Made by a program: the position numbers and the translations under genes
Assembly: GCA_900764105.1 (NCBI GenBank)
Contig: CAAFMS010000013.1
Coordinates: 28,445-92,444 of the forward strand
Source of the DNA: Clostridia bacterium
GTDB taxonomy: Bacteria > Bacillota > Clostridia > Christensenellales > Borkfalkiaceae
Length of the DNA stretch: 64,000 nucleotides
Reading direction: 5' to 3'
Shown: positions 1-64,000 of the stretch, one piece after another
Position numbering within the stretch: position 1 is the first letter of the stretch
Layout of the letters: each line of letters begins with the position of its first letter
The notes under the pieces: model-generated
What the model saw: only the letters and a program-made list of their open reading frames with translations
Told to the model about the DNA's origin: nothing
The model's database searches: none

Positions 1-867
1 GGTCTCGGAGACTTGCTCGACGAGGTATGCTCGCATTTCAAACAAGTCGAGACCGAAGAGGAAGAGGACAGACTTAAAATAGCGATAGTCGGCAAGCCGA
101 ACGCGGGTAAATCGAGACTTACGAACGCTCTTTTAGGCTACGACAGAACGATAGTTTCGGACATTGCGGGAACGACGAGAGACGCGATAGACACGCCGCT
201 CGACGTTGACGGAAAGAAATACACGCTCATAGATACGGCGGGAATAAGAAGAAAGCGTTCGGTGTCGGAAGATTTGGAGTATTACAGCGTTTTAAGGTCG
301 TTCGCAGCGATTAGAAGAGCGGACGTGTGCCTTATAGTTATAGACGCTTTCGAAGGTCTTACCGAGCAGGATGTGAAAATCGCCGGCTACGTTCACGAAC
401 AGGGCAAGCCGTCGATTATAGTAATGAACAAGTGGGATAAGGTCGAAAAAGACACGCATACGATAAACGAGTTCGAGAAAAAGATACAAACCGACCTCGC
501 GTTTATGGACTATTATAAGTCGATATATATATCCGCGAAAAACGGGCAGAGGACGAACAAACTTTTCGGGCTTTGCGAAGAGGTTTACGCGAATGCAGGC
601 AAGAGAATAACGACGGGAACGCTCAACGACGTAATTTCGGACGCGGTAAGGGCAAACGAACCGCCCACGAAGAACGGCAGGAGACTAAAAATATACTACG
701 CGGTACAGGACGGAGTGTATCCGCCGACGTTCATACTCTTTGTAAATTCGCAGGATTTGATGCATTTCTCATACAAGAGGTATATAGAAAACACGATAAG
801 AAAGACTTTCGGGTTCGAGGGAACTCCGATAAGGATATTTATACACGAGAAACAGGAAGATAATTAA
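1..867 (+). CDS. der: GTPase Der/EngA, C-terminal part (second GTPase domain plus KH domain). The 5' end lies upstream of the window.
   Basis: Walker A GKPNAGKS, G2/G3 TTRD...DTAGIRR and NKWD G4 motifs; KH-like C-terminus. The ORF frame is open from position 1. Confidence 0.85.
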   Translation, partial: GLGDLLDEVCSHFKQVETEEEEDRLKIAIVGKPNAGKSRLTNALLGYDRTIVSDIAGTTRDAIDTPLDVDGKKYTLIDTAGIRRKRSVSEDLEYYSVLRSFAAIRRADVCLIVIDAFEGLTEQDVKIAGYVHEQGKPSIIVMNKWDKVEKDTHTINEFEKKIQTDLAFMDYYKSIYISAKNGQRTNKLFGLCEEVYANAGKRITTGTLNDVISDAVRANEPPTKNGRRLKIYYAVQDGVYPPTFILFVNSQDLMHFSYKRYIENTIRKTFGFEGTPIRIFIHEKQEDN

Positions 868-996
868 CCGAATGTAAAAGCCTACCGTTGTTTAGCGGTA
901 GGCTTTTCGTATATGTAATAATAGCGGTTAGTCGTCGTATAAGTCGGTTAACTCGCAATTTGCGATGTATAAAATAAAGGGGCTGTAAAAAACTAT

Positions 997-1173
997 CGGG
1001 ACGTCGAGGCGCCGTCCCCTACGGCAAACTTATTATATATTCATATTAAAGGATTTTTGTTGATAGCGTTTTGTTATTCGGCAATCTTCCTTTATTGAGT
1101 TATTTGTCGAAGAATTTAAATCGCGCAACTTTTTATCTTAAATAATCGTAGGGGACGGCGCCTCGACGTCCCG
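997..1173. mobile_element. MITE-like hairpin repeat, family A copy A1 (about 177 bp, AT-rich core between 27-bp inverted termini).
   Basis: Terminus cgggacgtcgaggcgccgtcccctacg at 997-1023 and its reverse complement at 1147-1173. The same termini recur at 11498-11673 and 41624-41833. Confidence 0.6.
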
Positions 1174-1259
1174 CTGTTTACGGCTACTTTTTATTTAGTC
1201 GCTAAGTAATAACAATAACTCGGCGTATAAGTCGATTAGCTCGCATTTTGTATAAATAA

Positions 1260-1305
1260 TGACCCCGATATTTTTACATTTGCAAAAATATCGGGGTTTT
1301 TCATT
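1260..1305 (+). terminator. Rho-independent terminator-like hairpin followed by a T-tract.
   Basis: Stem ccccgatattttt / aaaaatatcgggg (loop acatttgc) followed by tttttcatttttt. Confidence 0.5.
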
Positions 1306-1342
1306 TTTTAATCAGGTTCTGTCGTTGCTTTGTTTAAAAATG

Positions 1343-1531
1343 TTACGTTTCGTCGATTTTGTCTTTACAGACGTACTTTCCGCTTTTGTTGTGCGTTCTG
1401 ACGCATTCCGTGAGCAAATATTCGATCTGTCCGTTTAAAGACCTGAAATCGTTTTCAGCCCATTTCGTAAGTTCGGCGAACAGTTCTTCGCTTATTCTGA
1501 GCGGAACTTGCTTTTTCTTTCCGTCGCCCAT
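1343..1531 (-). CDS. Ribbon-helix-helix (CopG/Arc/MetJ-like) small DNA-binding protein.
   Basis: 62 aa; PLRISEELFAELTKWAENDFRSLNGQIEYLL resembles an RHH antitoxin/repressor fold. Its start overlaps the stop of the upstream SPFH gene, which suggests translational coupling. Confidence 0.5.
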   Translation of the reverse strand: MGDGKKKQVPLRISEELFAELTKWAENDFRSLNGQIEYLLTECVRTHNKSGKYVCKDKIDET

Positions 1532-1532
1532 C

Positions 1533-2561
1533 TCAATAGAGACTTCCCGAATTTACTATGGGCTGAGCGTCGCGGTTGCCGCAGAGTACCACCAGAAGAT
1601 TTGAAACCATCGCGGCTTTTCTCTCTTCGTCGAGATTGACCGTTCCGTGTTCTTTAAGCCTTTCGAGAGCCATTTCGACCATTCCGACCGCGCCGTCGAC
1701 AATCATTTTTCTCGCGTCGATAACCGCCGAAGCCTGCTGGCGTTGAAGCATTACCGCCGCTATTTCGGGAGCGTAAGCAAGATAGGTTATGCGAGCTTCC
1801 ACTATTTCGAGTCCCGCGATTTCGACCCTCGACTGTATTTCCTTTTTAATTCTGTCCGCAACGACTTCGCTCGAACCTCTTAAACTTCCTTCGTCGGCTA
1901 AGCCGTCGCCCGTCGTATCTACGTTGGGGGCGATGTCGTAAGGATAAATTCTGACGATATTACGAAGCGCGCTGTCGCATTGAAGCGAGAGGTATTCTTT
2001 ATAGTTGTCTACGCAAAAAGCCGCTTTTGCCGTGTCAACGACTTTCCAAGTTACCGCTATTCCTATTTCCACGGGGTTGCCGAGGCAATCGTTTATCTTC
2101 TGACGGTTGTTGTTGAGCGTCATAAGTTTTAACGATATTTTCTTGTTCGGCATACCTACGTTTACCGAAGTTCCGTCTCCTTTAACGGTAGCGGCGGGCG
2201 CGACGGTTTTTACGTCTCCGCTTTGATTGAGTTTCGTATCTGAAGCGGGGTTGACTGCCGAGCAGAACGGATTTACCGAGTAAAACCCTTCGCCTTTTAT
2301 CGTGCCTATGTATTTTCCGAACAGAGTAAGAACCAACGCTTCCTGCGGTTTCAATACTCTAAGTCCGGCGAACATAAATAACGAAATAAGCATAACGATA
2401 ATCGAGACGGGGATAAGTACGAACCCGACCGCCGGAAAATAGTTTTTTTCAATCATACTTCCGCCGACCGCAATGCCGATTATGCCTGCGATTATAAGGG
2501 TAATACCCGTTAAAAGGGCGCGCATACCGTGTTTTTTGCCTTTTAAAACTTTTTCTTCCAT
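1533..2561 (-). CDS. SPFH/band-7 (stomatin/prohibitin-like) membrane protein.
   Basis: N-terminal TM helix followed by an SPFH domain (LKPQEALVLTLFGKY...). 342 aa. Confidence 0.7.
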   Translation of the reverse strand: MEEKVLKGKKHGMRALLTGITLIIAGIIGIAVGGSMIEKNYFPAVGFVLIPVSIIVMLISLFMFAGLRVLKPQEALVLTLFGKYIGTIKGEGFYSVNPFCSAVNPASDTKLNQSGDVKTVAPAATVKGDGTSVNVGMPNKKISLKLMTLNNNRQKINDCLGNPVEIGIAVTWKVVDTAKAAFCVDNYKEYLSLQCDSALRNIVRIYPYDIAPNVDTTGDGLADEGSLRGSSEVVADRIKKEIQSRVEIAGLEIVEARITYLAYAPEIAAVMLQRQQASAVIDARKMIVDGAVGMVEMALERLKEHGTVNLDEERKAAMVSNLLVVLCGNRDAQPIVNSGSLY

Positions 2562-2670
2562 CGAATAATCCTCCGAAATTGTTTTGATATCATAATGATA
2601 TCATAAATTTCGGAGGATGTCAATAAAAATATGAAATTTTAAGAAATAAATTCTGATGTCTGAGGGTTGA

Positions 2671-4347
2671 TTATTTTTTCGGTATCGTCACCGTCACTTT
2701 CGTTCCCGAGCCGAGTTTGCTTTCAAACGTTATTTTCGCTTCGTATATTTCGCAAACGTGTTTCACTATCGCAAGTCCGAGACCCGTGCCGCCGGACTCT
2801 CGAGAACGCGATTTGTCCACACGGTAAAACCTCTCGAATATGCGGTCGATATGCTTTTCTTCGACGCCTATTCCGTCGTCCTCGACAACGAGCCTGACTT
2901 CCGCTTCGCTTTCGGAAACGCTCGCTTTGACGTGTCCGCCTTTTTCGTTGTACCTTATTCCGTTTTCCATAAGGTTTTTGACGAGTTCTACGGCGTGTTC
3001 TTTTTCCATTTCGACCGTTCCGTCGCCGCTGACTTCGACCGTTACGCCCTTTTCGTCCGCTATTGCCGACAGGCTTTCTTTTACGTCTCTCGCAACCAAG
3101 CCGAGGTCAATCGCCTCGGGCGTTATTTTTCTGCCGCTTTCGAGTTTGGATAAGTCGAGCATATCGTTTAGTAAACTTACTATTCTCGCGACTTCTTTTT
3201 CTATTTTGAGCGACAGTTTTTTTGCGTTATCGTCGGTCGTTTGTAAGGCTATAAGTTCGTTAAAGCCTTTAATTGCGGTGAGAGGAGTTTTAAGTTCGTG
3301 CGAGGCGTTCGCGAAAAACTCGCTTCTCGTTTTCTCGGCGTTTTTAACCGCCGTAATGTCCGAAAGGACTATTACCGCGAAGCCCTTTTCGAGAAGTTCT
3401 GCGGAAACGATAAACGTTTTGCCGTCCGTTCCGAGTTCGAACGGGCGTATTTTTTCGCCTTTTAATACGCTCGCCACGCCGTCGTTAAAGGTTTTGTCGG
3501 AAGTAAGAACAGAGAAGTCTTTGCCCGCCGCTTCGTTTATCGGGAAGATATTTGCCGCTATCTTGTTTACGCTTTCGATTTTTCCGTCGCTTTCGAGTAC
3601 TATTATTCCGTCTGAAATATTGTCGAGTATATAGTCGAGCCGATCCTTTTCGCTCTTCGCTTCCGCGATACTCTTTGAGAGTCTTATACTTATCTCGTCG
3701 ATTTCCGTGAGCGTTTCGTTTATGTCGTCGTCGCCCGATCTCGGGACGCTTTCCGTATAATTGCCGTTCCGTATAGACCTTATTTTATCCCTCACGTCTC
3801 TGAGCGGTTTTACGAGCGAGTTGGCAACGAGAATACTTGCTATATAAGATATGAAAAGCGAGACTATAAGCGCGTAAACGAGGCTCGGAACGGTTTTCAG
3901 AACGTATTCGTTCACGCTTTCGACGGCTATTGCGGTACGGATAAATACAAAGTCGTTCTCGCTCGTATCCGCCTTAACGGCGTAATAGACCATCGTTTTT
4001 TTAAGGGTGTCGCTATATCTTATCGCCGCCTTCGGATTACCTGCGAACGCCGCTTGTATTTCGGGTCTTAAAAGGTGATTTTCCGCTAATTCTTCTTTTT
4101 TGCTGTCGCCTAAAACCTTACCTTCTTTGTCGATTACGGTAAGTCGTACTTCTTCGGGTACGCTCTTTACTATTTCGTCGATTTTAGTTTCGTCGAACAG
4201 AGAAGAGTAGGCTTCCGCCAAGGTCTTAACCTCGGCTTCCGCCGCTTTTTCGTGCGACGATTTGTTAAGCGTTATCCCCGAAATAAATACGACGAGTAAG
4301 GAAAGCGTTACTATTACAATGTTAAAAATTAAAAATTTCTTTTTCAT
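2671..4347 (-). CDS. phoR: Phosphate regulon sensor histidine kinase, PhoR-like.
   Basis: Two TM segments, HAMP and PAS regions, HisKA H-box FFANASHELKTPLTAIKGF and HATPase GGTGLGLAIVKHV. Last gene of the pst-phoU-phoP operon. Confidence 0.8.
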   Translation of the reverse strand: MKKKFLIFNIVIVTLSLLVVFISGITLNKSSHEKAAEAEVKTLAEAYSSLFDETKIDEIVKSVPEEVRLTVIDKEGKVLGDSKKEELAENHLLRPEIQAAFAGNPKAAIRYSDTLKKTMVYYAVKADTSENDFVFIRTAIAVESVNEYVLKTVPSLVYALIVSLFISYIASILVANSLVKPLRDVRDKIRSIRNGNYTESVPRSGDDDINETLTEIDEISIRLSKSIAEAKSEKDRLDYILDNISDGIIVLESDGKIESVNKIAANIFPINEAAGKDFSVLTSDKTFNDGVASVLKGEKIRPFELGTDGKTFIVSAELLEKGFAVIVLSDITAVKNAEKTRSEFFANASHELKTPLTAIKGFNELIALQTTDDNAKKLSLKIEKEVARIVSLLNDMLDLSKLESGRKITPEAIDLGLVARDVKESLSAIADEKGVTVEVSGDGTVEMEKEHAVELVKNLMENGIRYNEKGGHVKASVSESEAEVRLVVEDDGIGVEEKHIDRIFERFYRVDKSRSRESGGTGLGLAIVKHVCEIYEAKITFESKLGSGTKVTVTIPKK

Positions 4348-5015
4348 ACTATTTTATAACCCACGCCGCGTATGGTTGCGATTTTCGCTCCCGAGTCGGC
4401 AATAATTTTTCTGAGCGTACCGACGTGAATGTCGAGAGTTCTCGTTTCGCCGTAGTTTTCGCCCCACACTTTATCTAAAATATCGTCTCTCGGCAATACT
4501 TTTTGAGGCTCGGAAACGAGCAGTTTTAAAAGTTCGTACTGTTTAAGCGTAAGTTCTTTGACCTTGCCGTTTATCGTTACCGTTCTTTCGTCGTCGTTTA
4601 TGGTTATTCCTTTATACGAAATCACGTTTGCGACGGGTGTGGACTTTCTTAACTTCGCCTTTATTCTCGCAATCAGTTCCAGAACGCCGAACGGCTTAGA
4701 GATGTAGTCGTCCGCGCCGAGGTCGAGACCCCTCACTTTGTCTATTTCGGTTGTTTTCGCAGATACCATAATGACGGGAACGTTCGCCGTCTTAGGGCTT
4801 GCTTTAAGCCTTGAAAGTATCTCGTATCCGTCCTCCCCGTCGAGCATAATATCGAGGATAATCAACCTCGGCAGGGACTTTTCGATTGCGATGAACAATT
4901 CTTCGCCGCATGAAAAGCACTCGGGGGTGAAGCCCGCGCTTATAAGAGCGTACCTGTATACTTCCCGAATAGAAGTTTCGTCGTCTACCGCGTAAATGAG
5001 AGTCTGGTTTTCCAT
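4344..5015 (-). CDS. phoP: OmpR-family response regulator, PhoP/PhoB-like.
   Basis: Receiver domain (LIYAVDDE...D) plus a winged-helix C-terminus. Start chosen at MENQTLIY, with GGAGAT 6 nt upstream; the ORF track extends to 5042. ATGA overlap with phoR. Confidence 0.8.
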   Translation of the reverse strand: MENQTLIYAVDDETSIREVYRYALISAGFTPECFSCGEELFIAIEKSLPRLIILDIMLDGEDGYEILSRLKASPKTANVPVIMVSAKTTEIDKVRGLDLGADDYISKPFGVLELIARIKAKLRKSTPVANVISYKGITINDDERTVTINGKVKELTLKQYELLKLLVSEPQKVLPRDDILDKVWGENYGETRTLDIHVGTLRKIIADSGAKIATIRGVGYKIV

Positions 5016-5068
5016 TTTAAATCTCCGTTCGGCAGCGAACAATTAAAACGCTTAAAGTTGCTGTCGAT

Positions 5069-5722
5069 TTATCCTATTTTATGATACCCCGTGGCGGCGT
5101 ACTCCGCCCATTCGCCGATGTTCACGGCGTGGTCGCCTATCCTTTCGAGGTATTTCGCTATCATCATAAACAAAATCGCCTGATCTGCGTTGGCGGAGTT
5201 TTGCTTTATCAGTTCGATAAGGTCGGTTTTTATCGTCTCGAACAATTCGTCCACCTTGTCGTCCCGTTTGTCAAGCCCTCTCGCCGTGTCGAGGTCTCTG
5301 TTTATATAACTTAAAACCCCGTCTTTTACCATACCTATGACGAGTTTTGCCATAAGTTCGATATGTTCGGGTTTTTTTATGAATTTCTCGCCCTTGAATT
5401 GCAGAGTAATCTCGCTTATGTCCGCCGCCTGATCGGCTATTCTTTCAAGGTCGGTTATCATTTTGAGCGCCGCCGAAACCTCTCTGAAATCGCCCGCGAC
5501 GGGGTGTTCGAGAAGCAGGATTTTCAAACAGTCCTGTTCTATTTCTCTTTCGAGTCCGTCCACGTTCTTATCGTCCGCCATAACTTCTTTCGCAAGGTCG
5601 GCGTTCTGCGTTTTCAAAGCGTTTATCGACTTTTCGATTGCGAGTTCCGCCTCGTGGCACATTTTTACGAGTTTGTTGAAAACGAGGTTCAGTTCGTTTT
5701 CGTACTTGTTTCTTATACTCAT
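5069..5722 (-). CDS. phoU: Phosphate transport system regulator PhoU.
   Basis: 217 aa with the duplicated PhoU helical-domain pattern. Sits between pstB and phoP. Confidence 0.8.
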   Translation of the reverse strand: MSIRNKYENELNLVFNKLVKMCHEAELAIEKSINALKTQNADLAKEVMADDKNVDGLEREIEQDCLKILLLEHPVAGDFREVSAALKMITDLERIADQAADISEITLQFKGEKFIKKPEHIELMAKLVIGMVKDGVLSYINRDLDTARGLDKRDDKVDELFETIKTDLIELIKQNSANADQAILFMMIAKYLERIGDHAVNIGEWAEYAATGYHKIG

Positions 5723-5790
5723 AGTATACCTTCTTTTTCTCCTTTTTTCAAGCGTTTGGATAAAGTTCCCTATTATTCTTATTCGGCGTA

Positions 5791-6573
5791 TTAACCGAAT
5801 CTTCCCGTGATGTAGTTTTCCGTGCGTTTGTCCTCGGGCGACGAGAATATCTTTTCGGTATCGCCGTATTCGATGAGTTCGCCGAGCAGGAAGTACGCCG
5901 TTTTATCGGCTATTCTCGTAGCCTGCTGCATATTGTGCGTTACTATTATAATAGTAAGGTCCTTTTTGAGGTCTTCCATAAGTTCCTCTATTTTTCCCGT
6001 CGAAATGGGGTCGAGGGCGGAAGTCGGTTCGTCCATTAAAAGTATTTCGGGGTTTGCGGCGAGAGATCTCGCTATGCAGAGCCTCTGTTGCTGACCGCCG
6101 CTCATTCCGAGCGCGTTTTTGGAAAGTTTATCCTTTACTTCTTCCCAAATACTCGCCTTTTTAAGCGAGGTTTCTACTATTTCGTCGAGTTGACTTTTTT
6201 TCGTTATGCCGAAGGTTCTCGGAGCGAACGCAACGTTGTCGTATACGGAAGAAGGGAAGGGGTTGGGTTTCTGAAAGACCATTCCCACGTTTTTGCGGAG
6301 CAGATTGACGTCTACGCTTTTGTCGTAAATATCGAGACCGCCGATTTTAAATTCGCCCGTGATTTTACACCCCTCTATGAGGTCGTTCATACGGTTGAAG
6401 CACTTTAAAAAGGTTGACTTTCCGCAACCCGACGGTCCTATAAAAGCCGTAACTTTCTTCTCGGGAATTTCTATCGAAACGTTTTTCAGGGCTTTGAAGT
6501 CGCCGTACCACAGTTCCGCGTTTTTCACGCTGACGTCGCCGCCGTATTTAATGTTTATATCGTTCTTTTTCAT
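5791..6573 (-). CDS. pstB: Phosphate ABC transporter ATP-binding protein PstB.
   Basis: Walker [10 protein letters not shown], signature LSGGQQQRL, Walker [13 protein letters not shown]. The real start [12 protein letters not shown] at 6573 gives 260 aa. The 400-aa ORF in the track is an upstream run-on into pstCA. Confidence 0.9.
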
Positions 6574-8408
6574 TTTGTTTTCCTTTGCAATTTCGTAGCG
6601 AGTACTTCTGCTAAGAGGTTTAAAAGAAGTACTATTACTATAAGAACTACCGCTGCGGCGTAAGCCTCGCTTAAATGCCAGCCCTCTCTCGAAAGGTTGT
6701 AAAGCGCGACCGCGAGCGTCGCTCCGCTGTCCGTAACAGACTTCGGGGTTGCGGATATTACCGAACCCATGGTGTATACGAACGGCGCGGACTCGCTTAC
6801 GATTCTGCCCGTCGCGAGTATTATCGCCGATAAAATACCGGGGAGCGCGGACGGCAGAACTATTTTGAATATCGTCCTTACCTTTCCCGTTCCGAGAGCG
6901 TAACTTCCTTCTCTCAGTCCGTCCGGTACCGATTTCAGACTTTCCTCTACCGAGCGGACTATCGTCGGAAGAAGCATCATCGAGATAGTGCATACGCCTG
7001 CTATTATGCTCGACGAACCCGTGAAGAATTTGACGAAGGTTATCATACCGAAAAGTCCGTACACAATCGACGGAACGCCGCTTAAAACGTCTATCGAAAC
7101 CCTTATTATCCGTATAAGCGGATTTTTCGCGTTCGCGTACTCGTTTAAGAAAATCGCCGCCGAGATGCCTATCGGGACAGAGATTAAAAGACTTAATCCG
7201 ACCGTGTAAAGGGTGGTCATAATCGAGGGGAGTATGGTTACGTTTTTGCTTCCGTACTCGTATCTGCCGTATATTATAGACGGGTTTTTGATTAGTTCGG
7301 GAACGCCTTTATAAAAGACGAAACCGACGACAACGAAGAGCGTAAGTCCCGCTATAAGTCCGTTAATTACGGAAATATACTTTTTTGCTTCCGAATATTT
7401 CGGGCTGAACGATAACCCTTTTACCTTGTCGTTTAACTTCTTGAAAAATTCCGAAACGGGATTTATTTTGCGGATTTTATCCGCCGCCTTTTCCTTTTTC
7501 TTCGTCGAACGTTTTACAGCCGAAGTAACTACCTTGCCCGACACGAGGTTGAACGCTGTATTGATCAAAAGCACGAATACGAGAAGAACTACGCCCGTCG
7601 CTATCAACGCTCCTTGTTGCAAATCGCCCGCGTATCCCATTTCGAGAACTATATTCGCCGTCAGCACTCTGAACGAAGAGAAGAACCCTTCGGGGTATGC
7701 GACCGAGTTGCCCGCTACCATTATTACCGCCATCGTCTCGCCCAAGGCTCTGCCCGTGCCGAGAATGAGCGAAGCGGTGATGCCCGATTTTGCAGACGGG
7801 GAGAGTATTTTGAATATCGCCTGAGACTTTGTCGAACCCATAGCGACCGCTCCTTCGTAATATGTTTTCGGCACGGCTTCGAGGCTCGTTTTCGAGAGCG
7901 ACACTACCGTGGGAAGTATCATCACGCCGAGAATTATCGAGGTGGCGAGCAGTCCGCTACCGTTGTTCGGGGCGATTTTCGCGAGCAGGGGAAGAAGAAA
8001 CGTTATTCCGAAAAATCCGTATACTACCGAGGGTATTCCCGCAAGCAGATTTATTACCGCCGAAAAGGGACGTTTGACTATTTTCGGACAGTAGAAAGCG
8101 AGGAAAATCGCCGTGAAGTAGCCGATTATGCCGCCGATTAAAACCGCGCCCGTCGTCGCGGCGAGCGTGCCGACTATCATTTTGAATATTCCGTAACTTC
8201 CGGAAACGTCGCCCGTAAAACCGTCCTCTCTGTTTGGCGCCCAGTTGCTGCCGAACAGGAAATCGAAGAATCCGATTTTAATCAGGGCGGGGACGCTTTT
8301 TATTATCAGAAAACCGAATATTGCGACGACCGAAATCGTACACACGATAGCCGCCGCCGCAAATATTCCTTTTCCGATTTTTTCTTTTATCCTTTGAAAA
8401 CCGAACAT
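6570..8408 (-). CDS. pstCA: Fused phosphate ABC transporter permease PstC-PstA.
   Basis: 612 aa with two consecutive permease halves, each carrying an EAA-like loop ([15 protein letters not shown]... and [16 protein letters not shown]...). Overlaps the pstB start by 4 nt. Confidence 0.8.
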
Positions 8409-8412
8409 TTCT

Positions 8413-9402
8413 TTATTTGATTTCCGAGAATTTAACTATTTTTCCCGTGTATATGTCGTAGAGGTTCTTTATCGTGAGATTGTCTGCTTTGTCGTTTTTG
8501 TTGTTTACGATTACCGCTACCGCGTCGAGACAGAGGTTGAAACTGTTCAGTTTTTCGTCTTTGACTGCCGCCGAAGAGAGACCTATTACGTTTCCTACCG
8601 TATCCTTTTTAGCCTCGGATTTACCGACCGAAGAACCCTGAAGTTGTTTGTCTACTATGTTGCCCGGTTCTACTCCGTAGATTGCCGCGTAAGCCTTGAC
8701 CGCTCCGTCGATAACCTTTTCCATAGAGGTCGAACCTCTGAGTACTATCTTTCCGCTCGGAATGGTTGCGAGTTTTTCAAACGTTCCGACCGCTATCGGG
8801 GTTTCGCCCTCGTTCGCTCTTTTCGCCTCGTCGGTGAGGAATATTACGCCGTCGGCGTCGCAAACCGCCTGCATTTCCGAACTCTTTAAGAATTTAAGAA
8901 AGTCTTCTGCGAGCGGAGTAAGCGTTACCGCTTTGTTGGTCATTACCACGAAAGGTCTCTGTATGGAGTACGTTCCGTCTAAAACGGTCGCCTTGCTCGG
9001 TGTAACCCCGTTTACTTTTACTACTTTAACGGTATCGTCTACCGAACCGAGAGAGATATAACCGATTGCGTTTTTGTCGCTCGCTACCGAGGATAAAACC
9101 GCGCCCGTTCCGTCTAAAAGAGTTGCTTTGGAAGTGGTCGAGTAAACAGTCTTGCCGTTCGCGTCTTTCATGTTGAGGAAGTTGCCGTTGCCGTCCGTTA
9201 CTACTTTGTCGAACGCTTCTCTCGTGCCGCTCGCCTGTTCTCTCGCGATTACCGTGATGTTTTTTTCTTTGGTTTCGCTATTGCCGTTGCCGCTGTCGTT
9301 GTTTCCGCAAGCCGTGAATGCGAAAAGGGAAACGCACGCTATCGCTAGAGCGATGATTGCCATAAATTTCTTTTTCATTTCTTTTTTATCTCCTTTTTTC
9401 AT
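8413..9402 (-). CDS. pstS: Phosphate-binding lipoprotein PstS.
   Basis: Lipoprotein signal ending ...FAFTACGNN and a periplasmic phosphate-binding fold. AAGGAGAT RBS 7 nt upstream. First gene of the operon. Confidence 0.8.
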   Translation of the reverse strand: MKKGDKKEMKKKFMAIIALAIACVSLFAFTACGNNDSGNGNSETKEKNITVIAREQASGTREAFDKVVTDGNGNFLNMKDANGKTVYSTTSKATLLDGTGAVLSSVASDKNAIGYISLGSVDDTVKVVKVNGVTPSKATVLDGTYSIQRPFVVMTNKAVTLTPLAEDFLKFLKSSEMQAVCDADGVIFLTDEAKRANEGETPIAVGTFEKLATIPSGKIVLRGSTSMEKVIDGAVKAYAAIYGVEPGNIVDKQLQGSSVGKSEAKKDTVGNVIGLSSAAVKDEKLNSFNLCLDAVAVIVNNKNDKADNLTIKNLYDIYTGKIVKFSEIK

Positions 9403-9484
9403 TTTACACCCTTATTATACCCCCGCCGAAAAAATTTAACAGTCCGAATTTCGTAAAACAAACGTAAAGTTTTCGTAAAGTCGA

Positions 9485-9513
9485 TTGATTAAATTCGCGA
9501 AAGGTTGTATAAT
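9485..9513 (+). promoter_or_regulatory. Sigma-A-type promoter for the polymerase gene; the transcript may be leaderless.
   Basis: ttgatt, 17 nt, then tataat. The -10 box lies inside the first codons of the annotated ORF. The second ATG at 9520 is then only about 7 nt downstream. Confidence 0.4.
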
Positions 9514-11037
9514 ATATATATGGAAAGCAAAACGGCGGATAAAAACAGAATATATTGCGCCATAGACCTGAAGTCTTTTTTCGCTTCGGTCGAATGCGTC
9601 GAAAGAGGTCTCGACCCATTGGGGGTAAACCTCGTCGTTGCGGATTCGTCGAGAACGGAAAAGACTATTTGCCTTGCGGTTTCGCCCTCTTTAAAGGCTT
9701 ACGGAATCCCGGGCAGGGCGAGGCTTTTCGAGGTTGTTCAGAAAGTCAGAGAAGTAAACCGCAAAAGACTTCCCGAGACGGACGGCGGAAAATTTATCGG
9801 CAAGTCCTACGTCGACGCCGAATTAAAAGCCGACAAAAATCTCGAACTTTCCTATATAGTCGCCCCGCCGCAAATGGCGAAATACGTCGCTATGAGCGTC
9901 AAAATCTACGATATTTACAAGCGTTTCGTGTCGTCGGACGATATTATAGTCTATTCTATCGACGAAGTTTTCATCGATATTACCGACTATCTTAAAATAT
10001 ATAAACTCACCCCTAGAGAACTCGTTATGAAAATGATTCTCGAAGTTTTAAAAGAGACGGGAATTACAGCGACGGCTGGGATCGGTACGAATTTATACCT
10101 TGCGAAAATCGCAATGGACATAGTGGCGAAGCATATCGACGCGGACGAAAACGGCGTCAGAATAGCCGAACTCGACGAAAGGGGCTATCGCGAAAAACTG
10201 TGGGAACATAAGCCGATAACAGACTTTTGGAGAGTGGGGGCGGGATATGCCAAACGCCTTAACGAGCAGGGGCTTCATACCATGGGCGATATCGCTCGTT
10301 GCTCGATAGGAAAGCCGTCCGACTATTACAACGAGGAACTTTTATACAAAATTTTCGGAATAAACGCAGAACTGCTTATCGACCACGCTTGGGGAGAGGA
10401 GCCTTGCAGGGTGTCGGACGTTAAAAAATACCGTCCGTCGGCGAACAGCATTTCGTCGGGGCAGGTACTTGCCGAGCCGTATACTCACGAAAAGGCGTTG
10501 CTTATCGTCAAGGAAATGGCAGACTTTTTATCGGTGGAAATGGTCGAGAAACGGCTTGTCGCCGATAAAATATCTCTTGCAATATGCTACGACGTCGAGA
10601 ACGTGAAAGGCGGCGATTATTTGGGCGAAACGAAAATCGACAGATACGGCAGAGTAATTCCGAAAGAAGCGACGGGGTCGGCGAACTTGGGCAGATTTAC
10701 TTCGCAGACTACCGTTTTTATCTCGGAATTTGCGAAACTGTTTGAAAAAATCACGGATAAGGATTTACTTGTGAGGAAAATCGTCGTATGCGCGGCGGAA
10801 GTTCTTACCGAGGACGATCCGAAATTATACGCGGAAAGCGAGCAGTTGTCGCTGTTCGACGACGCCGAAAAACGCGAAAAAGAAGCCGAGGAAGAAAAAA
10901 GAGAGAAGAGCCGCCAGCAAGCGGTGGTCGAAATAAGAAAAAAATACGGAAAAAACGCTCTTCTTAAAGGAATGAATTATGAACAGGGCGCGACGGGCAA
11001 ACAGAGAAACAAGCAGATCGGAGGACATAAAGCGTGA
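9505..11037 (+). CDS. Y-family (DinB/UmuC/UvrX-like) translesion DNA polymerase.
   Basis: N-terminal IYCAIDLKSFFASVE catalytic motif and palm/finger/little-finger organisation, with a charged C-terminal tail. The real start may be the second Met at 9520. Confidence 0.8.
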   Translation: MYNIYMESKTADKNRIYCAIDLKSFFASVECVERGLDPLGVNLVVADSSRTEKTICLAVSPSLKAYGIPGRARLFEVVQKVREVNRKRLPETDGGKFIGKSYVDAELKADKNLELSYIVAPPQMAKYVAMSVKIYDIYKRFVSSDDIIVYSIDEVFIDITDYLKIYKLTPRELVMKMILEVLKETGITATAGIGTNLYLAKIAMDIVAKHIDADENGVRIAELDERGYREKLWEHKPITDFWRVGAGYAKRLNEQGLHTMGDIARCSIGKPSDYYNEELLYKIFGINAELLIDHAWGEEPCRVSDVKKYRPSANSISSGQVLAEPYTHEKALLIVKEMADFLSVEMVEKRLVADKISLAICYDVENVKGGDYLGETKIDRYGRVIPKEATGSANLGRFTSQTTVFISEFAKLFEKITDKDLLVRKIVVCAAEVLTEDDPKLYAESEQLSLFDDAEKREKEAEEEKREKSRQQAVVEIRKKYGKNALLKGMNYEQGATGKQRNKQIGGHKA

Positions 11038-11450
11038 GCGGAAAGTACGACGATATTATAAATTGCGAACGCCCGAAAAGCGGCAGGCAGAAAATGTCCT
11101 TAAACGATCGGGCGGCTCAGTTTTCGCCGTTCGCCGCGCTGACGGGTTTCGAGGACGAAATCGACGAGACGAACAGGCAGACCGAAGAAATGCCCGAGTA
11201 TTCGGAGGACGTTCAGCAGGAGATTGATAGGGTTTTATGCGAGGCGGAAGCAGAAATCGAAAGGGATAGAGACGCCGTTTTAGAGGTTGAATATTTTATA
11301 CCCGACAAGAAGAAGTCGGGCGGCAGGATAGTCGTAAAGACGGGCTGCGTTAAGAAAATCGACAGGCAAAACGGGAAAATAGTATTTACCGACGGCGAAT
11401 TTATAAGTTTTCGTCATTTGCTCGCTTGCCGCGGAATTAAAAAGAAGTAA
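11034..11450 (+). CDS. YolD-like protein (UmuD-analogous partner of Firmicute Y-family polymerases).
   Basis: Matches the YolD pattern: QFSPFAALTG, an acidic spacer, QEIDRVLCEA, VEVEYF and GKIVFTDGEFISF. GTG start overlaps the polymerase stop. Confidence 0.65.
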   Translation: MSGKYDDIINCERPKSGRQKMSLNDRAAQFSPFAALTGFEDEIDETNRQTEEMPEYSEDVQQEIDRVLCEAEAEIERDRDAVLEVEYFIPDKKKSGGRIVVKTGCVKKIDRQNGKIVFTDGEFISFRHLLACRGIKKK

Positions 11451-11497
11451 CGGAAATACGGGGCAATGAAAGCGGCGATATAGTATAAAGCGTTTTT

Positions 11498-11673
11498 CGG
11501 GACGTCGGGGCGCCGTCCCCTACGATTGTCGAAATAAAGTGTTTCTATTGATTATTTCCGACATATATTCAATCTTGATAAAATTGCCGACGATGAAAAT
11601 ACGAATAAAAGCAGGCTTTTTATTCAATCCGATGGTTGAGTTTTGCCGTAGGGGACGGCGCCCCGACATCCCG
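11498..11673. mobile_element. MITE-like repeat, family A copy A2.
   Basis: cgggacgtcggggcgccgtcccctacg at 11498-11524 and its reverse complement at 11647-11673, flanking an AT-rich core. Confidence 0.6.
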
Positions 11674-11696
11674 AAAAAAGCCTCTCATATATTTGC

Positions 11697-11890
11697 ATTT
11701 ATCCCCTATCGTCAAAATTTCGCTTACGCTCCATTTTGCCACTTCCCCCGAAGGAGGAAGCGACAAAGCGAGCGCTTCATATTGTAATACGTTATTTATG
11801 GTAAACACATAGAATTATTGCAAATCTAAGAGTTTAATTTCTGCTTCCTCCTTCGGGGGAAGTGGCGGCGTAGCCGACGATAGGGGATAA
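11697..11890. mobile_element. Family B hairpin repeat (rearranged copy B1), directly abutting A2.
   Basis: Contains ttatcccctatcg...gccacttcccccgaaggaggaagcg and, after about 75 bp, cttcctccttcgggggaagtggc...gataggggataaaa. Confidence 0.5.
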
Positions 11891-11928
11891 AAACGATTGA
11901 AAATGCGATTGGCTATTTATGTTTATTT

Positions 11929-12864
11929 TTATTCTCCGTTCGTCGTGAGAGATACGCCGTCTATCAGCCGTCCGTGGAAAGATAATTTAGCATATTCCGC
12001 TTTGTCGCCGTATAAAAGAAGTATCTCGTCGTCCGACCTGTGACACGGCGGCGGCAGAGCCGCCGAGAAATCCCCGAAAAAACCCCTGAGTTCGGCGGAT
12101 CTCGGGCGAAGCGACGGGGCGAGGAAATCGGCTACGTTCTTGCCGAGTTGCAATTCTTCGAAAAATGCGTACGGAAGCAGACAGTCGGGGACGGAGAATA
12201 ACTCTCTGCCCCTTTTTATTTCGGCTTTTCTGATTTTCACGCTTTCGCCGAATTGCCAATATGAAGTTACGACGTGATGAAGAGCGTCGTTTTTTAATTC
12301 CGTAATTACGACTTCGTCGCCTTTCGCCGAGTATTCGTCGCATTCCCGACGTAAAACCGTCTCGATTTTCTTTCCGAGTTTAAAGCCTGTCGCTATCGTT
12401 TTTTTCCCGGTCAGAAACACGAGCAGATAATTGTTTCCGTATACGCAGGCTTTTTCGATTTCTGCGGAAGTCGGTTTAAAGGCTATCCCTTCCGTCTTTT
12501 TATCTCCGTTTGCCGTCACCGATATTTTGACTCCGTTTTCTATGTAAACCGAAACTTCCGCAATGAAATCTGGGTACTCGACTTGCTTGAAAAATATCGA
12601 CTCATACTCGGATACGATTTGTCTTTTAAAGTTCGGAATAATCAAAAAAGCCCCGTATAAGTCGATTATCGAAGCGTTTTCCCATTTATCGACTGTTTTT
12701 TCATTCCACTGTAAACACACGGGAACGTAGTTTGCGGAAAAGGGTATAAATTCGATAAGCCCTTTTTCGGACGGTATAATCGAGTAATTTTCCGAGGCTT
12801 TTCCTATATATCTCCCGTTGAATTTTACCGCGCACGGTACCGAAGATAAAAAATATAGATACAT
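11929..12864 (-). CDS. Hypothetical protein, 311 aa.
   Basis: Long ORF with no recognisable motif. Confidence 0.5.
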   Translation of the reverse strand: MYLYFLSSVPCAVKFNGRYIGKASENYSIIPSEKGLIEFIPFSANYVPVCLQWNEKTVDKWENASIIDLYGAFLIIPNFKRQIVSEYESIFFKQVEYPDFIAEVSVYIENGVKISVTANGDKKTEGIAFKPTSAEIEKACVYGNNYLLVFLTGKKTIATGFKLGKKIETVLRRECDEYSAKGDEVVITELKNDALHHVVTSYWQFGESVKIRKAEIKRGRELFSVPDCLLPYAFFEELQLGKNVADFLAPSLRPRSAELRGFFGDFSAALPPPCHRSDDEILLLYGDKAEYAKLSFHGRLIDGVSLTTNGE

Positions 12865-12974
12865 TTCAGAGTTTCTCCGTTAAATTATACTCGAAATTTC
12901 TCGCGAATATGTATTTTAATCGTTTTCGTTGTCAATAATTTTCACGTCAAATAAACGATGAGACGGAGGAACTT

Positions 12975-13574
12975 ATGAGCAAAATCAAAGAAAGCGAACT
13001 AAAAAGGTTATTTTCGGAAGCGGAAAAGGCTAAAAAATCGGGAACGAGTCTCGGAAAGGTGTTCGAGACGATTGCCTCCGAAACGGGCAGGGCGAAGGGT
13101 AGCGTGAGAAACGCCTATTATTCTACCTTAAAAAAATCGCAGTCGGACGAGATACTGAAAAAGAACGTTTTAGGAAATAAAACGCTTACCGTTACCCCTA
13201 TAATATGCTTTAATGATAACGAAACGGATAAAATTATCCGCGAAATACTGTCGGGAGCGACTTTAGGTAAGTCTGTAAGGCGTATGACGAGAGAAATGGC
13301 GAAAGACGAAAGGGAAGCGTTGCGGTTTCAGAATAAGTACCGAAACGCTTTAAGGTGCGACCGCCCGAGAGTGGAACGGATAAGAAGCGAACTTAAAAAC
13401 GAGGTCGGAAGATGTTATGACCCCTACGAGAAAAAGAGGGGTAAAGACTTGCTTTTAGAAAAGTTAAAAGCCGAGATAAACGCCTTATACGAGAGGATAG
13501 CGCAAAAAGCGAGAGACGAAAACCGACTTTTAAAAGAGGAGTTGAGGCGATGCCGCGAAGAGTTGAGTAAGTAG
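12975..13574 (+). CDS. Hypothetical charged, coiled-coil-rich protein, 199 aa.
   Basis: ORF preceded by gagacggagg; K/E/R-rich, with no recognisable domain. Confidence 0.45.
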   Translation: MSKIKESELKRLFSEAEKAKKSGTSLGKVFETIASETGRAKGSVRNAYYSTLKKSQSDEILKKNVLGNKTLTVTPIICFNDNETDKIIREILSGATLGKSVRRMTREMAKDEREALRFQNKYRNALRCDRPRVERIRSELKNEVGRCYDPYEKKRGKDLLLEKLKAEINALYERIAQKARDENRLLKEELRRCREELSK

Positions 13575-13857
13575 CCGAGCGAGATTCGAACCCCATCAAG
13601 CCTTAAAGCCGTCTTTTTTGCATATTTTTGCAAATTCTCGCTCGATGTATTGATATACACCTTCGTTCGCCTTTACAACAATCTGCTAAAAAATACGGCT
13701 TTAAGGTGTTACGCATTTTAACGGCGATAAATTTAGGAAAATCAAGGCAAACGAACGCCGTCATACTTGCCGTATTACAAGAGAGTTTAACGCCGATTTT
13801 ACAAATTTCGCGCCGTTAAAACTTAATGGAGTTTGAATCTCGCTCGGCTATGGCGGC
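13573..13857. repeat. Long-stem inverted repeat, a candidate structured ncRNA or another small mobile element.
   Basis: tagccgagcgagattcgaacccca (13573-13597) pairs with ggagtttgaatctcgctcggcta (13833-13857). A nested second stem ccttaaagccgt (13609-13620) pairs with acggctttaagg (13696-13707). The outer arms contain a TTCGAA(T) T-loop-like motif. Confidence 0.4.
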
Positions 13858-13964
13858 GATTGCCAAAACGCCGAAAATATTTCGAAAGCGGAAAAGTTTT
13901 TCGCAGTTTCCGCGGCGGACGATAAAAAAATATAACTAATATATAAAAATTGCCGAATTTGAAT

Positions 13965-13998
13965 TGACAAAATCTCCCGAATTGTATAAAATGTATAT
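13965..13998 (+). promoter_or_regulatory. Sigma-A promoter for the surface-protein gene.
   Basis: ttgaca, 17 nt, then tgtataaaat (extended -10). Confidence 0.5.
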
Positions 13999-14083
13999 GT
14001 TTATTTTTATACTCTGTCTTTGTCTGCGGGTAAGTCTGCGGTCGGAAGAGTATAGGCACTACTAAAATTTGGGAGCAATTATC

Positions 14084-15760
14084 ATGAAGAACAGAAAGTT
14101 TTTAGGCGTATTCTCTTTTCTTTTGAGCGTATGTCTTTTGTTCGCGACTTTGCCGTTTGTTTCCGCAAGCGCAGACGAAACGACCGTCGAGCCGACGAAA
14201 GTCAACGTTTACGAGGCTGAATCGTGCAAAATCGGGAGACTCGATCTCGGCGACGTTAAAGTCAAAGTCGGCGAAAATTCGCTTATTTCCGAGGGCTTGA
14301 CAGTTAAGAAAGGCGGAACCGAAGTTAAAGTTTACGTTGACGGAACGATAAATACGGAAACCGACAAATGTTGGGTCGCGGTATCGGGAAGCGACAGCGA
14401 TACCGAAAGAAAGGTTACTTCTATAAAGTTCGATACGTTAAAGGACAGCGAGGATAAAGCCGTTTATACCGTTTCGGCGAACGGCAAAACCGCAGAAGTT
14501 ACGGTATACGACAAAGAGCAGAAAACAGCGGACAAGATTCTCGTAGAGAAAACCGACGTCGCGCTCGACGCCTCGAAAATTAAAATCGACGCCGAGAAGA
14601 AGAGAGTTACGCTTGAGAAAGACGAGATATGGAAAATACTCGACGAGACTTCCGTAATTCGCGACGCGGACGATTTGTCGGCGAGAATTTATCTCAGAAC
14701 CCCCGGCGGTTCGTGGCCGTCTTCCGCGACCAAGACTTTGTCGGGTTCTTCGAGCGACGTCGAACTTACCGTTTCGTCTCGCGGAGATTATCATTTCTAC
14801 GTTCTTTTCACCGATAACAAAGGCAATACCACCGAAAAGAACGACAAACTCGTAGAGAAAGTAGACGGCTTCTATAAGGTCGAAGGCGAAGGCGAGGCTA
14901 AAACGGAAACGAAAGTAATTCCGATTTTCTCGTTTGCTTACACGCCCGACGAAACCGTTAAAGTTAAATGTTCCAATACCGACAAGGTTAAGAAAGGTTA
15001 CGAAGGGCAGATTCAGAAGTCTGTAACCTACACTTTGGAAAACGCTACCGATAAAGACGTTGAATTCGTCCTTATGTTTAAGGCGGAAAATTCGACCGAG
15101 TGGAAAAAAGCGGTAAGCGGAAAGGACGCAAAATTCGACGAGAGCAAATTCACGAAGTCTTCGCTTGAATTCACGCCGCTTAAAAAAGGCGAGTATTCGT
15201 TCAGGGTAAACGCGGAAGGTATGGCCGACCCCGCCTTGAAAGAGGGAGCGGACGGCAACGTGGTAATTCGCGTTACCGACAGCGTAACCATAGTTAAACG
15301 TGAAAACACGGCGCTTATCGATTTTGCCAAGAGCAACTGGAAATCGCTTATATTCCTCGGAATCGCGGTTCTTTGCCTTATAGCGATAATCGTTATAGCG
15401 TGCTGGAAACCGAAGGATAAGACGGCTGTCAGAAGACAGATCGAGGACTCCGTCGAAAAGGACGGCAAGAAGAACGACAAGGTTTCCGAGACCAAGAATG
15501 CCGAAGACGAGGCGACCGAGGCTGCCGACTTAACGGAAGAAGCGGTTGAGGCGAAAGAAGAGAACGCCGAAGATACGGCCGAAGTCGCTCCCGAGACGGA
15601 AGTAACGGAAGAAGCGAAAGTCGAAGGCGAAACTCCCGTAGAAAACGCGGAAGAAGTCGCAAGCGAAACTCCCGCAGAGAACGCAGAAACTCCCGCAGAA
15701 AGTTCGGAGGCTCCCGTTGAGGCTCCCGCAGAGAACGAAAGCGGAGACAAAGCGGAATAA
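14084..15760 (+). CDS. Secreted, membrane-anchored surface protein with an acidic E/A/T-rich C-terminal tail.
   Basis: Signal peptide MKNRKFLGVFSFLLSVCLLFATLPFVSASA and a C-proximal TM helix LIFLGIAVLCLIAIIVIACW. Followed by repeats of ENAE(T/D)PAE... GGGAG RBS 9 nt upstream of 14084. Confidence 0.6.
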   Translation: MKNRKFLGVFSFLLSVCLLFATLPFVSASADETTVEPTKVNVYEAESCKIGRLDLGDVKVKVGENSLISEGLTVKKGGTEVKVYVDGTINTETDKCWVAVSGSDSDTERKVTSIKFDTLKDSEDKAVYTVSANGKTAEVTVYDKEQKTADKILVEKTDVALDASKIKIDAEKKRVTLEKDEIWKILDETSVIRDADDLSARIYLRTPGGSWPSSATKTLSGSSSDVELTVSSRGDYHFYVLFTDNKGNTTEKNDKLVEKVDGFYKVEGEGEAKTETKVIPIFSFAYTPDETVKVKCSNTDKVKKGYEGQIQKSVTYTLENATDKDVEFVLMFKAENSTEWKKAVSGKDAKFDESKFTKSSLEFTPLKKGEYSFRVNAEGMADPALKEGADGNVVIRVTDSVTIVKRENTALIDFAKSNWKSLIFLGIAVLCLIAIIVIACWKPKDKTAVRRQIEDSVEKDGKKNDKVSETKNAEDEATEAADLTEEAVEAKEENAEDTAEVAPETEVTEEAKVEGETPVENAEEVASETPAENAETPAESSEAPVEAPAENESGDKAE

Positions 15761-15867
15761 AAGAAATCAAACCGTTCGGGTTATCCCGAGCGGTTTTAAA
15801 TTATCCGAAGAATCGCGGATATTTCTGTTTTGCGGCAGAACCTCTATTTTGAGCGTAAGGCAGACAA

Positions 15868-16070
15868 CGCTTCCTCCTTCGGGGGTAATTTCCTCCATTG
15901 AAGCGGAGAAAATATTTCAATATTCGCTTCCTCCTTCGGGGGAAGTGGGTTGACGGAATGAAATGGAAGTCAAGCCGATAGGGGATAAAATAAATGAGCG
16001 TTTGAATTGTCCCCTATCGTCGAAATCTCGCTTACGCTCTATTTTGCCACTTCCCCCGAAGGAGGAAGCG
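15868..16070. mobile_element. Family B hairpin repeat copy B2.
   Basis: Termini cgcttcctccttcgggggaagtgg and ccacttcccccgaaggaggaagcg with internal gataggggataa / ttgtcccctatc sub-palindromes. Confidence 0.6.
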
Positions 16071-16162
16071 AGGGGGTACAGTTGCAAATCTTCCGAATGA
16101 GAAAGCAAAGAAAAATATCTTACTTGACAGAGGTCGGAAAAGGTAAATTCTGTCGAAAACAG

Positions 16163-16191
16163 TTGACTTTAAATCTACAATAATATATAAT
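16163..16191 (+). promoter_or_regulatory. Consensus sigma-A promoter of gap.
   Basis: ttgact, 17 nt, then tataat. Confidence 0.55.
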
Positions 16192-16277
16192 GTATTCGGA
16201 AAATTTCGGACAGGCGGTTATTTATCGCCGCGTTTGAGAAATAATTATTATGATATTTATATCGGAGGACAAATAAA

Positions 16278-17339
16278 ATGGCAAATGTAAAAGTAGCAAT
16301 TAACGGCTTCGGTAGAATCGGACGTCTTGCTTTCAGACAGATGTTCGGCGCTGACGGTTACGACGTAGTCGCAATCAACGACCTTACAAGCCCCAAAATG
16401 CTTGCGCACCTTTTGAAGTACGATACGGCTCAGGGCAGTTACGTCGCTCAGGGACATACCGTAACGTATAAAGATTCCGTACTCGGCGAAGACGGAAAGA
16501 CGGTTGTAGTACCCGGTTCTATCACCGTTGACGGAAAGGAAATCACTATATACGCTTGCCCGAAGGCCGCTGACCTTCCGTGGGGCAAACTCAAAGTAGA
16601 CGTCGTTCTCGAATGTACGGGCTTCTATACTTCCAAAGAGAAGTCTATGGCTCACATTCAGGCAGGCGCGAAGAAAGTCGTTATTTCCGCTCCCGCTGGC
16701 AACGATCTTAAAACTATCGTATTCAACGTAAACAACGATAAACTTACCGCTGAAGATCAGATTATTTCGGCTGCTTCCTGCACCACGAACTGTCTTGCTC
16801 CTATGGCTAAGGCTCTTAACGATACTTATCCCATTCAAAGCGGTATCATGACGACCGTTCACGCTTACACGGGCGACCAGATGATTTTGGACGGACCGCA
16901 CAGAAAGGGCGACCTCAGAAGAGCAAGAGCGGGCGCTATGAACATCGTTCCTAACTCCACGGGCGCGGCAAAAGCAATCGGACTCGTTATCCCCGAACTT
17001 AACGGTAAACTCATCGGTTCTGCTCAGAGAGTTCCCACTTGCACAGGTTCGACCACTATTTTGGTTGCTGTTGTCAAGGGTAAGGATATCACGAAAGACA
17101 GCATCAACGCCGCTATGAAAGCCGCTTCTAACGAATCGTTCGGCTACAACACCGACGAAATCGTTTCTTCGGACGTTATCGGTATGAGATTCGGTTCGCT
17201 CTTCGATGCTACTCAGACTATGGTTGCTAAGATCGACGACGATACTTATCAGGTACAGGTAGTTTCTTGGTACGACAACGAGAACTCTTACACTTCTCAG
17301 ATGGTAAGAACTATCAAATATTTCGCTAACATTAAATAA
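16278..17339 (+). CDS. gap: Type I glyceraldehyde-3-phosphate dehydrogenase.
   Basis: NGFGRIGR Rossmann motif, catalytic [10 protein letters not shown], 353 aa; GGAGGA RBS. Confidence 0.95.
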
Positions 17340-17354
17340 TTGTTTTAAGAAATA

Positions 17355-17397
17355 TATAAAACCGCCCTCCGCGAGGTTTCCTCGCGGAGGGCGGTTT
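17355..17397 (+). terminator. Rho-independent terminator of gap.
   Basis: aaaaccgccctccgcgagg / cctcgcggagggcggttt hairpin. Confidence 0.7.
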
Positions 17398-17442
17398 GCC
17401 GTTATATTAAGTTGTTAAATGTTTTGTTCGGGCTTTCGGCTT

Positions 17443-17946
17443 TTAAGCCCGCTTTTCGGTTCCGTCGGCGTTGTCCGTATCGTCTGCCTTGTCGGTATCG
17501 CTTACTTCGCGGTCTCCGCCTCGCAGGCTGTCGGATAAGTCGCCGCTTCGCGAGACCTCTTCGGTATCGTAGCCGTTTTTACCGTCGATTTCGTTTTTGC
17601 CGTTAATGCCGTCGTTGTCGTTGGCGTTTTCGGCGTCGTCGGTATTGCTGCCGATGTTGCCGTCGTCTTTATTGTAGTCCTTTTTATAAGGCAAACGAAT
17701 AAGATACGACGCGCCCAAGATGCTTGCGCTTTTTTCTATCAGAAACGCCGCGTCTTTTTCGGAAACGGCGATATAGACAGCGTAAAAAACCACCGAGAGT
17801 ACCGACCTTATGACAAAATCGTGTTTTTTTTCGAGCGACGGAAACAATTTGCTTATGACGAGTATCGCCATGCTCACTAAAAGAGCAGGCACAAACACGT
17901 CGATTCCGTAACGTTCCAAAATAGCGTATAAGTTGATATTTTCCAT
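17443..17946 (-). CDS. Membrane protein with a D/N/G-rich disordered C-terminal tail.
   Basis: Two predicted TM helices, then a low-complexity acidic region, 167 aa. Hairpin cgggctttcggcttttaagcccg just 3' of the stop. Confidence 0.5.
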   Translation of the reverse strand: MENINLYAILERYGIDVFVPALLVSMAILVISKLFPSLEKKHDFVIRSVLSVVFYAVYIAVSEKDAAFLIEKSASILGASYLIRLPYKKDYNKDDGNIGSNTDDAENANDNDGINGKNEIDGKNGYDTEEVSRSGDLSDSLRGGDREVSDTDKADDTDNADGTEKRA

Positions 17947-18468
17947 TTTCCACCGCCTTTTGACCGAGCGATAAAAGTCGCTTTTCGGCGGTTAGCCAGA
18001 GGTGATTGCGTCCGAACTCGGTCTTGCTTTGCGTTTTGGCGGGTTCAACACAATCGCCTGTGGCTTAGCCGCGTTAAATCAATCTTGGTCAGAAACTTCG
18101 ACGGAATATAACGCGGGAAATGCGTTTTCGGGAAGTTCGGGCGCGGAGCGTTGCGAAACGTCGTTGATAATTTTTCGCAAGTAATATTTTTCCGTAAATT
18201 CATCACCGCCTTTGGTCTATTTTTATCAGACGCGCGGTAATTATAACGCGGAATATTCAAAAATCAATACGCTTGTGAACGATTTTTCCTAAGTTTTTAA
18301 TCGGGCGTTTGACAGCCTGAACTTGCTTTTTTGTTTAGCATTATTGTAAAATACCGATTGTTTTCTTCTTTTAGAGGTTCTAAGTCGAATCACTCGCTTT
18401 TTTCTTCGGAAAAGTTAAAACTATATCCCCTTGCTACTTTTTTCGGGAGAATTGAAACGTTATTCCTT

Positions 18469-18614
18469 CGCTTCCTCCTTCGGGGGAAGTGGCAAAATCG
18501 AGCGTAGGCGAAATTTTGACGATAGGGGATAATTTAAAGGCTCGTTTATTCTATCCCCTATCGGTTTGACTTCCATTTTATTCCGTCAAACCACTTCCCC
18601 CGAAGGAGGAAGCG
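18469..18614. mobile_element. Family B hairpin repeat copy B3 (opposite orientation to B2).
   Basis: cgcttcctccttcgggggaagtggcaaaatcgagcgtaggcgaaattttgacgataggggataa ... tatcccctatcggtttgacttccattttattccgtcaaaccacttcccccgaaggaggaagcg. Confidence 0.65.
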
Positions 18615-18652
18615 AACGTTGTGATACTCTCCTTGCTCAGACGTCAATTTTA

Positions 18653-20914
18653 TTACGCCGTACGGTCGAATATTCTCACGCAAAACGCAGTCATATCGTC
18701 CTTCGCTTCGCCGTCCGTAAGCGATAACGCTCTGCTTAAAATGTTGTCCGCAAGCGTTTTCGGGTTCAACGCCCTTTGCGAAGATAAAAAGTCTATCAGT
18801 TCCGAGGACGAACCGAACGCGTCCGATATTCCGTCGCTCACAAGTACCACGACGTCTCCAGACGAAAGATTTGTTTTACAGACTGTCGGATGAAGTTCAT
18901 CGAGTATTCCGAGCGGCAACGAACTCCCTTCGACTATTTTCACCGAATCTTTCGTGATTATAAACGAGTAGGGCGAGCCTATTTTGATAAAGTCCGCGCT
19001 GCCCGAGAACAGGTCGATAACCCCCACGTCGAGAGCGGTGAAGTTGTCCTCACCGTTAAAGCATAGAACTTTATTCACGGTGGAAAGTACGGTTTCGCTC
19101 GAAAGTTCGGCTTTATAAAAGGTCTCGACGAGCGATACCGCCGCTGACGAGGTAACGGAGGCTTTCTCGCCGCTACCCATTCCGTCGTTTAAAGCGACGA
19201 GGAATTTACCTTCGTTTATCTTTGTAATCGAGTGGGTGTCTCCGCTTTTTTCTTTATCGTTTTTAGTTTTTTGCGACACCGAAAACGCCGCGTCGAATTT
19301 AGGCGAACGCCTTAAAGTGACGGCTGAGAGTTCTTCCGATAGATTAAAAATATCGCTGATAATCAACTTATAGCCCACCGTTTCCGAAATTGCTCGCAAA
19401 AATAACGGCTTTTGAATTTGCTTTTTCGGAAGCAGAACGCTTATCTCTTTATCGCTTCCGCCCTCGAATACGAGAGTCTCCAAAGCGGCAATGCCTACCG
19501 ATAAAAGGTTCTTGTTTATTTCGTCGGCGAGTTCGCTTTTGAGTTCTAACGTTCGACTCATATCCGCAGCCATATTTTTTATCGCCTCGGATAAACCCTC
19601 CGTCTGTGACAGCACGAGGTCTCTTCCGTCTTTAAGCGATTCCGCCCTTAACAACTCCCTTTCGTTTTCTCGGGCGAGAAAATCGGCTTCTTCCACGATT
19701 CTGTCGTTGTATTTGCAGTTAGTCATAAACCCTTTCGGGAGGTCGGCGAGGTTCAGTTTGCCTTTTGCCGTCGCTATTTGCATAGTTTTTTTCAGTTCCT
19801 CGTCCGACGGGAACATTACGCTTCGGCAATTTGAAAGGTTTTCGCATCCAGAACACGCCTTTACGAATAGTTCGTCCGCGAGGTCGGCTTCGACTTGTTC
19901 TTCCGAGATGGTTTTTTCGGACAGTTTTTCGAGCGATTGTATCATTTCGTCGAATACGGCGGATATTTCAAATAACTTCCCCGAAATTCCGAGCCTGTTT
20001 CTGTTTACGGCGTATTTTCCGAGATTGTTTTCCCTGTAAAGGGCGAACTCGTTTCGTATTTTACGCATAAACGATTCGGGCATAAACAGGTACAAGGCGA
20101 CGGGCGCGATTATAAAATAATTCTCGTACTCGGCGTACCCTATGTATGCGTCGGAAAATCTCCACAGCAACACTTTTACCGCAAGGGCGGAAAGCGACGC
20201 GGCGAGCCGAGAGTTTTTCGCGAGGCAGACGGCGGCTAAAGAGTAGAGGGCGAGCGGCGCGATTTTATTGGCGTCTCGGCTGTACAAAAATATAGGAAGC
20301 GAGGCTATAAGCGCGTAAACCGACGAAACGCCTCCTTTTAAAAGGCTTGCCGAAAGCAGTACGACGTACAATGCGAACGCCTCGTAGATTGCCTCGGACG
20401 AAAGGTTTACCGCCCCGTAAGCCGCCGCGACGTAGAGTACGGAAGCGGACACTATCTCGTCGGTCGAAAGACGGTATTTAAGCCCCTTGACTAAAAACAC
20501 CCTCGCCGCAGAGATGAATACGAAACCGAGCGGCACGCACGCCGCCGCGATTATCGCTCTTGCGGTAATATTGTGGCAGTCGCGTATGGCTATGTACGGA
20601 GCAACGGCTATTGCGAGAACCAAAGCGAGTTCGATTTTCGGCTTGCGTTTCAGTTTGTTCATAATAAGATAGTATACGACCGTCACTATTCCGCCCGCCG
20701 CTGCGGCAGTTATCGTAAACATCGAGAGGGAAAAGAGAAACGGCAGTACGTAGAGTGTAAACGACGCGAACGGGTTAAGCCCTACGAACAGATTTGCCGA
20801 GAGCAGAGGTAGTGAAAGCGGCGGATACTTGCCGTCGGTGGAAGTCAGAAGGACGTATCCCGTGAATGATAGAGCATATCGCCCCGCTTTTTTAAAATTA
20901 AACGCTTTTTTCAT
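18653..20914 (-). CDS. spoIIE: Stage II sporulation protein E (SpoIIE-like membrane PP2C phosphatase).
   Basis: About 10 N-terminal TM helices, a central regulatory region and a C-terminal PP2C-type domain (ALNDGMGSGEKAS ... VSDGISD). 753 aa. Confidence 0.65.
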   Translation of the reverse strand: MKKAFNFKKAGRYALSFTGYVLLTSTDGKYPPLSLPLLSANLFVGLNPFASFTLYVLPFLFSLSMFTITAAAAGGIVTVVYYLIMNKLKRKPKIELALVLAIAVAPYIAIRDCHNITARAIIAAACVPLGFVFISAARVFLVKGLKYRLSTDEIVSASVLYVAAAYGAVNLSSEAIYEAFALYVVLLSASLLKGGVSSVYALIASLPIFLYSRDANKIAPLALYSLAAVCLAKNSRLAASLSALAVKVLLWRFSDAYIGYAEYENYFIIAPVALYLFMPESFMRKIRNEFALYRENNLGKYAVNRNRLGISGKLFEISAVFDEMIQSLEKLSEKTISEEQVEADLADELFVKACSGCENLSNCRSVMFPSDEELKKTMQIATAKGKLNLADLPKGFMTNCKYNDRIVEEADFLARENERELLRAESLKDGRDLVLSQTEGLSEAIKNMAADMSRTLELKSELADEINKNLLSVGIAALETLVFEGGSDKEISVLLPKKQIQKPLFLRAISETVGYKLIISDIFNLSEELSAVTLRRSPKFDAAFSVSQKTKNDKEKSGDTHSITKINEGKFLVALNDGMGSGEKASVTSSAAVSLVETFYKAELSSETVLSTVNKVLCFNGEDNFTALDVGVIDLFSGSADFIKIGSPYSFIITKDSVKIVEGSSLPLGILDELHPTVCKTNLSSGDVVVLVSDGISDAFGSSSELIDFLSSQRALNPKTLADNILSRALSLTDGEAKDDMTAFCVRIFDRTA

Positions 20915-21023
20915 AGCCCGATTATACTATGTATTGTTTCAAAAAAACCGTAACTTTTGGTCGAAAACGAGAGAATATTGTAAAAAACTTGTCTTTATCC
21001 GCTCGCTGTGGTAAAATATTCGT

Positions 21024-22718
21024 ATGAAGAGGTTGAAAAATTTAACGGCGGGTTTAATCGCGTTTACGCTTGCCGCCGTCGTTTCGGGTTGTAAAAAAAC
21101 CGACGAGACGAAAAACGACAAGTTTATAAATTCGCTCGCGGTCGTTCGTTTTTCCGAGGGCGAAAGAGTTTCTAGAGCGAAAAGCGTTACGGAGGAAGTG
21201 TTTTTCCGCGACGAAAATTCCGTCAAAAACTACGTCGGAAAAATATCGGGCGGCAAGGCGAATTATACGACCGTTTCGTTTGAAATATGCGAATTGAAAA
21301 CCTCCGTAAAACGATATTTACCTGCCTATAAGTCGATTAACGGCGAATATGAGTTGATAAATGAAGAGGGTTACGACAATAGAATCACAGGCGAAAACGG
21401 AGAGGTTTCGAGAGGCGGAGAGAACTCGGGCAGATTTATCGCCGAGCAAGAACTCGTCCGCGAGATAGGCGAGAGTTTAAGGTCGGATTTGCCGAACGAC
21501 GGCGACGGAGACGGATTTGCCGATCTCGTGACGGTCGTATTCGATTTGAAATCGCAAGACGCGGACACCGTCTTAGCCCTCGCTTCGAGCGGAATCTTCA
21601 ACGCGCATCAGGGCGAGTATTATGCGGGAAAGTTCTCATACGGAGACGAGGAAATTACTTTCGGCGAAGCGAAAGCGGGCGGCGCGAAAATCGGTAAGTA
21701 TGTTTTTATGCCTCTCGGTTCGATATATAAAGAGGGTCAAAAGTACTACGCTGCCGCCTGTCACGAGACTTTGCACGCGTTCGGCGCGGCGGATATGTAT
21801 ACGGCGGACGGCTTAACCGAACCCGTCGGGGCGATTGACGTAATGGGTAACGTTCCTCTCGAAAAACTCACGGTAAATCCCGTTTATCCGCTCTCGTACA
21901 CGAGGGAAAAACTCGGGTTTATCGGCGGCGAAGATTTAGGGGCGGTAATAAAGAGCGGCGAGTATACGCTTTTTCCGACCGAGTCCGAAAAATCGGGGAT
22001 AAAGGCATACAAAATCGTACCGCCCGACTTTTTGGAGAGAAGAGATTGTTTTTATGTCGAATACAGAAAAAGCGAGGGGGACGGCAAGCCGAATTTCGAC
22101 GGGCTTATAATTTACAGAGTAAACGGCGGTAACGGCTATATTCAAAGAGACGGCGGCTACGGGAAAGCGTATAACGGCAACCTTTACGGCGAAAACGAGG
22201 TTTACGTTTTCAGGTTTAAAGACGCGAACGAGGACGATAAAACTTTCGACGGGGCAAACTGTTTCGCCACGCTTTCGTCTCAGTCGGAAAGGACGACTTT
22301 CGGCTCGGAAACGAACGGCGAAAACCTTATAACTTATTCGGACAAAACCAACTCGGGGATAGTCGTAAACTTCTTGAAAAACAACTCCGACGGCTCGGTT
22401 ACGTTTTCGATAAAATTGCCCGAATACGACGTAAAAAACCCCGCCGAAGTCGATTATCGCGAAATATTCGTCGATAAAGGCGGCAATTTAAAACTTGATT
22501 TTTACCGTCCGCTCGCGAGCGGAAACGCCTACGTCGTTCAGACCGAAAAGCCGATAATAAGACCTTCGGCGAAGAAGATAAAAAGCGGGAAGTACGGCAG
22601 CGTAAAGATACTGCCTTCGGCGTTTATGGAAACGGAATTGTCGTACGAGGGAAACTACGTTTATCTCGCGTTCGACGATACCGACGAGATAAAATCTTAC
22701 GTTCTGAAAAAGTCGTGA
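21024..22718 (+). CDS. Secreted lipoprotein carrying an HExxH zinc-metallopeptidase motif.
   Basis: Lipobox AAVVSGCKK; zincin motif ACHETLHAFGAADMY; 564 aa. The peptidase family was not determined. Confidence 0.5.
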   Translation: MKRLKNLTAGLIAFTLAAVVSGCKKTDETKNDKFINSLAVVRFSEGERVSRAKSVTEEVFFRDENSVKNYVGKISGGKANYTTVSFEICELKTSVKRYLPAYKSINGEYELINEEGYDNRITGENGEVSRGGENSGRFIAEQELVREIGESLRSDLPNDGDGDGFADLVTVVFDLKSQDADTVLALASSGIFNAHQGEYYAGKFSYGDEEITFGEAKAGGAKIGKYVFMPLGSIYKEGQKYYAAACHETLHAFGAADMYTADGLTEPVGAIDVMGNVPLEKLTVNPVYPLSYTREKLGFIGGEDLGAVIKSGEYTLFPTESEKSGIKAYKIVPPDFLERRDCFYVEYRKSEGDGKPNFDGLIIYRVNGGNGYIQRDGGYGKAYNGNLYGENEVYVFRFKDANEDDKTFDGANCFATLSSQSERTTFGSETNGENLITYSDKTNSGIVVNFLKNNSDGSVTFSIKLPEYDVKNPAEVDYREIFVDKGGNLKLDFYRPLASGNAYVVQTEKPIIRPSAKKIKSGKYGSVKILPSAFMETELSYEGNYVYLAFDDTDEIKSYVLKKS

Positions 22719-22971
22719 CGGCGAGGATCGGAACAACGCCCTGAAAAACCTGACGGAAAATCGAAAAACGGTAAAAAATAAATTGAAAATGCTAAAAAAT
22801 AACGGAAAACGGCGTCAAAAAGATTGCAAAATTCAATTATATATGTTAAAATAAACAGGCTATAAAATTCACACTCGACTTTTGCGACCATTCGTGCCGT
22901 CAAATAAATTTTTCAAGGCGGTTAGCGGCGCATAAAAAAGAAGTCGGGGAGGAATAACGGAGGAAACAATT

Positions 22972-23784
22972 ATGGCAGTAACTTCTATGAAGCAACTTCT
23001 CGAAGCGGGCGTTCATTTCGGACACCAGACGAGAAGATGGAACCCCAAGATGAAAAAGTACATCTACGGCGAAAGAAACGGTATTCACATTATCGACCTT
23101 CAGATCACGGTCGACCTTGTCGAAGAGGCTTACAAGTTCGTTGTAGATCAGGTTAAGCAGGACAAGACCGTTCTTTTCGTCGGCACCAAGAAGCAGGCTC
23201 AGGAGGCTATCCAGCAGGAAGCGGAAAGATGCGGTATGTACTACGTCAATTCGAGATGGCTCGGCGGTACGCTTACCAACTTCAAGACTATCAGAACGAG
23301 AATCGACAGACTTAACAAACTCGACAATATGGAAAAGACGGGCGAGTTCGATCTTCTTCCCAAGAAAGAAGTTCTCGGGCTTAAAGCGGAGAGAGACAAA
23401 CTTCTTTACAACCTCGGAGGTATCAGAGAGATGAAATCCCTTCCGGGCGTAATGTTCGTCGTTGACCCCAACTGCGAATTGAACGCCGTTAAGGAAGCGA
23501 GAAAACTCAACATTCCCGTAGTCGCTATCACCGATACCAACTGCGACCCCGACCTTGTAGACTACGTTATCTCGGGTAACGACGACGCTATCAGAGCGGT
23601 AAAACTCATCGCTTCGATAATCGCCGACGCCGTAATCGAGGCTAAGCAGGGCGAAGACGCGGTAAGACGCAACGTAGTTGACGACGAACCCGCTACTTTG
23701 GAAGAAACCATAACGGACGCTCCCGCAGCCGAAGAGGCTGTCGCGAACGAAGAAGCGGCAGAGGAAACTCCCGTAGAAGCGTAA
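22972..23784 (+). CDS. rpsB: 30S ribosomal protein S2.
   Basis: [27 protein letters not shown]... is canonical S2. GGAGGA RBS. Confidence 0.95.
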
Positions 23785-23847
23785 TCGAAGGTCTCTATCT
23801 TAACACAAATTCAAACGTAAATTCAAATATATCAAGGAGAAATAATT

Positions 23848-24510
23848 ATGGCAAATTATACCGCAGCGGACGTAAAGAACCTTCGCGAAAGAACAGGCGC
23901 AGGAATGATGGACTGCAAGAACGCCCTCGTCGAATGCGACGGCGATATGGAAAAAGCGATAGATTATCTCAGAGAGAAAGGCATAGCGAAAGCGGCTAAG
24001 AAAGCGGGCAGAATCGCTGCCGAAGGTATCGTTGACAGTTATATCCACATGGGCGGAAAGGTCGGCGTTCTTCTCGAAGTAAACTGCGAAACCGACTTCG
24101 TTGCCAACGGAGATATGTTCAGATCTTTGGTGCACGACATCGCTCTTCAGATTGCGGCGGCAAATCCGCAGTACGTCAGCCAGTCGGAAGTTCCCGAAGA
24201 AGTTCTTGAAAAAGAAAAGGCGATTCTTCGCGCTCAGGCTCTTGAAGAAGGCAAGCCCGAAAAAATCATCGACAAGATGGTCGAGGGAAGAATTAAGACG
24301 TTCTACGAAGAGAACTGCCTTCTCAATCAGAAATTCGTAAAAGACCCCTCCAAGACTATCGAACAGGTAGTCGTAGAGGCAACCGCTCAGATCGGCGAAA
24401 AGATTTCCGTAAGAAGATTCGTTCGCTACGAAATGGGCGAAGGACTTCAGAAGAAAGAAGAAAATCTTGCCGACGAAGTTCAGGCGCAAGTCAGCGCAAT
24501 GAAGAAATAA
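23848..24510 (+). CDS. tsf: Translation elongation factor Ts.
   Basis: N-terminal UBA-like [21 protein letters not shown] and dimerisation core; 220 aa. Follows rpsB. Confidence 0.9.
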
Positions 24511-24515
24511 TCGTT

Positions 24516-24560
24516 TCCGCGGGCGGAAAGCAAAACGCTTCCCGCCCGCGGAAAATCAAA
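24516..24560 (+). terminator. Terminator after tsf.
   Basis: tccgcgggcggaaagc...gcttcccgcccgcgga imperfect hairpin. Confidence 0.5.
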
Positions 24561-24677
24561 CGAAATACACTCGCTTTATCTTTACGGCGGCTCGTTTCGT
24601 TTGGGTGAAACTGTCGTTTTTATGCCTCGGGGCGTAAATCTCTACGGCAGTTTTTTTAAAAAAGACGAGGTTTGTGA

Positions 24678-25382
24678 ATGAAACCGAAATATAAAAGAAT
24701 ACTTTTAAAGATAAGCGGAGAGGCTCTTTCGGGAGATAAGGGTCACGGGTTCGAGGCGGACTCGCTCGTAAAAGTCGCAAGGCAGATCAAAGCGGTATCG
24801 GATCTCGGCGTCGAGGTCGGGATAGTGGTCGGCGGCGGAAATATCTGGCGCGGCAGACAAAGTATGAATATCGACCGCACGGCGGCGGACTACATGGGTA
24901 TGCTCGCAACGGTGATAAACGCCTTGGCGGTTTCGGAAAGTCTGATATCCGAAGGAGTTGACGCGGTGGTTTTAACCTCGCTCGCGATAACGGGCGTAGG
25001 CGAACCGTTCAACTTCAAAAACGCCGACAAATATCTTAAAGAAGGTAAAATCGTCGTGTTCGGCGGCGGTACGGGAAATCCCTATTTTTCGACGGATACG
25101 GGCGCGTCTTTAAGGGCCGTGGAAATAGGCGCGGATGCCTTGCTCCTCGCGAAAAATATCGACGGAATTTACGACAGCGACCCGAAAATCAATCCGAACG
25201 CCAAGAAATTCGACGAAATTTCTTACGACGAATACGTTTCTCTGGGGCTTAAGGCGATGGACACCTCCGCAGTTGTAATGTGCAAGGAAAATGGAATGAA
25301 AGTTCACGCATTCGGCTTAAAAGAGGAAAATTCCATAATGAAAGCCGTAACGGGCGACCGCGAAGGTACGGTAATTTACTAA
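24678..25382 (+). CDS. pyrH: UMP kinase.
   Basis: KRILLKISGEAL ... GGGNIWRG amino-acid kinase motifs. Confidence 0.9.
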   Translation: MKPKYKRILLKISGEALSGDKGHGFEADSLVKVARQIKAVSDLGVEVGIVVGGGNIWRGRQSMNIDRTAADYMGMLATVINALAVSESLISEGVDAVVLTSLAITGVGEPFNFKNADKYLKEGKIVVFGGGTGNPYFSTDTGASLRAVEIGADALLLAKNIDGIYDSDPKINPNAKKFDEISYDEYVSLGLKAMDTSAVVMCKENGMKVHAFGLKEENSIMKAVTGDREGTVIY

Positions 25383-25530
25383 AATCTACTGAAATTACCG
25401 AAACGGCAGATTATCGGGGATATAAAACGGTAACCTACCGAGACCGATAAGCCGAAGAATACGCTCGTAAAAAAGCGTAAACTTATTATATAAACCGCAA
25501 ACTTATTATATAATAAAAGGGAGAGAAAAA

Positions 25531-26106
25531 ATGGCATTAGACATTGAAAAAGTTGAAAACATAATACTCGAATCGAGCGACAAACTCGGCAAATCTGCCG
25601 ACGTGTTCGTCTCCGACCTCACTCAGGTGAGAGCGGGCAGAGCGAATCCCCACGTTCTCGACAAAATCAAAATAGATTATTACGGAACGTTGTCGCCCAT
25701 AAATCAAGTCGGCAATATCGCCGTTACCGACGGACAATGCCTCGTCATTACGCCGTGGGACAAGAGTCTGCTCAAAGGCATCGAAAAGGCTATTCAACTT
25801 TCGGACATCGGTATAAACCCGACTAACGACGGAAACGTTATAAGGCTTGTTTTCCCGACGCTCACGGAAGAAAGAAGAAAGGATATAGTAAAACAAGTCA
25901 AAAAAATGAGCGAAGACGCCAAAATCGCCGTGAGAAATATTCGCAGAGACACTTTGGACTCGCTTAAAAAGATGAATAAAGCCAAAGAGATGACGGACGA
26001 CGAGTATGCCGACTATGAATCTCAGGTAGAGAAAGAAGTCTCCAAGACGATGGAAGTTATCGAAAAGGCAACCGCCGAAAAGGAAAAGGAGTTGCTTACC
26101 GTATAA
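25531..26106 (+). CDS. frr: Ribosome recycling factor.
   Basis: 191 aa; conserved RRF pattern ...VRAGRANPHVLDKIKIDYYG... Confidence 0.9.
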   Translation: MALDIEKVENIILESSDKLGKSADVFVSDLTQVRAGRANPHVLDKIKIDYYGTLSPINQVGNIAVTDGQCLVITPWDKSLLKGIEKAIQLSDIGINPTNDGNVIRLVFPTLTEERRKDIVKQVKKMSEDAKIAVRNIRRDTLDSLKKMNKAKEMTDDEYADYESQVEKEVSKTMEVIEKATAEKEKELLTV

Positions 26107-26107
26107 T

Positions 26108-26821
26108 ATGGCTGAACTTACTCGGATACCGAGGCACGTCGGCATAATAATGGACGGCAACGGAAGGTGGGCGAAATTACGGGGAAAGCCACGAAATTAC
26201 GGACATAAAAAAGGCGCGGAAGTTATAGATGAAATCGTTTCGGAATGTTTCGATAAAGGAATAGAGGCGGTTAGTTTATACGCGTTTTCTACCGAAAACT
26301 GGATAAGACCGAAAGAAGAGGTCAATGCTATTTTCGGGCTTTTAGGCTTGCTTTTAAATTCGAAATTTAAAAAGTTAATGAGGGAGAAGGTTCGGCTTTT
26401 AGTGTCAGGCGACCTTTCGCCTATTCCCGAAAATTTGCGGAAGAGATGCGAAGAGGTAATGGCTTTAACGGCGGACTTTACGGGCAGAACGCTCAACGTT
26501 GCCGTAAACTACGGTTCGAGAGCGGAGATCGTCAGGGCGTGTAACGCAATCGCGCAAGACGGAATAAAAACCGTCACCGAAGAAGAAATCGAAAAGCGGC
26601 TTTACACGGCGGGACTTCCCGACATCGACCTCGTTATAAGGACGAGCGGCGAGATGCGGCTCAGTAATTTCTTTTTATGGCAATGCGCCTATGCGGAATT
26701 TTATTTCACCGACGTTTTATGGCCCGATTTCCACGCGAATGAACTCGATGAGGCGTTGGAGTGGTATTCGGGGAGAAAGAGACGTTTCGGCGGGGTCGGA
26801 ACTTCTGAAAACAAAGATTAA
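26108..26821 (+). CDS. uppS: Undecaprenyl (isoprenyl) diphosphate synthase.
   Basis: PRHVGIIMDGNGRWA cis-prenyltransferase signature. Confidence 0.9.
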   Translation: MAELTRIPRHVGIIMDGNGRWAKLRGKPRNYGHKKGAEVIDEIVSECFDKGIEAVSLYAFSTENWIRPKEEVNAIFGLLGLLLNSKFKKLMREKVRLLVSGDLSPIPENLRKRCEEVMALTADFTGRTLNVAVNYGSRAEIVRACNAIAQDGIKTVTEEEIEKRLYTAGLPDIDLVIRTSGEMRLSNFFLWQCAYAEFYFTDVLWPDFHANELDEALEWYSGRKRRFGGVGTSENKD

Positions 26822-26825
26822 ATTT

Positions 26826-27758
26826 ATGTTAAAAAGAATTATTACGGGAATAGGGATAATCATCGTAACCGCGGCGTTTTTTCTGTTCAGAGAATTTTTC
26901 GACGCGGTTATTTTTACATCGACGTACTATTCGATAATTACCGAAGTTACCGTCGGTTCGTTTCTGTTTGACTTATTTATACTCGGTATGGCGGTGATTT
27001 CGACTTACGAATACGTTAAGGCGTTTTCGGGTGAACCCGTCGTGGGCGATTCCGTTTCGGAGAAATTCTCCTCGGGCAAACTCATAACTTCCGAAAAGGT
27101 TATCGTTATGTGTTATCCCGTTGTGGTGTATATGGCGTTTACCTTTCAGGGACTCGGCTGGGCGTTCGGAGCAATGCTCGGAACCTTCCTCTGTCTGTTG
27201 TCGCTTCTTGTTTTCGACCACGAAAAAATCACGCTCGAAAGCATAGGAATGTCGCTTTTTGCGATGGTTTATCCTTCGACGATACTCATTTCGCTTCTCG
27301 TTTTAAACAGGACGAGCGCGTGTATCGGACCGCTTTTACTGCCGTTTGCCATTTCGCCGTTCGCAGACACTTTCGCATATCTCGTCGGTAGTACGGTGGG
27401 CGGTAAAAAAATGTGTCCGAGTATCAGTCCGAAAAAGACGATAAGCGGAGGGATCGGCGGTCTTGTCGGCGGCGTTTTTGCGAGTCTTCTGGTATATTTT
27501 ATCTTTATCGAAAAAGGCGAATACGTTTCGACTATGTGGGTTGAAGTTCTGATGTTTGCCCTTGCGGGACTTCTCGGCGCGATACTCACCGAGTTCGGCG
27601 ACCTTGTGGAAAGCGTTATAAAGAGAAAACTCGGAATAAAGGATATGGGAAAAATACTTCCCGGACATGGCGGTATGTCCGATCGCATAGACGGACTTGC
27701 GTTCACCGCGCCTGCGGTCGCCATTGTGTTCGCGATTATTATTCCGTTCTTAAAATAG
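26826..27758 (+). CDS. cdsA: Phosphatidate cytidylyltransferase.
   Basis: Multi-TM protein with CDS signature ...ESVIKRKLGIKDMGKILPGHGGMSDRIDGL. Start taken at MLKRIITG (26826), immediately after the uppS stop. The ORF track begins earlier in the same frame. Confidence 0.85.
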   Translation: MLKRIITGIGIIIVTAAFFLFREFFDAVIFTSTYYSIITEVTVGSFLFDLFILGMAVISTYEYVKAFSGEPVVGDSVSEKFSSGKLITSEKVIVMCYPVVVYMAFTFQGLGWAFGAMLGTFLCLLSLLVFDHEKITLESIGMSLFAMVYPSTILISLLVLNRTSACIGPLLLPFAISPFADTFAYLVGSTVGGKKMCPSISPKKTISGGIGGLVGGVFASLLVYFIFIEKGEYVSTMWVEVLMFALAGLLGAILTEFGDLVESVIKRKLGIKDMGKILPGHGGMSDRIDGLAFTAPAVAIVFAIIIPFLK

Positions 27759-27844
27759 GATAACGAATGTTACCCTAAAAATCTGAATATAATAAACGGG
27801 AAAGGGGGAATAGCGGAAAAAGTTATTCCCTCGATTTAAAAAAT

Positions 27845-28987
27845 ATGGTAAAAATAGCATTGCTCGGTAGTACGGGTTCGATAGGCAAGCAAGTTTTAAA
27901 CGTCGTAAGGCGTTACGGCGAGAGATTTTCGATAGTTTCGCTCGCCGCGGGAAGCAACGCGAAACTTTTATGCGAACAGGCTGCGGAGTTTAAACCCGAA
28001 ATAATCGCTCTTGCCAATTCCGGAAAGGCGGCGGAAATACGCGAACTTCCGAAAGGCGTTACGCTTTATACGGGCGAAAACGCTTCTTTACACGCCGTGA
28101 CCGAAAAAGCCGACGTGGTTTTCGTTGCGGTTTCGGGGTTTTGCGGACTTGCGCCCGTTTTAGAGGCGATAAAACTCAAAAAGACCGTCGCGCTCGCGAA
28201 CAAGGAAACGCTTGTGGCGGGCGGCGAAATCGTTATGAAACTCGCGGAGAAAAACGGGGTTAAAATAATACCCGTTGACAGCGAACATTCGGCGATTTTT
28301 CAATGTCTCGGGTTCGATATGAAAGCCGAGTTCAAAAAACTCATAATAACCGCGAGCGGCGGGGCGTTCAGAGACTTTACGAAGTCGGAAATAGAGAACA
28401 AGAAAGCCGCCGACGCCTTAAAGCACCCTAATTGGCAGATGGGCAAAAAAATCACTATCGACTGCGCGACTATGCTGAATAAAGGTCTCGAAGTTATCGA
28501 GGCGTGCAGATTGTATAACGCGCCGCTTGAAAAGGTCGAAGCGGTGGTACACCCCGAAAGTATAGTACATTCCATGGTTGAGTTTAAAGACGGGGCTATT
28601 ATGGCTCAACTCGGATTTCCGTCTATGGAAATTCCCATACAACTTGCTCTTACTTATCCCGAAAGGCTCGAAACGGGCGCGCCGCTTATGAATCTTGTCG
28701 GGAAAACTTTACGATTCGATAAAATCGACGAGGACAGATTTCCGTGTTTCCCCTTGGCGTTGGAAGCGTTTAAAAAGGGCGGCTTATCGCCTTGCGTAAT
28801 GAACGCGGCGAACGAAGCGGCGGTAAAACTGTATCTCGACGACAAAATAAAATTCTATGATATTGCGGAACTCATTTCTTACGCCACGGGTAAAATCTCG
28901 GGCGGCGAAACCGACTACGACAGTCTCGTAGCGGCGGACAGAGAGGCGAGAGCGGCGGTATACGAAAAATGCGAGGTAGGATATTGA
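27845..28987 (+). CDS. dxr: 1-deoxy-D-xylulose 5-phosphate reductoisomerase.
   Basis: IALLGSTGSIGKQ NADPH-binding motif and a Dxr C-terminal domain. Confidence 0.9.
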   Translation: MVKIALLGSTGSIGKQVLNVVRRYGERFSIVSLAAGSNAKLLCEQAAEFKPEIIALANSGKAAEIRELPKGVTLYTGENASLHAVTEKADVVFVAVSGFCGLAPVLEAIKLKKTVALANKETLVAGGEIVMKLAEKNGVKIIPVDSEHSAIFQCLGFDMKAEFKKLIITASGGAFRDFTKSEIENKKAADALKHPNWQMGKKITIDCATMLNKGLEVIEACRLYNAPLEKVEAVVHPESIVHSMVEFKDGAIMAQLGFPSMEIPIQLALTYPERLETGAPLMNLVGKTLRFDKIDEDRFPCFPLALEAFKKGGLSPCVMNAANEAAVKLYLDDKIKFYDIAELISYATGKISGGETDYDSLVAADREARAAVYEKCEVGY

Positions 28988-30396
28988 TATATAATTTGTT
29001 AGCGATGCCGACGGCGCTCAGAACGGCGTTATACGCAATTCTGGCGATACTTATGCTTATGCTTATGATAACCGTCCACGAACTCGGACATTATCTCGTC
29101 GGTAAAATTTTTAAATTCAAGATAAACGAATTTTCGATAGGAATGGGTCCCGCGATTTTCAAACGCAAGATGAAAAGCGGCGAACAGTTCTCGATAAGGG
29201 CGTTTCCGCTCGGCGGTTTCTGCGCGTTCGAGGGCGAGGACGACGATAAAGACGACCCGAACGCGTTCAACAATAAAAAGCCTTGGCAGAGAATATTGGT
29301 TCTTATCGCCGGCGCGTTTATGAACTACGTTTTAGCCATTCTGATAATAATTCTGTCTATGTCGATTTACGGTCAGACGGTTATGGGCGTACAATACGCG
29401 AGACACGACGACGCCATTTACGGACAGACCATCGAGTCGCAAATACCCGCCGATAAGTCGATTAACGACGGGGAATACATTTTATCGATAACGAAAAACG
29501 GCAAAAAAACGAACGTATATATGACTGTCGATTTAATCTCCGCGCTCAATCACGCGAAGAAAGGCGACGAAGTTACGCTCGAAATAATGAAGGGCGATAA
29601 GAATACCGAAAAGAAAACGATAATACTTCGCTCGGACGTCGAGTGCAAAAATATCACCGAGGTGACGAAGGTATACGAGGCTCTCGGGATAGGTTCGGCT
29701 ATGCAGGTCGAGCCGACGAGCGAAAACTCGCCGTTAAAAAACGGTAACTTTATTATAAAAATAGGCAAGACGGGCGAAGAATACAAAAACGCAACGTTCG
29801 TGTATTCTGCGGACGATATAGCGTACGTCTTGAAAAATTTCGACGGCGACTCGTTCGCGATTTGGACGTCGAGAGATAATTCGGTAATTCTCACGCTCAG
29901 CGACGAACTGAAAGCGGCGGCAAGTAGCGGCGGCGAAGCGGTTATGGCTGCGCTCGGGGTAAAGGATACGGGCGTCCGCTCATATTATACCGCGGCGAAG
30001 TATATGAAACTCGGCTTTTTCAGAACGATAGGACACTCGTTCGAGTATTCGTTCAAGATTGCGGGAACGGTGTTCAGAACGCTCGGTCAACTACTGACGG
30101 GTAAACTCGGGTTAAGCGCAGTCGGCGGAACGGTTACGACGATAGTTACGACGACCAAAGTTATAAGTTACGGCTTAGTGTACGCGCTGGAAATAATGAG
30201 TTTTATAGGCGTAAACCTTGCGGTGTTCAATCTTTTGCCGATACCCGCGCTCGACGGGGCGAGAGTAGTGTTCTGTTTAATCGAATGGATCAGAAAAAAG
30301 CCCGTGAACAGAAAAGTCGAAGCGGCGGTAAACGGTATAGGCTTGATTTTAATTCTCGGCTTTGCGATACTCGTAGATATACTGCAATTTATTTAG
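28969..30396 (+). CDS. rseP: RIP zinc metalloprotease RseP/RasP (site-2 protease) with a PDZ domain.
   Basis: HELGHYLVGK HExxH in TM1, a PDZ region, and a C-terminal LDG motif (NLLPIPALDGARV). The precise start is uncertain; Met at 29005 or later is possible. Confidence 0.85.
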   Translation: MRGRILIYNLLAMPTALRTALYAILAILMLMLMITVHELGHYLVGKIFKFKINEFSIGMGPAIFKRKMKSGEQFSIRAFPLGGFCAFEGEDDDKDDPNAFNNKKPWQRILVLIAGAFMNYVLAILIIILSMSIYGQTVMGVQYARHDDAIYGQTIESQIPADKSINDGEYILSITKNGKKTNVYMTVDLISALNHAKKGDEVTLEIMKGDKNTEKKTIILRSDVECKNITEVTKVYEALGIGSAMQVEPTSENSPLKNGNFIIKIGKTGEEYKNATFVYSADDIAYVLKNFDGDSFAIWTSRDNSVILTLSDELKAAASSGGEAVMAALGVKDTGVRSYYTAAKYMKLGFFRTIGHSFEYSFKIAGTVFRTLGQLLTGKLGLSAVGGTVTTIVTTTKVISYGLVYALEIMSFIGVNLAVFNLLPIPALDGARVVFCLIEWIRKKPVNRKVEAAVNGIGLILILGFAILVDILQFI

Positions 30397-30517
30397 TAAC
30401 TATCTAATCTCGCATTTCCTTAATTGAAGCGGAGGAAATGTAGCGAAGCGACAAAAGAGGTTAGTAGTGGCGTTTTGCTTTGCAAGAGTTGTTTATCTAA
30501 AAGTAAATAGTAAAAAT

Positions 30518-30730
30518 CGCCTTCTCCTTCGGGGAAGGTGGCAAATTGAGCGGTTTTCCGCGAAGATTTGACGGAAGGGGACAATAAATCACTGCTTTTT
30601 ATTGGTTTGTGTTTTATCCCCTATCGGCTTGACTTCCATTTCATTCCGTCAACCCACTTCCTGCCTCTTTTGTCGCTTTGCGACATTTCCTCCGGTTCAA
30701 CGGAGGAATTTGCCCCCGAAGGAGGAAGCG
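30518..30730. mobile_element. Family B hairpin repeat copy B4 (variant arms plus an internal extra hairpin).
   Basis: cgccttctccttcggggaaggtggc ... tttatcccctatcggcttgacttccatttcattccgtcaacccacttcc ... cccgaaggaggaagcg. Confidence 0.6.
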
Positions 30731-30928
30731 GTCAATGTACGTCTCTTTCGTTTTATCGGGAGAGTATATCTTGGAAGGGGAAGTATGAAAGATAATTCTT
30801 TCACATTTTTTCCGAAAAAACGTATTGAAAAAGCAAAAACAGTTTAATTGTAAAAAATACGGATATTTACCCGTTGCGGTAAATATCCGTATTTCCCTAT
30901 TTTCTACATTTTCTGCATTGTTTGGTTT

Positions 30929-31297
30929 TTATCGGCTACGCTTTTCGTAGTCCTCTATCGCCGCTTTAATCGCTTCTTCGGCAAGTACCGAGCAGTGAAT
31001 TTTCTGCGGGGGTAGTCCGCCGAGTTTGTCTATTACGACTTTATTCGTGATTTTCAACGCCTCTTCGACTGTTTTTCCGATAATCATCTGCGTTGCCGTC
31101 GAACTCGTCGCAATCGCCGCCGCGCAACCGAAAGTCTTGAATTTAGCGTCGGTTATTACGTCATTTTCGATTTTCAGCGTAACCTGCATTACGTCTCCGC
31201 AAGCAGGGCTTCCTACTTTGCCGATTCCGCTGTAATCTTCTATTTCGCCCACGTTCTGCGGATTCTGAAAGGCTTCCATTACCTTTTCGTTATACAT
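30929..31297 (-). CDS. iscU: Fe-S cluster assembly scaffold NifU/IscU-like.
   Basis: PACGDVMQV ... GCAAAIATS conserved Cys ligands. 122 aa. Confidence 0.85.
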   Translation of the reverse strand: MYNEKVMEAFQNPQNVGEIEDYSGIGKVGSPACGDVMQVTLKIENDVITDAKFKTFGCAAAIATSSTATQMIIGKTVEEALKITNKVVIDKLGGLPPQKIHCSVLAEEAIKAAIEDYEKRSR

Positions 31298-31300
31298 ATA

Positions 31301-32488
31301 TTACACCTCCTTAATTTCGCCGTTGAGTTTGAAAAGCGGCGACATTTTTCTTAGTCTCGTAGTAATTTCTTTTAGTTTTTCGACCGCATAGTCGATTTCT
31401 TCAATCGTATTTTCCTTTCCGAATGAAAACCTTATCGAACCGTGAGCGGTCTCTACGGGAACTCCTATCGCAAGCAGAACGTGCGACGGTTCGAGCGAAC
31501 CCGACGAACACGCCGAACCCGACGATACGGCTATTCCCGCAAGATCGAGACTGAACAAGATCGACTCGCCCTCGATATATTCAAACGAAAAATCTGCGTT
31601 GCAGGGCAGTCTCTTCGAGAAATCTTTCGGTCCGTTGAGCCGAACGTAAGGGATTTCCTTCATAACCCTGTCTATAAATCTGTCTCTGAGGAAAGCGACG
31701 TATTTTACGTCCTCTTCGAGCGTTTCGTAGGTGAGAGATAACGCTTCGGCAAAGCCTACTACCGACGGAACGTTCGTCGTTCCGCCTCTTCTCGTCCTTT
31801 CCTGATGTCCGCCCGAGATAAGCCTCGCCACGGGTACGCCCGTCTTTATATATAACGCCCCGATTCCTTTCGGACCGTTGAATTTGTGCGCCGAAATACT
31901 CATCATATCCACGCCGAGTTCTTTGAGGTTTATCCTCGTCGCGCCGACTGCCTGAACGGCGTCCGTGTGACAGATAATTCCGTATTTTTTCGCGATTTTC
32001 ACGACTTCCTCTATCGGCTCGATAGTTCCTATCTCGTTGTTCGCATACATACACGATATTAAAATCGTGTCTTTGCGGATAGACTTTTCGAGTTCGTCAA
32101 GGTCTATAAATCCCTCTTTATCGACGGATAAACAGGTGAATTCGAAGCCGTCTTTTTCGAGTTCTTTCGCGGTGGAGAGCATTGCGGCGTGTTCTATTTT
32201 CGTGATAATGACGTGCTTGCCTTTGCCCTTTAACGCTTCGCAGACGCCTCTTAAAGTCCAGTTGTCCGCTTCCGTGCCGCCCGAGGTGAAGTATATCTCG
32301 CTCGGTTTCGCGCCGAGAAGGCTCGCGATTTTGTCTCTCGCCTTGTCAACCGCTTCCATAGCGTCTCTGCCGTATTTGTGTTGGCTGTTCGCGTTTCCGT
32401 AAATCTCCGTAAAAAACGGAAGCATCTTTTTTACGACCCTTTCGTCCGTTCTCGTCGTGGCGGAATGGTCAAAATAAATCTCTTTCAT
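31301..32488 (-). CDS. nifS: Cysteine desulfurase (NifS/IscS class, PLP-dependent).
   Basis: SAHKFNGPKG PLP-lysine motif and SSGSACSS active-site Cys. 395 aa. Confidence 0.85.
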   Translation of the reverse strand: MKEIYFDHSATTRTDERVVKKMLPFFTEIYGNANSQHKYGRDAMEAVDKARDKIASLLGAKPSEIYFTSGGTEADNWTLRGVCEALKGKGKHVIITKIEHAAMLSTAKELEKDGFEFTCLSVDKEGFIDLDELEKSIRKDTILISCMYANNEIGTIEPIEEVVKIAKKYGIICHTDAVQAVGATRINLKELGVDMMSISAHKFNGPKGIGALYIKTGVPVARLISGGHQERTRRGGTTNVPSVVGFAEALSLTYETLEEDVKYVAFLRDRFIDRVMKEIPYVRLNGPKDFSKRLPCNADFSFEYIEGESILFSLDLAGIAVSSGSACSSGSLEPSHVLLAIGVPVETAHGSIRFSFGKENTIEEIDYAVEKLKEITTRLRKMSPLFKLNGEIKEV

Positions 32489-32590
32489 AAGGTTGCCTCA
32501 CGAAACAATATCCTACCTACTCGGTAGGATATATACAGTATATCATTGAATTTCTAAGTTGTCAACTGATTTTTAAAACTTTTGTCATTA

Positions 32591-33298
32591 TTATCTTGTC
32601 CGGCATGGTTTGTCGTTGTTTTCACCGAAAAGAATTGCGTTTAGTTCCTCGGTTTTTCTGCGGGGGACAGAGTCGTCGTAATAGGCGTTAATCGCCTTAT
32701 AGGCTAACTTATCGCCGTCGATGTCTAAAATTCCGAACCTCGCGCAGTCCTTTTCGAGGAAGTTTCCGAGCGTTCCGAAGTTGAGGTAATATTTGTCGCC
32801 CAAACGGGTAAAAGACCCCGTGTGTTCGTGTCCGAAAAGGAATACGTTACCTTTAAGACCCGAAAAAAGTTCGCGAACCTCGTTATCGGTCGGCATATAG
32901 ATTATGTCCTTAAACCTGCCCTTTTTATTCATAGGATAGTGAAAAGCGACGATTTCGTATTTGCCGTCCTTATACGTTACCGAACGGGGAAGAGAAGAAA
33001 GGAATTCCTTCGACGCCTCGGAAAGAACTTTTTGTTGCCAGCGGAACATTTTAAGCCGAGTGTCCTCTTTCGGAAATTCGTCAAGGTCGAGGCAGACGAA
33101 GATATCGTGATTGCCTTTCACGCAAACGATATCTTTGCGTTTTCGGACAAGCGATACGGTCTCCTCGGGGTAAAATCCGTTGCCGACGATATCCCCGAGA
33201 AGAAGAGTGACGTCGGGCTTATATTTGTCTATTTCGGAAAGGGCGGCTCTCAAAGCGAAAACGTTTGAATGTACGTCCGATATAATTGCATATTTCAT
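32591..33298 (-). CDS. Calcineurin-like metallophosphoesterase.
   Basis: DVHSN ... GDIVGNG ... GNHD motifs. Confidence 0.7.
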   Translation of the reverse strand: MKYAIISDVHSNVFALRAALSEIDKYKPDVTLLLGDIVGNGFYPEETVSLVRKRKDIVCVKGNHDIFVCLDLDEFPKEDTRLKMFRWQQKVLSEASKEFLSSLPRSVTYKDGKYEIVAFHYPMNKKGRFKDIIYMPTDNEVRELFSGLKGNVFLFGHEHTGSFTRLGDKYYLNFGTLGNFLEKDCARFGILDIDGDKLAYKAINAYYDDSVPRRKTEELNAILFGENNDKPCRTR

Positions 33299-33435
33299 CG
33301 AGAATCATTTTATCATATTTCAACTGTTTTTGTCAACAATGGCGAGCAAAACGCTTGTTTTTATTTGCGGTATAGGGTATAATATAGGAGCCGTAGGCGG
33401 CTGCCTGCGGATAGCCGATAAACGCGGAGGGAAAT

Positions 33436-33702
33436 ATGAAAGTCAGAAAGGGATTTGTTTTGAGAAAGGTCGGGGACACGCAGTATGCGGTTGCGACGGG
33501 CGAAGCGTTGAAGTATTTCAAAGGAATGTTAAAACTCAACGAAATGGGCGCGTATATGTTCACGCTTTTGCAAGAGGACACGAACGCGAACAAAATTGCG
33601 GACAGAATTTTAGAGTCGTTCGACGCGGACAAGGAGACGGTTCTTGCGGACGTAAATGATTTTATAGCGAAACTTAAATCGATTAACGTCATCGAAGGCT
33701 GA
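33436..33702 (+). CDS. PqqD-family protein (a stand-alone RiPP recognition element-like protein).
   Basis: 88 aa. The pattern GFVLRKVGDTQYAV ... LNEMGAYMFTLL ... ADVNDFIAKLKSINVIEG resembles PqqD/RRE domains. GGAGGG RBS. No radical-SAM or precursor gene is adjacent. Confidence 0.5.
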   Translation: MKVRKGFVLRKVGDTQYAVATGEALKYFKGMLKLNEMGAYMFTLLQEDTNANKIADRILESFDADKETVLADVNDFIAKLKSINVIEG

Positions 33703-33826
33703 AAAACGGAAAGGGTTTAAATACCGACGAAAGAATAGCGAAGCGACAGAGTATATATGCGGAACTGTCCGTATGTTCTCGCTTTCCCCTTTGAAGTTGA
33801 TTGTTTTGTTTATGTTTTATTTCTTG

Positions 33827-33967
33827 CCGTCACCTTCGGGGAAGGTGTCGCTGAAAGCGACGGAAGGGGACAATAAATCACTACTACATTTCGCTTTACA
33901 TTTTTATCCCCTATCGTCAAAATCTCGCTTACGCTCTATTTTGCCACTTCCCCCGAAGGAGGAAGCG
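33827..33967. mobile_element. Family B hairpin repeat copy B5.
   Basis: caccttcggggaaggtg ... ttatcccctatcgtcaaaatctcgcttacgctctattttgccacttcccccgaaggaggaagcg. Confidence 0.6.
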
Positions 33968-34152
33968 TTGTTTGCCGTTTTTACAATGTCTGCCGCTTTA
34001 ACGGAATGGGAAAGCGAGTCGGATAGTTGCGTTATAAAGCAAGCAATAGTTCAAAAATTCGTATCTATTTATAAAAGCCTCGGGCGGAATTTCCATTGAA
34101 ATTCCGCCCGAGGCTTTTGCTATGTGTTTTACTTTATTTTTTTCGCAATTTC

Positions 34153-35337
34153 TTATCTCAATTCCCTTTGTTCCTTTTTCTTCGGAATACATAAAATCAT
34201 TATACCTATGAATAAAATCAACGGGTAAATCGTAGAGAATAAAAGCCCCGTTTTAATGTCCGACGTTATAATTCCTTGTAAGGACGGGCCTATCGTACAG
34301 CCGACGTCGCCTGCCAAAGCGAGCATTCCGAACATCTTCGTGCCGCCGACGGGAAAACTTTTTCCTGCCAACGAGTAAATTCCGGGCCACATTATTCCGA
34401 CGAAAAGGCCGCTTAAAGCAATTCCCGCAAGCGATAAATAGGGTATGGGCGACAGCGAAGCGAGCAAGTACGCGCCCGTAAGCAACGCCGCGCAGAACGC
34501 TATCGCGAGTTTTAGGTTCATTTTATCGCCTAAGAAGCCGTAGGCGGTACGGGAAATCGCCATTCCGAGGGCGAATAAACACGCGCCTAAGAGGTCGCCC
34601 GTCGTCTTGTTCGATATTCCGAGACTTACTTCCGCAAAATACGATGCCCATTGAGCGATAGCCTGCTCGGCCGCTCCCGCCATCGCCATTAAAATAAGGA
34701 AGAGCATAAAACCTCTCATTTTAAATATCTTTTTGTACGGCGTGGGGTCGTTGTCCGCTTCGAGTTTTTCTATCGGACATTTCGCGAACAAAAACGAGTT
34801 TGCAACGGGTATTACGGCGAGGAGAATCGGCAGAAACGCCCAATATTCGATAGAGAATAAGTTAAAGAAAAGGGTTGCGAAGAGTACGACGAAAATCTGC
34901 CCCCAACTGAAAAAGGAGTGCAAAAGACACATCGCCCCCGACTTGTTTTCGAGCGGCAACGCTTCGACGAGCGGACTTAAAACCACTTCGACGAAACCTC
35001 CGCCGACAGCCATAAAAGCCGTCGCTATCATTACACCCGCGTAAGGCGACATAACGTTCGGAAGTACTCCGAGAGTAACGAGTCCGATTGCCGAAAGAGT
35101 CTGCGCGATAATCGTGCTTTTTCTGTACCCGAGTTTATTCGCAATAATCGCCGAGCAGGAATCGATGATAATTTGCAAACCGAAGTTGAAAAATACGATA
35201 AAGGAAAGTTGCAGTTCCGAAAACGAAAACTGCTTTGAAAACCTCGCGAAAAGAAGTGGGGTTAAGTTGTTTACGATCGCTTGCACGACGTAGCCGATAT
35301 AGCACGCGGCAAGGGTCGAACGATATTTATTCTTCAT
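34153..35337 (-). CDS. MFS transporter.
   Basis: 12 predicted TM helices and an MFS-type loop pattern. 394 aa. Confidence 0.7.
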   Translation of the reverse strand: MKNKYRSTLAACYIGYVVQAIVNNLTPLLFARFSKQFSFSELQLSFIVFFNFGLQIIIDSCSAIIANKLGYRKSTIIAQTLSAIGLVTLGVLPNVMSPYAGVMIATAFMAVGGGFVEVVLSPLVEALPLENKSGAMCLLHSFFSWGQIFVVLFATLFFNLFSIEYWAFLPILLAVIPVANSFLFAKCPIEKLEADNDPTPYKKIFKMRGFMLFLILMAMAGAAEQAIAQWASYFAEVSLGISNKTTGDLLGACLFALGMAISRTAYGFLGDKMNLKLAIAFCAALLTGAYLLASLSPIPYLSLAGIALSGLFVGIMWPGIYSLAGKSFPVGGTKMFGMLALAGDVGCTIGPSLQGIITSDIKTGLLFSTIYPLILFIGIMILCIPKKKEQRELR

Positions 35338-35572
35338 AATTTGCCTATTCTAACATATAAATAGTTAAAAAGCAACCTTTTTTACGCGTCAAATAAAAAT
35401 GTTATTTATAAAAGTTTGCCTATAAGTCGATTAACGGGCGTTCTACCGTGAGTAGAATAAAATATTTCACCTCTACTTTCAGTTTTGTCGAAATATAGTT
35501 ACATACTTATTCAAACGCTTGCAAGATTAAGAAGAGATAATTATAATAAATAAAAAACTTCGGAGACAAAAT

Positions 35573-36412
35573 ATGAGTAAAATAGCGATTTCGCTTGACA
35601 GCGCATGCGACCTTACGAAAGAACTTATCGAAAAATTCGATTTCAAAATCATACCGTTCGGCGTGACGATGGGCGACAGATTTTTCTACGACGGAGAAGT
35701 TGATACTTTGGAAATATTCGAGTACGCAGACAAAAACAAAGTTCTGCCGAAAACCAACGCCGTGAACGAAGAGGCGTTTAAAGAACATTTCGCAAAGATT
35801 CTGGAGACTTACGACGCGATTATACACTTCGATATTTCGTCGGAGATGTCGAGCGCGTACAATAACGCCGTAAACGCGGCAAAGAACTTCAAAAACGTTT
35901 ACTGCGTAGACAGCAGGACGCTTTCGACCGGTATATCGCTTCTTGCTATTTACGCGAAGAAACTCACCGAGACTATGGACGATCCCGAAAAGATAGTCGA
36001 AAAAGTCAAGGAGAGAATAGACAACGTACAGGCGAGTTTCATTATCGAGAGGCTCGATTATCTGTATAGAGGCGGCCGTTGTTCGGGTCTTGCTCTTCTC
36101 GGCGCGAATCTTTTGAAACTTCGTCCCGAAATCGAGGTTAAAAACGGCGTAATGAAAAACACCGAGAAATTCAGAGGCAGAATGCAGGACTGCGTAACGA
36201 AGTATTGCAGAGCCACGCTTGAAAAGTACAACAACCCCGACAAATCGGTAATATTCATAACGCACAGCAAAGCCACGCCCGAAATGGTCGCGGCGGCGAG
36301 AGAAGTCGTAAACGAGTACGGTTTCGAGAACGTATACGAGACTACGGCGGGTTGCACGGTATCGAGCCATTGCGGCAAAAACACGCTCGGAATACTGTAT
36401 ATAAACCTTTGA
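35573..36412 (+). CDS. DegV-family fatty-acid-binding protein.
   Basis: MSKIAISLDSACDL ... the DegV/EDD fold pattern. 279 aa. Confidence 0.8.
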   Translation: MSKIAISLDSACDLTKELIEKFDFKIIPFGVTMGDRFFYDGEVDTLEIFEYADKNKVLPKTNAVNEEAFKEHFAKILETYDAIIHFDISSEMSSAYNNAVNAAKNFKNVYCVDSRTLSTGISLLAIYAKKLTETMDDPEKIVEKVKERIDNVQASFIIERLDYLYRGGRCSGLALLGANLLKLRPEIEVKNGVMKNTEKFRGRMQDCVTKYCRATLEKYNNPDKSVIFITHSKATPEMVAAAREVVNEYGFENVYETTAGCTVSSHCGKNTLGILYINL

Positions 36413-36494
36413 CTTAAAATAAGATAGTTAATAATAGTATAAAAGACTTCCTCTAAGGTCATAATAGAAAAAGACTTAAAGGAGGTCTTTTAAT

Positions 36495-36641
36495 ATGCAA
36501 AACAAAAACGAAAACATCAAATGCGACGTTTGCGAATGCGAACACAACTTCCACGGCAAAAACTGCTCTTTGGGTACGGTGAAAATCACCTGCGGTAAAG
36601 AGGGTTGCACCTGCTGCGACGATTATGTCAAACAAAAATAA
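36495..36641 (+). CDS. Small cysteine-rich protein (48 aa), DUF1540-like.
   Basis: Not in the ORF track (under 60 aa). A perfect AAAGGAGG RBS lies 8 nt upstream. Translates to MQNKNENIKCDVCECEHNFHGKNCSLGTVKITCGKEGCTCCDDYVKQK, which fits the [IV]KC.V..C.[HY]N....C.A..I.[IV] pattern. A rho-independent terminator follows at about 36703-36745. Confidence 0.55.
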   Translation: MQNKNENIKCDVCECEHNFHGKNCSLGTVKITCGKEGCTCCDDYVKQK

Positions 36642-36702
36642 TACAAGGTTCGTACTATTTTTGTCTGACATCAAACTAAGAAATAAGGCGCTTTAAGAGA
36701 AA

Positions 36703-36745
36703 GAAACCGCAAATCCGTCCGAAAGGTCTGAATTGCGGTTTTTTA
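36703..36745 (+). terminator. Rho-independent terminator.
   Basis: aaaccgcaa...ttgcggtttttt hairpin followed by a T-tract. Confidence 0.6.
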
Positions 36746-36891
36746 TTATGTATTATATAATGTTATAAAATCGAATTTTTGTAAAATAAATTTTAAATTT
36801 GCTTTCAATTACGACAGGCGTATGTTGTAGTTGTTGCCTTATAATAGAGCCATAAAACTTGGTTAGTTCAAATCTAACTACGGAGGTTATT

Positions 36892-37479
36892 ATGGCAGTA
36901 AGCAGAATTATGTTAAAGACCGCTATTTGCGGCGGAACGGAAAATCAGTTTTTACTCGGCGAGAAGTATTTTTACGGCTACGGCGAACAGAAAAATCTCG
37001 CCTTGGCGGAGAGTTGGTACAAAGAAGCGGCGAAAAAAGGTCACGCCGCCGCTACCTATATGTACGGCTATATGACGATTAACGGGCTTGCGGGCGAAAT
37101 AAATCTGCGTAAAGGCAATTTGCTCATAAAAAAGGCGGCGGCAAAGAACAATCTTAAAGCGATGCTTCTTTTAGCGCGGAATTATTATTATGGTTACGGC
37201 ATAAAACGCAACGAGAAAAAGGCGTTTAAAACGTGGGAAAAGGGCGCGAAACTCGGTTGCGCCGAAGCCGAATACTACCTCGGACTTTGCTATGAGAAGG
37301 GCATTTACGTTAAGCCCGACCTTATGCGCGCGAAAAAACATTTGTACAACGCTTTGGAGTCGGGTTTCGACCTCGCGAAAATCGCGCTGAACGATTATTC
37401 CGGCGGTAAAAGTACCTCTTTGCCCGGCTTTGAATATACGGCTCGTACTCTTTCTTCCGACCTTGTAAAAATCGCTTGA
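36892..37479 (+). CDS. Sel1/TPR-like repeat protein.
   Basis: Repeated Sel1 units (A.YMYGYMTINGLAG, NYYYGYGIKRNEKKAFKTWEKGAKLGCAEAEYYLGLCY). GGAGG RBS before MAVSRIM at 36892. Confidence 0.65.
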   Translation: MAVSRIMLKTAICGGTENQFLLGEKYFYGYGEQKNLALAESWYKEAAKKGHAAATYMYGYMTINGLAGEINLRKGNLLIKKAAAKNNLKAMLLLARNYYYGYGIKRNEKKAFKTWEKGAKLGCAEAEYYLGLCYEKGIYVKPDLMRAKKHLYNALESGFDLAKIALNDYSGGKSTSLPGFEYTARTLSSDLVKIA

Positions 37480-37585
37480 ATAAGACGTTTTTATATTTTG
37501 TATAAGTAAAAACAGACTTTCTCACCTTGATTTTTCGGCAATTCTATGGTAAAATATCTCTAAACGACAATAAAAGGAGATCGTT

Positions 37586-38929
37586 ATGAAGGATTTGAAA
37601 TTCAGAGACGATTTGTACGCCGACATAAGGGTGGAACGCCGATTTACGACGAAAATAACTTACCTCAACGGCGACGTTAAAGAAATGAACGAACTCGACG
37701 TGACGAGAGCGTTTATAAGGGTGTTCGACGGAAATATGTGGTATTATTCCTCGACGACAAACGCGAGCGATTTGCAAAGCGAACTCGATTCCCTTTACGC
37801 GTTCGCGAAACCTGACCCGAAAATTTCCGAAAACCCCGTCGTTAAGGCGTTCGAGGTAAATAAGGATAAAAAAATCGTGTTTGCGGACGATTGCGTGGAT
37901 AAAATTCCTTTATCGGACAAGGCGAAACTCATTGCCGACGTTTTGCCTATGATTAAGGGCGACTACGTGAGCGTTGTGACGGGGATTTATATCGACAGAT
38001 ATTCGCGTTTTAATTTCAAGTCGTCTAAGGGCGCGGATATAGAGTACGATTATCAGACGAGCGGTTATTCGTTTATCGTTCAGTTTGCCGATAAAGACAA
38101 TAATTTCAGACACAATTTCGCCGATTGCAAAACCCTTTTCAAAGACCTTGTCATAACCCCCGAAAAGGTCAGAGACTTTTTAAAGGAGAGCGAAAATTTC
38201 CTTCTTCACGCGAAGCCGCTCGAAAAAGCGGGCGTTTATCCCGTGATTTTATCGCCGATAGTGACGGGCGTATTCGCTCACGAGTCGTTCGGACACAAGA
38301 GCGAGGCGGACTTTATGCTTGGCGACGAGACTATGAAAAAAGAATGGGCTATCGGCAAAAAGGTCGGGAGCGATATTCTGTCGATAGTCGACGAGGGCGG
38401 CGTTTTCGGCTCGGGCTACACGCCTTACGACGACGAAGGAACCAAATGTTCGGAGACCTATCTCATTAAAAACGGCGTTTTAACGGGCAGACTTCACAGC
38501 GTTTCCACTGCGGCGGAACTCGGCGAAAAGCCCACGGGCAACGCGAGGGCGGTTGATTGCGACTTCGAGCCGATAGTCAGAATGACGACCACCCACGTTA
38601 AAAGCGGAACTTCTACGTTCGACGAATTGGTAAAGGGAATAAAACACGGCTATTTTATAAATGGGGTGAGTCACGGCTCGGGTATGAGTACGTTCACTAT
38701 CGCCCCGACGATATGTTACGAGATAGTCGACGGCAAAATCGGCGACCCCGTAAAAATCGCGGTAATCACGGGCGACGTTTTCAAAACGCTTTCGCTTGTG
38801 GACGGACTCAGCAAAGAGTATGAAATTCTCTGCTTCGTGACGGGCGGTTGCGGAAAAATGGAACAATATCCGCTTCCCGTAGGGCTTGGCGGTCCGTATA
38901 TGAGAGTCAAAGAAATGGGGGTTCAATAA
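37586..38929 (+). CDS. tldD: TldD-family metallopeptidase.
   Basis: HESFGHKSEADFM HExxxH-type motif plus a GxC C-terminal motif. 447 aa. Confidence 0.8.
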   Translation: MKDLKFRDDLYADIRVERRFTTKITYLNGDVKEMNELDVTRAFIRVFDGNMWYYSSTTNASDLQSELDSLYAFAKPDPKISENPVVKAFEVNKDKKIVFADDCVDKIPLSDKAKLIADVLPMIKGDYVSVVTGIYIDRYSRFNFKSSKGADIEYDYQTSGYSFIVQFADKDNNFRHNFADCKTLFKDLVITPEKVRDFLKESENFLLHAKPLEKAGVYPVILSPIVTGVFAHESFGHKSEADFMLGDETMKKEWAIGKKVGSDILSIVDEGGVFGSGYTPYDDEGTKCSETYLIKNGVLTGRLHSVSTAAELGEKPTGNARAVDCDFEPIVRMTTTHVKSGTSTFDELVKGIKHGYFINGVSHGSGMSTFTIAPTICYEIVDGKIGDPVKIAVITGDVFKTLSLVDGLSKEYEILCFVTGGCGKMEQYPLPVGLGGPYMRVKEMGVQ

Positions 38930-38930
38930 T

Positions 38931-40163
38931 ATGAGAATAGAGAAATCGACGAAAAAGTCGAAAGAGGTCTGCGTGAACGTGACGAACGGAGTTGCGGACT
39001 CTCTGCGTATAAAAAACGTTTCGACCGCAACCGTAAGGGCTTACGATAACGGCCTTATAGGGATAGAGGGCAAAATGGGCGACGCCGATTTCGCGGCTCT
39101 CGAAAAAGAGGCGAAAGGCAATCTTTTAAGAGGTATTCCTTATCCCGATAAACCCGAAAAACCCCTCGATAAGTCGATTAACGTGAGAAAACACATAGTG
39201 AACGACAAAGATTTTCTGCCTTTCGTATCGGAAGCAGCGAAGAGAATAGCCGACGAAAATCCGTCGTTTATCATAAACGGCAAGGCGTATTTAAACGATC
39301 TCGAAACGGAGTATTCGGACGGAAACAGGCATCTTAAATACGCGGGCAATTCCTGCGACTTCGCCGTTATCTTCAAGGATAAAAAATCGGCGAACATTAT
39401 GGACGGAAGCGTTGCGGTGAGCGGGGACAGCCTTATAGGCGAGGACTTTTTCAAGGACGTAAAACTCAAACTCGACTGTTTTTTAAGCGTTCTGCCGCAC
39501 GTTAAGGGCGATAGAGTCAAGGTTATAGCGGGCGTGGAAGTTATGACTTATATTCTGCAACACTTCGTCGCGGACGTATATTGCAATAACGCTTCGCTTC
39601 TGAACGGTAAGTTGGGAACTAAGGTATTCAGCGAAAAACTTTCGGCAATGTGCGATCGCACGCCCGAAAAGGCTCTTTTAACTCCTTTTTACGACACCGA
39701 GGGCGTAGTGAACGAAGACTACAAGGCGTATCTTATCAAAAACGGCGTAATGAAAGGGCTTGCGACGACGAAATATTCGGCGGACAAATACGGAGTGGAA
39801 AACAGCGGTACCGCGGCTGCGGAGTATGCGGGGGCTCCCTCTATTTCTGCGATAGGGTTCGATATAGAAAGGACGGCAGACAGTCTCGAAGAGTTGATAG
39901 GAGAGGACGAGGCGATATATCTCGATCTTACCTCGGGCGGGGATATGACTCCCGACGGCAATATAAGTTTGCCCGTACAGGTCGCGTTTTTATATAAAGA
40001 CGGTAAGATTGTCGGCAGACTGCCCGAATTTTCGCTTTGCGGAAATATGTTCGATATATTCGGCAAAGACTATATAGGGGCGACCTCGCTCGGCTCGATT
40101 TTCAAAAGTTTACGCAGAGACACGGTTATCGTAACCGAAATGAACGTTGTGAATAAAAAATAG
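38931..40163 (+). CDS. pmbA: TldE/PmbA-family partner protein.
   Basis: A TldD/PmbA fold without the HExxxH motif, located directly downstream of tldD. 410 aa. Confidence 0.7.
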   Translation: MRIEKSTKKSKEVCVNVTNGVADSLRIKNVSTATVRAYDNGLIGIEGKMGDADFAALEKEAKGNLLRGIPYPDKPEKPLDKSINVRKHIVNDKDFLPFVSEAAKRIADENPSFIINGKAYLNDLETEYSDGNRHLKYAGNSCDFAVIFKDKKSANIMDGSVAVSGDSLIGEDFFKDVKLKLDCFLSVLPHVKGDRVKVIAGVEVMTYILQHFVADVYCNNASLLNGKLGTKVFSEKLSAMCDRTPEKALLTPFYDTEGVVNEDYKAYLIKNGVMKGLATTKYSADKYGVENSGTAAAEYAGAPSISAIGFDIERTADSLEELIGEDEAIYLDLTSGGDMTPDGNISLPVQVAFLYKDGKIVGRLPEFSLCGNMFDIFGKDYIGATSLGSIFKSLRRDTVIVTEMNVVNKK

Positions 40164-40321
40164 TTGGTTCATGGTTATTGAACAATTCGGCAAAAAGTGT
40201 TCGTTTTCTCATAATTTTCAAATAACTTTTTTAAAAAAACGCTTGATACGTTTCTCGCGTTGTGATATAATATGCTAAACTCGAAAGAGTGGGAATCTTA
40301 TCTAAGGAGATAAATAGGAAA

Positions 40322-41548
40322 ATGAAAAAAAGAATTGTTGCTTTGTTATTGGCTCTGTCGTCCGCCTTTGCGGTTTGTTCGCTCGGCGGTTGTAAGAAAA
40401 AAAATCCCGAAGCATCGAGAATGACGGTTGAAATCAACCCGAAAGTCGAGTTTATACTCGATAAAGACAATAAAGTAGTTTCGGCTACCGCTTTGAACGA
40501 CGACGGCGCCGTAATCTTAGCCGGAGAGGCTTCGTTTAAGGGCAAAACCGCCGAAGAAGCCGCCCAGGCCGTGGTTTCTATCGCTACCGAAACGGGATAT
40601 ATCGTCAAGGGCAGCGCGACCGTAGAGGATAACAAAATCAACATCTCGATTTCCGGCGACACCTCTTACGCGAAGGATTTATACGGTAAAGTAGAGAAGA
40701 AAGTCGAGAAGTACATGAAAGACAACGGCATTAACGCCACGCTTGAGAAAATCGACGCTCTGAAGCTCGAACAATTAAAGAAACTTGCTCTTAAAAATCC
40801 CGAGCGTACCGAGGACGACGTAAAGGATAAAACCGAAGAACAACTTATCGCAATGATTAAGCTCGACAGAATCGAGACGGCTGAACTTGCGACCGAGGAA
40901 CTCAAAGACGCATACTTCAAGGCGAAAGCGTATCAAATCGCTATCGTAAACAGAGAAGAAACCGCGAAAGTAATAGCGGGTATGAGCGATGCATACGCCG
41001 CCGCTTTAGGTCTTTACGACAAAGCGTTGGAAACGTACGGCAAAGCGATACAGGCTATGGAAGATACTCGTTATAAAACTCTCGTTTCTCCCGATTCTGC
41101 TTATCAGAAACTTCTTGCCGAACTCAGAGACAAGAAAGCGGAAGTTCTCAAAGAGAGAAGCATAACGTTCGACGTAACCATTGACGGTGAAAAGAGAGCG
41201 AGCGCGGAACTCAGATTGAAAGCGAGCGAAAAGGATTACGACGAACTCGTAAAAAGGATAGAGGAAATCGGAAATCAGGCGGACGCAGCCTGGACTCAGG
41301 CAATAGAGGCCGCGAAGACTTACGAAGCTACGCTCGAAGGGTATAAAAATCAACTCCTTACCGCCGAAGAGGTAAAGAAGAAGTTGAACGACGAAGCGGC
41401 GAATATCGAGACGGCGGTCAACAATGCGAAAAACAGTTTCTTCGAGACGTTCGAAAAGGCTCACGGCGAAGACATAAAGAAAGCGGAAGCCGACCTCGAA
41501 GCGTACAAGCAGAAACTTAAAGATCAGGCGGCGGGCAAAACCGAATGA
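40322..41548 (+). CDS. Coiled-coil-rich lipoprotein of unknown function.
   Basis: Lipobox FAVCSLGGCKKK followed by long A/E/K-rich helical repeats. Promoter ttgata-17-tataat at 40244-40272. Terminator hairpin at 41573-41612. Confidence 0.55.
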   Translation: MKKRIVALLLALSSAFAVCSLGGCKKKNPEASRMTVEINPKVEFILDKDNKVVSATALNDDGAVILAGEASFKGKTAEEAAQAVVSIATETGYIVKGSATVEDNKINISISGDTSYAKDLYGKVEKKVEKYMKDNGINATLEKIDALKLEQLKKLALKNPERTEDDVKDKTEEQLIAMIKLDRIETAELATEELKDAYFKAKAYQIAIVNREETAKVIAGMSDAYAAALGLYDKALETYGKAIQAMEDTRYKTLVSPDSAYQKLLAELRDKKAEVLKERSITFDVTIDGEKRASAELRLKASEKDYDELVKRIEEIGNQADAAWTQAIEAAKTYEATLEGYKNQLLTAEEVKKKLNDEAANIETAVNNAKNSFFETFEKAHGEDIKKAEADLEAYKQKLKDQAAGKTE

Positions 41549-41623
41549 TTTAAGTTAAAATTTTGAGACTATAAAAACAAGGTATCCGAAAAATCGGGTA
41601 TCTTGTTTTTTTTCGGGACGTCG

Positions 41624-41833
41624 GGGCGGGGTTTTGTTTTTTTGCGGTTTTTTCGGTGCGTCGAGGGCACCGTCCCCTATGGTAAAACTCGATATGTTTT
41701 TTATTGTAACAAAAAGATTGGGTTTAATTCCATTTTGTTTGCTTATTTACCACCGTCTACAAATTATTGTTTAAATTAGTCTATACAATATTTCATTTCT
41801 ACAATCGTAGGGGACGGCGCCCTCGACGTCCCG
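41624..41833. mobile_element. MITE-like repeat, family A copy A3 (the left terminus is interrupted by a 35-bp T-rich insertion).
   Basis: cgggacgtcggggcg[gggttttgtttttttgcggttttttcggtgcgtcgagg]gcaccgtcccctat on the left. cgtaggggacggcgccctcgacgtcccg at 41806-41833 on the right. Confidence 0.55.
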
Positions 41834-41989
41834 CCTTGGTATTTTATAATTCTTTTTTTGTTTATTACGAAACAAAATAATGTTGTGAAATATTACAACA
41901 GGCTTTAAAACGCTTTATTTTTTCATTTTAAAATGGTATACTGTCGTGGTCGAACGGGAATCGATGTTTCCCTCGACTAAGGTGAACGA

Positions 41990-43441
41990 ATGACAGAGAC
42001 AGTCGCTACGGAAAAATTAAATAAAAAAGACGTAAGGAGATTTACGGAAGGTTCGCTTTTTAAAAACATTCTGCTTTTCTCTCTGCCTTTGATGCTGTCT
42101 CAGGTCCTGCAGGTGCTTTTTAACATTTCCGACGTAATAATCGTAGGAAAAGGCACTCCGAATCCGACTATTCCCGTAGGAGCGGTCGGTTCTAACAGCA
42201 CTCTTTTAACGTTGTTTACGGGCTTTTTAATAGGTCTCGGCGCAGGGATAAACGTAAGGGTCGCTCAGTACCTCGGCGCGAAAAAGGAGGACGACGTAAA
42301 ATCGACCGTTTCCACTTCGCTCGTTCTGAGCGTTATTATGGGCTTAATCATATTCGCGGTGTGTTTTTTCTTTGCGGAAAATATACTTGTGATGCTCGAA
42401 ACAAAGTCCGAACTGTTAGACAAGGCGGTTATTTACCTTAAAATATACTCGTGCGGTATGCCTGCGATGGCGATATTCAACTACGGTAACGGCGTTTTAA
42501 GCGCGGCGGGGGATACTAAACGCCCCCTCGTTTATCTCACCGCGTCGGGCATAATGAATATCGGATTGAATTTCTTTTTCGTTCTCGTCTGCAAACTCGA
42601 CGTAGAGGGGGTTGCTCTTGCGAGTATTATCACGCAGTACGTTTCTGCCGTTCTCGTTATGGTAAGGATAATTACTATCAACGACGATTACAAACTCGAT
42701 TTCAAAAAGTTCGTATTCAGCGGCAAAAAAGCGGCGGAAGTTTTATATCTCGGAATACCCGCAGGGCTTCAGAACGCCATTTTCGCCATTGCGAATATTT
42801 TCATCCAGAAGTCGATAAACCATACTTTTCCGTATAAAGTGGTGACGGGCAACGGCGTTTCGCAGAACGTGGATTCTATAATATACAATACGATGATGGC
42901 GTTTTACACCGCTTGTTCCACGTTTATAGGTCAGAACTACGGCGCGGGCAAGAAAGACAGGGTGTTGAAGTCGTATTTCATATCCACGGGTTACGCTTTC
43001 GTCATAGGCTCGGTACTCGGCATATCGTCTTATATATTCGGTCGTCCGATACTGTCGCTTTTCGACCCCGACCCCGAAGTGGTCGCTGCCGGAATGGAAA
43101 AAATGAAAATTATGGGCGTATGTTACGGAATAGGCGCGTTTATGGACGCTTCGCTTGCCGCTTCGAGAGGACTCGGGAAGAGTCTTGCGCCGACGATTAT
43201 CGTAATAATGGGGTCGTGCGTGTTCCGTTTCGTTTGGCTGTACACGGTGTTCGCAAAATATCAGACGATACCGTCGCTGTATCTTCTGTATCCCGTTTCG
43301 TGGGTAATCACCGCGATTTTCGAGATAGCATACTTCTTTATGGCGTATAAAAAGTTGATGGAAAAACCGCAGCAGCCTCAGCCGCCTCAACCGATAACGG
43401 AAGAGGGGAAAACGCTCGGCGAAACAACGGTAAATAAATAA
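41990..43441 (+). CDS. MATE-family efflux transporter.
   Basis: 12 TM helices with a MATE/NorM-like duplicated architecture. 483 aa, with a PQQPQPPQP C-tail. Confidence 0.75.
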   Translation: MTETVATEKLNKKDVRRFTEGSLFKNILLFSLPLMLSQVLQVLFNISDVIIVGKGTPNPTIPVGAVGSNSTLLTLFTGFLIGLGAGINVRVAQYLGAKKEDDVKSTVSTSLVLSVIMGLIIFAVCFFFAENILVMLETKSELLDKAVIYLKIYSCGMPAMAIFNYGNGVLSAAGDTKRPLVYLTASGIMNIGLNFFFVLVCKLDVEGVALASIITQYVSAVLVMVRIITINDDYKLDFKKFVFSGKKAAEVLYLGIPAGLQNAIFAIANIFIQKSINHTFPYKVVTGNGVSQNVDSIIYNTMMAFYTACSTFIGQNYGAGKKDRVLKSYFISTGYAFVIGSVLGISSYIFGRPILSLFDPDPEVVAAGMEKMKIMGVCYGIGAFMDASLAASRGLGKSLAPTIIVIMGSCVFRFVWLYTVFAKYQTIPSLYLLYPVSWVITAIFEIAYFFMAYKKLMEKPQQPQPPQPITEEGKTLGETTVNK

Positions 43442-43464
43442 AAAATACAAAAAAACAAAAAGGG

Positions 43465-43492
43465 CTGTCGCAAGTTTTTCTTGCGACAGCCT
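43465..43492. terminator. Bidirectional rho-independent terminator.
   Basis: ggctgtcgcaag / cttgcgacagcc hairpin flanked by A- and T-tracts. Confidence 0.65.
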
Positions 43493-43498
43493 CGTTTT

Positions 43499-43684
43499 TC
43501 ATTTGCAAGGTCTTCTTTCGTAAAATTCGTAATAGCAATCTTTACACGGGTCGGGTTTCCTCTTCGGCTTTTCTTTGCAGCAACACGGAAAAACGTTTAT
43601 CTCTTTTTCTTTTCGGCAGTTTGTGACCGCTCCCGCTATCACCGCGCCGATAACCGCCCCGATTATCAAATCACAGTTTCTCAT
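43499..43684 (-). CDS. Possible small membrane-anchored Cys-rich protein (61 aa).
   Basis: N-terminal TM helix LIIGAVIGAVIAGAV, then CRKEKEINVFPCCCKEKPKRKPDPCKDCYY. GAGG 9 nt upstream. Co-directional with and downstream of the membrane protein gene. No homology evidence. Confidence 0.3.
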   Translation of the reverse strand: MRNCDLIIGAVIGAVIAGAVTNCRKEKEINVFPCCCKEKPKRKPDPCKDCYYEFYERRPCK

Positions 43685-43752
43685 AAGTATAACCTCGGCA
43701 ACCGCCGGCTCGTAGGAGTTTTTGCCGTCTGCGGTCGCTGTTATATACTATG

Positions 43753-44400
43753 CTATTTTTCTTCCGATTGTTCCGCCTTTGACGACTGTTCAACGGGTTT
43801 AGAACAAACGATTTTTACTATGAACACGATAAGCATTACAATCGCTATCGCAAATAACGCGTAAATAATTATATCGACGTAATCTTTGAACAGGAAAGTG
43901 AGCAGAGTTATTATCGCTCCGGCGATTAAATTGCCTGCGGCGACGGGCAATAACGCCTCTCTGAATTTAAGCCCTAAAAAAACGGCGATTGCGGTTCCCG
44001 TCCATACTCCCGTTACGGGGAAAGGTACGGCGACGAACACGAACAGACTTATCATCATTATTTTTTTCGCTTCTTTTTCGGGCGAACCGTCCGTTTTCTT
44101 CGCTATTTCCTCGGCTTTTCTTTGGAAAATTCCTTCGATTTTTTCTATAAGTCTCTTAATGAACTTGATTTTCTTTAACAGGTTGAAAATGGGGATAAGC
44201 AGGAAAAATTCCGCGACGGATATAATCGTAGAACCGAGATATGCGATTCCCGCGGTTGCGAAAAGGTTCATGTTAAACAGTCCCGTGCCGATAGGTATCG
44301 CGCCTTTCAGTTCTATGAGCGGAAACATAGACACGAACAGGGTGGCGATTATTTTATTTCCGAAAACTTCAAGTAAAAATTTGCCTAACGCTTCTGCCAT
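43753..44400 (-). CDS. Small integral membrane protein (COG2426 / small multidrug export-like).
   Basis: 4-5 TM helices and a charged central loop. 215 aa. Confidence 0.5.
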   Translation of the reverse strand: MAEALGKFLLEVFGNKIIATLFVSMFPLIELKGAIPIGTGLFNMNLFATAGIAYLGSTIISVAEFFLLIPIFNLLKKIKFIKRLIEKIEGIFQRKAEEIAKKTDGSPEKEAKKIMMISLFVFVAVPFPVTGVWTGTAIAVFLGLKFREALLPVAAGNLIAGAIITLLTFLFKDYVDIIIYALFAIAIVMLIVFIVKIVCSKPVEQSSKAEQSEEK

Positions 44401-44507
44401 AATTCCTCCGAAATTTTTGTCCGCAAGCGTGTAAAATCGCTTGTCTTTTTTGGCTTCATAGTATATATTTTATCATATCGACTGAATTAAGTCAAACGGA
44501 GAGCATT

Positions 44508-45263
44508 ATGGAACTACAGAAATTACTGTCGAAAGCGAGAAGGGCGGCGGAAGATTACGATATGATAGAAGAGGGCGATAAAATCGCCGTCGGACTTTCG
44601 GGCGGCAAGGACAGCATAACGCTTTTGTATATTCTCGCCACGATGCGCAGATTTTACCCGAAAAAATTCGAGGTGGTCGCAATTACCGTCGATATGGGTC
44701 TCGAATACGACAAGGACGAAGTCGAGGCGTTGAAAAAATTGTGCGAGGAATTGAACGTGGAATACGTTATCGAGCCTACCGAGATAGGCAAAATCGTCTT
44801 TGACGTAAGAAAAGAACAAAACCCGTGCAGTCTGTGCGCGAATATGAGAAGGGGGGCTTTGAACAATACGGCGGTGAAAGTCGGCTGTAATAAAATCGCG
44901 CTCGGGCATCACGCGGACGATTTGATAGAAACGCTCTTTCTGTCGCTTTTCTACGAGAGCAGACTTTCGACTTTTTCCCCCGTCACTCATTTGGAGAGGA
45001 AGAACGTAACGGTAATACGCCCTATGATATATATCCGAGAAAAGGAAATATCGGGTTTTATCAAGGGTAAGCCGATTCTGCACAATCCGTGTCCTGCGAA
45101 CAAGCATACGAAACGGCAGTATATAAAGGATTTGTTAAAGACTTTGGAAAAAGACAACAAGAAGATAAAGGAGAACGTATTAGGCGCGATAACGCACCCC
45201 GAGAGGAACGGTTTGTTTTCGGTAATAAACAGAGAAGAAAAAGACGATAAAGGGAATAAGTAA
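44508..45263 (+). CDS. ttcA: PP-loop ATP pyrophosphatase, TtcA-like tRNA thiolation enzyme.
   Basis: SGGKDS PP-loop, CSLC and a later Cys pair typical of TtcA/TilS-like enzymes. 251 aa. Confidence 0.65.
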   Translation: MELQKLLSKARRAAEDYDMIEEGDKIAVGLSGGKDSITLLYILATMRRFYPKKFEVVAITVDMGLEYDKDEVEALKKLCEELNVEYVIEPTEIGKIVFDVRKEQNPCSLCANMRRGALNNTAVKVGCNKIALGHHADDLIETLFLSLFYESRLSTFSPVTHLERKNVTVIRPMIYIREKEISGFIKGKPILHNPCPANKHTKRQYIKDLLKTLEKDNKKIKENVLGAITHPERNGLFSVINREEKDDKGNK

Positions 45264-45289
45264 GCCTATAAGTCGATAAAACGGCAATT

Positions 45290-45345
45290 TTACAAAATAA
45301 TAAGTATTTATAAGATAAGAGAACGGCGGAGACTTAAGGTCTCCG
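45290..45345. terminator. Terminator hairpin flanked by an inverted pair of the TATAAGTCGATAAA motif.
   Basis: aacggcggagacc ttaa ggtctccgccgtt stem. Motif copies at 45267-45284 (+) and 45346-45362 (-). Confidence 0.55.
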
Positions 45346-45422
45346 CCGTTTATCGACTTATTCTTTCGTTTTTAATAGGTAAAAACGAAACCGTAAATCG
45401 TTCTATAATAGAATTGTGTAAC

Positions 45423-46022
45423 CTATATAAATAATGAAACGACCATTTTTTTGACAGACTCTTTCATTACTTTGTAGTCGAGATAGTCGTGCACGTCGTA
45501 AACCGATTCGTGCGCAAAAGATTGAATAGCGTTCATCGCAAGGTGTACACGCTCTTCTATGTGCGTTCCCTCGTAACCGAGTTCGGCCAGTTTTTTCGAA
45601 GTGGCGGTCGTTATGCAGTCCTGAAGTTTCATAAACTCCTTGTTTACGTCTCCGTCGCCGACTTCCAAAGAGTGTAACGTATTGTGCAGATGCGCGTTGT
45701 CCTTGTGCGTTTTTATCGTAATATCTATAAACTTTTCTGCGAGCGACTCGAAATCTATCGGCGGTTTTAAGCCCTCCAACAACTTTTCGTATGGCTTGGT
45801 TACTTTATCAATATATATTTTAAGAACATACAACAATATGTCTTTTTTGTCCTTGAAATAACTGTATACTATTCCCGTGGACACACCCGCCGCTTTCGCG
45901 ATTTCCTGCGTGTTGGTGTTGTAATAACCGTTTTCCGCGAATAGTTTATACCCCGCTTCAATAATTTTCTGTTTTTTTTCGTTCGCCCTTTCCTGTACGG
46001 GCTGTCTTATCGCATTTGCCAT
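45423..46022 (-). CDS. TetR/AcrR-family transcriptional regulator.
   Basis: N-terminal HTH ...GYYNTNTQEIAKAAGVSTGIVYSYFKDK. 199 aa. Divergent from the feo operon. Confidence 0.8.
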   Translation of the reverse strand: MANAIRQPVQERANEKKQKIIEAGYKLFAENGYYNTNTQEIAKAAGVSTGIVYSYFKDKKDILLYVLKIYIDKVTKPYEKLLEGLKPPIDFESLAEKFIDITIKTHKDNAHLHNTLHSLEVGDGDVNKEFMKLQDCITTATSKKLAELGYEGTHIEERVHLAMNAIQSFAHESVYDVHDYLDYKVMKESVKKMVVSLFI

Positions 46023-46099
46023 ATTTCCATTATATATTATATGCGAAAAAAACGCAAGCGAAAAAATTTAAAAATATGAAAAAAAGTTCATATAATTGC

Positions 46100-46205
46100 T
46101 TGACAGGCTAAATTTGTAATGATATAATAAACCCGAAATTGAAATTTTATTCATATTTCTGTCTGCGAGGCGTTTCGTAGTAAGCCCGTTACGCCTCGGC
46201 AGACG
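46100..46205 (+). promoter_or_regulatory. feo operon promoter with a Fur-box-like overlap and a stable 5'UTR hairpin.
   Basis: ttgaca-17-tataat consensus (46100-46128). tgtaatgatataata overlaps the -10 box and loosely resembles a Fur box. A 13-bp stem gtctgcgaggcg...cgcctcggcagac sits at 46160-46205 with no U-tract. Confidence 0.45.
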
Positions 46206-46224
46206 AAAAACAGAGGAGGTTTTC

Positions 46225-46437
46225 ATGCCGATAGTATTAGCGCCGATCAACCAGAATTTAAAGGTCGTAAGAATTGCCGCGGACGAAAAGGTGAAGAAGC
46301 ATCTTGAAAGTCTCGGTATAACCGTAAACGGAGAACTTACCGTTTTAAGTTCGAGCGGCGGCACGGTGGTAATAAAAATCAAAGACGGAAGAATCGCTTT
46401 GGATAGCAATCTTTCCACCAAAATATTTGTAGCGTAA
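46225..46437 (+). CDS. feoA: FeoA-family protein (copy 1).
   Basis: 70 aa with an SH3-like FeoA fold pattern (VVRI...GITVNGELTVL). Confidence 0.7.
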   Translation: MPIVLAPINQNLKVVRIAADEKVKKHLESLGITVNGELTVLSSSGGTVVIKIKDGRIALDSNLSTKIFVA

Positions 46438-46488
46438 AAAATATTTGTAGCGTAAATTAAAAAGGTAAAACAAAAAAGGAGAAATATT

Positions 46489-46722
46489 ATGGAAAAAACG
46501 TTGGATTTGTTTGAAATCGGCGAAAAGGGCGTAGTTAAGTCCGTAGCCGGCGAAGGCAAAATCAAAAGACGTCTGTTCGATATGGGAATCACTCCCGGCG
46601 CAGACGTCTTTATGCGTAAGAAAGCCCCTTTGGGCGACCCCATCGAGATTACGATAAGGGGCTATGAACTCACCCTTCGTAAGACCGAAGCGGTTTGCGT
46701 AAAATTGGAGGTAATTAAGTAA
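46489..46722 (+). CDS. feoA: FeoA-family protein (copy 2).
   Basis: 77 aa; LFEIGEKGVVKSVAG...RLFDMGITPGADV is a typical FeoA. Confidence 0.8.
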   Translation: MEKTLDLFEIGEKGVVKSVAGEGKIKRRLFDMGITPGADVFMRKKAPLGDPIEITIRGYELTLRKTEAVCVKLEVIK

Positions 46723-49250
46723 TGAAAAGGTTTGCACTTGCCGGCAACCCGAACTGCGGAAAGACCACTCTTTTCAACAGTTTAACGGGTTCTACCGCGC
46801 ACGTCGGCAACTGGCCGGGCGTTACGGTAGACAAAAGGGACGGCGTTTACAAAAAACTCGCCGAAAACATCGCGATAGTCGATTTACCGGGTATTTATTC
46901 TCTTTCTCCCTATACTCCCGAGGAGGTTATAGCGAGAAATTACGTTCTCGACGAAAAGCCCGACTGCGTAATCAATATCGTAGACGCGACGAACTTGGAG
47001 CGTAACCTGTATCTGACCACTCAGATACTCGAGATAGACGTTCCCGTAGTCGTCGCTCTTAACATGATAGACGCGGTTGAGAAATCGGGAGACAAAATCG
47101 ACGAAAAGGCGCTCGAATCGAGACTCGGCGTTCCCGTCGTCAAGATTTCCGCTTTAAAGGAAAAAGGTCTCGAAGAACTTATGCAGAAAGCCTACAACGA
47201 GAGCAAAAAGACTCGTAAAGGCGATTCGGTTCTTCTTAAAAACTCGCCGCTCACGCATCTTATAGGCGACGTTAAAATCGCTCTCGAAGGGCAGAACGTT
47301 TCAAACCCTCTGTTCCACGCGGTAAAACTCGTGGAGTGCGACGAAATCGAAGTAAAAATGCACAAAGATACCGTCGGAATGGTCGAAGCGTTCAAGAAAA
47401 CCTTCAACGACGAAGTGTTCGGCACGGATTTCGAGGCTTTGGTCGCGGACGCAAGATATAAATACATATCTAAGAATTTCGCGCCCGTCGTAACCCACAA
47501 AAACAAAGACAAGTTCAAAATGTCGAAGTCGGACAAAGCGGATAAGGTCCTCACTCACAAGGTTTGGGGTATTCCTATTTTCCTCGTTGTTTTGTTCCTT
47601 ATATTCCACCTTACGTTCTCGGAAAATCTGTTTTTCTTAAACGGTTTTAACGATAATATGGCTTGGATGCCGTCCCTTTCGGATAACGAGAATTTCATTG
47701 AAAAGGACGAAAAAGGCAATCTCGTGTACGAAACCGACGAGGACGGGAATTACGCTCTCGACTACATAATGGACGCAAACGGCGAGTATGTAAACGCGGA
47801 CAAAGCGGAGTTGCAAGCCGACGGATCTTACAAAGTTACCGTTGACGGCGAAGAGTACGAAGGACTTTTCGCAGACGCCGACGGACATCTCGGAAACAGA
47901 GTCCCCGTGCTTACTTACGGGGCAAGATGGCTCGCGACGATTTACGACGGAACGTTGTATTCGCCGGGCGTAGTAATCAACAACGTCTGGAACGATATGC
48001 TTATAGGCGAGGCCGCCGACTATCTCAAAGGAGTAGTCGAGGGCAGCGGAATGGCACAGTGGGCTGTCGGTCTTATAAACGACGGTATCATCGAAGGTAT
48101 CACGGCGGTTTTGTCCTTCCTTCCCCCGATACTCGTATTGTTCCTCTTCTTCTCGATACTCGAAGATTCGGGATATATGGCCCGTATAGCGTTCATTCTC
48201 GACAGAATGTTCAGAAAGTTCGGACTTTCGGGCAGAGCATTTCTTCCGATGATAATGGGTTTCGGCTGCTCCGTTCCCGCAATGATAAATACGAGAACCT
48301 TAGCGGACGACAAGGAAAGAACGGCGACGATAAGAGTTATTCCTTTCTTCTCGTGCGGCGCGAAACTTCCGATTCTGACTGCGGTTGCAGGCGCGATCGT
48401 AAGCAATTTAAGACCCGGTTGGAACGCTGATATAATTACATACGCAATGTATCTCTTAGGCGTGGTTACGGCGATTTGTACGGTACTTTTAATGAGAAGT
48501 ACGTCGCTAAAAGGCGAAACTCCTCCGTTTATAATGGAATTGCCCGCGTACCACACTCCGCAGTTCAAAAACCTGATGGCTCACCTGTGGGATAAGACGA
48601 AGCATTTCGTAAAGAAAGCGTTTACGATTATATTCGCTTCCACGATAGTGATTTGGTTCCTGACTCACTTCTCGTTCCAATGGGAACTTCTTTCCGACGA
48701 ACGTATCGACGAGAGTATCTTAGCGGGAATAAGCAAACTCGTTCAGCCCGTATTCACGCCGCTCGGATTCGGATATAACAACAGTAAGCTTTACACATAC
48801 GGTTGGGTATTCGCCGTCGCAGCGGTGTCAGGACTTATCGCGAAAGAAAACGTCATCGCAACGTTTGCGACTCTTGCTACCTGTATAGTCGCTAAATGCC
48901 CCGAAATCGCAGCGTACAACATTAACGCAGAAAGCGGTATCGGCGCGGTAGTGGCGATGATTCAGGCTTCGGGCGTAAGCGTACCCGCGCTTCTCGCGTT
49001 CATAGCCTTCAATATGACGACTATTCCGTGCTTCGCCGCGGTAGGTACGGCAAAAGCGGAACTTCAGAATAAAAACCGTTATCGCTGGACTCTCTTGTTC
49101 TGGGTAGCAACTTCTTATATCGTAGGTACTATGATTTATACGATCGGCTCGTGGTGGTGGACTTCCTTCATCTGGGCGGCTGCAATTGCGCTTGTAGTTT
49201 TAGGTATCGTATATTATAACAAAATGAGAGAGACAAAAGTCAAAGCTTAA
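46722..49250 (+). CDS. feoB: Ferrous iron transporter FeoB (842 aa), with a large extracytoplasmic insertion.
   Basis: N-terminal G domain (GNPNCGKTTLFN, DLPG, NMID) and a multi-TM permease. About 190 non-membrane residues are inserted after the first TM helices. Confidence 0.9.
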   Translation: MKRFALAGNPNCGKTTLFNSLTGSTAHVGNWPGVTVDKRDGVYKKLAENIAIVDLPGIYSLSPYTPEEVIARNYVLDEKPDCVINIVDATNLERNLYLTTQILEIDVPVVVALNMIDAVEKSGDKIDEKALESRLGVPVVKISALKEKGLEELMQKAYNESKKTRKGDSVLLKNSPLTHLIGDVKIALEGQNVSNPLFHAVKLVECDEIEVKMHKDTVGMVEAFKKTFNDEVFGTDFEALVADARYKYISKNFAPVVTHKNKDKFKMSKSDKADKVLTHKVWGIPIFLVVLFLIFHLTFSENLFFLNGFNDNMAWMPSLSDNENFIEKDEKGNLVYETDEDGNYALDYIMDANGEYVNADKAELQADGSYKVTVDGEEYEGLFADADGHLGNRVPVLTYGARWLATIYDGTLYSPGVVINNVWNDMLIGEAADYLKGVVEGSGMAQWAVGLINDGIIEGITAVLSFLPPILVLFLFFSILEDSGYMARIAFILDRMFRKFGLSGRAFLPMIMGFGCSVPAMINTRTLADDKERTATIRVIPFFSCGAKLPILTAVAGAIVSNLRPGWNADIITYAMYLLGVVTAICTVLLMRSTSLKGETPPFIMELPAYHTPQFKNLMAHLWDKTKHFVKKAFTIIFASTIVIWFLTHFSFQWELLSDERIDESILAGISKLVQPVFTPLGFGYNNSKLYTYGWVFAVAAVSGLIAKENVIATFATLATCIVAKCPEIAAYNINAESGIGAVVAMIQASGVSVPALLAFIAFNMTTIPCFAAVGTAKAELQNKNRYRWTLLFWVATSYIVGTMIYTIGSWWWTSFIWAAAIALVVLGIVYYNKMRETKVKA

Positions 49251-49284
49251 CGATAGACGTTAAAAACTGTAAGGAGCAATAAAA

Positions 49285-49446
49285 ATGGGACCGTTGGAAA
49301 TAATTTTGATAATCGTATGCGTCGCGGTAGTTCTCGGAGTTTCGATAACCTCGATAGTCCGCAAGAAAAAGGGCAAAGGCGGTTGCGGCGGTGATTGCGC
49401 TCACTGCGCGGGTTGTCAATATTCTAAAAAGCCTCATAAAAAATAG
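49285..49446 (+). CDS. FeoB-associated Cys-rich small membrane protein (53 aa).
   Basis: Not in the ORF track. TAAGGAGC RBS. Translates to MGPLEIILIIVCVAVVLGVSITSIVRKKKGKGGCGGDCAHCAGCQYSKKPHKK, one TM helix plus a CxxxCxxCxxC tail. Immediately downstream of feoB, followed by a terminator at 49449-49488. Confidence 0.65.
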   Translation: MGPLEIILIIVCVAVVLGVSITSIVRKKKGKGGCGGDCAHCAGCQYSKKPHKK

Positions 49447-49532
49447 TTGATAAAAACGCTCCCTTTATGCAAGGGAGCGTTTTTACGGAAAAAGATAAAA
49501 TAATAAGTTTTAACAAAGGCGACGAACGAAGT

Positions 49533-49793
49533 ATGAAAAAAATAACTTTAAAAATCGACGGAATGAGATGCGGAATGTGCGAAACGCACGTCTGCGACTT
49601 TATAAGAAAGAATTTTAACGTAAAAAAAGTTACCGCTTCGCATTTAAAGGGCGAAGCGACGATAATCAGCGAATATCACATAGACGCAGAGCAGTTAAAA
49701 AACGTAATCGGCAGTACGGGGTATCGCGTATCGGACGTGACGGAAGAGGAATACGTTAAAAAAGGAATTCTCGGTTTATTCAAGAAAGACTGA
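49533..49793 (+). CDS. Heavy-metal-associated (HMA) domain protein.
   Basis: GMRCGMCETHV metal-binding MxCxxC motif. Start at MKKITLKIDG; the ORF track start at 49467 overlaps the upstream terminator. Confidence 0.65.
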   Translation: MKKITLKIDGMRCGMCETHVCDFIRKNFNVKKVTASHLKGEATIISEYHIDAEQLKNVIGSTGYRVSDVTEEEYVKKGILGLFKKD

Positions 49794-49839
49794 AAGACTG
49801 CTTAGCGGCGGGGCGGTTGGAGTCTTATCGGCAGACAAA

Positions 49840-49978
49840 ACCCGAAAGAGTATATGAACCCCGAAGGAGTTTATGAACCCCGAAAGAGTTTATAAATCCC
49901 GAATAAAACCCGAAAAGGGCAGATAAAACCCGAAAAAAAGTTCCCTCTTGACATTTTCGGGTTTGTCGGGTATACTGT
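49840..49978 (+). promoter_or_regulatory. Tandem direct repeats followed by a perfect consensus sigma-A promoter upstream of the protease gene.
   Basis: tatgaaccccgaaggagt / ttatgaaccccgaaagagt / ttataaatcccgaataaaa / cccgaaaagggcagataaaacccgaaaaaaag, then ttgaca-17-tatact (49949-49977). About 125-nt 5'UTR. Confidence 0.5.
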
Positions 49979-50105
49979 ATTTATTCGTCGGGCATATATA
50001 GTTGCTTTTCGGCGTCTCGGACTTTCGGTCTTACCGAATTTTCGGGCTTGGGTCTGAAAAGAGTCGTTTTTACGCTCGCAACCTGATTTTTATTTCGGAG
50101 AAAAT

Positions 50106-52130
50106 ATGAAAAAACGTAAAATTTCCCTATTCGCTTTATTTGCCGTTTTGTTTTCGGCAAGTTTGTTCGTTACCGTATCCTTCGCAAAGACGGCGGACGG
50201 AGAAAGTTATAAAACGCTTTCGTATAGAACCCTTCCCTCTTTGGAGGAAATCGTTTCGTTACCCGAGTATGATGGAAGAGATTACGGGATAATTACGCCC
50301 GTTAAAGATCAGGGATCGACGAATTTATGCTGGGCGTATTCGTCGATTGCGGCGTCGGAAGCGTCGATTGTCCGCTCGGGACTTAAACCGCTTGATGAAG
50401 TAAACCTGAATCCGACTGCCGCCGCATACAGAGTGAACAACCGAGGTAATGATCCGCTCGGCAATACAAGCGGAAATTACGTCTCGGGCGATTTTACGAC
50501 TTTCACGGGAAATCCGTCGAAAATCGCAACGATTTTTTCGGGGTGGTGGGGTCCCGTAAGCGGAGCGAACGCTACCGTCGATCCGTTTGAAAATTCCGAA
50601 TTTCGCCTCGAAAACGCCGTGCATATTCCCGAAAACAAGAACGACCCCGCTCTTCGCGTCGCCGAAATAAAAAAGGCGATTGCAAAGTACGGCGCAGTCA
50701 CTTTTCAGTATAACAATCGGAACAATATCTACTACTACAACCCGAAAAACGAAAAGAGCGGTTCGTCCTATCCTCACGCGTGCGCGATTGTCGGCTGGAA
50801 CGACAATATTCCTGCAGAGAATTTTGCTCCCGACGGCGCGACGATGAACGGCGGATGGCTTATCAAAAACAGTTATTCTGCGCTTCCCTCGGGATATCCG
50901 TATTTTTACATTTCTTACGACAATACGAGTTCGAGTATGTACGCCTTTTCCTACGCCGAAAGAAAAGCGTATGACAGAAATTATTATTACGACGGCGATA
51001 TAGACGATTTTCCTTTGCGAAACGACAAACACGTTGCAAACGTCTATCGGGCAGGGAGCGAAGTTTCGGGAAAAACCGAAAAAATAACCGCTGTAAACGT
51101 CGGAGTTGAGGGAAACGGCTACACCTTGGAAGCGGAAATATATACGGGGCTTTCCTCGCCGTTCGAAGCGGAAAACGCGCCCGTCGCAGGGGGAAAATCG
51201 GTCGCTAAAAAAACGATGAGTTTCGATTACGGCGGATACGTCACCATGCGACTCGACGAGCCTGTAAGCCTTTCCGCAGGCGAATGGTTTTCGGTCGTCG
51301 TTCGCGTTGTCGAGGGAAATGCGAAGATTCGCCTCGGGGTGAAAAACAGCAAGACACTTTCGTACGCCGGAAGTTACGGAAACTATGTAAAATTCGAGAA
51401 TTACGTCGGCAGAATCAAGGCGTTTACGACTTTTTACGAAACCGAAACGCACGTCCATTCTTTAAAGAAAATCGAAAAAAGAGCCGCGACTTGCGTTGCG
51501 GACGGAAATATCGAATACTACGTTTGCGAATCCTGCGGAAAACTCTTCTCGGACGGAGAGGGGGTAAAGGAAATAGATTATTCCGAAACCGTTATTCCGA
51601 AAGGACATTCGTTCGGCGAATGGATAGACGAAATCCCGCCCGATTCCGAGCGTGACGGAGTGAAAGGGCATAGAGATTGTTTGATTTGCGGAAAGCATTT
51701 TGACAGAGAAAACAACGAAATTGCCGACCTTACGATAAAAAAAGACCAAGAATCGTCGTCCGAAACCGAATCGGGATCGGACAAAACCGAAGAATCGGAA
51801 AGCGAGGACGGCTCGCAATCCGAATCTATGGCGGATACGGGCGAACCGCAAGAAAGCGAGTCCGATTTGACGAATTCGGAAGGGGAAGATAATATCGGCT
51901 CCGCATCGTCCGAAAGCAAGAGCGGTGAAGAATCGTCCTCGTCGGACGAGCAGAGCGGCAATTCCGTTTCCTCGGGGCAGAGCGGCAATTCCGTTTCTTC
52001 GGGCAATAATGGCGGCGAAGATAAAAACGAGAGTTCGTGTATGTCGGCATTATCCGCGGGAGCAACGCTATTCAACGCCGTAATTATCATTGCGGCAGTA
52101 TGCCTTTTAATAAAAAAGCGTCGGCAATAA
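50106..52130 (+). CDS. Secreted, membrane-anchored papain-like (C1 family) cysteine peptidase.
   Basis: Signal peptide, then a C1 active-site Cys motif QGSTNLCWAYSS. A later CxxC...CxxC Zn-ribbon-like module (CESCGK...CLICGK). An S/E-rich acidic linker. C-terminal TM helix LFNAVIIIAAVCLLIKKRRQ. 674 aa. Confidence 0.65.
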   Translation: MKKRKISLFALFAVLFSASLFVTVSFAKTADGESYKTLSYRTLPSLEEIVSLPEYDGRDYGIITPVKDQGSTNLCWAYSSIAASEASIVRSGLKPLDEVNLNPTAAAYRVNNRGNDPLGNTSGNYVSGDFTTFTGNPSKIATIFSGWWGPVSGANATVDPFENSEFRLENAVHIPENKNDPALRVAEIKKAIAKYGAVTFQYNNRNNIYYYNPKNEKSGSSYPHACAIVGWNDNIPAENFAPDGATMNGGWLIKNSYSALPSGYPYFYISYDNTSSSMYAFSYAERKAYDRNYYYDGDIDDFPLRNDKHVANVYRAGSEVSGKTEKITAVNVGVEGNGYTLEAEIYTGLSSPFEAENAPVAGGKSVAKKTMSFDYGGYVTMRLDEPVSLSAGEWFSVVVRVVEGNAKIRLGVKNSKTLSYAGSYGNYVKFENYVGRIKAFTTFYETETHVHSLKKIEKRAATCVADGNIEYYVCESCGKLFSDGEGVKEIDYSETVIPKGHSFGEWIDEIPPDSERDGVKGHRDCLICGKHFDRENNEIADLTIKKDQESSSETESGSDKTEESESEDGSQSESMADTGEPQESESDLTNSEGEDNIGSASSESKSGEESSSSDEQSGNSVSSGQSGNSVSSGNNGGEDKNESSCMSALSAGATLFNAVIIIAAVCLLIKKRRQ

Positions 52131-52240
52131 AATCAATATTTTTAATGCAATCGCCTGTGGCTACGGAAGTAATATTTTACTTGCAAAGTTATATTGCTAT
52201 CGCAGTTATATTTACCTTGCGGTAAGTGTTGAGCGAAGTC

Positions 52241-52268
52241 GTAGGGGACGGCGCCCCCGACGTCCCGC
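52241..52268. repeat. Solo family A terminus adjoining composite repeat C.
   Basis: gtaggggacggcgcccccgacgtcccgc. The preceding about 90 bp (52141-52240) is about 80% identical to 63071-63160. Confidence 0.5.
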
Positions 52269-52374
52269 TTTTCTCTGTTTACAACCCCGTTTACTATACG
52301 CGATTGTTTCTTCGAAGTAAAATAGTCGGAAAGCTTTATCTGCCGATTTGCTGCGGGGAAATTAAAATCACTCG

Positions 52375-52530
52375 CCTGAATATAAAAATATTGCTCATTA
52401 AAAAGCGAAAAAGTTGCTCACGAAGAAGTGAAAATATTGCTCACTAAAAAGCAGAAAAGTTGCTCACATAATAGCAAAAAATTTGTTCAAAAGCATTGAC
52501 AAATCGCAGACTGTGGTATATAATGTGGCT
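52375..52530 (+). promoter_or_regulatory. Tandem 40-bp direct repeats (TTGCTCA half-sites) plus a consensus promoter upstream of the HNH gene.
   Basis: aatattgctcattaaaaagcgaaaaagttgctcacgaaga and aatattgctcactaaaaagcagaaaagttgctcacataat, then a degenerate third copy, then ttgaca-17-tatataat (52496-52525). Confidence 0.45.
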
Positions 52531-52762
52531 ATTCACAAGCGATGGCGTATTTAACGCTATTTTATGATTTGTCGAGAATGGTAATAATTTTACAAGGCGG
52601 CGGAAAATTTAATTGCGATTAAGAAGAGTATAGAAAAGGAAGGCGGCGTCGCCCCTTCGGTTTTGTGCGTTATATGCGGACTATTAAACGCTGCGTACGT
52701 TCGTCCGGACGGCGTTTACGTTACGCCTGTTACCGCTCTTAAAGATTAACGGGGGTGCTTTT

Positions 52763-53593
52763 ATGATTTGGTTTTTTATCGCCGCAATATGTTTGATTTT
52801 CGTTGCGGTCGTTTTTATCGTTCTAAGAGAAAGAAAATACAAAAAATTTATTCTCGAAAACAGCGTAACTCTCGGTAAACTTCGCGAGGTCAACGATAAA
52901 TATTATTTCTTTAACCTTGTCAATTACGATATGAGTAATACCTATGATAATCAGGACTTCTATAACGATATAAGTTGTCGGGATTACCTCACGTACCAAC
53001 TTCAATTTAAGAAAAAAGAGATTTCGGAACAGATTTTCAAAGCGGAAAAGAACAGGGAAAATTATCGCAAATACAGAGACGAAATAAAGTCGATAAACAA
53101 AATAGGGACATTTCGCGACGATACGGGGAAACTAAATAAAGAAAAACTTATAAAAACGGAAAAGAAAATATGCAATAAAACCGCGCTTTCTCCGTCGCTC
53201 GATTATTCGGTAAAGGTAACGTTATATTGTTCTAAGATAAACGGAAGGAAATATGAGGGTAAAAGTCAAATATTTTCTTCCGACGATATACTTTTTATCA
53301 TATCGAAAGGGATAGACGATAAAATCGGTCAGTTCTATAAAAATAAGGACGTATGGGACTCTATATGTCGGGTTGAGCGTGGAAAAGTGTCTAACGCAAT
53401 GAGGTTTTCTATATATAAACGCGATGGTTATAGATGCCGAATGTGCGGAATTTCGGACAGGTTTGCAAATCTTGAAGTCGACCATATAATTCCGATTTCC
53501 AAAGGCGGGAAATCGACTTACGACAACCTGCAAACGTTGTGCCACAGGTGCAACGTACAGAAGGGCAATAGTATGCCGTATAAAAAACATTGA
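52763..53593 (+). CDS. Membrane-anchored HNH endonuclease-domain protein, AT-rich.
   Basis: N-terminal TM helix IWFFIAAICLIFVAVVFIVL. About 190 aa of unknown K/E-rich domain. C-terminal HNH motif RDGYRCRMCG...LEVDHIIPISKGG...DNLQTLCHRCNVQKG. Markedly lower GC than its neighbours. Confidence 0.65.
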   Translation: MIWFFIAAICLIFVAVVFIVLRERKYKKFILENSVTLGKLREVNDKYYFFNLVNYDMSNTYDNQDFYNDISCRDYLTYQLQFKKKEISEQIFKAEKNRENYRKYRDEIKSINKIGTFRDDTGKLNKEKLIKTEKKICNKTALSPSLDYSVKVTLYCSKINGRKYEGKSQIFSSDDILFIISKGIDDKIGQFYKNKDVWDSICRVERGKVSNAMRFSIYKRDGYRCRMCGISDRFANLEVDHIIPISKGGKSTYDNLQTLCHRCNVQKGNSMPYKKH

Positions 53594-53606
53594 CGATTTG
53601 AGAATA

Positions 53607-53682
53607 TAAAAGCGGCTGTAAAGGATATAGAGTAAGACGGCGGTTTTGCCGTTATGCCAAGTATCCTTTACAGCCGCTTTGG
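53607..53682. terminator. Long bidirectional terminator hairpin between the HNH gene and pgm.
   Basis: aaagcggctgtaaaggata ... tatcctttacagccgcttt (18-bp stem). Confidence 0.6.
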
Positions 53683-53711
53683 TTGTTTAGATTATTATTT
53701 ACTGAATTCCG

Positions 53712-55346
53712 TTATAAAGTCGTCGAAACGTAGGCGAGAAGGTCGTCTTTTAATTTCGCCGACTTTTCTTCCGTTTCCGCATTCGTCAATGCGTAAAATT
53801 TCAACTTCGGCTCCGTGCCGCTCGGTCTTACTACGAGTTCGAATCCGTCGCCTTTGTATTTCAGTACGTCGCTCTTCGGTAGTCCGTCTATTCCGAGGGA
53901 GTAGTCCTTTACGCTTTCGACCTTTCGTCCGAGTATCTCTTTCGGCGAATTGCTTCTAAGGTTTTTCATAAAGTCCGACATAAATATCATTCCTTGTTCG
54001 CCCTCGAAATACTTCGAGTAAAGCCCCGTCGAATAATATCCGAATTTTTCGTAAATATCGTTTAAAGCCTCGATTAAATCAAGTCCTTTTTCCTTATAGT
54101 AGCACACCGCTTCGACTATCGTCATTACCGCCGAAATCGAGTCTTTATCCCTCGCGTGAACGCCGACCAAGTAGCCGTAACTCTCTTCCATTCCGAACAG
54201 GAAATTCTCTTTTTTCGCCCTGTCTATCGTCTCGCCGATATACTTGAAACCCGTGAGTACGCTGTAAGTTTTTACGCCGAACGCCGCCGCGATTTTTTCG
54301 ATGAGCGGAGAAGATACGACCGTTTCGACAACGTAGGAATTTTTCGGGATTTCGCCTTTCGCCTTTCTCACGCTGAGAAGATAGTATTCCATAAGCGCGC
54401 CTGTTTCGTTGCCGTTGAACAGCCTGTACGAACCGTCCTTGTCTCTTACCGCAATGCCCATTCTGTCCGCGTCGGGGTCGGTTGCGATAACGAGTTCCGC
54501 CTTTTCCTTTTCGGCGAGTTCCAACGCCTTTTTCAAAGCGGCTTTTTCTTCGGGGTTCGGGAACGGGCAAGTGGTGAAGTTGCCGTCGGGGTTTTCCTGC
54601 TCGGGAACGACCGTGTAGTCCGTAATTCCCATTTTCGCGAGTATTTTTCTGACGGGAACAAGCCCCGTGCCGTTGAGCGGAGTATATATTATCTTCGGGG
54701 CGAATTTCTTGTCGAACGGCAGAGAATAGCCGTAAATCGTATCGATAAATTCATCGAGAATTTCGTCGCCCAAAACGTGTACGAGCGACGGGTTTTTATC
54801 GAATTTCTCGAAATAATCGTGTTTTTCGATTAAGTCGGTCACTTCGTTTGCGGCTTCGTCGGTGAGTTGACAGCCTTTATCGTTGTACGCTTTGTAACCG
54901 TTGTATTCCTTCGGGTTATGACTTGCCGTAATGACAAGTCCGCCTCCCACGCCGAGACTTCGAACGGCAAACGAGAGTACGGGGGTAGGGGTCAAGCGGT
55001 CGAAAACGTAAGCCGTAACGCCGAAAGAAGAAAGTACGTCAGCCGCTAAAAAAGCGAATTCTCTCGACATATTTCTGCTGTCGTAGGCTATGCACGCCGA
55101 TTTTTTGCCGTTTGCGATAAGATAATCTGCAAAGCCCATAGTCGCCCTGCCGACCGTGTAAACGTTCATACGGTTAGTTCCGACGCCGATTTTGCCGCGA
55201 AGTCCGCCCGTGCCGAATTTCAGTTCTTTGTAAAATCTGTCGTTGATTTCGTCCGCATTGTCTTTTATGCTTTCGAGCTCGGCTTTTAAAGGGTCGCCGT
55301 CAGGCAGTTTTTTAAGCCATAACGAGTATTTTTCATTCATAAACAT
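53712..55346 (-). CDS. pgm: Phosphoglucomutase/phosphomannomutase (alpha-D-phosphohexomutase).
   Basis: TASHNPKEYNGYK phosphoserine loop and GDPDADR metal loop. 544 aa. Confidence 0.85.
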   Translation of the reverse strand: MFMNEKYSLWLKKLPDGDPLKAELESIKDNADEINDRFYKELKFGTGGLRGKIGVGTNRMNVYTVGRATMGFADYLIANGKKSACIAYDSRNMSREFAFLAADVLSSFGVTAYVFDRLTPTPVLSFAVRSLGVGGGLVITASHNPKEYNGYKAYNDKGCQLTDEAANEVTDLIEKHDYFEKFDKNPSLVHVLGDEILDEFIDTIYGYSLPFDKKFAPKIIYTPLNGTGLVPVRKILAKMGITDYTVVPEQENPDGNFTTCPFPNPEEKAALKKALELAEKEKAELVIATDPDADRMGIAVRDKDGSYRLFNGNETGALMEYYLLSVRKAKGEIPKNSYVVETVVSSPLIEKIAAAFGVKTYSVLTGFKYIGETIDRAKKENFLFGMEESYGYLVGVHARDKDSISAVMTIVEAVCYYKEKGLDLIEALNDIYEKFGYYSTGLYSKYFEGEQGMIFMSDFMKNLRSNSPKEILGRKVESVKDYSLGIDGLPKSDVLKYKGDGFELVVRPSGTEPKLKFYALTNAETEEKSAKLKDDLLAYVSTTL

Positions 55347-55354
55347 ACACCTTT

Positions 55355-56113
55355 TTAAACTTCCCTTCGCCTTGCGATTAAATATCCTATCGCGACGAAG
55401 ATTACAAAGTATATCGCCGAGCCTATGAGGGTTATGGCGATTGTTTTGTCGGTAAGGTTGAGACTCGTCGCGTTCTGAAGCATTTCGCCGAGCCAGTAGT
55501 TAAGGATATTGATTTTTGTATTTTTGCAATATCTTATTACGATTATCGAAACGAGCGAAAAGGTAAGAGGGAAAACTAAAATATGGGATAGTACCGTGGT
55601 GGCGATTGCTCCTCCGACGCCCTTGAACAATGAGGACAAACCGAAGAAAAATCCGCCGTATGCGATAATGACGGGAAGTTGAAGAAATACCGAACCCCAC
55701 AAACCTTTAGCGGGTTTCACTCTCGTGAGAAACGCCGCGCCGAACGCCATTGCGGACAATTCGCTGACGATAAAGAAAGCGACGCTGACCGCAACTACCG
55801 CTACAAGTTGAGATAAAAATATCGACGTTCTCGAATATCCCTTCGCTATAATATTTTTTATAGTGCCGCCTCCGAAGTCTGAAACCGCGTACAGCGACAC
55901 GAACACGGCAAGCGGTATGGGTACCACCGACGACGCTGTAATAACAGCGTCCCACATGCTCGGTTTATTCGATTCCGTCCATTCGTAGAGGACGTTTGAA
56001 AGACTTGAAATCAACGTGGTGAAAAATATCTGAAAAAGGACTACCGCCGCGCAGACGTAAAGACTTTTCATTCTGACCAGTTTCCTAAACTCAAACTTCA
56101 ACATATCAATCAT
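55355..56113 (-). CDS. ABC-2-type transporter permease.
   Basis: 6 TM helices. Overlaps the upstream ATPase stop by 4 nt. Confidence 0.6.
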   Translation of the reverse strand: MIDMLKFEFRKLVRMKSLYVCAAVVLFQIFFTTLISSLSNVLYEWTESNKPSMWDAVITASSVVPIPLAVFVSLYAVSDFGGGTIKNIIAKGYSRTSIFLSQLVAVVAVSVAFFIVSELSAMAFGAAFLTRVKPAKGLWGSVFLQLPVIIAYGGFFFGLSSLFKGVGGAIATTVLSHILVFPLTFSLVSIIVIRYCKNTKINILNYWLGEMLQNATSLNLTDKTIAITLIGSAIYFVIFVAIGYLIARRREV

Positions 56114-57006
56114 TTGCCCAACCTCTCTATAAAGTAATCTTCGAGTCCGCCGCCAAACACAGCGAGTTCTTCAACGGACACGCCCGATTTTATGAGCAGC
56201 GAGCCGTATGCAGCCGAGTTTACGGACGACTTGGGCAAAAGAAGTTCGTTTCCCTTTCTCTTTATCTCGATTTCGGGGAAGGCGTCGGCAAGTATTTTTT
56301 CCGCCTTTACGCCGTCGTCAACGACTATTTTCAGCCCGTTTTCGCATCGCTTTTGAATTTCCTCCGCAGATATTTCTTCTACGAGTTTTCCGTCGTTGAT
56401 TATTCCGTATTTCGTAACGATTTTCGCGAGTTCGTCGAGCAGGTGGCTCGATATTAAAAAGGTAACTCCTTTTTCCTCTTTTAGCCTTAAAATGCAGTCT
56501 CTTATTTCCTTTATTCCCTCGGGGTCGAGTCCGTTTACGGGTTCGTCCAAAATCATTATTTCGGGGTTGCCGAGCAGAGCGATCGCTATTCCGAGCCTTT
56601 GCTTCATGCCGAGCGAAAAGCGACCCGCTTTTTTATTACCCGTGTCCGACAGTCCGACGAGTTCGAGACAGTTTTTGATGTCCTCGTCCGTTCCGCCGCT
56701 TAAAATAGAAAATCGTTTCATATTTTCGTACGCGGTACAGTTTTTATAAAGCCCCGGGGTTTCGATAAGCGAGCCGATTTTTTTTCTTGCCTTGCTTTTT
56801 TCCTCGCCGCCGAAAAAGACGACGTCTCCCTCGTCTGGGAAGGCAAGTCCTAAAATAAGCCTCATGGCGGTGGTTTTTCCTGCGCCGTTTCTGCCTATAA
56901 ATCCGTAAATGTCGCCGCGGCAAAGGGTTATATTGACCTTATCCACCGCGACTTTGTTTTTAAATCTTTTCGTGAGATTTATCGTCTGCAAAACTATTTC
57001 GTTCAT
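56110..57006 (-). CDS. ABC transporter ATP-binding protein.
   Basis: Walker A GRNGAGKTT, signature SLGMKQRL, Walker B ILDEPVNGLD. 298 aa. Confidence 0.85.
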   Translation of the reverse strand: MNEIVLQTINLTKRFKNKVAVDKVNITLCRGDIYGFIGRNGAGKTTAMRLILGLAFPDEGDVVFFGGEEKSKARKKIGSLIETPGLYKNCTAYENMKRFSILSGGTDEDIKNCLELVGLSDTGNKKAGRFSLGMKQRLGIAIALLGNPEIMILDEPVNGLDPEGIKEIRDCILRLKEEKGVTFLISSHLLDELAKIVTKYGIINDGKLVEEISAEEIQKRCENGLKIVVDDGVKAEKILADAFPEIEIKRKGNELLLPKSSVNSAAYGSLLIKSGVSVEELAVFGGGLEDYFIERLGK

Positions 57007-57027
57007 AAAAACTCCTGTAAAGTTTGT

Positions 57028-57534
57028 CTATTCGATGTTTTTCGTCCTTGTGTTTTTTATATTTTTTACTATATAATATCCCGCTGTCGCTACCATAGAA
57101 CCGACGGTCGCTCCGAGCGTGTCCATTCCTACGTCGAGCCATTCAGAGCCTCTGCCTCGGATAAATTTTTGAAGTATAAATTCGTCCGAAAGGGCGACTA
57201 AAAAGCACAAGGCTATAGAAAACAACGCCGTATAATATTTTGGAACCTTGAAATCGAAAGAGACGAGGAACAAAAGCAGGAAAAACGACAGGGCGCAAAA
57301 TTCGAGCGAATGGGCGATTTCCCTGAGCGTAGGGTGGATACGCCGTACTTCGGCTTCCTTTTGAGGCTCGGACATATCTTTAAATCCGGGAACGATTACC
57401 GTCGCTACGATTTCGGTTACGTTTTTACTCGTTTCGGCTGATTTCTCGCCCGTTTTCGCCGAATTATATATGACGAAAGCAAGGCATAGAATAGTCATAA
57501 ACCCCGTTATAAGTCGATAAATCAACAATTTCAT
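57028..57534 (-). CDS. VanZ-like membrane protein.
   Basis: 4 TM helices and an R..H..EF..L..FLL motif (REIAHSLEFCALSFFL). Confidence 0.55.
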   Translation of the reverse strand: MKLLIYRLITGFMTILCLAFVIYNSAKTGEKSAETSKNVTEIVATVIVPGFKDMSEPQKEAEVRRIHPTLREIAHSLEFCALSFFLLLFLVSFDFKVPKYYTALFSIALCFLVALSDEFILQKFIRGRGSEWLDVGMDTLGATVGSMVATAGYYIVKNIKNTRTKNIE

Positions 57535-57537
57535 ATA

Positions 57538-60189
57538 TTATTCCTTGAACAGATATTTCCTCTCGAAGAACATAGAGGTTGCGAAAAGCGATACCGCGAG
57601 AATAATTACCGCAGAGGCTTTCATTACGTTTCTGCGGCTCGTTTTTACTATCGACGAGTCTTTGACGTACCCCGTTTTGCCGTCGTATAAAATCTCCGCG
57701 TAACCGTCTTTAACGGAGAGCAGATATACCTTCTTATTTTTTTCAATGACGTCCGTTTCCGTTTCGAGGTCGTCCGAATATACCGTCGCGCCGCCTTTCG
57801 CGTAAACGTAGCCGCTGTCGACGTTCGTGTAAACTCCGTCGGACAAAAAGCCCTCTCTTAAAAACGAGACGGGTATAAATCCCTGTTTTTCGCCTTGTTT
57901 TACGACGTAATAATCTTTGCCGTTAAATGTGACTTTGCCCGTAATTTCGACCGCCGAACGTTTTTCGATATCTTCGCCGAGAATATACGGCTTACTTAAA
58001 ACGGGTATTCCGTACAAGCCGAAGTCTACCGCCGCGTACATTTTCCTGCCGTCTGCGGCTGTAAGTCCGAAAACGCTGTCGCTGACTAAATCGGTCTTTC
58101 TGGCGATTGCCGTCTTGCCCTCTTTCATTATGAAGTAGTACTTGTCGCCGAGGTCTTTTATAACGTATTCGTCCTTGCCGTCTTCTTTCGCGAATCGTCT
58201 GAACGGGAAATATTCGTTTTCGAAATTCTTTTCGGTCTCGAAGAGTTTTGCCCCTTCGCGTATTTTTCCGAAAGAAATATTCTGCGAATATTTAACGTCG
58301 AAAGTGTCGGGAATTTTTATCGTATACGGCGTCGCTATATCGAGGTCGGCGGCGTTCGACGAGTTTAAGATAAAGCCGTTGAAAATGAAGAACGCCTTGT
58401 CGGAATCGCACGACAGACACATTGATTTCGCAGGTTCTATATCGCCGAGGTTCGACGAGGTTTCTATCGTCATTTTAACGTTCTCGCGGTAAATTACGTT
58501 GTTTTTGAACAGCGCGTAAAGGTTTCCGTCGAGGTCGGTCTGAAGGTTTAAAAGAGAATCTTTTTCCTCGGTTATCGTATAGGGAAGAGCGGTTTCGACG
58601 CCGTTCGCGTATTGATAAAAGTTATACTTGCCGTTTTCGTAAACAGACCAGTATAAAGCCCCGAACACGTCGCAGGTTATTTCGCCCGCTCTCGATTCGT
58701 TTCCGGTAGTATGTAATTCGTCAAGAGAAAATTCCTCTTTCGTCACGTCGAGGGTGTAAATTACGGGTCGGATTTTTCCGTCCGTATACGACGTGAAACT
58801 CAGAACGTAAAACTTGCCGTCCATATAGCAAACGTCGTCTATCGAGTTCGGAAGCTTTCCCGTCTGATTGTTTATCGTAACATTTTTGAGTTCGCACGGC
58901 AAAATTGGGTTGTTCTCGTCCGAATAGTCGATTTTAAGCAGAGACACGTCCGAGCCTCTGACGAGAAGTATATATCCGTTTCCGACCGCGAAATTTTCTA
59001 CGCTTCCTATGTTTATGTTGTCGTCTACGAGATTTATGCGGTTGTACGTTCTGTTTTCGGAATTTATATCGTTTATTATGACTATTCTCGTTCCGTCGAG
59101 GGCGTAGATTTTATCGCCTTCCATTACGATTTTCGAAGCGTTCGCCGTGAGACGGTTTACAGCCGACGAGTTGGTCGTGATCGCGAATTTCGTGAACGTT
59201 CTCGTCTTTAATTCTATTTCCTGTACTGCGTTTATATCTATATCGACTATCCAAAGTCCCGTTTCGGTAAGGCAGATGCCTCTCGGATTCCACAGTTTGC
59301 CGAGGTCTTTCGTCTCGCCGTCGGGGATCGATATTTTACAGATGGTGACTATGTCGTTTCCGTTGTAGTTGGGGTTGACGGAGTAAACGCCCGTATCGGT
59401 GGTGAAGTAGACGTTATTGTCCGACGCGTCCTCGCTTTCGGCAATCGAACGGACGTCCGAAAGTCCGCTTACGATCGTTCTCGTAGTATTCTCCGTCTGG
59501 TCGTATTCGGTAATAACGCATTTGTCGTCCGCTTTCGCGCTGTTCGCCGCAAAGTAGGTCTTGCCGTTTTTCGAGAGCATAACCGACTTTAAATCGCCTT
59601 TGTTTATGGCGAGATCTTCCCGTTCGGCAAAGCCGAGTCCCGTCTCGGTTTCGGTAAGTTCGTAATAGGTGACCTGCGTGGAAGTCGTAACGGCGAGAAG
59701 ATTGCCGCACACCGAGAAACTGTTGCTGCAAGAACAGACCGTTCTCACGCTTTCGCCGATATTGTTAAAGTCCGAAATGTCAACGTAGTATATGTACGAT
59801 TTCTGAGTGAAGAGGAGATATTTCCCGAATCTCGCGAGCGAGGGAACGCCCTCGTCGTCCTCGTTATAGCCTTCGAGCGGAATTTTCTTGAACGTCTCGT
59901 TTCCCGTGTCTTTATCGTTGTCGTAGACGACTATTTCGCCCGCGTGGGAAATCGCCACGAACTCGCTGTTGCCGTTTTTATACCGACAGATGGCGTAAGG
60001 TTTGTTGAGTTTGTAGTATTGCAGATAACTCGTCGGCAAAAATATGTCCGTGGAAACCTTCTTTTCCGCCGTTTCTTCCGTCGTAGCGGCTTCGTTTTCG
60101 GCTTTTGCAGTCGGATAGCCCGAAAGGGGAGTAGTTGCAAATCCTATTATCGCAAGTAATATTAAAAACAAAGACATGACTTTTTTCAT
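57538..60189 (-). CDS. Large secreted surface protein (883 aa) with a C-terminal TM anchor and an SH3b-like module.
   Basis: Signal peptide; a long repeat-poor region, possibly beta-propeller-like. GGATVYSDDL...YVKDSSIV is SH3b-like. Terminal TM helix. First gene of an operon with VanZ, ABC-2 and pgm. Confidence 0.5.
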   Translation of the reverse strand: MKKVMSLFLILLAIIGFATTPLSGYPTAKAENEAATTEETAEKKVSTDIFLPTSYLQYYKLNKPYAICRYKNGNSEFVAISHAGEIVVYDNDKDTGNETFKKIPLEGYNEDDEGVPSLARFGKYLLFTQKSYIYYVDISDFNNIGESVRTVCSCSNSFSVCGNLLAVTTSTQVTYYELTETETGLGFAEREDLAINKGDLKSVMLSKNGKTYFAANSAKADDKCVITEYDQTENTTRTIVSGLSDVRSIAESEDASDNNVYFTTDTGVYSVNPNYNGNDIVTICKISIPDGETKDLGKLWNPRGICLTETGLWIVDIDINAVQEIELKTRTFTKFAITTNSSAVNRLTANASKIVMEGDKIYALDGTRIVIINDINSENRTYNRINLVDDNINIGSVENFAVGNGYILLVRGSDVSLLKIDYSDENNPILPCELKNVTINNQTGKLPNSIDDVCYMDGKFYVLSFTSYTDGKIRPVIYTLDVTKEEFSLDELHTTGNESRAGEITCDVFGALYWSVYENGKYNFYQYANGVETALPYTITEEKDSLLNLQTDLDGNLYALFKNNVIYRENVKMTIETSSNLGDIEPAKSMCLSCDSDKAFFIFNGFILNSSNAADLDIATPYTIKIPDTFDVKYSQNISFGKIREGAKLFETEKNFENEYFPFRRFAKEDGKDEYVIKDLGDKYYFIMKEGKTAIARKTDLVSDSVFGLTAADGRKMYAAVDFGLYGIPVLSKPYILGEDIEKRSAVEITGKVTFNGKDYYVVKQGEKQGFIPVSFLREGFLSDGVYTNVDSGYVYAKGGATVYSDDLETETDVIEKNKKVYLLSVKDGYAEILYDGKTGYVKDSSIVKTSRRNVMKASAVIILAVSLFATSMFFERKYLFKE

Positions 60190-60408
60190 TGTTTCTTTCG
60201 CTCGTTTTTCGTTGATATTAGAGAGAATCGTCTCGCATACGCAAAGATATATATTCTCTCATACTAAGTATAACATATAACCAAGCGAGTTGACAATAGT
60301 TTTTTCCTTTTTCGGGGAAAATTTTTGTGTGAAAGTTTTAGGGGATAGGAAATTTTGGTTGTAAAAAACGAGAATCTAATTTTAATTTAAGACGCAAACA
60401 GTTAACTA

Positions 60409-60569
60409 TGCTTTCTCCTTCGGGGAAAGTGGCTTGACGGAATGAAATGGAAGTCAAGACGATAGGGGATAAAAACGAAAATTTGTAAAAATCAGTGCTT
60501 TATTGTCCCCTTCCGTCAAATCTTCGCTGATAGCCGCTCGATTCGCCACCTTCCCCGAAGGAGAAGGCG
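60409..60569. mobile_element. Family B hairpin repeat copy B6.
   Basis: ctttctccttcggggaaagtggcttgacggaatgaaatggaagtcaagacgataggggataaaaa ... tttattgtccccttccgtcaaatcttcgctgatagccgctcgattcgccaccttccccgaaggagaaggcg. Confidence 0.6.
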
Positions 60570-60653
60570 AGGGATTTAATCGATAAGGTCGCATTTTTCG
60601 GGATATAGATGCGATTTTTTTACAGCCTCGAAACGTTCGGAATACGGAATATA

Positions 60654-62090
60654 TTATCGGCTGTTTTTGCGACCGCGTTTGATTTTGCGGTAAAGTCGCT
60701 CCTTGTCGATTGTAATGACCGATTTGCCGCCGTCCTTCTTTTCGGGCTTCGGTCTCGACATTATGAAATATCTCAGTTCGTCCAGACTGTGGTCGTCTAC
60801 CTTTTTCGGGACGTCGCCGTCCCCCCACCTGTAACGTTTTAACTCTCTTATCAGGTTAGTACATGTTTTGAAAATGTACAGTCTGTCGTTTTTTAAGTAT
60901 TCTTTTACCCTTGCTATGCCCGAAAATAAGTCCTTGTTTACTTTGGGATTTACTAAAATTCCGTAGTCGTAAAACAATTCGGTCACGCTCTTTAAGGACG
61001 ACAAAGTCTTTTGATTTGCCGCCGAGTCGATTAAGGCTCGTATACGCCCGTCGTTATCCCGTCGCCAGCCTATTTGGTCGCATTTTTTCTTTATCGCTTC
61101 GCTATGGTATTCCACGTCCTTCCCCGACTCGAAGTGTTCCGCCACGACGTAGACGGTGTCGTCGTAGTCCACGCAGTACCAGTGAGCCGACAACGGATTG
61201 TTAAGCCCCGGGTCTATCGAAATATTGTTCTGCCAGTCGAAAGGGAAGTCGAAAGGTTCGATAACGTGCTTGTTTTCGTCAAATTCGGGATAAACAAGCC
61301 CCGAACACGCCTTAAATTCGCCGTATCGCCTCGTCCTTAGTTCTTCCTCGCTCATAGACGAATCGAGTCCGTCGATTTCGTCTTTCGATAAAAACGGATT
61401 ATCCGCCCATTCGACGAATTCGCACCAGACCTCGTCGGAATTTCCGCTGTTTAAGTAAATCTCTTCATAGACGAAAGTCAGCCCTTTCAACGGGGTCATA
61501 GTGCCGAAAACGTCCCCTCTTTTGTCGATTACCCGCATAAGGCACTCTCTGTATACGTCCTCGGGCGGTTCTTCGTCGAACCAGACGTAATCGAGCGAAC
61601 TGCCTTGAAATTTCTCCCTGCCCTGATCGCAACTTTTAAAACCTATCGTCGATATTCCGCCGAACACGTTTTTGACCTTTATCTGATCGATTACGCCCCC
61701 CTCGGGGTCGCCGCGCTTACCTGAACTCATTACGACTTCCTTTATCCATTCCTTGGGCAGATATTTGAGGATTTTGCTCTGCGCGACGTCTCTTTGGACT
61801 TCTCGGGAGAGGGAAACGACCCATCCGAAAGTGTCTTTTCTGTTTTCCCTGTAAGGGTGAATACCCCTCGCCATATATACGGTTTCGACTGCGCCGCATT
61901 CGGTTTTACCGCTTCGGTTTCCGCCGAACACCCACCTGTTTCGTTTTTTGCATTTATGAAAAGCAACTTGCTTTTCGTGTGTTTTTGCGCCCGTGTTGTA
62001 GTTGTAAATAGGCAAACTTTTACGCCTTTCTATTTCCTCTTCCACGCGTTTTATAGCCTTTACGGTCTCTTCCGAGTTCATTTTCGACAC
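60654..62090 (-). CDS. Phage terminase large subunit (TerL), solitary.
   Basis: Walker A FGGNRSGKTE, Walker B DYVWFDEE, and a C-terminal RNaseH-like nuclease region. 478 aa. No portal, capsid, small-terminase or integrase genes nearby. Confidence 0.7.
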   Translation of the reverse strand: MSKMNSEETVKAIKRVEEEIERRKSLPIYNYNTGAKTHEKQVAFHKCKKRNRWVFGGNRSGKTECGAVETVYMARGIHPYRENRKDTFGWVVSLSREVQRDVAQSKILKYLPKEWIKEVVMSSGKRGDPEGGVIDQIKVKNVFGGISTIGFKSCDQGREKFQGSSLDYVWFDEEPPEDVYRECLMRVIDKRGDVFGTMTPLKGLTFVYEEIYLNSGNSDEVWCEFVEWADNPFLSKDEIDGLDSSMSEEELRTRRYGEFKACSGLVYPEFDENKHVIEPFDFPFDWQNNISIDPGLNNPLSAHWYCVDYDDTVYVVAEHFESGKDVEYHSEAIKKKCDQIGWRRDNDGRIRALIDSAANQKTLSSLKSVTELFYDYGILVNPKVNKDLFSGIARVKEYLKNDRLYIFKTCTNLIRELKRYRWGDGDVPKKVDDHSLDELRYFIMSRPKPEKKDGGKSVITIDKERLYRKIKRGRKNSR

Positions 62091-62156
62091 AATCTCCTTT
62101 TTTACGAAATTTATTTATGTTTTTTTCGGTAGTAGCGAAGTTATAATTATCGTACT

Positions 62157-62930
62157 ATGAAAAAACTCGTTATTTCACTTTTTACCATATTGTCCGTTAT
62201 CGTTACGGGACTTTTCGTCGCGTTCGGTTCCGCCCAAAAAAAATTCGCCGTTGCCGCAGAGGAAAGGTACTCCCGAGTGCTTGGCGAAAACGTGGTTTTA
62301 TATATGGACTCGTCTATGACGATGCCGTGGTTTACTCTTCCGTACAGTTATTACGTCAAGGTTATAAGCGTTAGCGGAACGGCGGCGAAGGTGGAATATC
62401 GCGGCGGCGGTTCGAAGCCGTCGGCTAAGGGGTACATAGACGTTTCGGAACTTAATATCGTCGAGGAAACGCCGTCCGTGATTTTTCCCAATCTCACTTT
62501 AACGGTCAATCAGAACTGTATGCTGTATAAAGACACCGACTTCACGATAGCCGAAACTGTAACGCAAAACAGTACTGCGGACTTCTACGGAATACTCGTT
62601 CGCCCGAACGGGGAAAAGTTTATTTATTCGCTCGTAACCACGACCTCGGGAGACAAATACGTGGGCTATATGTCGATTAACGCCGTTTCTGAGTTTACAA
62701 TACCTGTTTTGAAAGTGGAGGCGGAAACGCCCGACGAAAGCCTTTCGGGGGAGTCCGATTCGGGTAAAGACGACGCCGCAAAAACGGGCAACGGACTACA
62801 ACTCGCAATTATCATAGCGGTGTCGGCGGTTGCGATTTCCATAGTATACTTATTATTTCGCCCGTCGGGCAAGGGCAGAGCGAAAGACGAAGCGATAACC
62901 TCGAACGAGTTTGACGACAACGACTACTGA
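62157..62930 (+). CDS. Membrane-anchored secreted protein of unknown function.
   Basis: N-terminal signal/TM plus a C-terminal TM (LQLAIIIAVSAVAISIVYLLF) with an acidic tail. A terminator-like hairpin at 62978-63005. Confidence 0.45.
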   Translation: MKKLVISLFTILSVIVTGLFVAFGSAQKKFAVAAEERYSRVLGENVVLYMDSSMTMPWFTLPYSYYVKVISVSGTAAKVEYRGGGSKPSAKGYIDVSELNIVEETPSVIFPNLTLTVNQNCMLYKDTDFTIAETVTQNSTADFYGILVRPNGEKFIYSLVTTTSGDKYVGYMSINAVSEFTIPVLKVEAETPDESLSGESDSGKDDAAKTGNGLQLAIIIAVSAVAISIVYLLFRPSGKGRAKDEAITSNEFDDNDY

Positions 62931-63040
62931 AAAGTCAGCGACGGCAAAAACCGCGACGACAAAAATTAACCTTCCTTGCTCTCCCCAAAGGGGAAAGCAA
63001 GATGATTAGTTTTTAAATGTCGGCAAGTTGTTTTGCAGGC

Positions 63041-63160
63041 GTAGGGGACGACGCCCTCGGCGTCCCGTGAAACGGGAGTTATATTTTGCTTCGCAAAGTT
63101 AAATTGCCTGTCGCGGTTATATTTGCCTTGCGGCAAGTGATATTACGCTTCGCGTAGTTG
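63041..63160. repeat. Solo family A terminus plus composite repeat C (paralogue of 52141-52268).
   Basis: gtaggggacgacgccctcggcgtcccgtg, then gttatattttgcttcgcaaagttaaattgcctgtcgcggttatatttgccttgcggcaagtg. Confidence 0.5.
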
Positions 63161-63166
63161 TTTTGA

Positions 63167-63685
63167 TTATGAGTTTTTTGAGACCGAACAGGGTTTTAAC
63201 GACTTGCCCGAAGTGTTTCTCAATATTCCGAAATTCGCCGACGAGATCGACTTCGTCGTCTCCCTTTCCAACGCCTCTCCTATAAACGCAAACCTCTTCG
63301 CTTTGATCCTTATCGCTTCCGCGTTTAAGCCTCTCTCTTCGAGTCCTTTCGCGAACTTACCCGTCGCTAACGCCAACTTGCGGTAGTAATTCCTGTTTTT
63401 AACGAGGTTCTCGTCCTCTGTCGCTCCGTCTATGCCGTATTTCTCGATCAGAATTTTTCTGCATTCGGGCTTTAACCCGTCAAGAGATTCGTATATGTTG
63501 ATTCTCAGAAGTAATAATTCCTTTTTCCTTTCGGTAAGCGTCAGAAGTCTCTCGGCTTGCTGCTCGGCGGGAAGTCGACACGAAAAACTCCCCAACGCTT
63601 TCAGAAAAAACTTTTTATCCATACTTTCGATTATATCGCTCATATTTTCGAGGCATACGAGCAAAGCCTTTTGTTCGACAAACAT
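63167..63685 (-). CDS. Hypothetical protein with a sigma-70 region-4-like HTH.
   Basis: LTLTERKKELLLLRINIYESLDGLKPECRKILIEKYGI resembles region 4 / small DNA-binding modules. 172 aa. Confidence 0.4.
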   Translation of the reverse strand: MFVEQKALLVCLENMSDIIESMDKKFFLKALGSFSCRLPAEQQAERLLTLTERKKELLLLRINIYESLDGLKPECRKILIEKYGIDGATEDENLVKNRNYYRKLALATGKFAKGLEERGLNAEAIRIKAKRFAFIGEALERETTKSISSANFGILRNTSGKSLKPCSVSKNS

Positions 63686-64000
63686 TCTGACACCTCCTTT
63701 TTTTTGCTGAAGAACGCGCTCATTATATCCGCGGATTTTTCATTTGCAATACCTTTGTGAACAGTTTTTTTTGTCGCGGAACGAGGTTTTTTCGCCCCTT
63801 GTCTTTCATGCAAAAACGAACAAATGTTCGCGTTGTATTTTACTTTGCAAATAGTGACAAATGTCTGTCGTAATTAAAAGTCAAAAAAGATAGAAATAAG
63901 TCGAATATGGTCGCATAAAAAGTTGTCGTTAAAAAAGCCTTATTTTTATGTGTTTTATTCATTTCTGTCCGACGGAAAAAATATTTTGCTTTTTCTTGAC

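Follow-up and report, generated by a model that had tools for sequence, protein, structure and literature searches.

The 64-kb stretch of clostridial DNA analysed here, referred to hereafter as the window, carries der/engA, spoIIE, rseP, a second pmbA/tldD-family gene, a gene for a 564-aa secreted protein and MITEs of more than one family. Copies of a single word are scattered through its genes and the gaps between them (Table 1). The word is longer than first described: its full form of about 35 bp reads AAAA-R-Y-SSGSCT-ATAAGTCGATTAACG-SSNW-TTTT. The core, ATAAGTCGATTAACG, comprises 15 near-invariant consecutive positions with sharp edges. Its flanks carry AAAAR (-12 to -8), GSCT (-4 to -1) and, on the other side, a T-tract (+5 to +8). 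The word is non-palindromic and amounts to more than 35 bits; the information in the flanks is 12.8 bits. The A and T tracts are phased, with about three helical turns from one to the other, and A was present at -10 in 95-98% of copies from ~35 assemblies. Sense-coding, antisense-coding and intergenic copies all showed the same extended form, while the sequence outside -13 and +9 was unrelated between copies. An apparent direct repeat, AWAAGT-N6-ATAAGT, is present within the word. No covariation was seen between the flanks, and the folding energy was -5.7 kcal/mol compared to -5.5 kcal/mol for shuffled flank pairings. The word is free-standing: it forms no hairpin, lies outside the MITEs and is not inserted.

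The original prediction, made from the window, was that a 16-mer is over-represented, and the counts bear this out. With up to two mismatches, the 16-mer TATAAGTCGATTAACG had 11 matches in the window (0.23 expected), a number that none of 100 shuffles gave; TAAGTCGAT likewise had 11 matches (1.19 expected). Sites were scored with a PWM of 38 positions trained on other species only, and counted at cut-offs of 8, 15 and 20 bits. The window held 19 sites scoring at least 8 bits (Markov shuffles: 0.30) and 12 scoring at least 20 bits (shuffles: 0.00). The band from 8 to 15 bits contained five matches, where fewer than 0.3 were expected; the four at 8-11 bits may be decaying or nascent copies. Copies are spaced about 1 per 4-8 kb in the window. 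In relatives the density seems lower: leaving aside the ascertained copy, a rough estimate is one exact or one-mismatch copy per 24 kb. Each of the 17 positions first listed has its best match no more than about 12 nt away, but those at 9470, 53087 and 61026 are poor (11-13 of 18 bases matched, PWM below 8 bits).

Table 1. Copies of the word in the window, with PWM scores and their fate in other strains and species.
Position	Strand	Context	Peptide encoded	PWM (bits)	Remarks
514..524	+	partial copy, TATAAGTCGAT only, in der/engA	YKSI	<8	
939..953	+	intergenic, ATAAGTCGGTTAACT, left of polymorphic MITE 962-1219		21.6	
1227..1241	+	intergenic, ATAAGTCGATTAGCT, right of MITE 962-1219		31.2	
12657..12671	+	complete A-tract and T-tract, antisense in 311-aa ORF 11929-12864 (-)	SIIDLY	38.5	kept in strains L123-L125
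19357..19371	-	degenerate, sense in spoIIE (-)		27.5	no counterpart at orthologous place in sister species L132
21328..21342	+	perfect, sense in 564-aa secreted protein gene	YKSING	36.4	
22445..22459	+	degenerate, CGAAGTCGATTATCG, in 564-aa secreted protein gene		20.9	
29453..29467	+	perfect, sense in rseP (M50 peptidase)	DKSIND	32.6	
32686..32700	-	one mismatch, sense in Metallophos gene (-)	YKAINA	34.5	
35422..35436	+	perfect, intergenic, complete flanks (aaaagtttgcct...ggcg), between divergent MFS and degV		40.1	highest score of window; kept in strain L120
37070..37084	+	degenerate, ATATGACGATTAACG, sense in Sel1-repeat gene	YMTING	15.6	
39169..39183	+	perfect, sense in second pmbA/tldD-family gene	DKSINV	31.5	
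45268..45282	+	intergenic, 5 nt past stop codon of ATP_bind_3 (ttcA-like) gene		25.2	
45347..45361	-	intergenic, on 3' arm of terminator hairpin, downstream of tetR-family gene		15.3	lost in strain L120, MITE in its place
57509..57523	+	degenerate, intergenic, between vanZ-like gene and 883-aa gene		14.3	found in strains L126-L128
62668..62682	+	one mismatch, sense in 257-aa gene adjoining lone terminase gene	YMSINA	28.5	found in strains L126-L128
7354..7368	+	weak PWM match		8-11	
13474	-	weak PWM match		8-11	
46873	-	weak PWM match		8-11	
63896	+	weak PWM match		8-11	

As had been predicted, both intergenic DNA and coding sequences unrelated to one another contain copies, and the KSIN frame recurs. 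Non-coding DNA, 13% of the total, holds 40-56% of the copies; these are mostly directly 3' of stop codons, in either orientation, and divergent promoter regions hold only three. About half of the copies fall inside coding sequences, again in both orientations, and use both stop-free frames. Coding copies swap residues one for one and are of substitution origin, without indels. At the position of the copy in the 564-aa protein, the orthologue of the sister species has YAESEE and no indel; its own copy is at a different place in the gene. In EngA, by unaligned comparison, YKSI appears to stand in for a stretch of three or four residues in other EngA proteins, with the length unchanged and hence no indel; for der, a copy lies upstream in both species (also unaligned). 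Three species have the rseP copy at the orthologous codon; third codon positions were kept at 6 of 6 sites in the word and 10 of 30 in its flanks. The pmbA copy was at the orthologous codon in another species (L008, 68% DNA identity), with 5 of 6 third positions kept, compared to 16 of 30 in the flanks. When these were pooled, 11 of 12 third codon positions were conserved in the word and 26 of 60 alongside (p = 0.003). DNA-level constraint acts on the word inside genes, and the copies show both positional conservation across species and turnover.

A search of related genomes, which had been suggested as a check, found the word clade-wide. Dozens of species-level Clostridia/Christensenellaceae MAGs (~35 assemblies) contain it; they represent a lineage of uncultured spore-forming gut Clostridia. 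No dialects were seen: a single 15-mer is used across genomes of 35-50% GC. The 38 chance matches in unrelated phyla were without A/T-tract flanks. Phage DNA totalling 1.04 Mb gave no PWM matches, but its loci are mostly ~31% GC and probably come from other hosts; in IMG/VR the 17-mer occurred in only one contig. No copies were present in a strain-specific element of 9 kb that has rve and Rep genes; the chromosomal 9 kb found in its stead had three. In mobile DNA, a thin sample, zero copies were found where ~2.4 were expected.

The word behaves most like the uptake signals of Haemophilus and Neisseria. We give a probability of about 40% to the reading that molecular drive spreads it as a signal for uptake or kin recognition, similar to USS and DUS. 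It would be recognised throughout the genome by a DNA-binding component with sequence specificity, most likely one belonging to the natural-transformation apparatus. The receptor would bind the 15-bp core on duplex DNA, and the A-tract and T-tract may aid bending or melting. Kin DNA with better matches would be preferentially taken up and recombined, so that point substitutions toward the word would become fixed where tolerated. Tolerated places would be 3' of stop codons and, within genes, those encoding (A/G)-Y-K-S-I-N-(G/A) in sense or L-I-D-L in antisense. Binding of the word by a protein, the probable place of that protein in a competence system and the maintenance of the copies by drive rather than selection are inferred. 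None of comEA, comEC, a competence pilus or dprA is encoded in the 64-kb window. We know of no case of sequence-specific DNA uptake in Gram-positive bacteria, and a literature search on the subject found nothing relevant.

Over-representation, occurrence in both orientations, non-coding enrichment and sharing among related species with orthologous positions were found for the word as for USS and DUS. In the USS of the Pasteurellaceae, a 9-bp core, AAGTGCGGT, is set in AT-rich flanks with helical phasing, and the signal occurs about once per 1.2 kb. The word is similar in having a core that is not a palindrome and A/T-rich flanks at set distances from it, in its many copies per Mb sampled in coding as well as intergenic DNA, in its restriction to tolerated frames in genes and in its sharing at the level of a family-sized clade. 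It differs in its host, a Gram-positive spore-former, in its core of 15 rather than 9 bp and in having no sequence similarity to the USS, and its role in uptake is putative. The density of the word in the window is 3-6 times lower than that of USS or DUS. To our knowledge, the 15-bp invariant core exceeds any known uptake signal in length.

The DUS of the Neisseriaceae, AT-GCCGTCTGAA and its dialects, is bound by the minor pilin ComP; we know of no ComP-like receptor for the word. Like the DUS, the word is clade-specific, over-represented and often near gene 3' ends. The DUS is scarce in mobile DNA and the word may be so too, although the data are thin and the phages are probably those of other hosts. 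Unlike for the DUS, no dialects of the word were seen. In DUS, as in USS, inverted pairs often form terminator hairpins, whereas the word is single and has no flank complementarity, and none of 107 copies in relatives overlapped a terminator-like hairpin. The original prediction had compared the word to the DUS on the strength of an inverted pair around a hairpin. The likeness holds for its general behaviour, but the argument from the pair does not, as 45268/45347 is a single case and its minus copy is absent from strain L120.

In the main rival, the word serves as a site for a protein with a chromosome-organising or self-marking role (nucleoid-associated, DNA-bending, segregation or sporulation-related), and purifying selection keeps its copies. 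Every feature that supports an uptake signal would also be expected from purifying selection on such sites. The constraint at synonymous positions and the positional conservation across species argue for it, as do the direct repeat and the flanking A/T tracts, which are typical for DNA-bending proteins. Read in reverse, the layout (A-tract, 7-8 nt, AATCGA-N4-TAG) is loosely like that of IHF sites (WATCAR-N4-TTR), a comparison of our own that has two mismatches. The orthologues of the 564-aa protein each hold one copy at differing places, as if regional presence outweighed position. Against this, Firmicutes are generally without IHF and no candidate protein was found. If a genome of a few Mb is assumed, the density in the window would put the number of copies at ~300-600, for a word exceeding 35 bits; this is far above the copy number of known specific chromosomal sites. 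Among these, parS, NBS, SBS, matS and ram are palindromic and number tens per genome. Selection on so many individually weak sites would also be costly, and we regard this explanation as somewhat less probable than an uptake signal.

Templated short-patch conversion, in which an RNA or ssDNA guide or template, or a site-specific nick and its repair, copies a master sequence into partial matches, appears improbable. The 15 near-invariant positions and their sharp edges resemble nucleic-acid pairing more than protein read-out, and multi-base substitution without indels would fit such a process. However, neither a master copy nor a guide-RNA gene or associated enzyme came to light, an Rfam search of the window gave no match, and the graded flanks (A/T tracts, GSCT) suggest read-out by a protein or of DNA shape.

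The word had also been proposed as the att core or target of small mobile elements. On either side of MITE 962-1219 lies a diverged copy of a ~60-bp region that includes the word; the MITE site is empty in strains L123 and L125, where there is a single word copy, and in L124 a different MITE adjoins that same copy. This arrangement favours a core or target used by MITEs or integrating elements, or a miniature inserted element. The word was abutted at only one of at least five MITE insertion sites examined. Elsewhere in the window, all MITEs of this and other families are 300-3300 bp from the nearest word, the polymorphic MITEs of L120, L126 and L128 are away from it, and no copies lie inside MITEs. 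Unrelated flanks and the swapping of residues without indels also speak against a mobile-element feature, which we hold to be very improbable. A MITE- or REP-type repeat was rejected on account of the lack of a hairpin, the copies inside genes and the lack of insertion by indel. REP/BIME and the cyanobacterial HIP1 are, like the word, highly iterated short sequences of uncertain or structural function, and REP also lies at gene 3' ends. REP sequences form hairpins outside genes and HIP1 is a palindrome of 8 bp, whereas the word is neither and half of its copies are intragenic.

A strand-polar motif of the Chi/KOPS/SRS type, oriented by replication and read by AddAB or FtsK/SpoIIIE, is a more remote prospect still. 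The original prediction had described strong polarity with only one reverse copy, and named such motifs as one possibility on that ground. In the window, ATAAGTCGA is split 11:1 between the strands, among the most strand-skewed of frequent 9-mers, and the GC skew is positive across 8-54 kb. Minus copies are nevertheless present at 32686, 19357 and 45347, and others, all weak, at 5620, 13474 and 46873. Three minus copies, including that at 32686, had been overlooked. At 8 bits or more there were 14 plus and 5 minus sites (74% plus, p = 0.064), and at 15 bits or more the ratio was 11:3 (p = 0.057). Flanks of ~18 kb from the same species added one plus and three minus copies, for a total of 12:6 (p = 0.24). 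The sister species had three copies in each orientation in 21 kb, with every gene on one strand. Across the clade, 56 copies were co-oriented and 51 anti-oriented relative to local GC skew, the split relative to gene direction was 62:43, and mixed orientations occurred inside single contigs. Strand polarity is absent outside the window in this sample, which contains no complete chromosome. The plus surplus in the window reflects mostly the sense-strand preference of coding copies and the plus-strand majority of genes. Chi, KOPS and SRS are also over-represented chromosomal words found in genes, and the density of Chi (~1 per 5 kb) is near that of the word. They are, however, 5-8 nt long in all known members, compared to 15-35 bp for the word, and strongly co-oriented with replication; for such a motif at least ~75-90% of copies would be expected to be co-oriented, with a switch at ori and ter.

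Least probable of all is a transcription element, that is, an intrinsic or bidirectional terminator or an RNA motif: intergenic copies cluster right after stop codons, the order of A-tract, core and T-tract is like that of a bidirectional terminator, and the loop of a perfect hairpin holds a few of the copies (e.g. in L001 and L088), but the flanks neither covary nor fold differently from shuffled ones, Rfam was blank for the window, none of the 107 copies in relatives overlapped a terminator-like hairpin, and about half of the copies are coding, in both orientations.

The word, a ~35-bp non-palindromic repeat, is a real and strongly non-random genomic signal that is apparently undescribed. 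In agreement with the original prediction, TATAAGTCGATTAACG is over-represented in the window, with 11 copies at no more than two mismatches compared to 0.23 expected from dinucleotide shuffles. The 9-mer TAAGTCGAT occurs 11 times (1.19 expected), and ATAAGTCGA is among the window's commonest 9-mers and among those with the greatest strand skew (11:1). A 38-position weight matrix (PWM) built from copies in other species only found 19 window sites at 8 bits or more and 12 at 20 bits or more, compared to 0.30 and 0, respectively, in shuffled sequence. At least within the window, sites are spaced one per 4-8 kb, and weak sites are also in excess, as expected if copies arise or decay. Each position proposed earlier has its best match within ~12 nt, but those at 9470, 53087 and 61026 match poorly. 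Only one reverse copy had been recognized; minus copies at 32686 (1 mismatch), 19357 and 5620 had been overlooked. The signal is considerably larger and more widespread than first described. A sequencing or assembly artefact is ruled out, since coding copies are in frame, some copies are conserved between orthologues, and the assemblies with the word stem from many independent studies.

The length of ~35 bp was obtained by alignment of 107 copies from related MAGs (the clade copies); the parts are listed in the table. The flanks by themselves carry 12.8 bits and played no part in finding the copies, and when 30 sense-coding, 22 antisense-coding and 37 intergenic copies are treated apart, each class gives the same extended logo. 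Because the logo is flat past -13 and +9, the copies are free-standing and a larger repeat as the source of the word is ruled out. An AWAAGT 12 bp upstream appears to repeat the first six bases of the core in direct orientation, and about three helical turns separate the A-tract from the T-tract. The flanks do not form a hairpin: their complementarity equals expectation at all position pairs, and the folding energy was -5.7 kcal/mol compared to -5.5 for mismatched flank pairs. A search of the whole 64 kb against Rfam at gathering thresholds returned no RNA family and no tRNA, riboswitch or T-box, ruling out a known RNA family as the identity of the word. To our knowledge, the word fits none of the operators and chromosomal sites compared (cre, the Spo0A box, parS, NBS, dif and IHF); the closest is IHF, with two mismatches in nine positions.

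The window's proteins recur identically on human-gut metagenome contigs, including a 762-kb contig (CAYCMN010000014.1) of GCA_964317065.1, and hundreds of metagenomes contain the species. The presence of spoIIE marks the host as a spore-forming Firmicute. An exact scan for the 15-mer in one genome per species found at least 118 loci, 80 of them in ~35 MAGs that carry the title Clostridia, Clostridiales or Christensenellaceae. Among the matches listed, these MAGs come from guts of human, goat, deer, buffalo and reindeer, have a GC content of 35-50% and carry up to 11 loci per assembly. The window's own species is not among the MAGs listed, and the best DNA identity to the window is 65-70%. The remaining 38 loci are lone hits across unrelated phyla, which we attribute to chance since ~1,100 chance hits are estimated in 596 Gb; the flank pattern is absent from the chance hits in other phyla. 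Two loci (L118 and L021) hold two to three copies close together, where the neighbors are ordinary genes (aldolase, metallophosphoesterase, AraC-type regulators), so that such clusters do not mark a special gene. One contig labelled 'uncultured Acidiphilium sp.' (L008, CAZVPW010000041.1) shares 68% identity with the pmbA/tldD genes of the window and has the clade's word at the codon orthologous to the window copy; mis-binning of a Clostridia contig is the probable explanation.

Of the 107 clade copies, 43 fall outside ORFs of at least 100 codons, and 60 fall outside genes by a gene-call heuristic. The non-coding share of the clade loci is 13% (intergenic enrichment, p<1e-11). Intergenic copies are mostly ~10-100 nt from a stop codon; 25 are co-oriented with the flanking genes, 16 are anti-oriented, nine lie between convergent genes and three in divergent promoter regions. 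Copies in genes are sense in 37 cases and antisense in 27. The frame xAT-AAG-TCG-ATT-AAC-G, which encodes (Y/D)KSIN, is used by 31 of the 37 sense copies, and antisense copies mostly encode LIDL; the frames in use are the stop-free ones.

Parts of the word (positions before and after the 15-bp core), peptides encoded by window copies, and other elements of the region (window positions unless stated)
Feature	Position	Sequence or peptide	Remark
A-tract	-12 to -9	AAAA	A at -10 in 95-98% of copies
Purine, pyrimidine	-8, -7	R, Y	
Left flank	-6 to -1	SSGSCT	
Core		ATAAGTCGATTAACG	
Right flank	+1 and +2	SS	
T-tract	+5 to +8	TTTT	
Copy in 564-aa protein		YKSING	
Copy in rseP		DKSIND	
Copy in Metallophos		YKAINA	
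Copy in Sel1		YMTING	
Copy in pmbA2		DKSINV	
Copy in 257-aa protein		YMSINA	
MITE family, terminal inverted repeats	962-1219, 11499-11672	GGGACGTCGAGGCGCCGTCCCCTAC	
Second repeat family	11698-11890, 15868-16070, 18469-18615, 30518-30630, 33903-33970, 60407-60570	…CCACTTCCCCCGAAGGAGGAAGCG… / TTTATCCCCTATCG	MITE-like
Intergenic element, terminal inverted repeats	13572-13850	AGCCGAGCGAGATTCGAAC…GTTTGAATCTCGCTCGGCT	280 bp
Tandem pmbA/tldD pair	37502-40119		
HNH endonuclease gene	52763-53593		region 52145-53677
Terminase arrangement	57538-63685		
Large-terminase gene	60654-62090 (-)		
rve/Rep element	11800-20774 of L126		9 kb

What the word does we infer from a combination of features known for the USS of Pasteurellaceae and, minus terminator pairs, for the DUS of Neisseriaceae. 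Like the USS, it has a long core that is not palindromic and is flanked by A/T-tracts, and its copies are very numerous per unit of DNA sampled and occur in both orientations. Copies in genes arise by substitution where the reading frame tolerates them, non-coding DNA is enriched in copies, and the whole clade has the word, with some positions conserved and others turning over. Scarcity in mobile DNA may be a further common trait. The DUS have the same features, except that they form terminator pairs; inverted pairs of this kind, frequent in USS and DUS, are lacking among the clade copies. On this analogy, we give a probability of roughly 40% to the reading that the word is a protein-recognised uptake or kin-recognition signal: a putative protein would recognise it as such, and molecular drive would spread its copies. 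We do not claim membership of the USS/DUS class, whose defining property is biased uptake, for a word known from its sequence. A literature search on the word, or on uptake sequences in Firmicutes and Clostridia, found nothing relevant. It is possible, if doubtful, that no signal for DNA uptake or kin recognition had been found outside the Proteobacteria before this one; the clade that has it, of family or order rank, consists of uncultured gut Clostridia that form spores (Christensenellales-like). An uptake signal would mean that self-preferential transformation arose independently in Gram-positive gut anaerobes and would imply sequence-selective natural transformation and a novel sequence-specific DNA receptor. 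Abundant uncultured Clostridia of human and ruminant guts would then swap DNA by transformation, which bears on gene flow in the microbiome and offers a handle for genetic manipulation of the host clade.

Every feature listed for an uptake signal fits equally well with sites that bind a chromosomal DNA-bending protein and are kept by selection, a serious though tentative alternative. In that case the word would be the most numerous and most information-rich specific chromosomal site known in Firmicutes. Under either reading it can serve in binning as a marker of taxonomy and of 'native DNA', and it helps to tell core from mobile DNA in the clade.

The history of individual copies was followed in orthologous genes. 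A search for RseP homologues gave the same species and a sister species (71-74% amino-acid identity), and their DNA was fetched independently of the word. All three species have the rseP copy at orthologous codons, and third codon positions were identical at 6/6 inside the word compared to 10/30 in the flanks. For the pmbA2 copy common to L008 the values were 5/6 and 16/30, and for both genes pooled 11/12 and 26/60 (Fisher p=0.003). A minus-orientation copy lies upstream of der in the window's species and the sister species, as placed by gene order rather than alignment. Orthologues of the 564-aa protein have one perfect copy each, at differing places, and align without an indel (YKSING to YAESEE; NKSIND to GAKIGK). 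This one-for-one replacement of residues excludes an in-frame mini-insertion. In der, YKSI seems to take the place of an equal-length stretch of other EngA proteins (API in B. subtilis). Over 11 kb of synteny, one of four window sites is common to the sister species. The rseP, pmbA2 and 564-aa comparisons show that copies arise by substitution, are constrained at the DNA level and turn over as species diverge. Templated conversion as the source of the copies we consider improbable.

Strains compared at 97-99% identity are polymorphic for several MITE insertions. The proposal that the word is a MITE att site or target, which would make it a mobile-element target, is very improbable: a single MITE (962-1219) abuts a copy, and the others lie 300-3300 bp from the nearest one. 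Nor is the word part of a MITE, as the MITE families are unassociated with it. The abutting MITE is flanked by two diverged copies of a ~60-bp stretch, and the empty site in other strains has one copy. The strain-specific 9-kb element with rve and Rep has no copies of the word, compared to three in the alternative 9 kb of chromosome. The PWM found no sites in 1.04 Mb of phage contigs, whose hosts are probably other lineages, and the 17-mer matched one contig only in IMG/VR.

The strong polarity originally described is weaker in the full count of window sites (14 plus, 5 minus; p=0.064). About 18 kb of flanks from the same species added one plus and three minus copies, giving 12:6 with the window (p=0.24). 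Twelve PWM hits fall in window genes, eight sense and four antisense (three of these weak), and the copy-bearing genes are mostly on the plus strand; this sense preference on mostly plus-strand carriers largely explains the plus excess. In the sister species, 21 kb with all genes on one strand contains three plus and three minus copies. Clade copies bear no relation to local GC skew (56:51) and a weak one to gene direction (62:43, p=0.08), and orientations are mixed within single contigs, e.g. 6:3 on CAKQJE010000001. For these reasons replication polarity of the Chi/KOPS type is provisionally rejected outside the window, and a polar architecture motif is highly improbable. Least credible of all is a transcription element: a terminator-like hairpin lies within 60 nt of 11 of the 107 clade copies, but none overlaps one, and inspection of the logo revealed no conserved -35/-10 at usable spacing on either strand.

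Several mobile or variable elements were seen in the region (table). The MITE at 962-1219 is missing in two strains (L123, L125), and the same family occupies other sites in L126 and L128. A second, commoner family of short intergenic repeats has 5+4 copies in the two orientations. The 280-bp intergenic element gave no match in Rfam with the threshold relaxed to E<=1. It is 80-89% identical to sequences of two other species (L091, L083), in which gene identity to the window is only ~65-70%, and is probably a MITE common to different species. Strain L120 lacks exactly the tandem pmbA/tldD pair, a presence/absence polymorphism within the species; the word copy inside the pair is nevertheless kept in another species. 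The HNH endonuclease gene varies among strains, with MITE copies in its place in L126. The lone large-terminase gene stands beside 883-, 257- and 172-aa proteins that have no confident Pfam hits, an arrangement kept in all strains seen. Just past it, in L126, sits the 9-kb element with its rve integrase and rolling-circle Rep, where the uxuA…pfkB genes would otherwise be.

Follow-up and report, generated by a model that had tools for sequence, protein, structure and literature searches.

The repeats dispersed over the 64,000-nucleotide stretch of Clostridia bacterium DNA analyzed here (the window) are a previously undescribed member of an established type of repeat system, and not a new kind of transposon, since the same REP hairpin occurs in at least 104 genomes and also inside matching RAYT genes. 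We consider it probable that they form a GTAG-type REP family whose likely partner is a RAYT of subclass 2.4, carried by related genomes as a single gene with inverted REPs in frame. An earlier note on this DNA had raised both a MITE-like element and a REP/BIME-like structured repeat; the latter agrees with what was found, namely, a GTAG-footed palindrome that is found as lone units, as pairs in every orientation, and within tandem mosaics, and that is present in at least 104 genomes and in RAYT genes. Here, we document the architecture and distribution of the REPs, their occurrence within RAYT genes whose hairpin types co-vary, and rearrangement between strains at REP sites. We infer that this genome encodes a RAYT and that a RAYT acts on the window copies, which may also have effects on the host. 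To our knowledge, nearly all work on REP/RAYT systems has concerned Proteobacteria.

The repeat unit spans approximately 28 nt and consists of a hairpin preceded on its 5' side by a (C/T)GTAG foot; the stem has 6 bp, then one purine-purine mismatch and 2 further bp, and closes with a loop of 3 to 4 nt. Units are 27 or 28 nt long, the 28-nt copies having one additional loop base. On the strand opposite to the one on which the terminus was first described, the order is C-GTAG-GGGACG..CGTCCC, the defining layout of GTAG-type REPs; the window units are short imperfect palindromes that form a stem-loop, within the 20 to 40 nt of this repeat type, and bear its 5' GT[AG]G foot on the hairpin. The suggestion that the termini are themselves hairpins was borne out by folding, as the GTAG strand in single-stranded DNA gave -9.0 to -9.7 kcal/mol with 6 bp, the mismatch, and 2 bp. 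A GT[AG]G-type foot was observed on all eight window copies, in one of them as CTAT/ATAG. Foot conservation was 97 to 100% in 203 copies of 27 nt, a figure that the search pattern biases, and 18 of 20 hairpins in an unbiased, stem-only sample carried the GTAG/CTAC foot.

Within the window, the 27-mer CGGGACGTCGGGGCGCCGTCCCCTACG was matched with at most one mismatch at 997 and 11498 on the plus strand and at 1147 and 11647 on the minus strand, with 0 expected from shuffles. Allowing up to two mismatches, the 14-nt core GGCGCCGTCCCCTA was found at eight sites (1008, 1149, 11509, 11649, 41666, 41808, 52242, and 63042) versus 0.32 expected. These sites correspond to three inverted pairs and two single copies; all eight are intergenic, as had been claimed, and lie mostly past terminators or between convergent genes. 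The first pair, A1 (997-1173), comprises a REP at 997..1023 on the minus strand (a 5'-CGTAG-hairpin of the short-loop, 27-nt variant), a spacer at 1024..1146 (123 nt, GC 0.26, without an ORF, with inner ends GCAAAC.. and ..AATAAT), and a plus-strand REP at 1147..1173 that is complementary to the left one at 27 of 27 positions. We also observed that A1 is placed between terminator-like hairpins of both adjacent transcription units, as judged partly by eye. A2 (11498-11673), inverted with respect to A1 and A3, has a minus-strand REP of exact consensus at 11498..11524, a spacer at 11525..11646 (122 nt, GC 0.31), and a plus-strand REP at 11647..11673 with one mismatch (GGGATG stem), so that 26 of 27 arm positions are complementary. 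The third pair, A3 (41653-41833), contains the degenerate REP CGGTGCGTCGAGGGCACCGTCCCCTATG at 41653..41681 on the minus strand, with two mismatches to a search pattern that accepts C or T at the penultimate position, a spacer at 41682..41805 (124 nt, GC 0.24), and the plus-strand REP GTAGGGGACGGCGCCCTCGACGTCCCG at 41806..41833, a 28-nt variant in the in-frame form, which would read VGDGALDVP. The inverted pairs are therefore real, but their termini, previously called perfect in all three, are so in A1 only. The left end of A3 is better described as an approximately 40-bp partial duplication of the REP 5' half than as a 35-bp insertion into the terminus, because the truncated half CGGGACGTCGGGGCG at 41614..41628 (minus strand) is followed by approximately 24 nt of filler and then by the complete degenerate REP; position 41624, earlier taken as the start of A3, falls within the truncated half. 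A short hairpin that lacks the GTAG foot, GGGACGTCGCCGTCCC, lies at 60808..60823 within the 3' portion of a terminase-like ORF; it could be either a REP remnant or a chance occurrence.

Both single copies adjoin a module of approximately 80 nt, which confirms the earlier description of two solo termini joined to a shared module. The first, a 28-nt variant at 52240..52267 (plus strand), lies at the 3' side of module C (52163..52239, plus strand), which is approximately 77 nt long, contains three short hairpin-like sub-repeats, and is 90% identical to a 109-bp tandem unit at locus L020 of a sister strain. The second, at 63040..63067 (plus strand), has swapped mismatch bases (GGGACG-A-CG..CG-G-CGTCCC) and is followed by another copy of the module at 63068..63152 (plus strand), which ends in a REP truncated just past the foot (CGTAG, 63153-63157). 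The two modules are homologous to each other and to the sister-strain unit. The module precedes the REP at 52240 and follows the one at 63040; both sites are segments of one periodic [module-REP] unit.

Outside the window, the REP sequence was found in at least 120 stretches from at least 104 assemblies, counted as distinct accession prefixes among the matches listed, so these termini are not a peculiarity of this stretch. The hosts, at least 104 species-level genomes from gut and rumen, belong to Oscillospirales, Ruminococcus, and Monoglobus. The sequence occurs as singles, as head-to-head, tail-to-tail, and head-to-tail dimers, and in BIME-like clusters. Among adjacent pairs, which are variably spaced, 30 and 19 were direct, 29 had GTAG outside, and 16 had GTAG inside; singles and direct pairs were as common as inverted pairs. 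Tandem mosaics were present at loci L012, L048, and L020, with periods of 63, 68, and 109 bp. REP copies of other genomes fell in long stop-free stretches in 35% of cases, versus 80% of random positions.

RAYT homologues were detected in 7 of the 120 loci listed, all from other genomes, with the REP-coded peptides masked in the search; none was found in the window or in the roughly 18 kb of flanks (approximately 8 kb and 10 kb past its two ends). Two of the proteins matched the NCBIfam model REP_Tyr_transpos (NF047646) with E=2.5e-19 and 1.7e-14, at 69.6 and 53.9 bits versus a curated cut-off of 80, and with Pfam Y1_Tnp one scored 22.9 versus 23.0 and the other gave no match. The profile match is split because of the in-frame REP inserts. 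The E. coli TnpA-REP structure 4ER8 also matches the homologues (E=5.4e-5), aligning across the HUH, WQ, and YIxNNP motifs. The alignment of 24 homologues shows no variation at H85, W133, Q134, Y154, I155, N158, and P159, and H87 is conserved in at least 90%; the H-x-H, WQ, and Y-I-x-N-N-P motifs are invariant or nearly so. The RAYT genes of related genomes hold the same REP twice, inverted and in frame, giving the peptides VGDGxLDVP and GTSRxPSPT; for example, VGDGVLDVP is read from GTAGGGGACGGCGTCCTCGACGTCCC and GTSRTPSPT from its reverse complement. Between RAYT lineages, the hairpin types T1, T2, and T3 differ by compensatory stem changes, and T2 and T3 likewise lie in frame. The T2 hairpin, for which "double-foot" REPs occur, is dispersed as well (153 copies in 120 metagenome stretches, only 2 beside a RAYT). 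Subclass 2.4 has been described by NH[IFV]H, WQ, and YIxNNP motifs and by REPs inserted in frame in tnpA-REP (PMC6006769). Because the motifs and the in-frame REPs match that description, the partner is likely an HUH tyrosine endonuclease of the RAYT/TnpA-REP type, subclass 2.4 (Bertels group 4). In related genomes, the RAYT is a single-copy, housekeeping-like gene, and in Ruminococcus and one other lineage it lies inside the dnaN-recF-remB-gyrB operon, between recF and gyrB. The regions flanking the RAYT in this origin operon contain no extragenic REPs, unlike the classical REPtron. Our literature search found no report of a RAYT inside this operon and no activity for a subclass 2.4 enzyme.

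By analogy with characterized TnpA-REP enzymes, a RAYT would be expected to bind the GTAG strand folded in single-stranded DNA, with the GTAG foot as a guide, and to cut and rejoin next to the hairpin. Such reactions, leaving no target-site duplications, could disperse REPs, invert or delete them, and amplify them. In this genome, the units take three forms: singles, tail-to-tail REPIN-like doublets, which can fold as one long hairpin in single-stranded DNA, and parts of BIME-like [module-REP] mosaics.

Comparison of strains at approximately 97% identity revealed that REP sites differ in presence, absence, inversion, and copy number, indicating ongoing turnover. At the A1 site, one strain lacks A1 and a third strain has a different repeat. 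At L020, four tandem [module-REP] units and a doublet are present, versus one inverted unit and an HNH gene in the window. A sister strain shows a full doublet at a site that, on the window's own scaffold, bears a single footless hairpin, with breakpoints in the CGTCCC arms. These breakpoints lie in a 6-nt direct repeat, and the junction has no CT dinucleotide. The TnpA-REP enzymes studied cleave at CT (PMC8266576), and for this clean gain/loss event replication slippage is at least as good an explanation as cleavage by a RAYT at such a dinucleotide.

This turnover bears on the possibility that the repeats are immobile hairpins selected by the host, such as mRNA 3'-end stabilizers or attenuators, sites for gyrase or nucleoid proteins, or promoter parts, with a RAYT link that is historical only. 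We regard this as unlikely, even though the hairpin is extremely conserved in at least 104 species-level genomes while spacers drift. A location downstream of genes or between convergent genes is also shared with REPs generally (PMC3733652). In the right REP of A3, TCGACG overlaps the -35-like hexamer belonging to a promoter-like match (41823-41850; 10 of 12 positions), and a MatE gene follows 140 nt downstream. Gyrase binds to the REPs of E. coli, and the placement of RAYT genes within the dnaN-recF-gyrB operon would fit such a role. However, copies occur in both orientations relative to flanking genes, which argues against a single RNA-level role; A1, lying between the terminator-like hairpins of both neighbors, may be little transcribed; and a search of the whole window, on both strands, at Rfam gathering thresholds gave 0 matches. 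A host-selected role is in any case compatible with the REP/RAYT explanation, and the two are not mutually exclusive.

The doublets themselves were examined in relation to a classical MITE, that is, a deletion derivative of a DDE-type IS with 27-bp TIRs mobilized in trans by a full-length copy. Three near-equal units (177, 176, and approximately 181 bp) with inverted ends, AT-rich noncoding interiors, and a common polarity would suit such an element, as would the count of six doublets in the species, three of them in the window. All three are tail-to-tail, the GTAG feet pointing inward across the spacer, and they have in common a polarity, the spacer length of 122 to 124 nt (GC 0.24 to 0.31), and the inner ends. 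Nevertheless, the homology among the spacers is weak (global alignment z of approximately 5.4 in the orientation A1+ = A2- = A3+), and BLAST gave no match linking the spacers of A1, A2, and A3. The interiors are approximately 45% diverged, versus ends that are 96 to 100% identical, and nothing beyond approximately 28 nt is shared across 243 copies. No target-site duplications were found at any window copy, and the flanks differ at every copy; the T5/A6 runs flanking A2 extend its inverted repeat (11490..11681; 35-nt arms, 94% complementary) and are not a direct repeat. The supposed TIRs are independent units, also found singly, in direct pairs, head-to-head, in tandem arrays, and within the reading frame of RAYT genes. 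No match came from the plasmid collection, and the phage collection gave only a REP-sized match of 31 nt. As the earlier note stated, no transposase is encoded, the spacers having no ORF and the window no transposase homologue. The full-length element that the note proposed as partner did not emerge, as no IS with these termini was found; the partner is most likely a single-copy RAYT gene. Taken together, these observations make a MITE very improbable. Viewed instead as two inverted REPs with a spacer, the entire A1 folds as one hairpin (-47.8 kcal/mol, z = -9.6) in which its two REPs pair with each other, as in a REPIN. Since the spacers are far more diverged than the REPs and no doublet conserved across species was found, the doublet is not clearly the replicating unit.

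A derivation from IS200/IS605 elements, as PATE-like palindromes moved by a TnpA of the usual IS200 type instead of a RAYT, appears extremely improbable. Such elements share the same chemistry and logic, with subterminal hairpins and no target-site duplications, but at their ends they have two hairpins that differ from each other, lie on the same strand, and lack a GTAG foot. Here, one hairpin type with this foot (18 of 20) occurs inverted or in any arrangement, and the carrier proteins have the RAYT signatures WQ and YIxNNP, match the RAYT model, and are encoded by a single-copy gene in a housekeeping operon. IS200-type subclass 1.1 genes are, on the other hand, common in Clostridia (PMC6006769). 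A CRISPR-like or other array-forming repeat, or a structured noncoding RNA family, has next to no probability: despite a stable hairpin and regular 63- to 68-bp spacing at two loci, the inter-repeat sequence of those arrays is itself repeated, cas genes were not observed, the copies in the window form inverted pairs, and Rfam gave no match.

Overall, the REP/RAYT explanation extends these systems to abundant, poorly cultured Oscillospirales of gut and rumen, in which the same 27-nt hairpin marks intergenic regions. The family accounts for one class of the hypervariable intergenic regions and assembly breakpoints that these MAGs show and provides a simple sequence tag for strain typing. It also calls for caution in annotation, as short ORFs with VGDGxLDVP or GTSRxPSPT are possibly just translated REPs. 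An unusually conserved REP together with a RAYT that carries it in its own frame is a tractable case for the co-evolution of a domesticated HUH enzyme and its DNA target, and the position of the RAYT between recF and gyrB in some lineages prompts one to ask whether the replication machinery makes use of REPs. A further, doubtful reading is that REP and RAYT form a host-integrated rather than selfish system, in which intragenic REPs would be self-recognition or autoregulatory sites locking the protein to its DNA motif and dispersed REPs would serve replication or topology, through gyrase or fork-associated processing at gene ends. This reading draws on the RAYT fixed in an origin-proximal operon, the inverted in-frame hairpins around the catalytic HUH segment, and a hairpin near-unchanged in at least 104 species.

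Compared with the GTAG-type REPs and BIMEs of E. coli, Pseudomonas, and Stenotrophomonas (Nunvar 2010, PMC2817692; Di Nocera 2013, PMC3733652), the present repeats share the 20- to 40-nt imperfect palindrome with its 5' GTAG foot, the apparently numerous extragenic copies, found for the most part downstream of genes or between convergent ones, the occurrence as singles, head-head, tail-tail, and head-tail dimers, and mosaic clusters, and the occasional in-frame genic copies. They differ in their hosts, Clostridia (Oscillospirales and relatives), which lie outside those REP surveys; Di Nocera 2013 (PMC3733652) does not mention Clostridia or Firmicutes. They also differ in that one 27-nt sequence extends over at least 104 species-level genomes, versus the usual species- or genus-level families, and in the long (122 to 124 nt) AT-rich spacers of the doublets. 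With REPINs and their RAYTs (Bertels & Rainey 2011, PMC3116915), they have in common inverted REPs foldable into one long hairpin, the lack of target-site duplications, and a presumed single-copy, vertically inherited RAYT partner. Unlike in REPINs, the spacer is much longer and approximately 45% diverged while the REPs are identical, there is no cross-species doublet, and singles or direct pairs are as common as inverted ones, whereas the REPIN model expects the doublet as the replicating unit.

The RAYTs resemble subclass 2.4 (Quentin 2018, PMC6006769), which equals group 4 (Bertels 2017, PMC5581495), in their [ND]H[VIL]H, WQ, and YIxNNP motifs, a length of approximately 175 to 195 aa, in-frame REPs, a variable insertion region after the HUH strand, and double-foot REPs, here of type T2. 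Distinct from that subclass are the arrangement of the REPs as an inverted pair, one before the HUH motif and one after, and the location of the gene in the dnaN-recF-remB-gyrB operon in Ruminococcus and one other lineage. Relative to E. coli TnpA-REP bound to its REP (PDB 4ER8; Messing 2012, PMC3479197; Corneloup 2021, PMC8266576), core identity is approximately 25%, and the REP-coded segment lies opposite a gap in the E. coli protein. The core is nevertheless homologous, and the REP combines a GTAG foot with a stem mismatch, the kind of feature (GTAG plus bulge) that the E. coli enzyme needs.

The repeat family described in the earlier note is real. We found that it comprises three inverted pairs (doublets A1, A2 and A3) of a 27/28-nt GTAG-footed hairpin, hereafter REP, and two single copies, far above shuffle expectation in the window. 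The 27-mer first reported occurs with at most one mismatch at 997 (+), 1147 (-), 11498 (+) and 11647 (-), where shuffles expect none, and a 14-nt core, GGCGCCGTCCCCTA, has eight window sites with up to two mismatches, against 0.32 expected. The inverted termini were perfect, as had been claimed, in A1 (997-1173, arms complementary at 27/27 positions), and imperfect in the others, for example A2 (11498-11673, 26/27). As for A3 (41653-41833), what had been read as a 35-bp insertion corresponds instead to a partial duplication and not to foreign sequence, with a truncated REP half (41614-41628) followed by about 24 nt of filler and a complete, degenerate REP (41653-41681). The spacers of A1, A2 and A3 are 123, 122 and 124 nt long, with a GC content of 0.24-0.31, and are free of ORFs; some REP copies measure 28 nt, with a loop one base longer. 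When the eight sites were checked against the window genes, all copies were intergenic, as previously stated. A1 is flanked by a convergent der gene and an SPFH gene; A2 by a small ORF that follows a DinB-like (IMS) gene and by a convergent gene; and A3 by an RsgI-like gene and a MatE gene. As for the single REPs (52240-52267 and 63040-63067), one lies downstream of a lectin/peptidase-like gene and the other between two convergent genes. Comparison of the flanks revealed no target-site duplication at any window copy. A known RNA family was rejected, since a gathering scan of the whole window against Rfam returned no match.

Host-level roles of the REP copies are possible, and one hint is a promoter-like match at 41823-41850 (TCGACG, 16 nt, TATAAT; 10/12), whose -35-like hexamer falls inside the right REP of A3, with the MatE start (41990) 140 nt downstream. 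Upstream of A3, a hairpin at 41578-41612 appears terminator-like by eye, yet it was not called by the consensus scan. A short footless hairpin resembling a REP was also observed at 60808-60823, in the 3' part of a terminase large-subunit-like gene (60654-62090, - strand; Terminase_6N/6C by Pfam), which stands alone, with no further phage genes evident nearby.

Read on the other strand, the putative terminus is C-GTAG-GGGACG-G-CG-(loop)-CG-A-CGTCCC-G. GTAG-type REPs are defined by this arrangement, an imperfect palindrome whose 5' foot is the tetranucleotide GTAG. When single-stranded, the GTAG strand forms a hairpin of 6 bp, a G.A mismatch and 2 bp, with folding energies of -9.0 to -9.7 kcal/mol. 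To avoid search bias, stem-only hairpins were sought in loci fetched by a different pattern, and 18 of the 20 carried a GTAG or CTAC foot. The sequence is not confined to the window: a pattern scan with one genome per species detected it in at least 120 stretches, from at least 104 different assemblies (counted by accession prefix), the carriers being Ruminococcus flavefaciens, other Ruminococcus, Oscillospiraceae, Acutalibacteraceae, Monoglobus and unclassified Clostridia. Across 243 oriented copies, conservation stops outside approximately 28 nt. Coding sequence is avoided, with 35% of copies in long stop-free stretches (at least 150 codons) compared with 80% of random positions. Among the 238 oriented copies in the fetched loci, neighboring copies are found in all four relative orientations, spaced from 9 to more than 1000 nt, and also form tandem mosaics with periods of 63, 68 and 109 bp. 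The 63/68-bp spacing had raised the suspicion of a CRISPR mini-array, which was rejected because the sequence between the REPs is itself repeated. Overall, the GTAG-footed palindrome, the single copies, the pairs in every orientation and the tandem mosaics bear out the REP/BIME-like reading of the earlier note; the family is not a classical MITE, since three defining features of such elements were tested and none was found.

Searches of mobile replicons gave no REP match in the plasmid collection and a single 31-nt match, nothing larger, in the phage collection. The pattern of the window's REP type (T1) was observed in 35 IMG/VR viral or proviral contigs (L134-L168), with up to 7 copies in one of 4.3 kb (L166).

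The three window doublets share a common polarity (A1+ = A2- = A3+), with one inner end reading CTACGGCAAAAC and the other (A/C)AAT-CGTAG; because their GTAG feet face inward, they are tail-to-tail in Di Nocera's terms. Their spacers are weakly but significantly alignable (global alignment of A1/A2- and A2-/A3+, z ~5.4 versus shuffles), and three further doublets of the same species align with the same polarity. By BLAST, no spacer match was obtained among the three or in any of the 120 fetched loci. The full A1 folds into a single long hairpin (-47.8 kcal/mol, z = -9.6). In this lineage, the doublets represent a genuine and old arrangement resembling REPINs, but the REP stays constant while the spacer drifts, and it is the single REP that is conserved from species to species. 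The possibility that the spacers are fragments of a gene for a RAYT (the TnpA-REP HUH tyrosine transposase) was rejected, as tblastn with REP-coded peptides masked gave no window match, in agreement with the earlier statement that no transposase is encoded there; no RAYT was found in approximately 18 kb of flanks either. Likewise, a RAYT enclosed between REP pairs was rejected, since the ORFs within pairs spaced by 280-1600 bp were recognized as ordinary housekeeping genes and not as transposases (DegV-, Mrp-, DapA-, MazF-, GNAT- and MntP-like, by eye from translations).

When all fetched loci were scanned for motifs, two ORFs emerged with the H-x-H, WQ and Y-I-x-N-N-P signatures (L058, 209-838, - strand; L085, 5141-5752, + strand). 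Both match the NCBIfam family of REP-associated tyrosine transposases (E=2.5e-19 and 1.7e-14), with scores below the curated cut-off, and one of the two reaches 22.9 bits against Pfam Y1_Tnp, whose cut-off is 23.0. The L058 ORF also aligns with the E. coli TnpA-REP structure 4ER8 (E=5.4e-5) over a span that includes the HUH and Tyr motifs. With REP-coded peptides masked, 7 of the 120 loci proved to hold RAYT homologues by tblastn; the family comprises 1427 homologues at E<=1e-5, some of which are named "REP element-mobilizing transposase RayT" by JGI.

These RAYT genes themselves contain two inverted in-frame REPs. The peptide VGDGVLDVP, ahead of the HUH strand, is encoded by GTAGGGGACGGCGTCCTCGACGTCCC, and GTSRTPSPT, behind the HUH strand, is encoded by the reverse complement of GTAGGGGACGGCGTCCTCGACGTCCC. 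When 24 homologues were aligned, the first and second peptides were seen to co-vary as reverse-complement translations, VGDGVLDVP being paired with GTSRTPSPT, VGNAALGVP with GTPRAAFPT, and VGEAALGLP with GRPRAASPT; in some proteins, extra tandem hairpins occupy the first peptide site. REP type co-varies with RAYT lineage. Three hairpin types were distinguished: T1, with arms GGGACGGCG / CGACGTCCC and a G.A mismatch in the stem; T2, with arms GGAACGCCG / CGGCGTTCC and a perfect 9-bp stem; and T3, with arms GGGAGGCCG / CGGCCTCCC and also a perfect 9-bp stem. Since the YCCT loop is common to the three, their stems differ by compensatory changes.

RAYT genes were also observed inside the origin-proximal replication operon (L127-L133, 10001-10531; L058, 209-727; L075, 6432-6929). 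In Ruminococcus, the genes run dnaA-dnaN-S4-recF-remB-RAYT-gyrB-x-gyrA and the RAYT is separated from its neighbors by 1-13 nt, and a distant Eubacteriales MAG carries the RAYT between recF and remB (dnaN-recF-RAYT-remB-gyrB). Searches of the literature collection consulted returned no report of a RAYT with gyrB or recF, and this position may be a new observation. No extragenic REPs were found next to these origin-operon RAYTs in 20-kb loci; therefore, co-variation was tested through a metagenome scan for T2. This type is also dispersed, with 153 copies over 120 metagenome stretches, only two of which lie beside a RAYT and flank the gene (in L172, outside and not inside the RAYT). Four T2 copies are "double-foot" (GTAG-hairpin-CTAC), and such forms are carried by L196, L198 and L239.

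REP sites are polymorphic among sister strains, which were retrieved via the window proteins. In L123, the flanks are ~97% identical to the window and A1 is absent; because, in the window, A1 is bracketed by a ~100-bp segment present as two diverged direct copies, this strain looks like the product of a recombinational deletion. A different repeat occupies the A1 site in L124, and the A2 intergenic region is wholly different in both strains. The 90-bp module that the earlier note called composite C is likewise real, as 52163-52239 and 63068-63152, adjoining the two single REPs, share homology with each other and with a tandem unit of a sister strain. That strain, L020, shares 97% identity with window 49529-55207 and contains four tandem 109-bp units of module C plus REP and a full doublet; in their place, the window holds one unit in the opposite orientation and a 1.4-kb segment with an HNH gene. 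This segment (52268-53667), not in L020, is located exactly at a REP/module junction and harbors four or five tandem copies of a 23-bp repeat (52385-52499, ..TTGCTCAC..) and the HNH endonuclease gene (52763-53593).

Just past the window end, L125 carries a full doublet (4752-5000), whose right REP is interrupted in its loop by a terminator-like insert of ~40 nt, whereas L126, on the window's own scaffold, carries a single footless hairpin, CGGGACGTCGAGGCGCCGTCCCG (4967-4987), with breakpoints within the CGTCCC arms. This difference fits the outcome expected from central deletion of a tail-to-tail dimer, and the mirror-image point was made for double-foot REPs by Quentin et al. (PMC6006769). 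CT is the cleavage site of the enzymes studied so far (PMC8266576). RAYT cleavage was not retained as the assigned cause, because a CGTCCC direct repeat contains the breakpoints and the junction is without CT, so that the event fits replication slippage as well as it fits RAYT-mediated excision or insertion.

Two other repeats were noticed. A second intergenic family, unrelated to the REP, consists of GCTTCCTCCTTCGGGGGAAGTGG-type hairpins adjoining a CGATAGGGGATAAAA motif and frequently paired in inverted orientation at a distance of 98 nt (window 11698-11896, 15908-16117, 18422-18631, 30504-30661, 33811-33980 and 60395-60481); one member is at the A1 site in L124. In addition, the 13-mer TATAAGTCGATTA has 12 window sites with at most one mismatch, versus 0.12 expected, 10 of them on the + strand (938, 1226, 12656, 21327, 29452, 35421, 39168, 45267, 57508 and 62667) and two on the - strand (19360 and 32689). 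It is almost confined to loci of the window's species and is found on both sides of A1 and in the L125 doublet spacer.

By analogy with enzymes already described (PDB 4ER8; PMC3479197; PMC8266576), a RAYT would bind the folded GTAG strand on single-stranded DNA, where GTAG would act as a guide and the stem mismatch might be a recognition feature. The enzyme would cut and rejoin beside the hairpin, so that new copies, inversions, deletions and arrays would arise with no target-site duplication.

By every feature tested, the repeat belongs to the GTAG-type REPs, and its probable partner is a RAYT of subclass 2.4, which is known from other genomes. TnpA-REP subclass 2.4, equivalent to group 4 of Bertels (PMC5581495), has a feature set described as unique to it by Quentin et al. 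2018 (PMC6006769), comprising the motifs NH[IFV]H, WQ and YIxNNP, REPs that are long and double-foot, and REPs placed in frame within the gene. The likeness extends to the partner genes, which match this set, to their in-frame REPs and to the double-foot T2 forms. Intragenic REPs are thus not new, because they have already been described for subclass 2.4 (PMC6006769). Searches of the literature collection consulted yielded nothing relevant on the sequence itself or on REPs in Ruminococcus or Clostridia. What is new, in comparison with the known systems, is the host range, as the REP surveys compared do not include gut or rumen Oscillospirales, and the breadth of conservation of one 27-nt REP.

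Follow-up and report, generated by a model that had tools for sequence, protein, structure and literature searches.

Paired hairpin repeats of uncultured gut Clostridia and their association with DUF559 nuclease genes

What are the hairpin repeats that recur between genes in the genome of an uncultured Clostridia bacterium, and which enzyme might have spread them? The question is raised by the 64,000-nt stretch of DNA analysed here (the window), in which a first-pass annotation had described six single copies, B1 to B6, of a repeat family termed B. The family B elements in the window are confirmed as real intergenic repeats, and the proposal of a dispersed non-coding hairpin-repeat family is supported. 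A covariance model trained on 71 units (CM R1) placed 12 units exactly at the six reported places (E 2e-21 to 1e-6), the 25-mer characteristic of the family has eight matches in the window at three or fewer mismatches against none expected, and GATAGGGGATAA has nine matches against 0.24 expected. Besides these 12 strong units, the window contains four decayed pieces that had been overlooked, all of them likewise intergenic (Table 1).

B1 to B6 were taken at first for single elements, but each consists of two 47-67-nt units in inverted arrangement. From 5' to 3', the unit consists of hairpin 1, with a cTTCGg loop and a bulged T, then hairpin 2, whose sequence varies while the hairpin is always kept, and then a G-rich tail, either GATAGGGGATAA or GGAAGGGGACAA. 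In the unit structure 94.6% of cells are paired, versus 81% in shuffles and 38-59% when slid. As first claimed, every copy folds in silico into a long imperfect hairpin (6/6; z from -3.1 to -13.5 for RNA and from -3.5 to -12.1 for DNA). The covariation check proposed with that claim revealed compensatory changes in both hairpins, with seven base pairs changed on both sides and three to four pair types at each hairpin 2 pair; since these changes are abundant, the alignment does not refute a structured role. The 25-mer is a shared terminus, as described, in B2 to B6, which are tail-to-tail pairs, but not in B1, a head-to-head pair in which the 25-mers are internal and the outer ends are GATAGGGGATAA tails. 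Instead of two alternative arms, the window shows at least five hairpin 2 variants and two unit subtypes, and the central loop described as variable proves to be a fixed-length spacer (18, 29-30 or 79 nt in the window), the 79-nt spacer of B1 being unlike the conserved 55-nt spacer at that position in other genomes. The start of B5 is moved from 33827 to 33825. The extra hairpin noted in B4 is present and is really a 53-nt module nested within hairpin 1; B3 is the counterpart of B2 in reverse orientation (91.8% identical), and the B2 remnant has homologous junctions in L005, L019 and L046. Element A2 does abut B1, although there is no nesting in B1, and the idea of an insertion hotspot at 11498-11890 has one adjacency as its support.

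Table 1. Family B units, spacers and decayed pieces in the window.
Feature	Position	Strand	Basis
B1 left unit, type I, hairpin 2 CAAAAT...ATTTTG, tail outward	11699..11762	-	CM R1 81 bits, E 2e-21
B1 central AT-rich spacer, 79 nt, head-to-head pair	11763..11841	.	sequence
B1 right unit, type I, short hairpin 2 GGC-GTA-GCC	11842..11890	+	CM R1 68.3 bits, E 8e-18
B2 remnant (decayed piece): hairpin 1 5' half and truncated nested type III module	15868..15924	+	CM R1 16.1 bits, E 0.006
B2 unit, type I, hairpin 2 CTTGAC...GTCAAG	15925..15988	+	CM R1 71.4 bits
B2 tail-to-tail spacer, 18 nt, class 17-20 nt	15989..16006	.	
B2 unit, type I, CAAAAT type	16007..16070	-	CM R1 75.9 bits
B3 unit, type I, CAAAAT type	18469..18532	+	CM R1 79.2 bits
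B3 spacer, 18 nt	18533..18550	.	
B3 unit, type I, TTGAC type	18551..18614	-	CM R1 70.8 bits
Decayed piece: type III module between TCGC and AGTGGC, hairpin 1 core lost	30410..30471	+	sequence; weak CM match 30413-30464
B4 unit, type II, CGCCTTCTCCTTCGGGGAAGG..., tail GGAAGGGGACAA	30518..30584	+	CM R1 69.2 bits
B4 spacer, 29 nt	30585..30613	.	
B4 unit, type I, broken within hairpin 1	30614..30730	-	CM matches 30614-30682 and 30683-30730; L074 alignment
Nested type III module, 53 nt: two small hairpins and AAAAGAGGCAG tail	30660..30712	-	inside B4 hairpin 1; boundaries uncertain by ~2 nt
B5 unit, type II, short hairpin 2 GTCGC-TGAAA-GCGAC	33825..33873	+	CM R1 51.9 bits, E 4e-13
B5 spacer, 30 nt	33874..33903	.	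conserved class AAAyGCAAAGCGAAACGTAGTAGTGATT
B5 unit, type I	33904..33967	-	CM R1 80 bits
Decayed AT-rich solo unit, TTTTCC..GGAAAA hairpin, tail AGGGGATAGG	60298..60349	+	CM R1 14.6 bits, E 0.015
B6 unit, type I, hairpin 1 variant CTTTC/GAAAG	60409..60472	+	CM R1 77 bits
B6 spacer, 30 nt	60473..60502	.	
B6 unit, type II	60503..60569	-	CM R1 68.6 bits
Decayed piece	62975..63001		

When 185,579 species genomes were scanned for exact patterns, family B was found in only five MAGs of uncultured gut Clostridia, with at least 64, 44, 16, 12 and 4 units per MAG species and at least 140 in all. Nearly all units occur in inverted pairs whose spacers are of fixed length, and they occupy gene-poor gaps at gene 3' ends. 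Tail-to-tail pairs (n=29) have spacers of 17-20 or 30-34 nt, head-to-head pairs (n=18) have a modal spacer of 55 nt that is conserved in sequence, and only two pairs are tandem; the spacer classes of about 19 and 30 nt are conserved among copies outside the window. Pair ends are sharp (yGC...GCr), and no target-site duplication was seen at 23 fully flanked pairs. No units were found inside genes. They occur in 15 of 46 convergent, 31 of 232 tandem and 3 of 61 divergent gaps, the last being depleted, and those of the window sit between the terminators and promoters of housekeeping genes.

The exchange of modules between copies, suspected from the window alone, is supported at the orthologous B4 and B6 sites. 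In the sister genome L074, which is ~90% identical, hairpin 2 of the B4 type II unit is replaced by a different hairpin and the 53-nt nested module is absent, whereas the ortholog of the first B6 unit in L052 carries the module, so that its presence and absence run in opposite directions at the two sites. L052, L003, L085 and others have the nested type III module at this very junction, and L074 has ~240 nt of extra variant units at the site of the decayed type III piece. Some sites are polymorphic between related genomes, with L058 and L039 having units where the window has none. Since copies within one genome share no more than 91-93% identity, and since a species that is ~90% identical has B4, B5 and B6 as well, recent activity of the family is low.

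A candidate partner enzyme is indicated by the genes that lie between units. In L001, L033 and L085, B units flank a gene for a 102-119-aa DUF559 nuclease (Vsr-like PD-(D/E)xK), whose ORF matches PF04480 (E 7e-28) and PDB 3HRL (E 4e-16) and carries the motif D...E-x-D-G-x-x-H; this module is all that the three loci have in common, their flanks being unrelated. In the sister species CAAFZH (L001), the arrangement unit-DUF559-unit appears to occupy the B6 site, judging from the alignment of the unit and a weakly similar flank and from an adjoining 883-aa gene that is orthologous. The L033 gene is frameshifted and that of L001 is without an ATG, so both of these B-clade genome copies look damaged, and there is no DUF559 gene within the window. 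Among 79 metagenomic DUF559 loci (41-95% identity), flank-versus-flank BLAST detected an inverted repeat spanning the gene at ~45; at least one unit of the same design adjoins the gene at 55 of the 79, with none detected at the other 24, and units stand on both sides at 30 of 67. Strict full units reach 3.81/kb within 300 nt of DUF559, compared with 0.077/kb beyond 700 nt and 0.0105/kb in shuffles. The metagenomic units align colinearly with B units; however, part of this shared architecture is imposed by selection because the full-unit detector requires hairpins, and the flank-versus-flank BLAST, being unbiased, is the safer support. The design around DUF559 is realized as B units in this Clostridia clade and as lineage-specific versions in many other bacteria. 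The 3' end of the gene runs into a unit, and a unit tail provides a Shine-Dalgarno-like GAGG ahead of the start codon. Given that the configurations (+,+), (-,+) and (+,-) all occur, gene and units do not form a simple TIR-gene-TIR transposon, and an origin of gene-less pairs by internal deletion is unsupported because their spacers have no significant homology to the DUF559 gene flanks. Predicted inversion targets flanked by inverted repeats are also enriched in 'DUF559 domain-containing protein' (odds ratio 14; PMC9881135).

On balance, and with confidence only a little better than even, family B is best explained as REP/BIME-like dispersed repeats, with B1 to B6 as gene-less copies of the recognition sites of a DUF559 nuclease. 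The anatomy, covariation and distribution of the units and their association with DUF559 are shown; we infer that the nuclease acts on the units and that this action disperses them. An inverted pair would extrude as a hairpin or cruciform, or become exposed as single-stranded DNA, the DUF559 nuclease would nick the folded unit, and repair, recombination or copying would then carry pairs to new gaps, while gene conversion between copies might shuffle modules such as the hairpin 2 variants and the nested type III module.

It is possible, if unlikely, that DUF559 is instead a free-standing homing-type endonuclease gene parasitizing a pre-existing repeat family, in which case gene-less pairs would be cut, the gene would be copied in by repair with the flanking units as homology arms, and something else would spread the units themselves. 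The Vsr/EDxHD group includes both DUF559 and the homing endonuclease I-Bth0305I (PMC3424549; PMC9403480), the gene takes the spacer position of a pair, and units far outnumber DUF559 genes; at the apparent B6 site two genomes have no such gene and a third has one, and the three unrelated contexts of the gene, with only units in common, are also as homing would have them. Yet many distant lineages possess DUF559 together with lineage-specific units, often with few dispersed copies detected, which is more in keeping with co-inheritance of gene and units than with recurrent invasions of repeat families that are unrelated, and both the end of the ORF and its ribosome-binding region are built into units.

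A slightly lower probability attaches to the units acting as RNA, that is, as strand-specific structured elements of 3' UTRs or intergenic transcripts under host selection, with roles as stabilizers or as processing or termination-related signals and with repetition as a by-product. The compensatory changes in both hairpins would suit such a role, but covariation fits RNA and single-stranded DNA alike. While the invariant C(UUCG)G tetraloop of hairpin 1 is a hyperstable RNA motif, most loops of hairpin 2 are GAA/GNA with a closing C-G, a motif of unusually stable DNA mini-hairpins. Units are enriched at gene 3' ends and B3 lies 39 nt past a stop codon with no other terminator, but the hairpins have no following U-tract, and B2 and B5 follow likely terminators and precede promoters. 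Hairpin 1 has a G.T juxtaposition at its base in several clades, and on the opposite strand this would be A.C; nonetheless, every locus combines a sense with an antisense unit, a symmetry that points to DNA. No Rfam family was matched, and an RNA role would not explain why the units are physically so closely linked to a nuclease gene.

Less probable again is an ordinary REP/REPIN system with a RAYT, or palindromes derived from IS200/IS605, served by a single-copy Y1 (HUH) transposase gene outside the examined DNA. REPINs and RAYTs as defined (PMC3337134, PMC3116915) would account for the imperfect hairpin with its extrahelical T, the inverted doublets with a spacer, the intergenic location without target-site duplication, and the high copy number with vertical persistence, but not for units that are without a GTAG-type 5' tetranucleotide and that flank a DUF559 gene rather than a Y1 transposase. 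No RAYT gene was matched, no multi-copy or unit-flanked transposase ORF was present in the 540 kb around all exact-pattern matches in the five genomes, and phmmer with an approximate query sequence gave no IS200-like match. The earlier suggestion of MITEs, here as classical TIR elements cut and pasted by the DDE transposase of an unseen insertion sequence, is very improbable, for although small size, terminal inverted repeats and some polymorphic sites are in its favour, the pairs have sharp ends without target-site duplications, one unit serves both tail-to-tail and head-to-head pairs, and no related transposase was found. As in BIMEs, this unit rather than the pair is the basic entity.

Among known systems, MITEs, Correia/CREE, ERIC, RUP, BOX and IS200/IS605 PATEs are, like family B, small non-coding intergenic inverted-repeat or modular elements that form hairpins, and the modularity of B is reminiscent of pneumococcal BOX; B differs from MITE-like hairpin repeats in having no target-site duplication or relative among DDE or Y1 transposases, in the use of its unit in both inverted arrangements and in its association with DUF559. 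Vsr and the EDxHD homing endonucleases, of which I-Bth0305I is one, share a fold group with DUF559 (PMC3424549), and selfish behaviour has been documented for I-Bth0305I (PMC3239194). In contrast, the B-associated DUF559 proteins are free-standing, outside introns and inteins, embedded in hairpin repeats and, unlike Vsr, without an adjacent cytosine methyltransferase.

Escherichia coli ycjD, also a DUF559 gene, has a similar layout, with an adjoining hairpin-plus-tail motif that is present in 5426/5426 E. coli genomes, the median being 16 intergenic occurrences in each. This GC-rich hairpin with a G-rich tail, which we take to be Box C, first described beside envM/fabI, is similar to the units without hairpin 2 that flank DUF559 in environmental contigs (e.g. 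L147 and L158). It differs from B units in having no hairpin 2 and is unrelated to them in nucleotide sequence. Box C is 56 bp long, with 33 copies in K-12 (PMC5172473).

The closest parallels are with the REP/BIME/REPIN repeats of Proteobacteria and their RAYT (TnpA-REP). Both are short imperfect palindromes limited to intergenic DNA; two B subtypes alternate in inverted orientation with conserved spacers, as do Y and Z REPs in BIMEs, and the inverted doublets of REPINs and B fold into a long hairpin, neither with target-site duplication. In both, many repeats stand against one or a few small nuclease genes that are themselves repeat-flanked, and vertical persistence is long (PMC3337134, PMC3116915). 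The flanked gene differs (a PD-(D/E)xK Vsr-like DUF559 protein rather than a Y1 HUH transposase), as do the unit (two hairpins and a G-rich tail in B, a single hairpin headed by GTAG in REPs), the host (an uncultured Firmicute clade) and the orientation of B-type units around the gene, which varies. By analogy, B units would be to DUF559 what REPs and REPINs are to the single-copy RAYT gene, suggesting that this is a REP-like repeat system whose partner enzyme had gone unrecognized.

The shared sequences of family B are real and occur far above chance, the 25-mer CGCTTCCTCCTTCGGGGGAAGTGGC having 8 matches in the window at ≤3 mismatches versus 0 in shuffles, and GATAGGGGATAA having 9 versus 0.24 expected. 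The first-pass annotation treated each copy as a single element of ~150-200 nt; when the six sites are read, however, the repeated entity proves to be a unit of 47-67 nt. From 5' to 3', a unit comprises a first hairpin (yGC-CTTCC-T-CC-TTCG-GG-GGAAG-TG) with a C(TTCG)G loop and a single bulged T, a second hairpin that varies in length and sequence while always keeping its self-complementarity, and a G-rich tail. The tail of type I units is GATAGGGGATAA, whereas type II units have CCTTC-T-CC/GG-GAAGG as hairpin 1 and GGAAGGGGACAA as tail. A covariance model trained on 71 non-identical units, and run on the window with filters off, returns 12 strong units (E 2e-21 to 1e-6) that form exactly six inverted pairs. 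All six places named in the first-pass annotation contain such pairs, although four decayed pieces had been overlooked, and the extra hairpin reported for B4 is present but is a module nested within hairpin 1.

Family B features of the window and elements that lie near them
Feature	Position	Arrangement or content	Spacing or length	Basis
B1		head-to-head pair, tails outward	79-nt centre	covariance model
B2, B3		I/I tail-to-tail pairs	18-nt spacer	covariance model
B4, B5		II/I pairs	29-30-nt spacers	covariance model
B6		I/II pair	29-30-nt spacer	covariance model
Nested module of B4	30660-30712	sits inside hairpin 1	53 nt
Decayed family B pieces	15868-15924, 30410-30471, 60298-60349, 62975-63001			covariance model and sequence
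Family A element	11498-11680	26-nt terminal inverted repeats; abuts B1	18-nt gap
Palindrome near B4	30855-30894	A-run and T-run either side
Palindrome near B5	34072-34119	A-run and T-run either side
Terminase ORF beside B6	60654-62090 (-)	large subunit
Hairpin array	63036-63180	small cTTCGg/TTGC hairpins, GTGAAA/GTTATAT between them

The terminal inverted repeats of the family A element beside B1 read GGGACGTCGGGGCGCCGTCCCCTACG. In other genomes, longer modules nested inside hairpin 1 end in G-rich motifs of similar flavour (GGGGCGTCC...). The last of the decayed pieces is a solitary palindromic hairpin 1 variant, CTTGCTCTCCCCAAAGGGGAAAGCAAG; the orthologous place in the sister genome CALGVF (locus L052, ~5840-6010) has an intact inverted pair whose units belong to a variant family, with hairpin 1 CCTTCCCC-TTT-GGGGAGAG and tail GAGAGAGGTC.

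The arms covary, as the first-pass annotation had suggested checking. With the two-hairpin structure, 94.6% of cells in the alignment of 71 units are paired, versus 81% for shuffled partners and 38-59% when partners are slid by 1-3 columns; changes on both sides are seen in 7 of the 14 pairs, and each of the three inner pairs of hairpin 2 appears as 3-4 different Watson-Crick pair types. Invariance of the hairpin 1 core and the GC/GTG feet is partly imposed, since the unit extraction pattern fixed them; the feet recur in a listing that demands only an 11-nt core as well as in the cross-clade alignment. When whole pairs are folded in silico, the two hairpin 1 copies pair together, the tails do likewise and dissimilar hairpin 2 modules become side arms, in agreement with the earlier claim that every copy folds into a long imperfect hairpin. 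Folding z-scores of B1-B6 lie between -3.1 and -13.5 for RNA and between -3.5 and -12.1 for DNA.

Family B is restricted to one clade. A degenerate 24-mer, searched in 185,579 species with one genome each, matched 82 stretches, all within five uncultured human-gut 'Clostridia bacterium' MAGs, and the exact family B pattern had no match in viral contigs. Many of the matched stretches are located at contig ends; the MAGs of the clade are fragmentary, and the family B repeats explain why their assemblies break at these sites. The window itself has a GC content of 45.6% and is 86-92% identical to CALGVF01 and CAAFZH01 contigs. An nhmmer search gives 155 units across the window and the compared loci, and the genome-wide census proposed in the first-pass annotation gives, as lower bounds, at least 64, 44, 16, 12 and 4 units per MAG, i.e. 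at least 140 in the five gut MAG species.

Neighbouring units are inverted in 47 cases versus 2 in tandem, and their spacers are quantised: 29 tail-to-tail pairs have spacers of 17-20 or 30-34 nt, and 18 head-to-head pairs have an AT-rich, conserved spacer with a mode of 55 nt. A further 32 internal units are solo. Unit ends are sharp (yGC...GCr), with the G-rich tail at the 3' end. No unit is located inside a gene; of the gaps between genes, 33% of the convergent, 13% of the tandem and 5% of the divergent ones contain units. Within the window, units sit in terminator-promoter intervals or between convergent ends of housekeeping genes, the genes nearby including those for GAPDH, SpoIIE, an M50 protease, NifU and an MFS transporter.

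Comparison of insertion sites with relatives, likewise proposed at the outset, points to old insertions and to exchange of modules. The B4, B5 and B6 sites are also occupied in CALGVF (~90% identical), and these insertions are therefore old. The orthologous B4 in that genome is without the 53-nt nested module and has a type II unit with a different hairpin 2, and the orthologous B6 has the nested module that B6 of the window is without; these differences support the exchange of modules, and with it the early suggestion of recombination between copies. CALGVF also has pairs at L058 and at the start of L039, sites that are empty in the window. Within-genome copies are 91-93% identical (91.8% for B2 versus B3), and the overall picture speaks for turnover that is slow, not for a recent burst. 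At locus L083 (3574-4028), a tandem duplication lies downstream of the DUF559 gene; its ~230-nt block combines a type I unit with a degenerate hairpin 1 and one half of hairpin 1 with a nested module, so that arrays can grow through local duplication. Two other repeats occur in the compared loci. A 285-bp element with terminal inverted repeats GGCTAGCCACAGGTGATTGCGTT, present in CALGVF (L039 ~160-444) and cleanly missing at ~36873 of the window, is a MITE of an unrelated family, and its empty site is clear. A recurrent hairpin module, ACGTCATATTGAGCGYAAGCGAAATATCCCAC, adjoins the tails of B units in inverted pairs (L001 1-45, L050 6100-6140, L057 6230-6340 and many CAAFZH/CAVLAV loci); its stems show compensatory variants (ATATT/AATAT versus ATTCT/AGAAT), and its loop, GAGCGTAAGCGA, also occurs in B units, in their long hairpin 2.

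With the sole exception of DUF559, the genes that units bracket have housekeeping roles (Pth, MATE, RNase E/G, MetK and others). The window holds no DUF559 gene. At L001, a locus in the related MAG CAAFZH, a 102-aa ORF bracketed by units matches PF04480 (DUF559) with E 7e-28 and a score of 97 bits (cut-off 20.6). The B-clade protein also has a match in PDB 3HRL_A (E 3.9e-16), and translated DUF559 ORFs have a conserved D...ExDGxxH motif. L033, from another species, has a DUF559 copy 78-81% identical to the L001 ORF. In both loci the ORF fills the spacer position of a tail-to-tail pair, its stop codon abutting the unit tail, and both copies look damaged (ATG lost in L001, frameshift in L033). 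The gene at L085 is intact, encodes 119 aa and lies between a type I unit, which includes the nested module, and a second type I unit in inverted orientation. What these three loci share is a gene-plus-unit module (86.5% and 72% identity) with unrelated flanks, placing it in three different genomic contexts. L001 lies upstream of an orthologue of the window gene 57538-60189, and both its inner unit and, weakly, the flank next to that unit align with B6; from sequence, therefore, it appears to be the B6 site, which would have the gene in CAAFZH but not in the window or CALGVF. The ORF next to B6 in the window (Terminase_6N, E 9e-13; Terminase_6C, E 2e-9), also present in the sister genome, is a possible prophage remnant.

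The physical association of units with DUF559 genes is strong and widespread. Scanning metagenomes with the B-clade protein yields 80 loci (41-95% identity), and an inverted repeat spans the gene in ~45 of the 75 testable ones by unbiased BLAST of upstream versus downstream flank. The flank repeats of distant homologues share the B-unit design, e.g. GCCTTCCCC-TTGA-GGGGAAGG-TG-GCGC-GAA-GCGC-C-GGATGAGGTGT. A loose hairpin detector was set aside for its high chance rate (48 expected versus 74 observed far from genes) in favour of a strict one demanding hairpin 1, an adjacent hairpin 2 and a purine tail. Strict units number 3.81/kb at ≤300 nt from the gene, versus 0.077/kb at >700 nt and 0.0105/kb in shuffled loci, an enrichment of 50-fold over distant DNA and 360-fold over shuffles; at least one is found at 55 of 79 loci, and both sides have them at 30 of 67. 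B units are colinear with 50 units from DUF559 flanks (GC, pyrimidine arm, loop, purine arm, TG, hairpin 2 mostly with a GAA loop, G-rich tail), an alignment in which, because the detector demands hairpins, the independent evidence is the TG linker, the GAC/GCC foot and the GAnGRGG tail. Hairpin registers in this cross-clade alignment vary from one subtype to another. The final codons and stop of the ORF often lie within a unit, and the upstream tail supplies GAGG just before the start. Unit orientation, read from hairpin 2 and the tail (the pyrimidine arm, being part of a palindrome, is meaningless for this), is variable around the gene, and in some lineages alternating unit arrays flank it on both sides; hence, the DUF559 gene is housed in BIME-like arrays, not in a strict TIR transposon.

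Escherichia coli offers a further case in ycjD, a DUF559 gene whose 3' end enters a CCCTC...GAGGG hairpin (L163, K-12 NC_000913.3 1351000-1351830). On its 5' side is a 16-bp-stem hairpin ending in AATGAGGTG, and on its 3' side are an incomplete second copy of the gene's 3' end and a hairpin-plus-GGGTGAGGGG motif. The motif recurs in intergenic DNA of all 5426 complete E. coli genomes, each genome having it at a median of 16 places. We presume that this motif may be the classical Box C repeat. Box C is 56 bp long and has 33 copies (PMC5172473).

DUF559 has been placed with Vsr and the EDxHD homing endonuclease I-Bth0305I in the PD-(D/E)xK superfamily (PMC3424549; PMC3239194). The predicted nuclease may recognise the folded unit or the extruded pair and nick it, after which repair or recombination would spread and reshuffle the units, a relation paralleled by that of RAYT with REP/REPIN (PMC3337134, PMC3116915). 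More speculatively, the G.T conserved at the base of hairpin 1, together with the bulged T, would mimic the T:G substrate of Vsr. That a DUF559 nuclease really drives the repeats is a tentative reading, to which we give somewhat less than even weight. Just as tentative is its broader form, in which DUF559 proteins, including YcjD, would be the missing partner enzymes of a second, RAYT-independent class of REP-like repeats, with family B and possibly Box C as gene-less progeny. A Vsr-like nuclease of ~110 aa would then recognise folded two-hairpin units, possibly via the G.T or bulged T, and drive their dispersal, pairing and module shuffling; if true, this would be a widespread selfish or domesticated system.

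Four main rivals stand beside the nuclease-driven reading. DUF559 may instead be a homing-type invader of repeats that were already there. Alternatively, the units may act as RNA. The covariation is compatible with RNA and single-stranded DNA alike and cannot separate them. Hairpin loops of GAA closed by C-G are stable as DNA mini-hairpins, and those of hairpin 2 could, speculatively, point to a DNA-level fold. Rfam 15 gives 0 hits at gathering score in the window and 10 DUF559 loci and, in E-value mode, nothing on B units; the tRNA scan of the window was also negative. A role as intrinsic terminators was rejected, the units having no U-tract and none being called by a terminator scan; distinct terminators adjoin B2, B4 and B5. 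The two long perfect palindromes between gene ends and B5 or B4 are likely bidirectional terminators, so these two copies may lie outside upstream transcripts. The hairpin array near the end of the window scores 36.7, 32.2 and 21.8 bits against Gut-1 (RF01706), below the gathering score of 50, and may be either a Gut-1-like RNA that has diverged or a hairpin repeat of another kind.

According to the third rival, a RAYT exists and has gone unseen. No multi-copy or RAYT/IS200-like transposase ORF was found in the 540 kb of these fragmentary MAGs around all exact hits; all-against-all clustering of 1479 ORFs near units gave orthologues and spurious ORFs only, and both phmmer, with one IS200 TnpA as query, and an HUH motif scan found nothing. 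The last rival, that family B is a DDE-type MITE, is countered by the lack of target-site duplications at the 23 pairs with both flanks present. As to derivation by internal deletion from an autonomous element with the same ends, the DUF559-bearing modules have units in common with gene-less pairs, but the spacers of the latter lack significant homology to the gene's flanks; the narrower idea that gene-less pairs are deletion derivatives keeping those flanks was dropped, spacer-versus-UTR alignments being no better than shuffles.

Bacteria commonly have dispersed hairpin repeats. To our knowledge, the origin and enzyme of most of these repeats beyond REP/REPIN-RAYT and IS-derived MITEs are not known, and DUF559, among the commonest uncharacterised families of small nucleases from E. 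coli to gut anaerobes, has no assigned function. A reproducible physical link between DUF559 and repeats merges these two unknowns into one testable hypothesis. It suggests a concrete substrate for YcjD-like proteins and gives orphan repeat families a candidate engine, and it points towards a nuclease that is compact, specific for DNA structure and possibly of practical use. Under this hypothesis, the repeat pairs of the window, ~1 per 10 kb, would be selfish or domesticated DNA and not genes for regulatory RNA. In the open-access literature, no paper linking DUF559 to hairpin repeats or hairpin-flanked elements was found, the nearest hint being its enrichment among inverted-repeat-flanked 'programmed inversion' candidates (PMC9881135).

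Among known systems, REP/BIME/REPIN-RAYT is functionally the closest to family B. Like REP and REPIN, family B consists of short imperfect palindromes that are intergenic and high in copy number (12 units in the 64-kb window and at least 140 over the five MAGs), and like REPIN it forms inverted doublets with a short spacer that fold into one long hairpin. However, the gene flanked by B units is DUF559, no Y1 (HUH) RAYT having been found in the 540 kb of fragmentary MAGs, and the units begin with yGC, without the GTAG-type 5' tetranucleotide at the hairpin foot. Because the Y1 transposase and the GTAG head are molecular hallmarks of REP/REPIN-RAYT, family B falls outside that system, and in lacking target-site duplications beside its pairs it also differs from DDE-mobilised TIR MITEs. 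We thus rate family B as REP-like dispersed hairpin repeats, a known kind, with the DUF559 partnership as a potentially new element.
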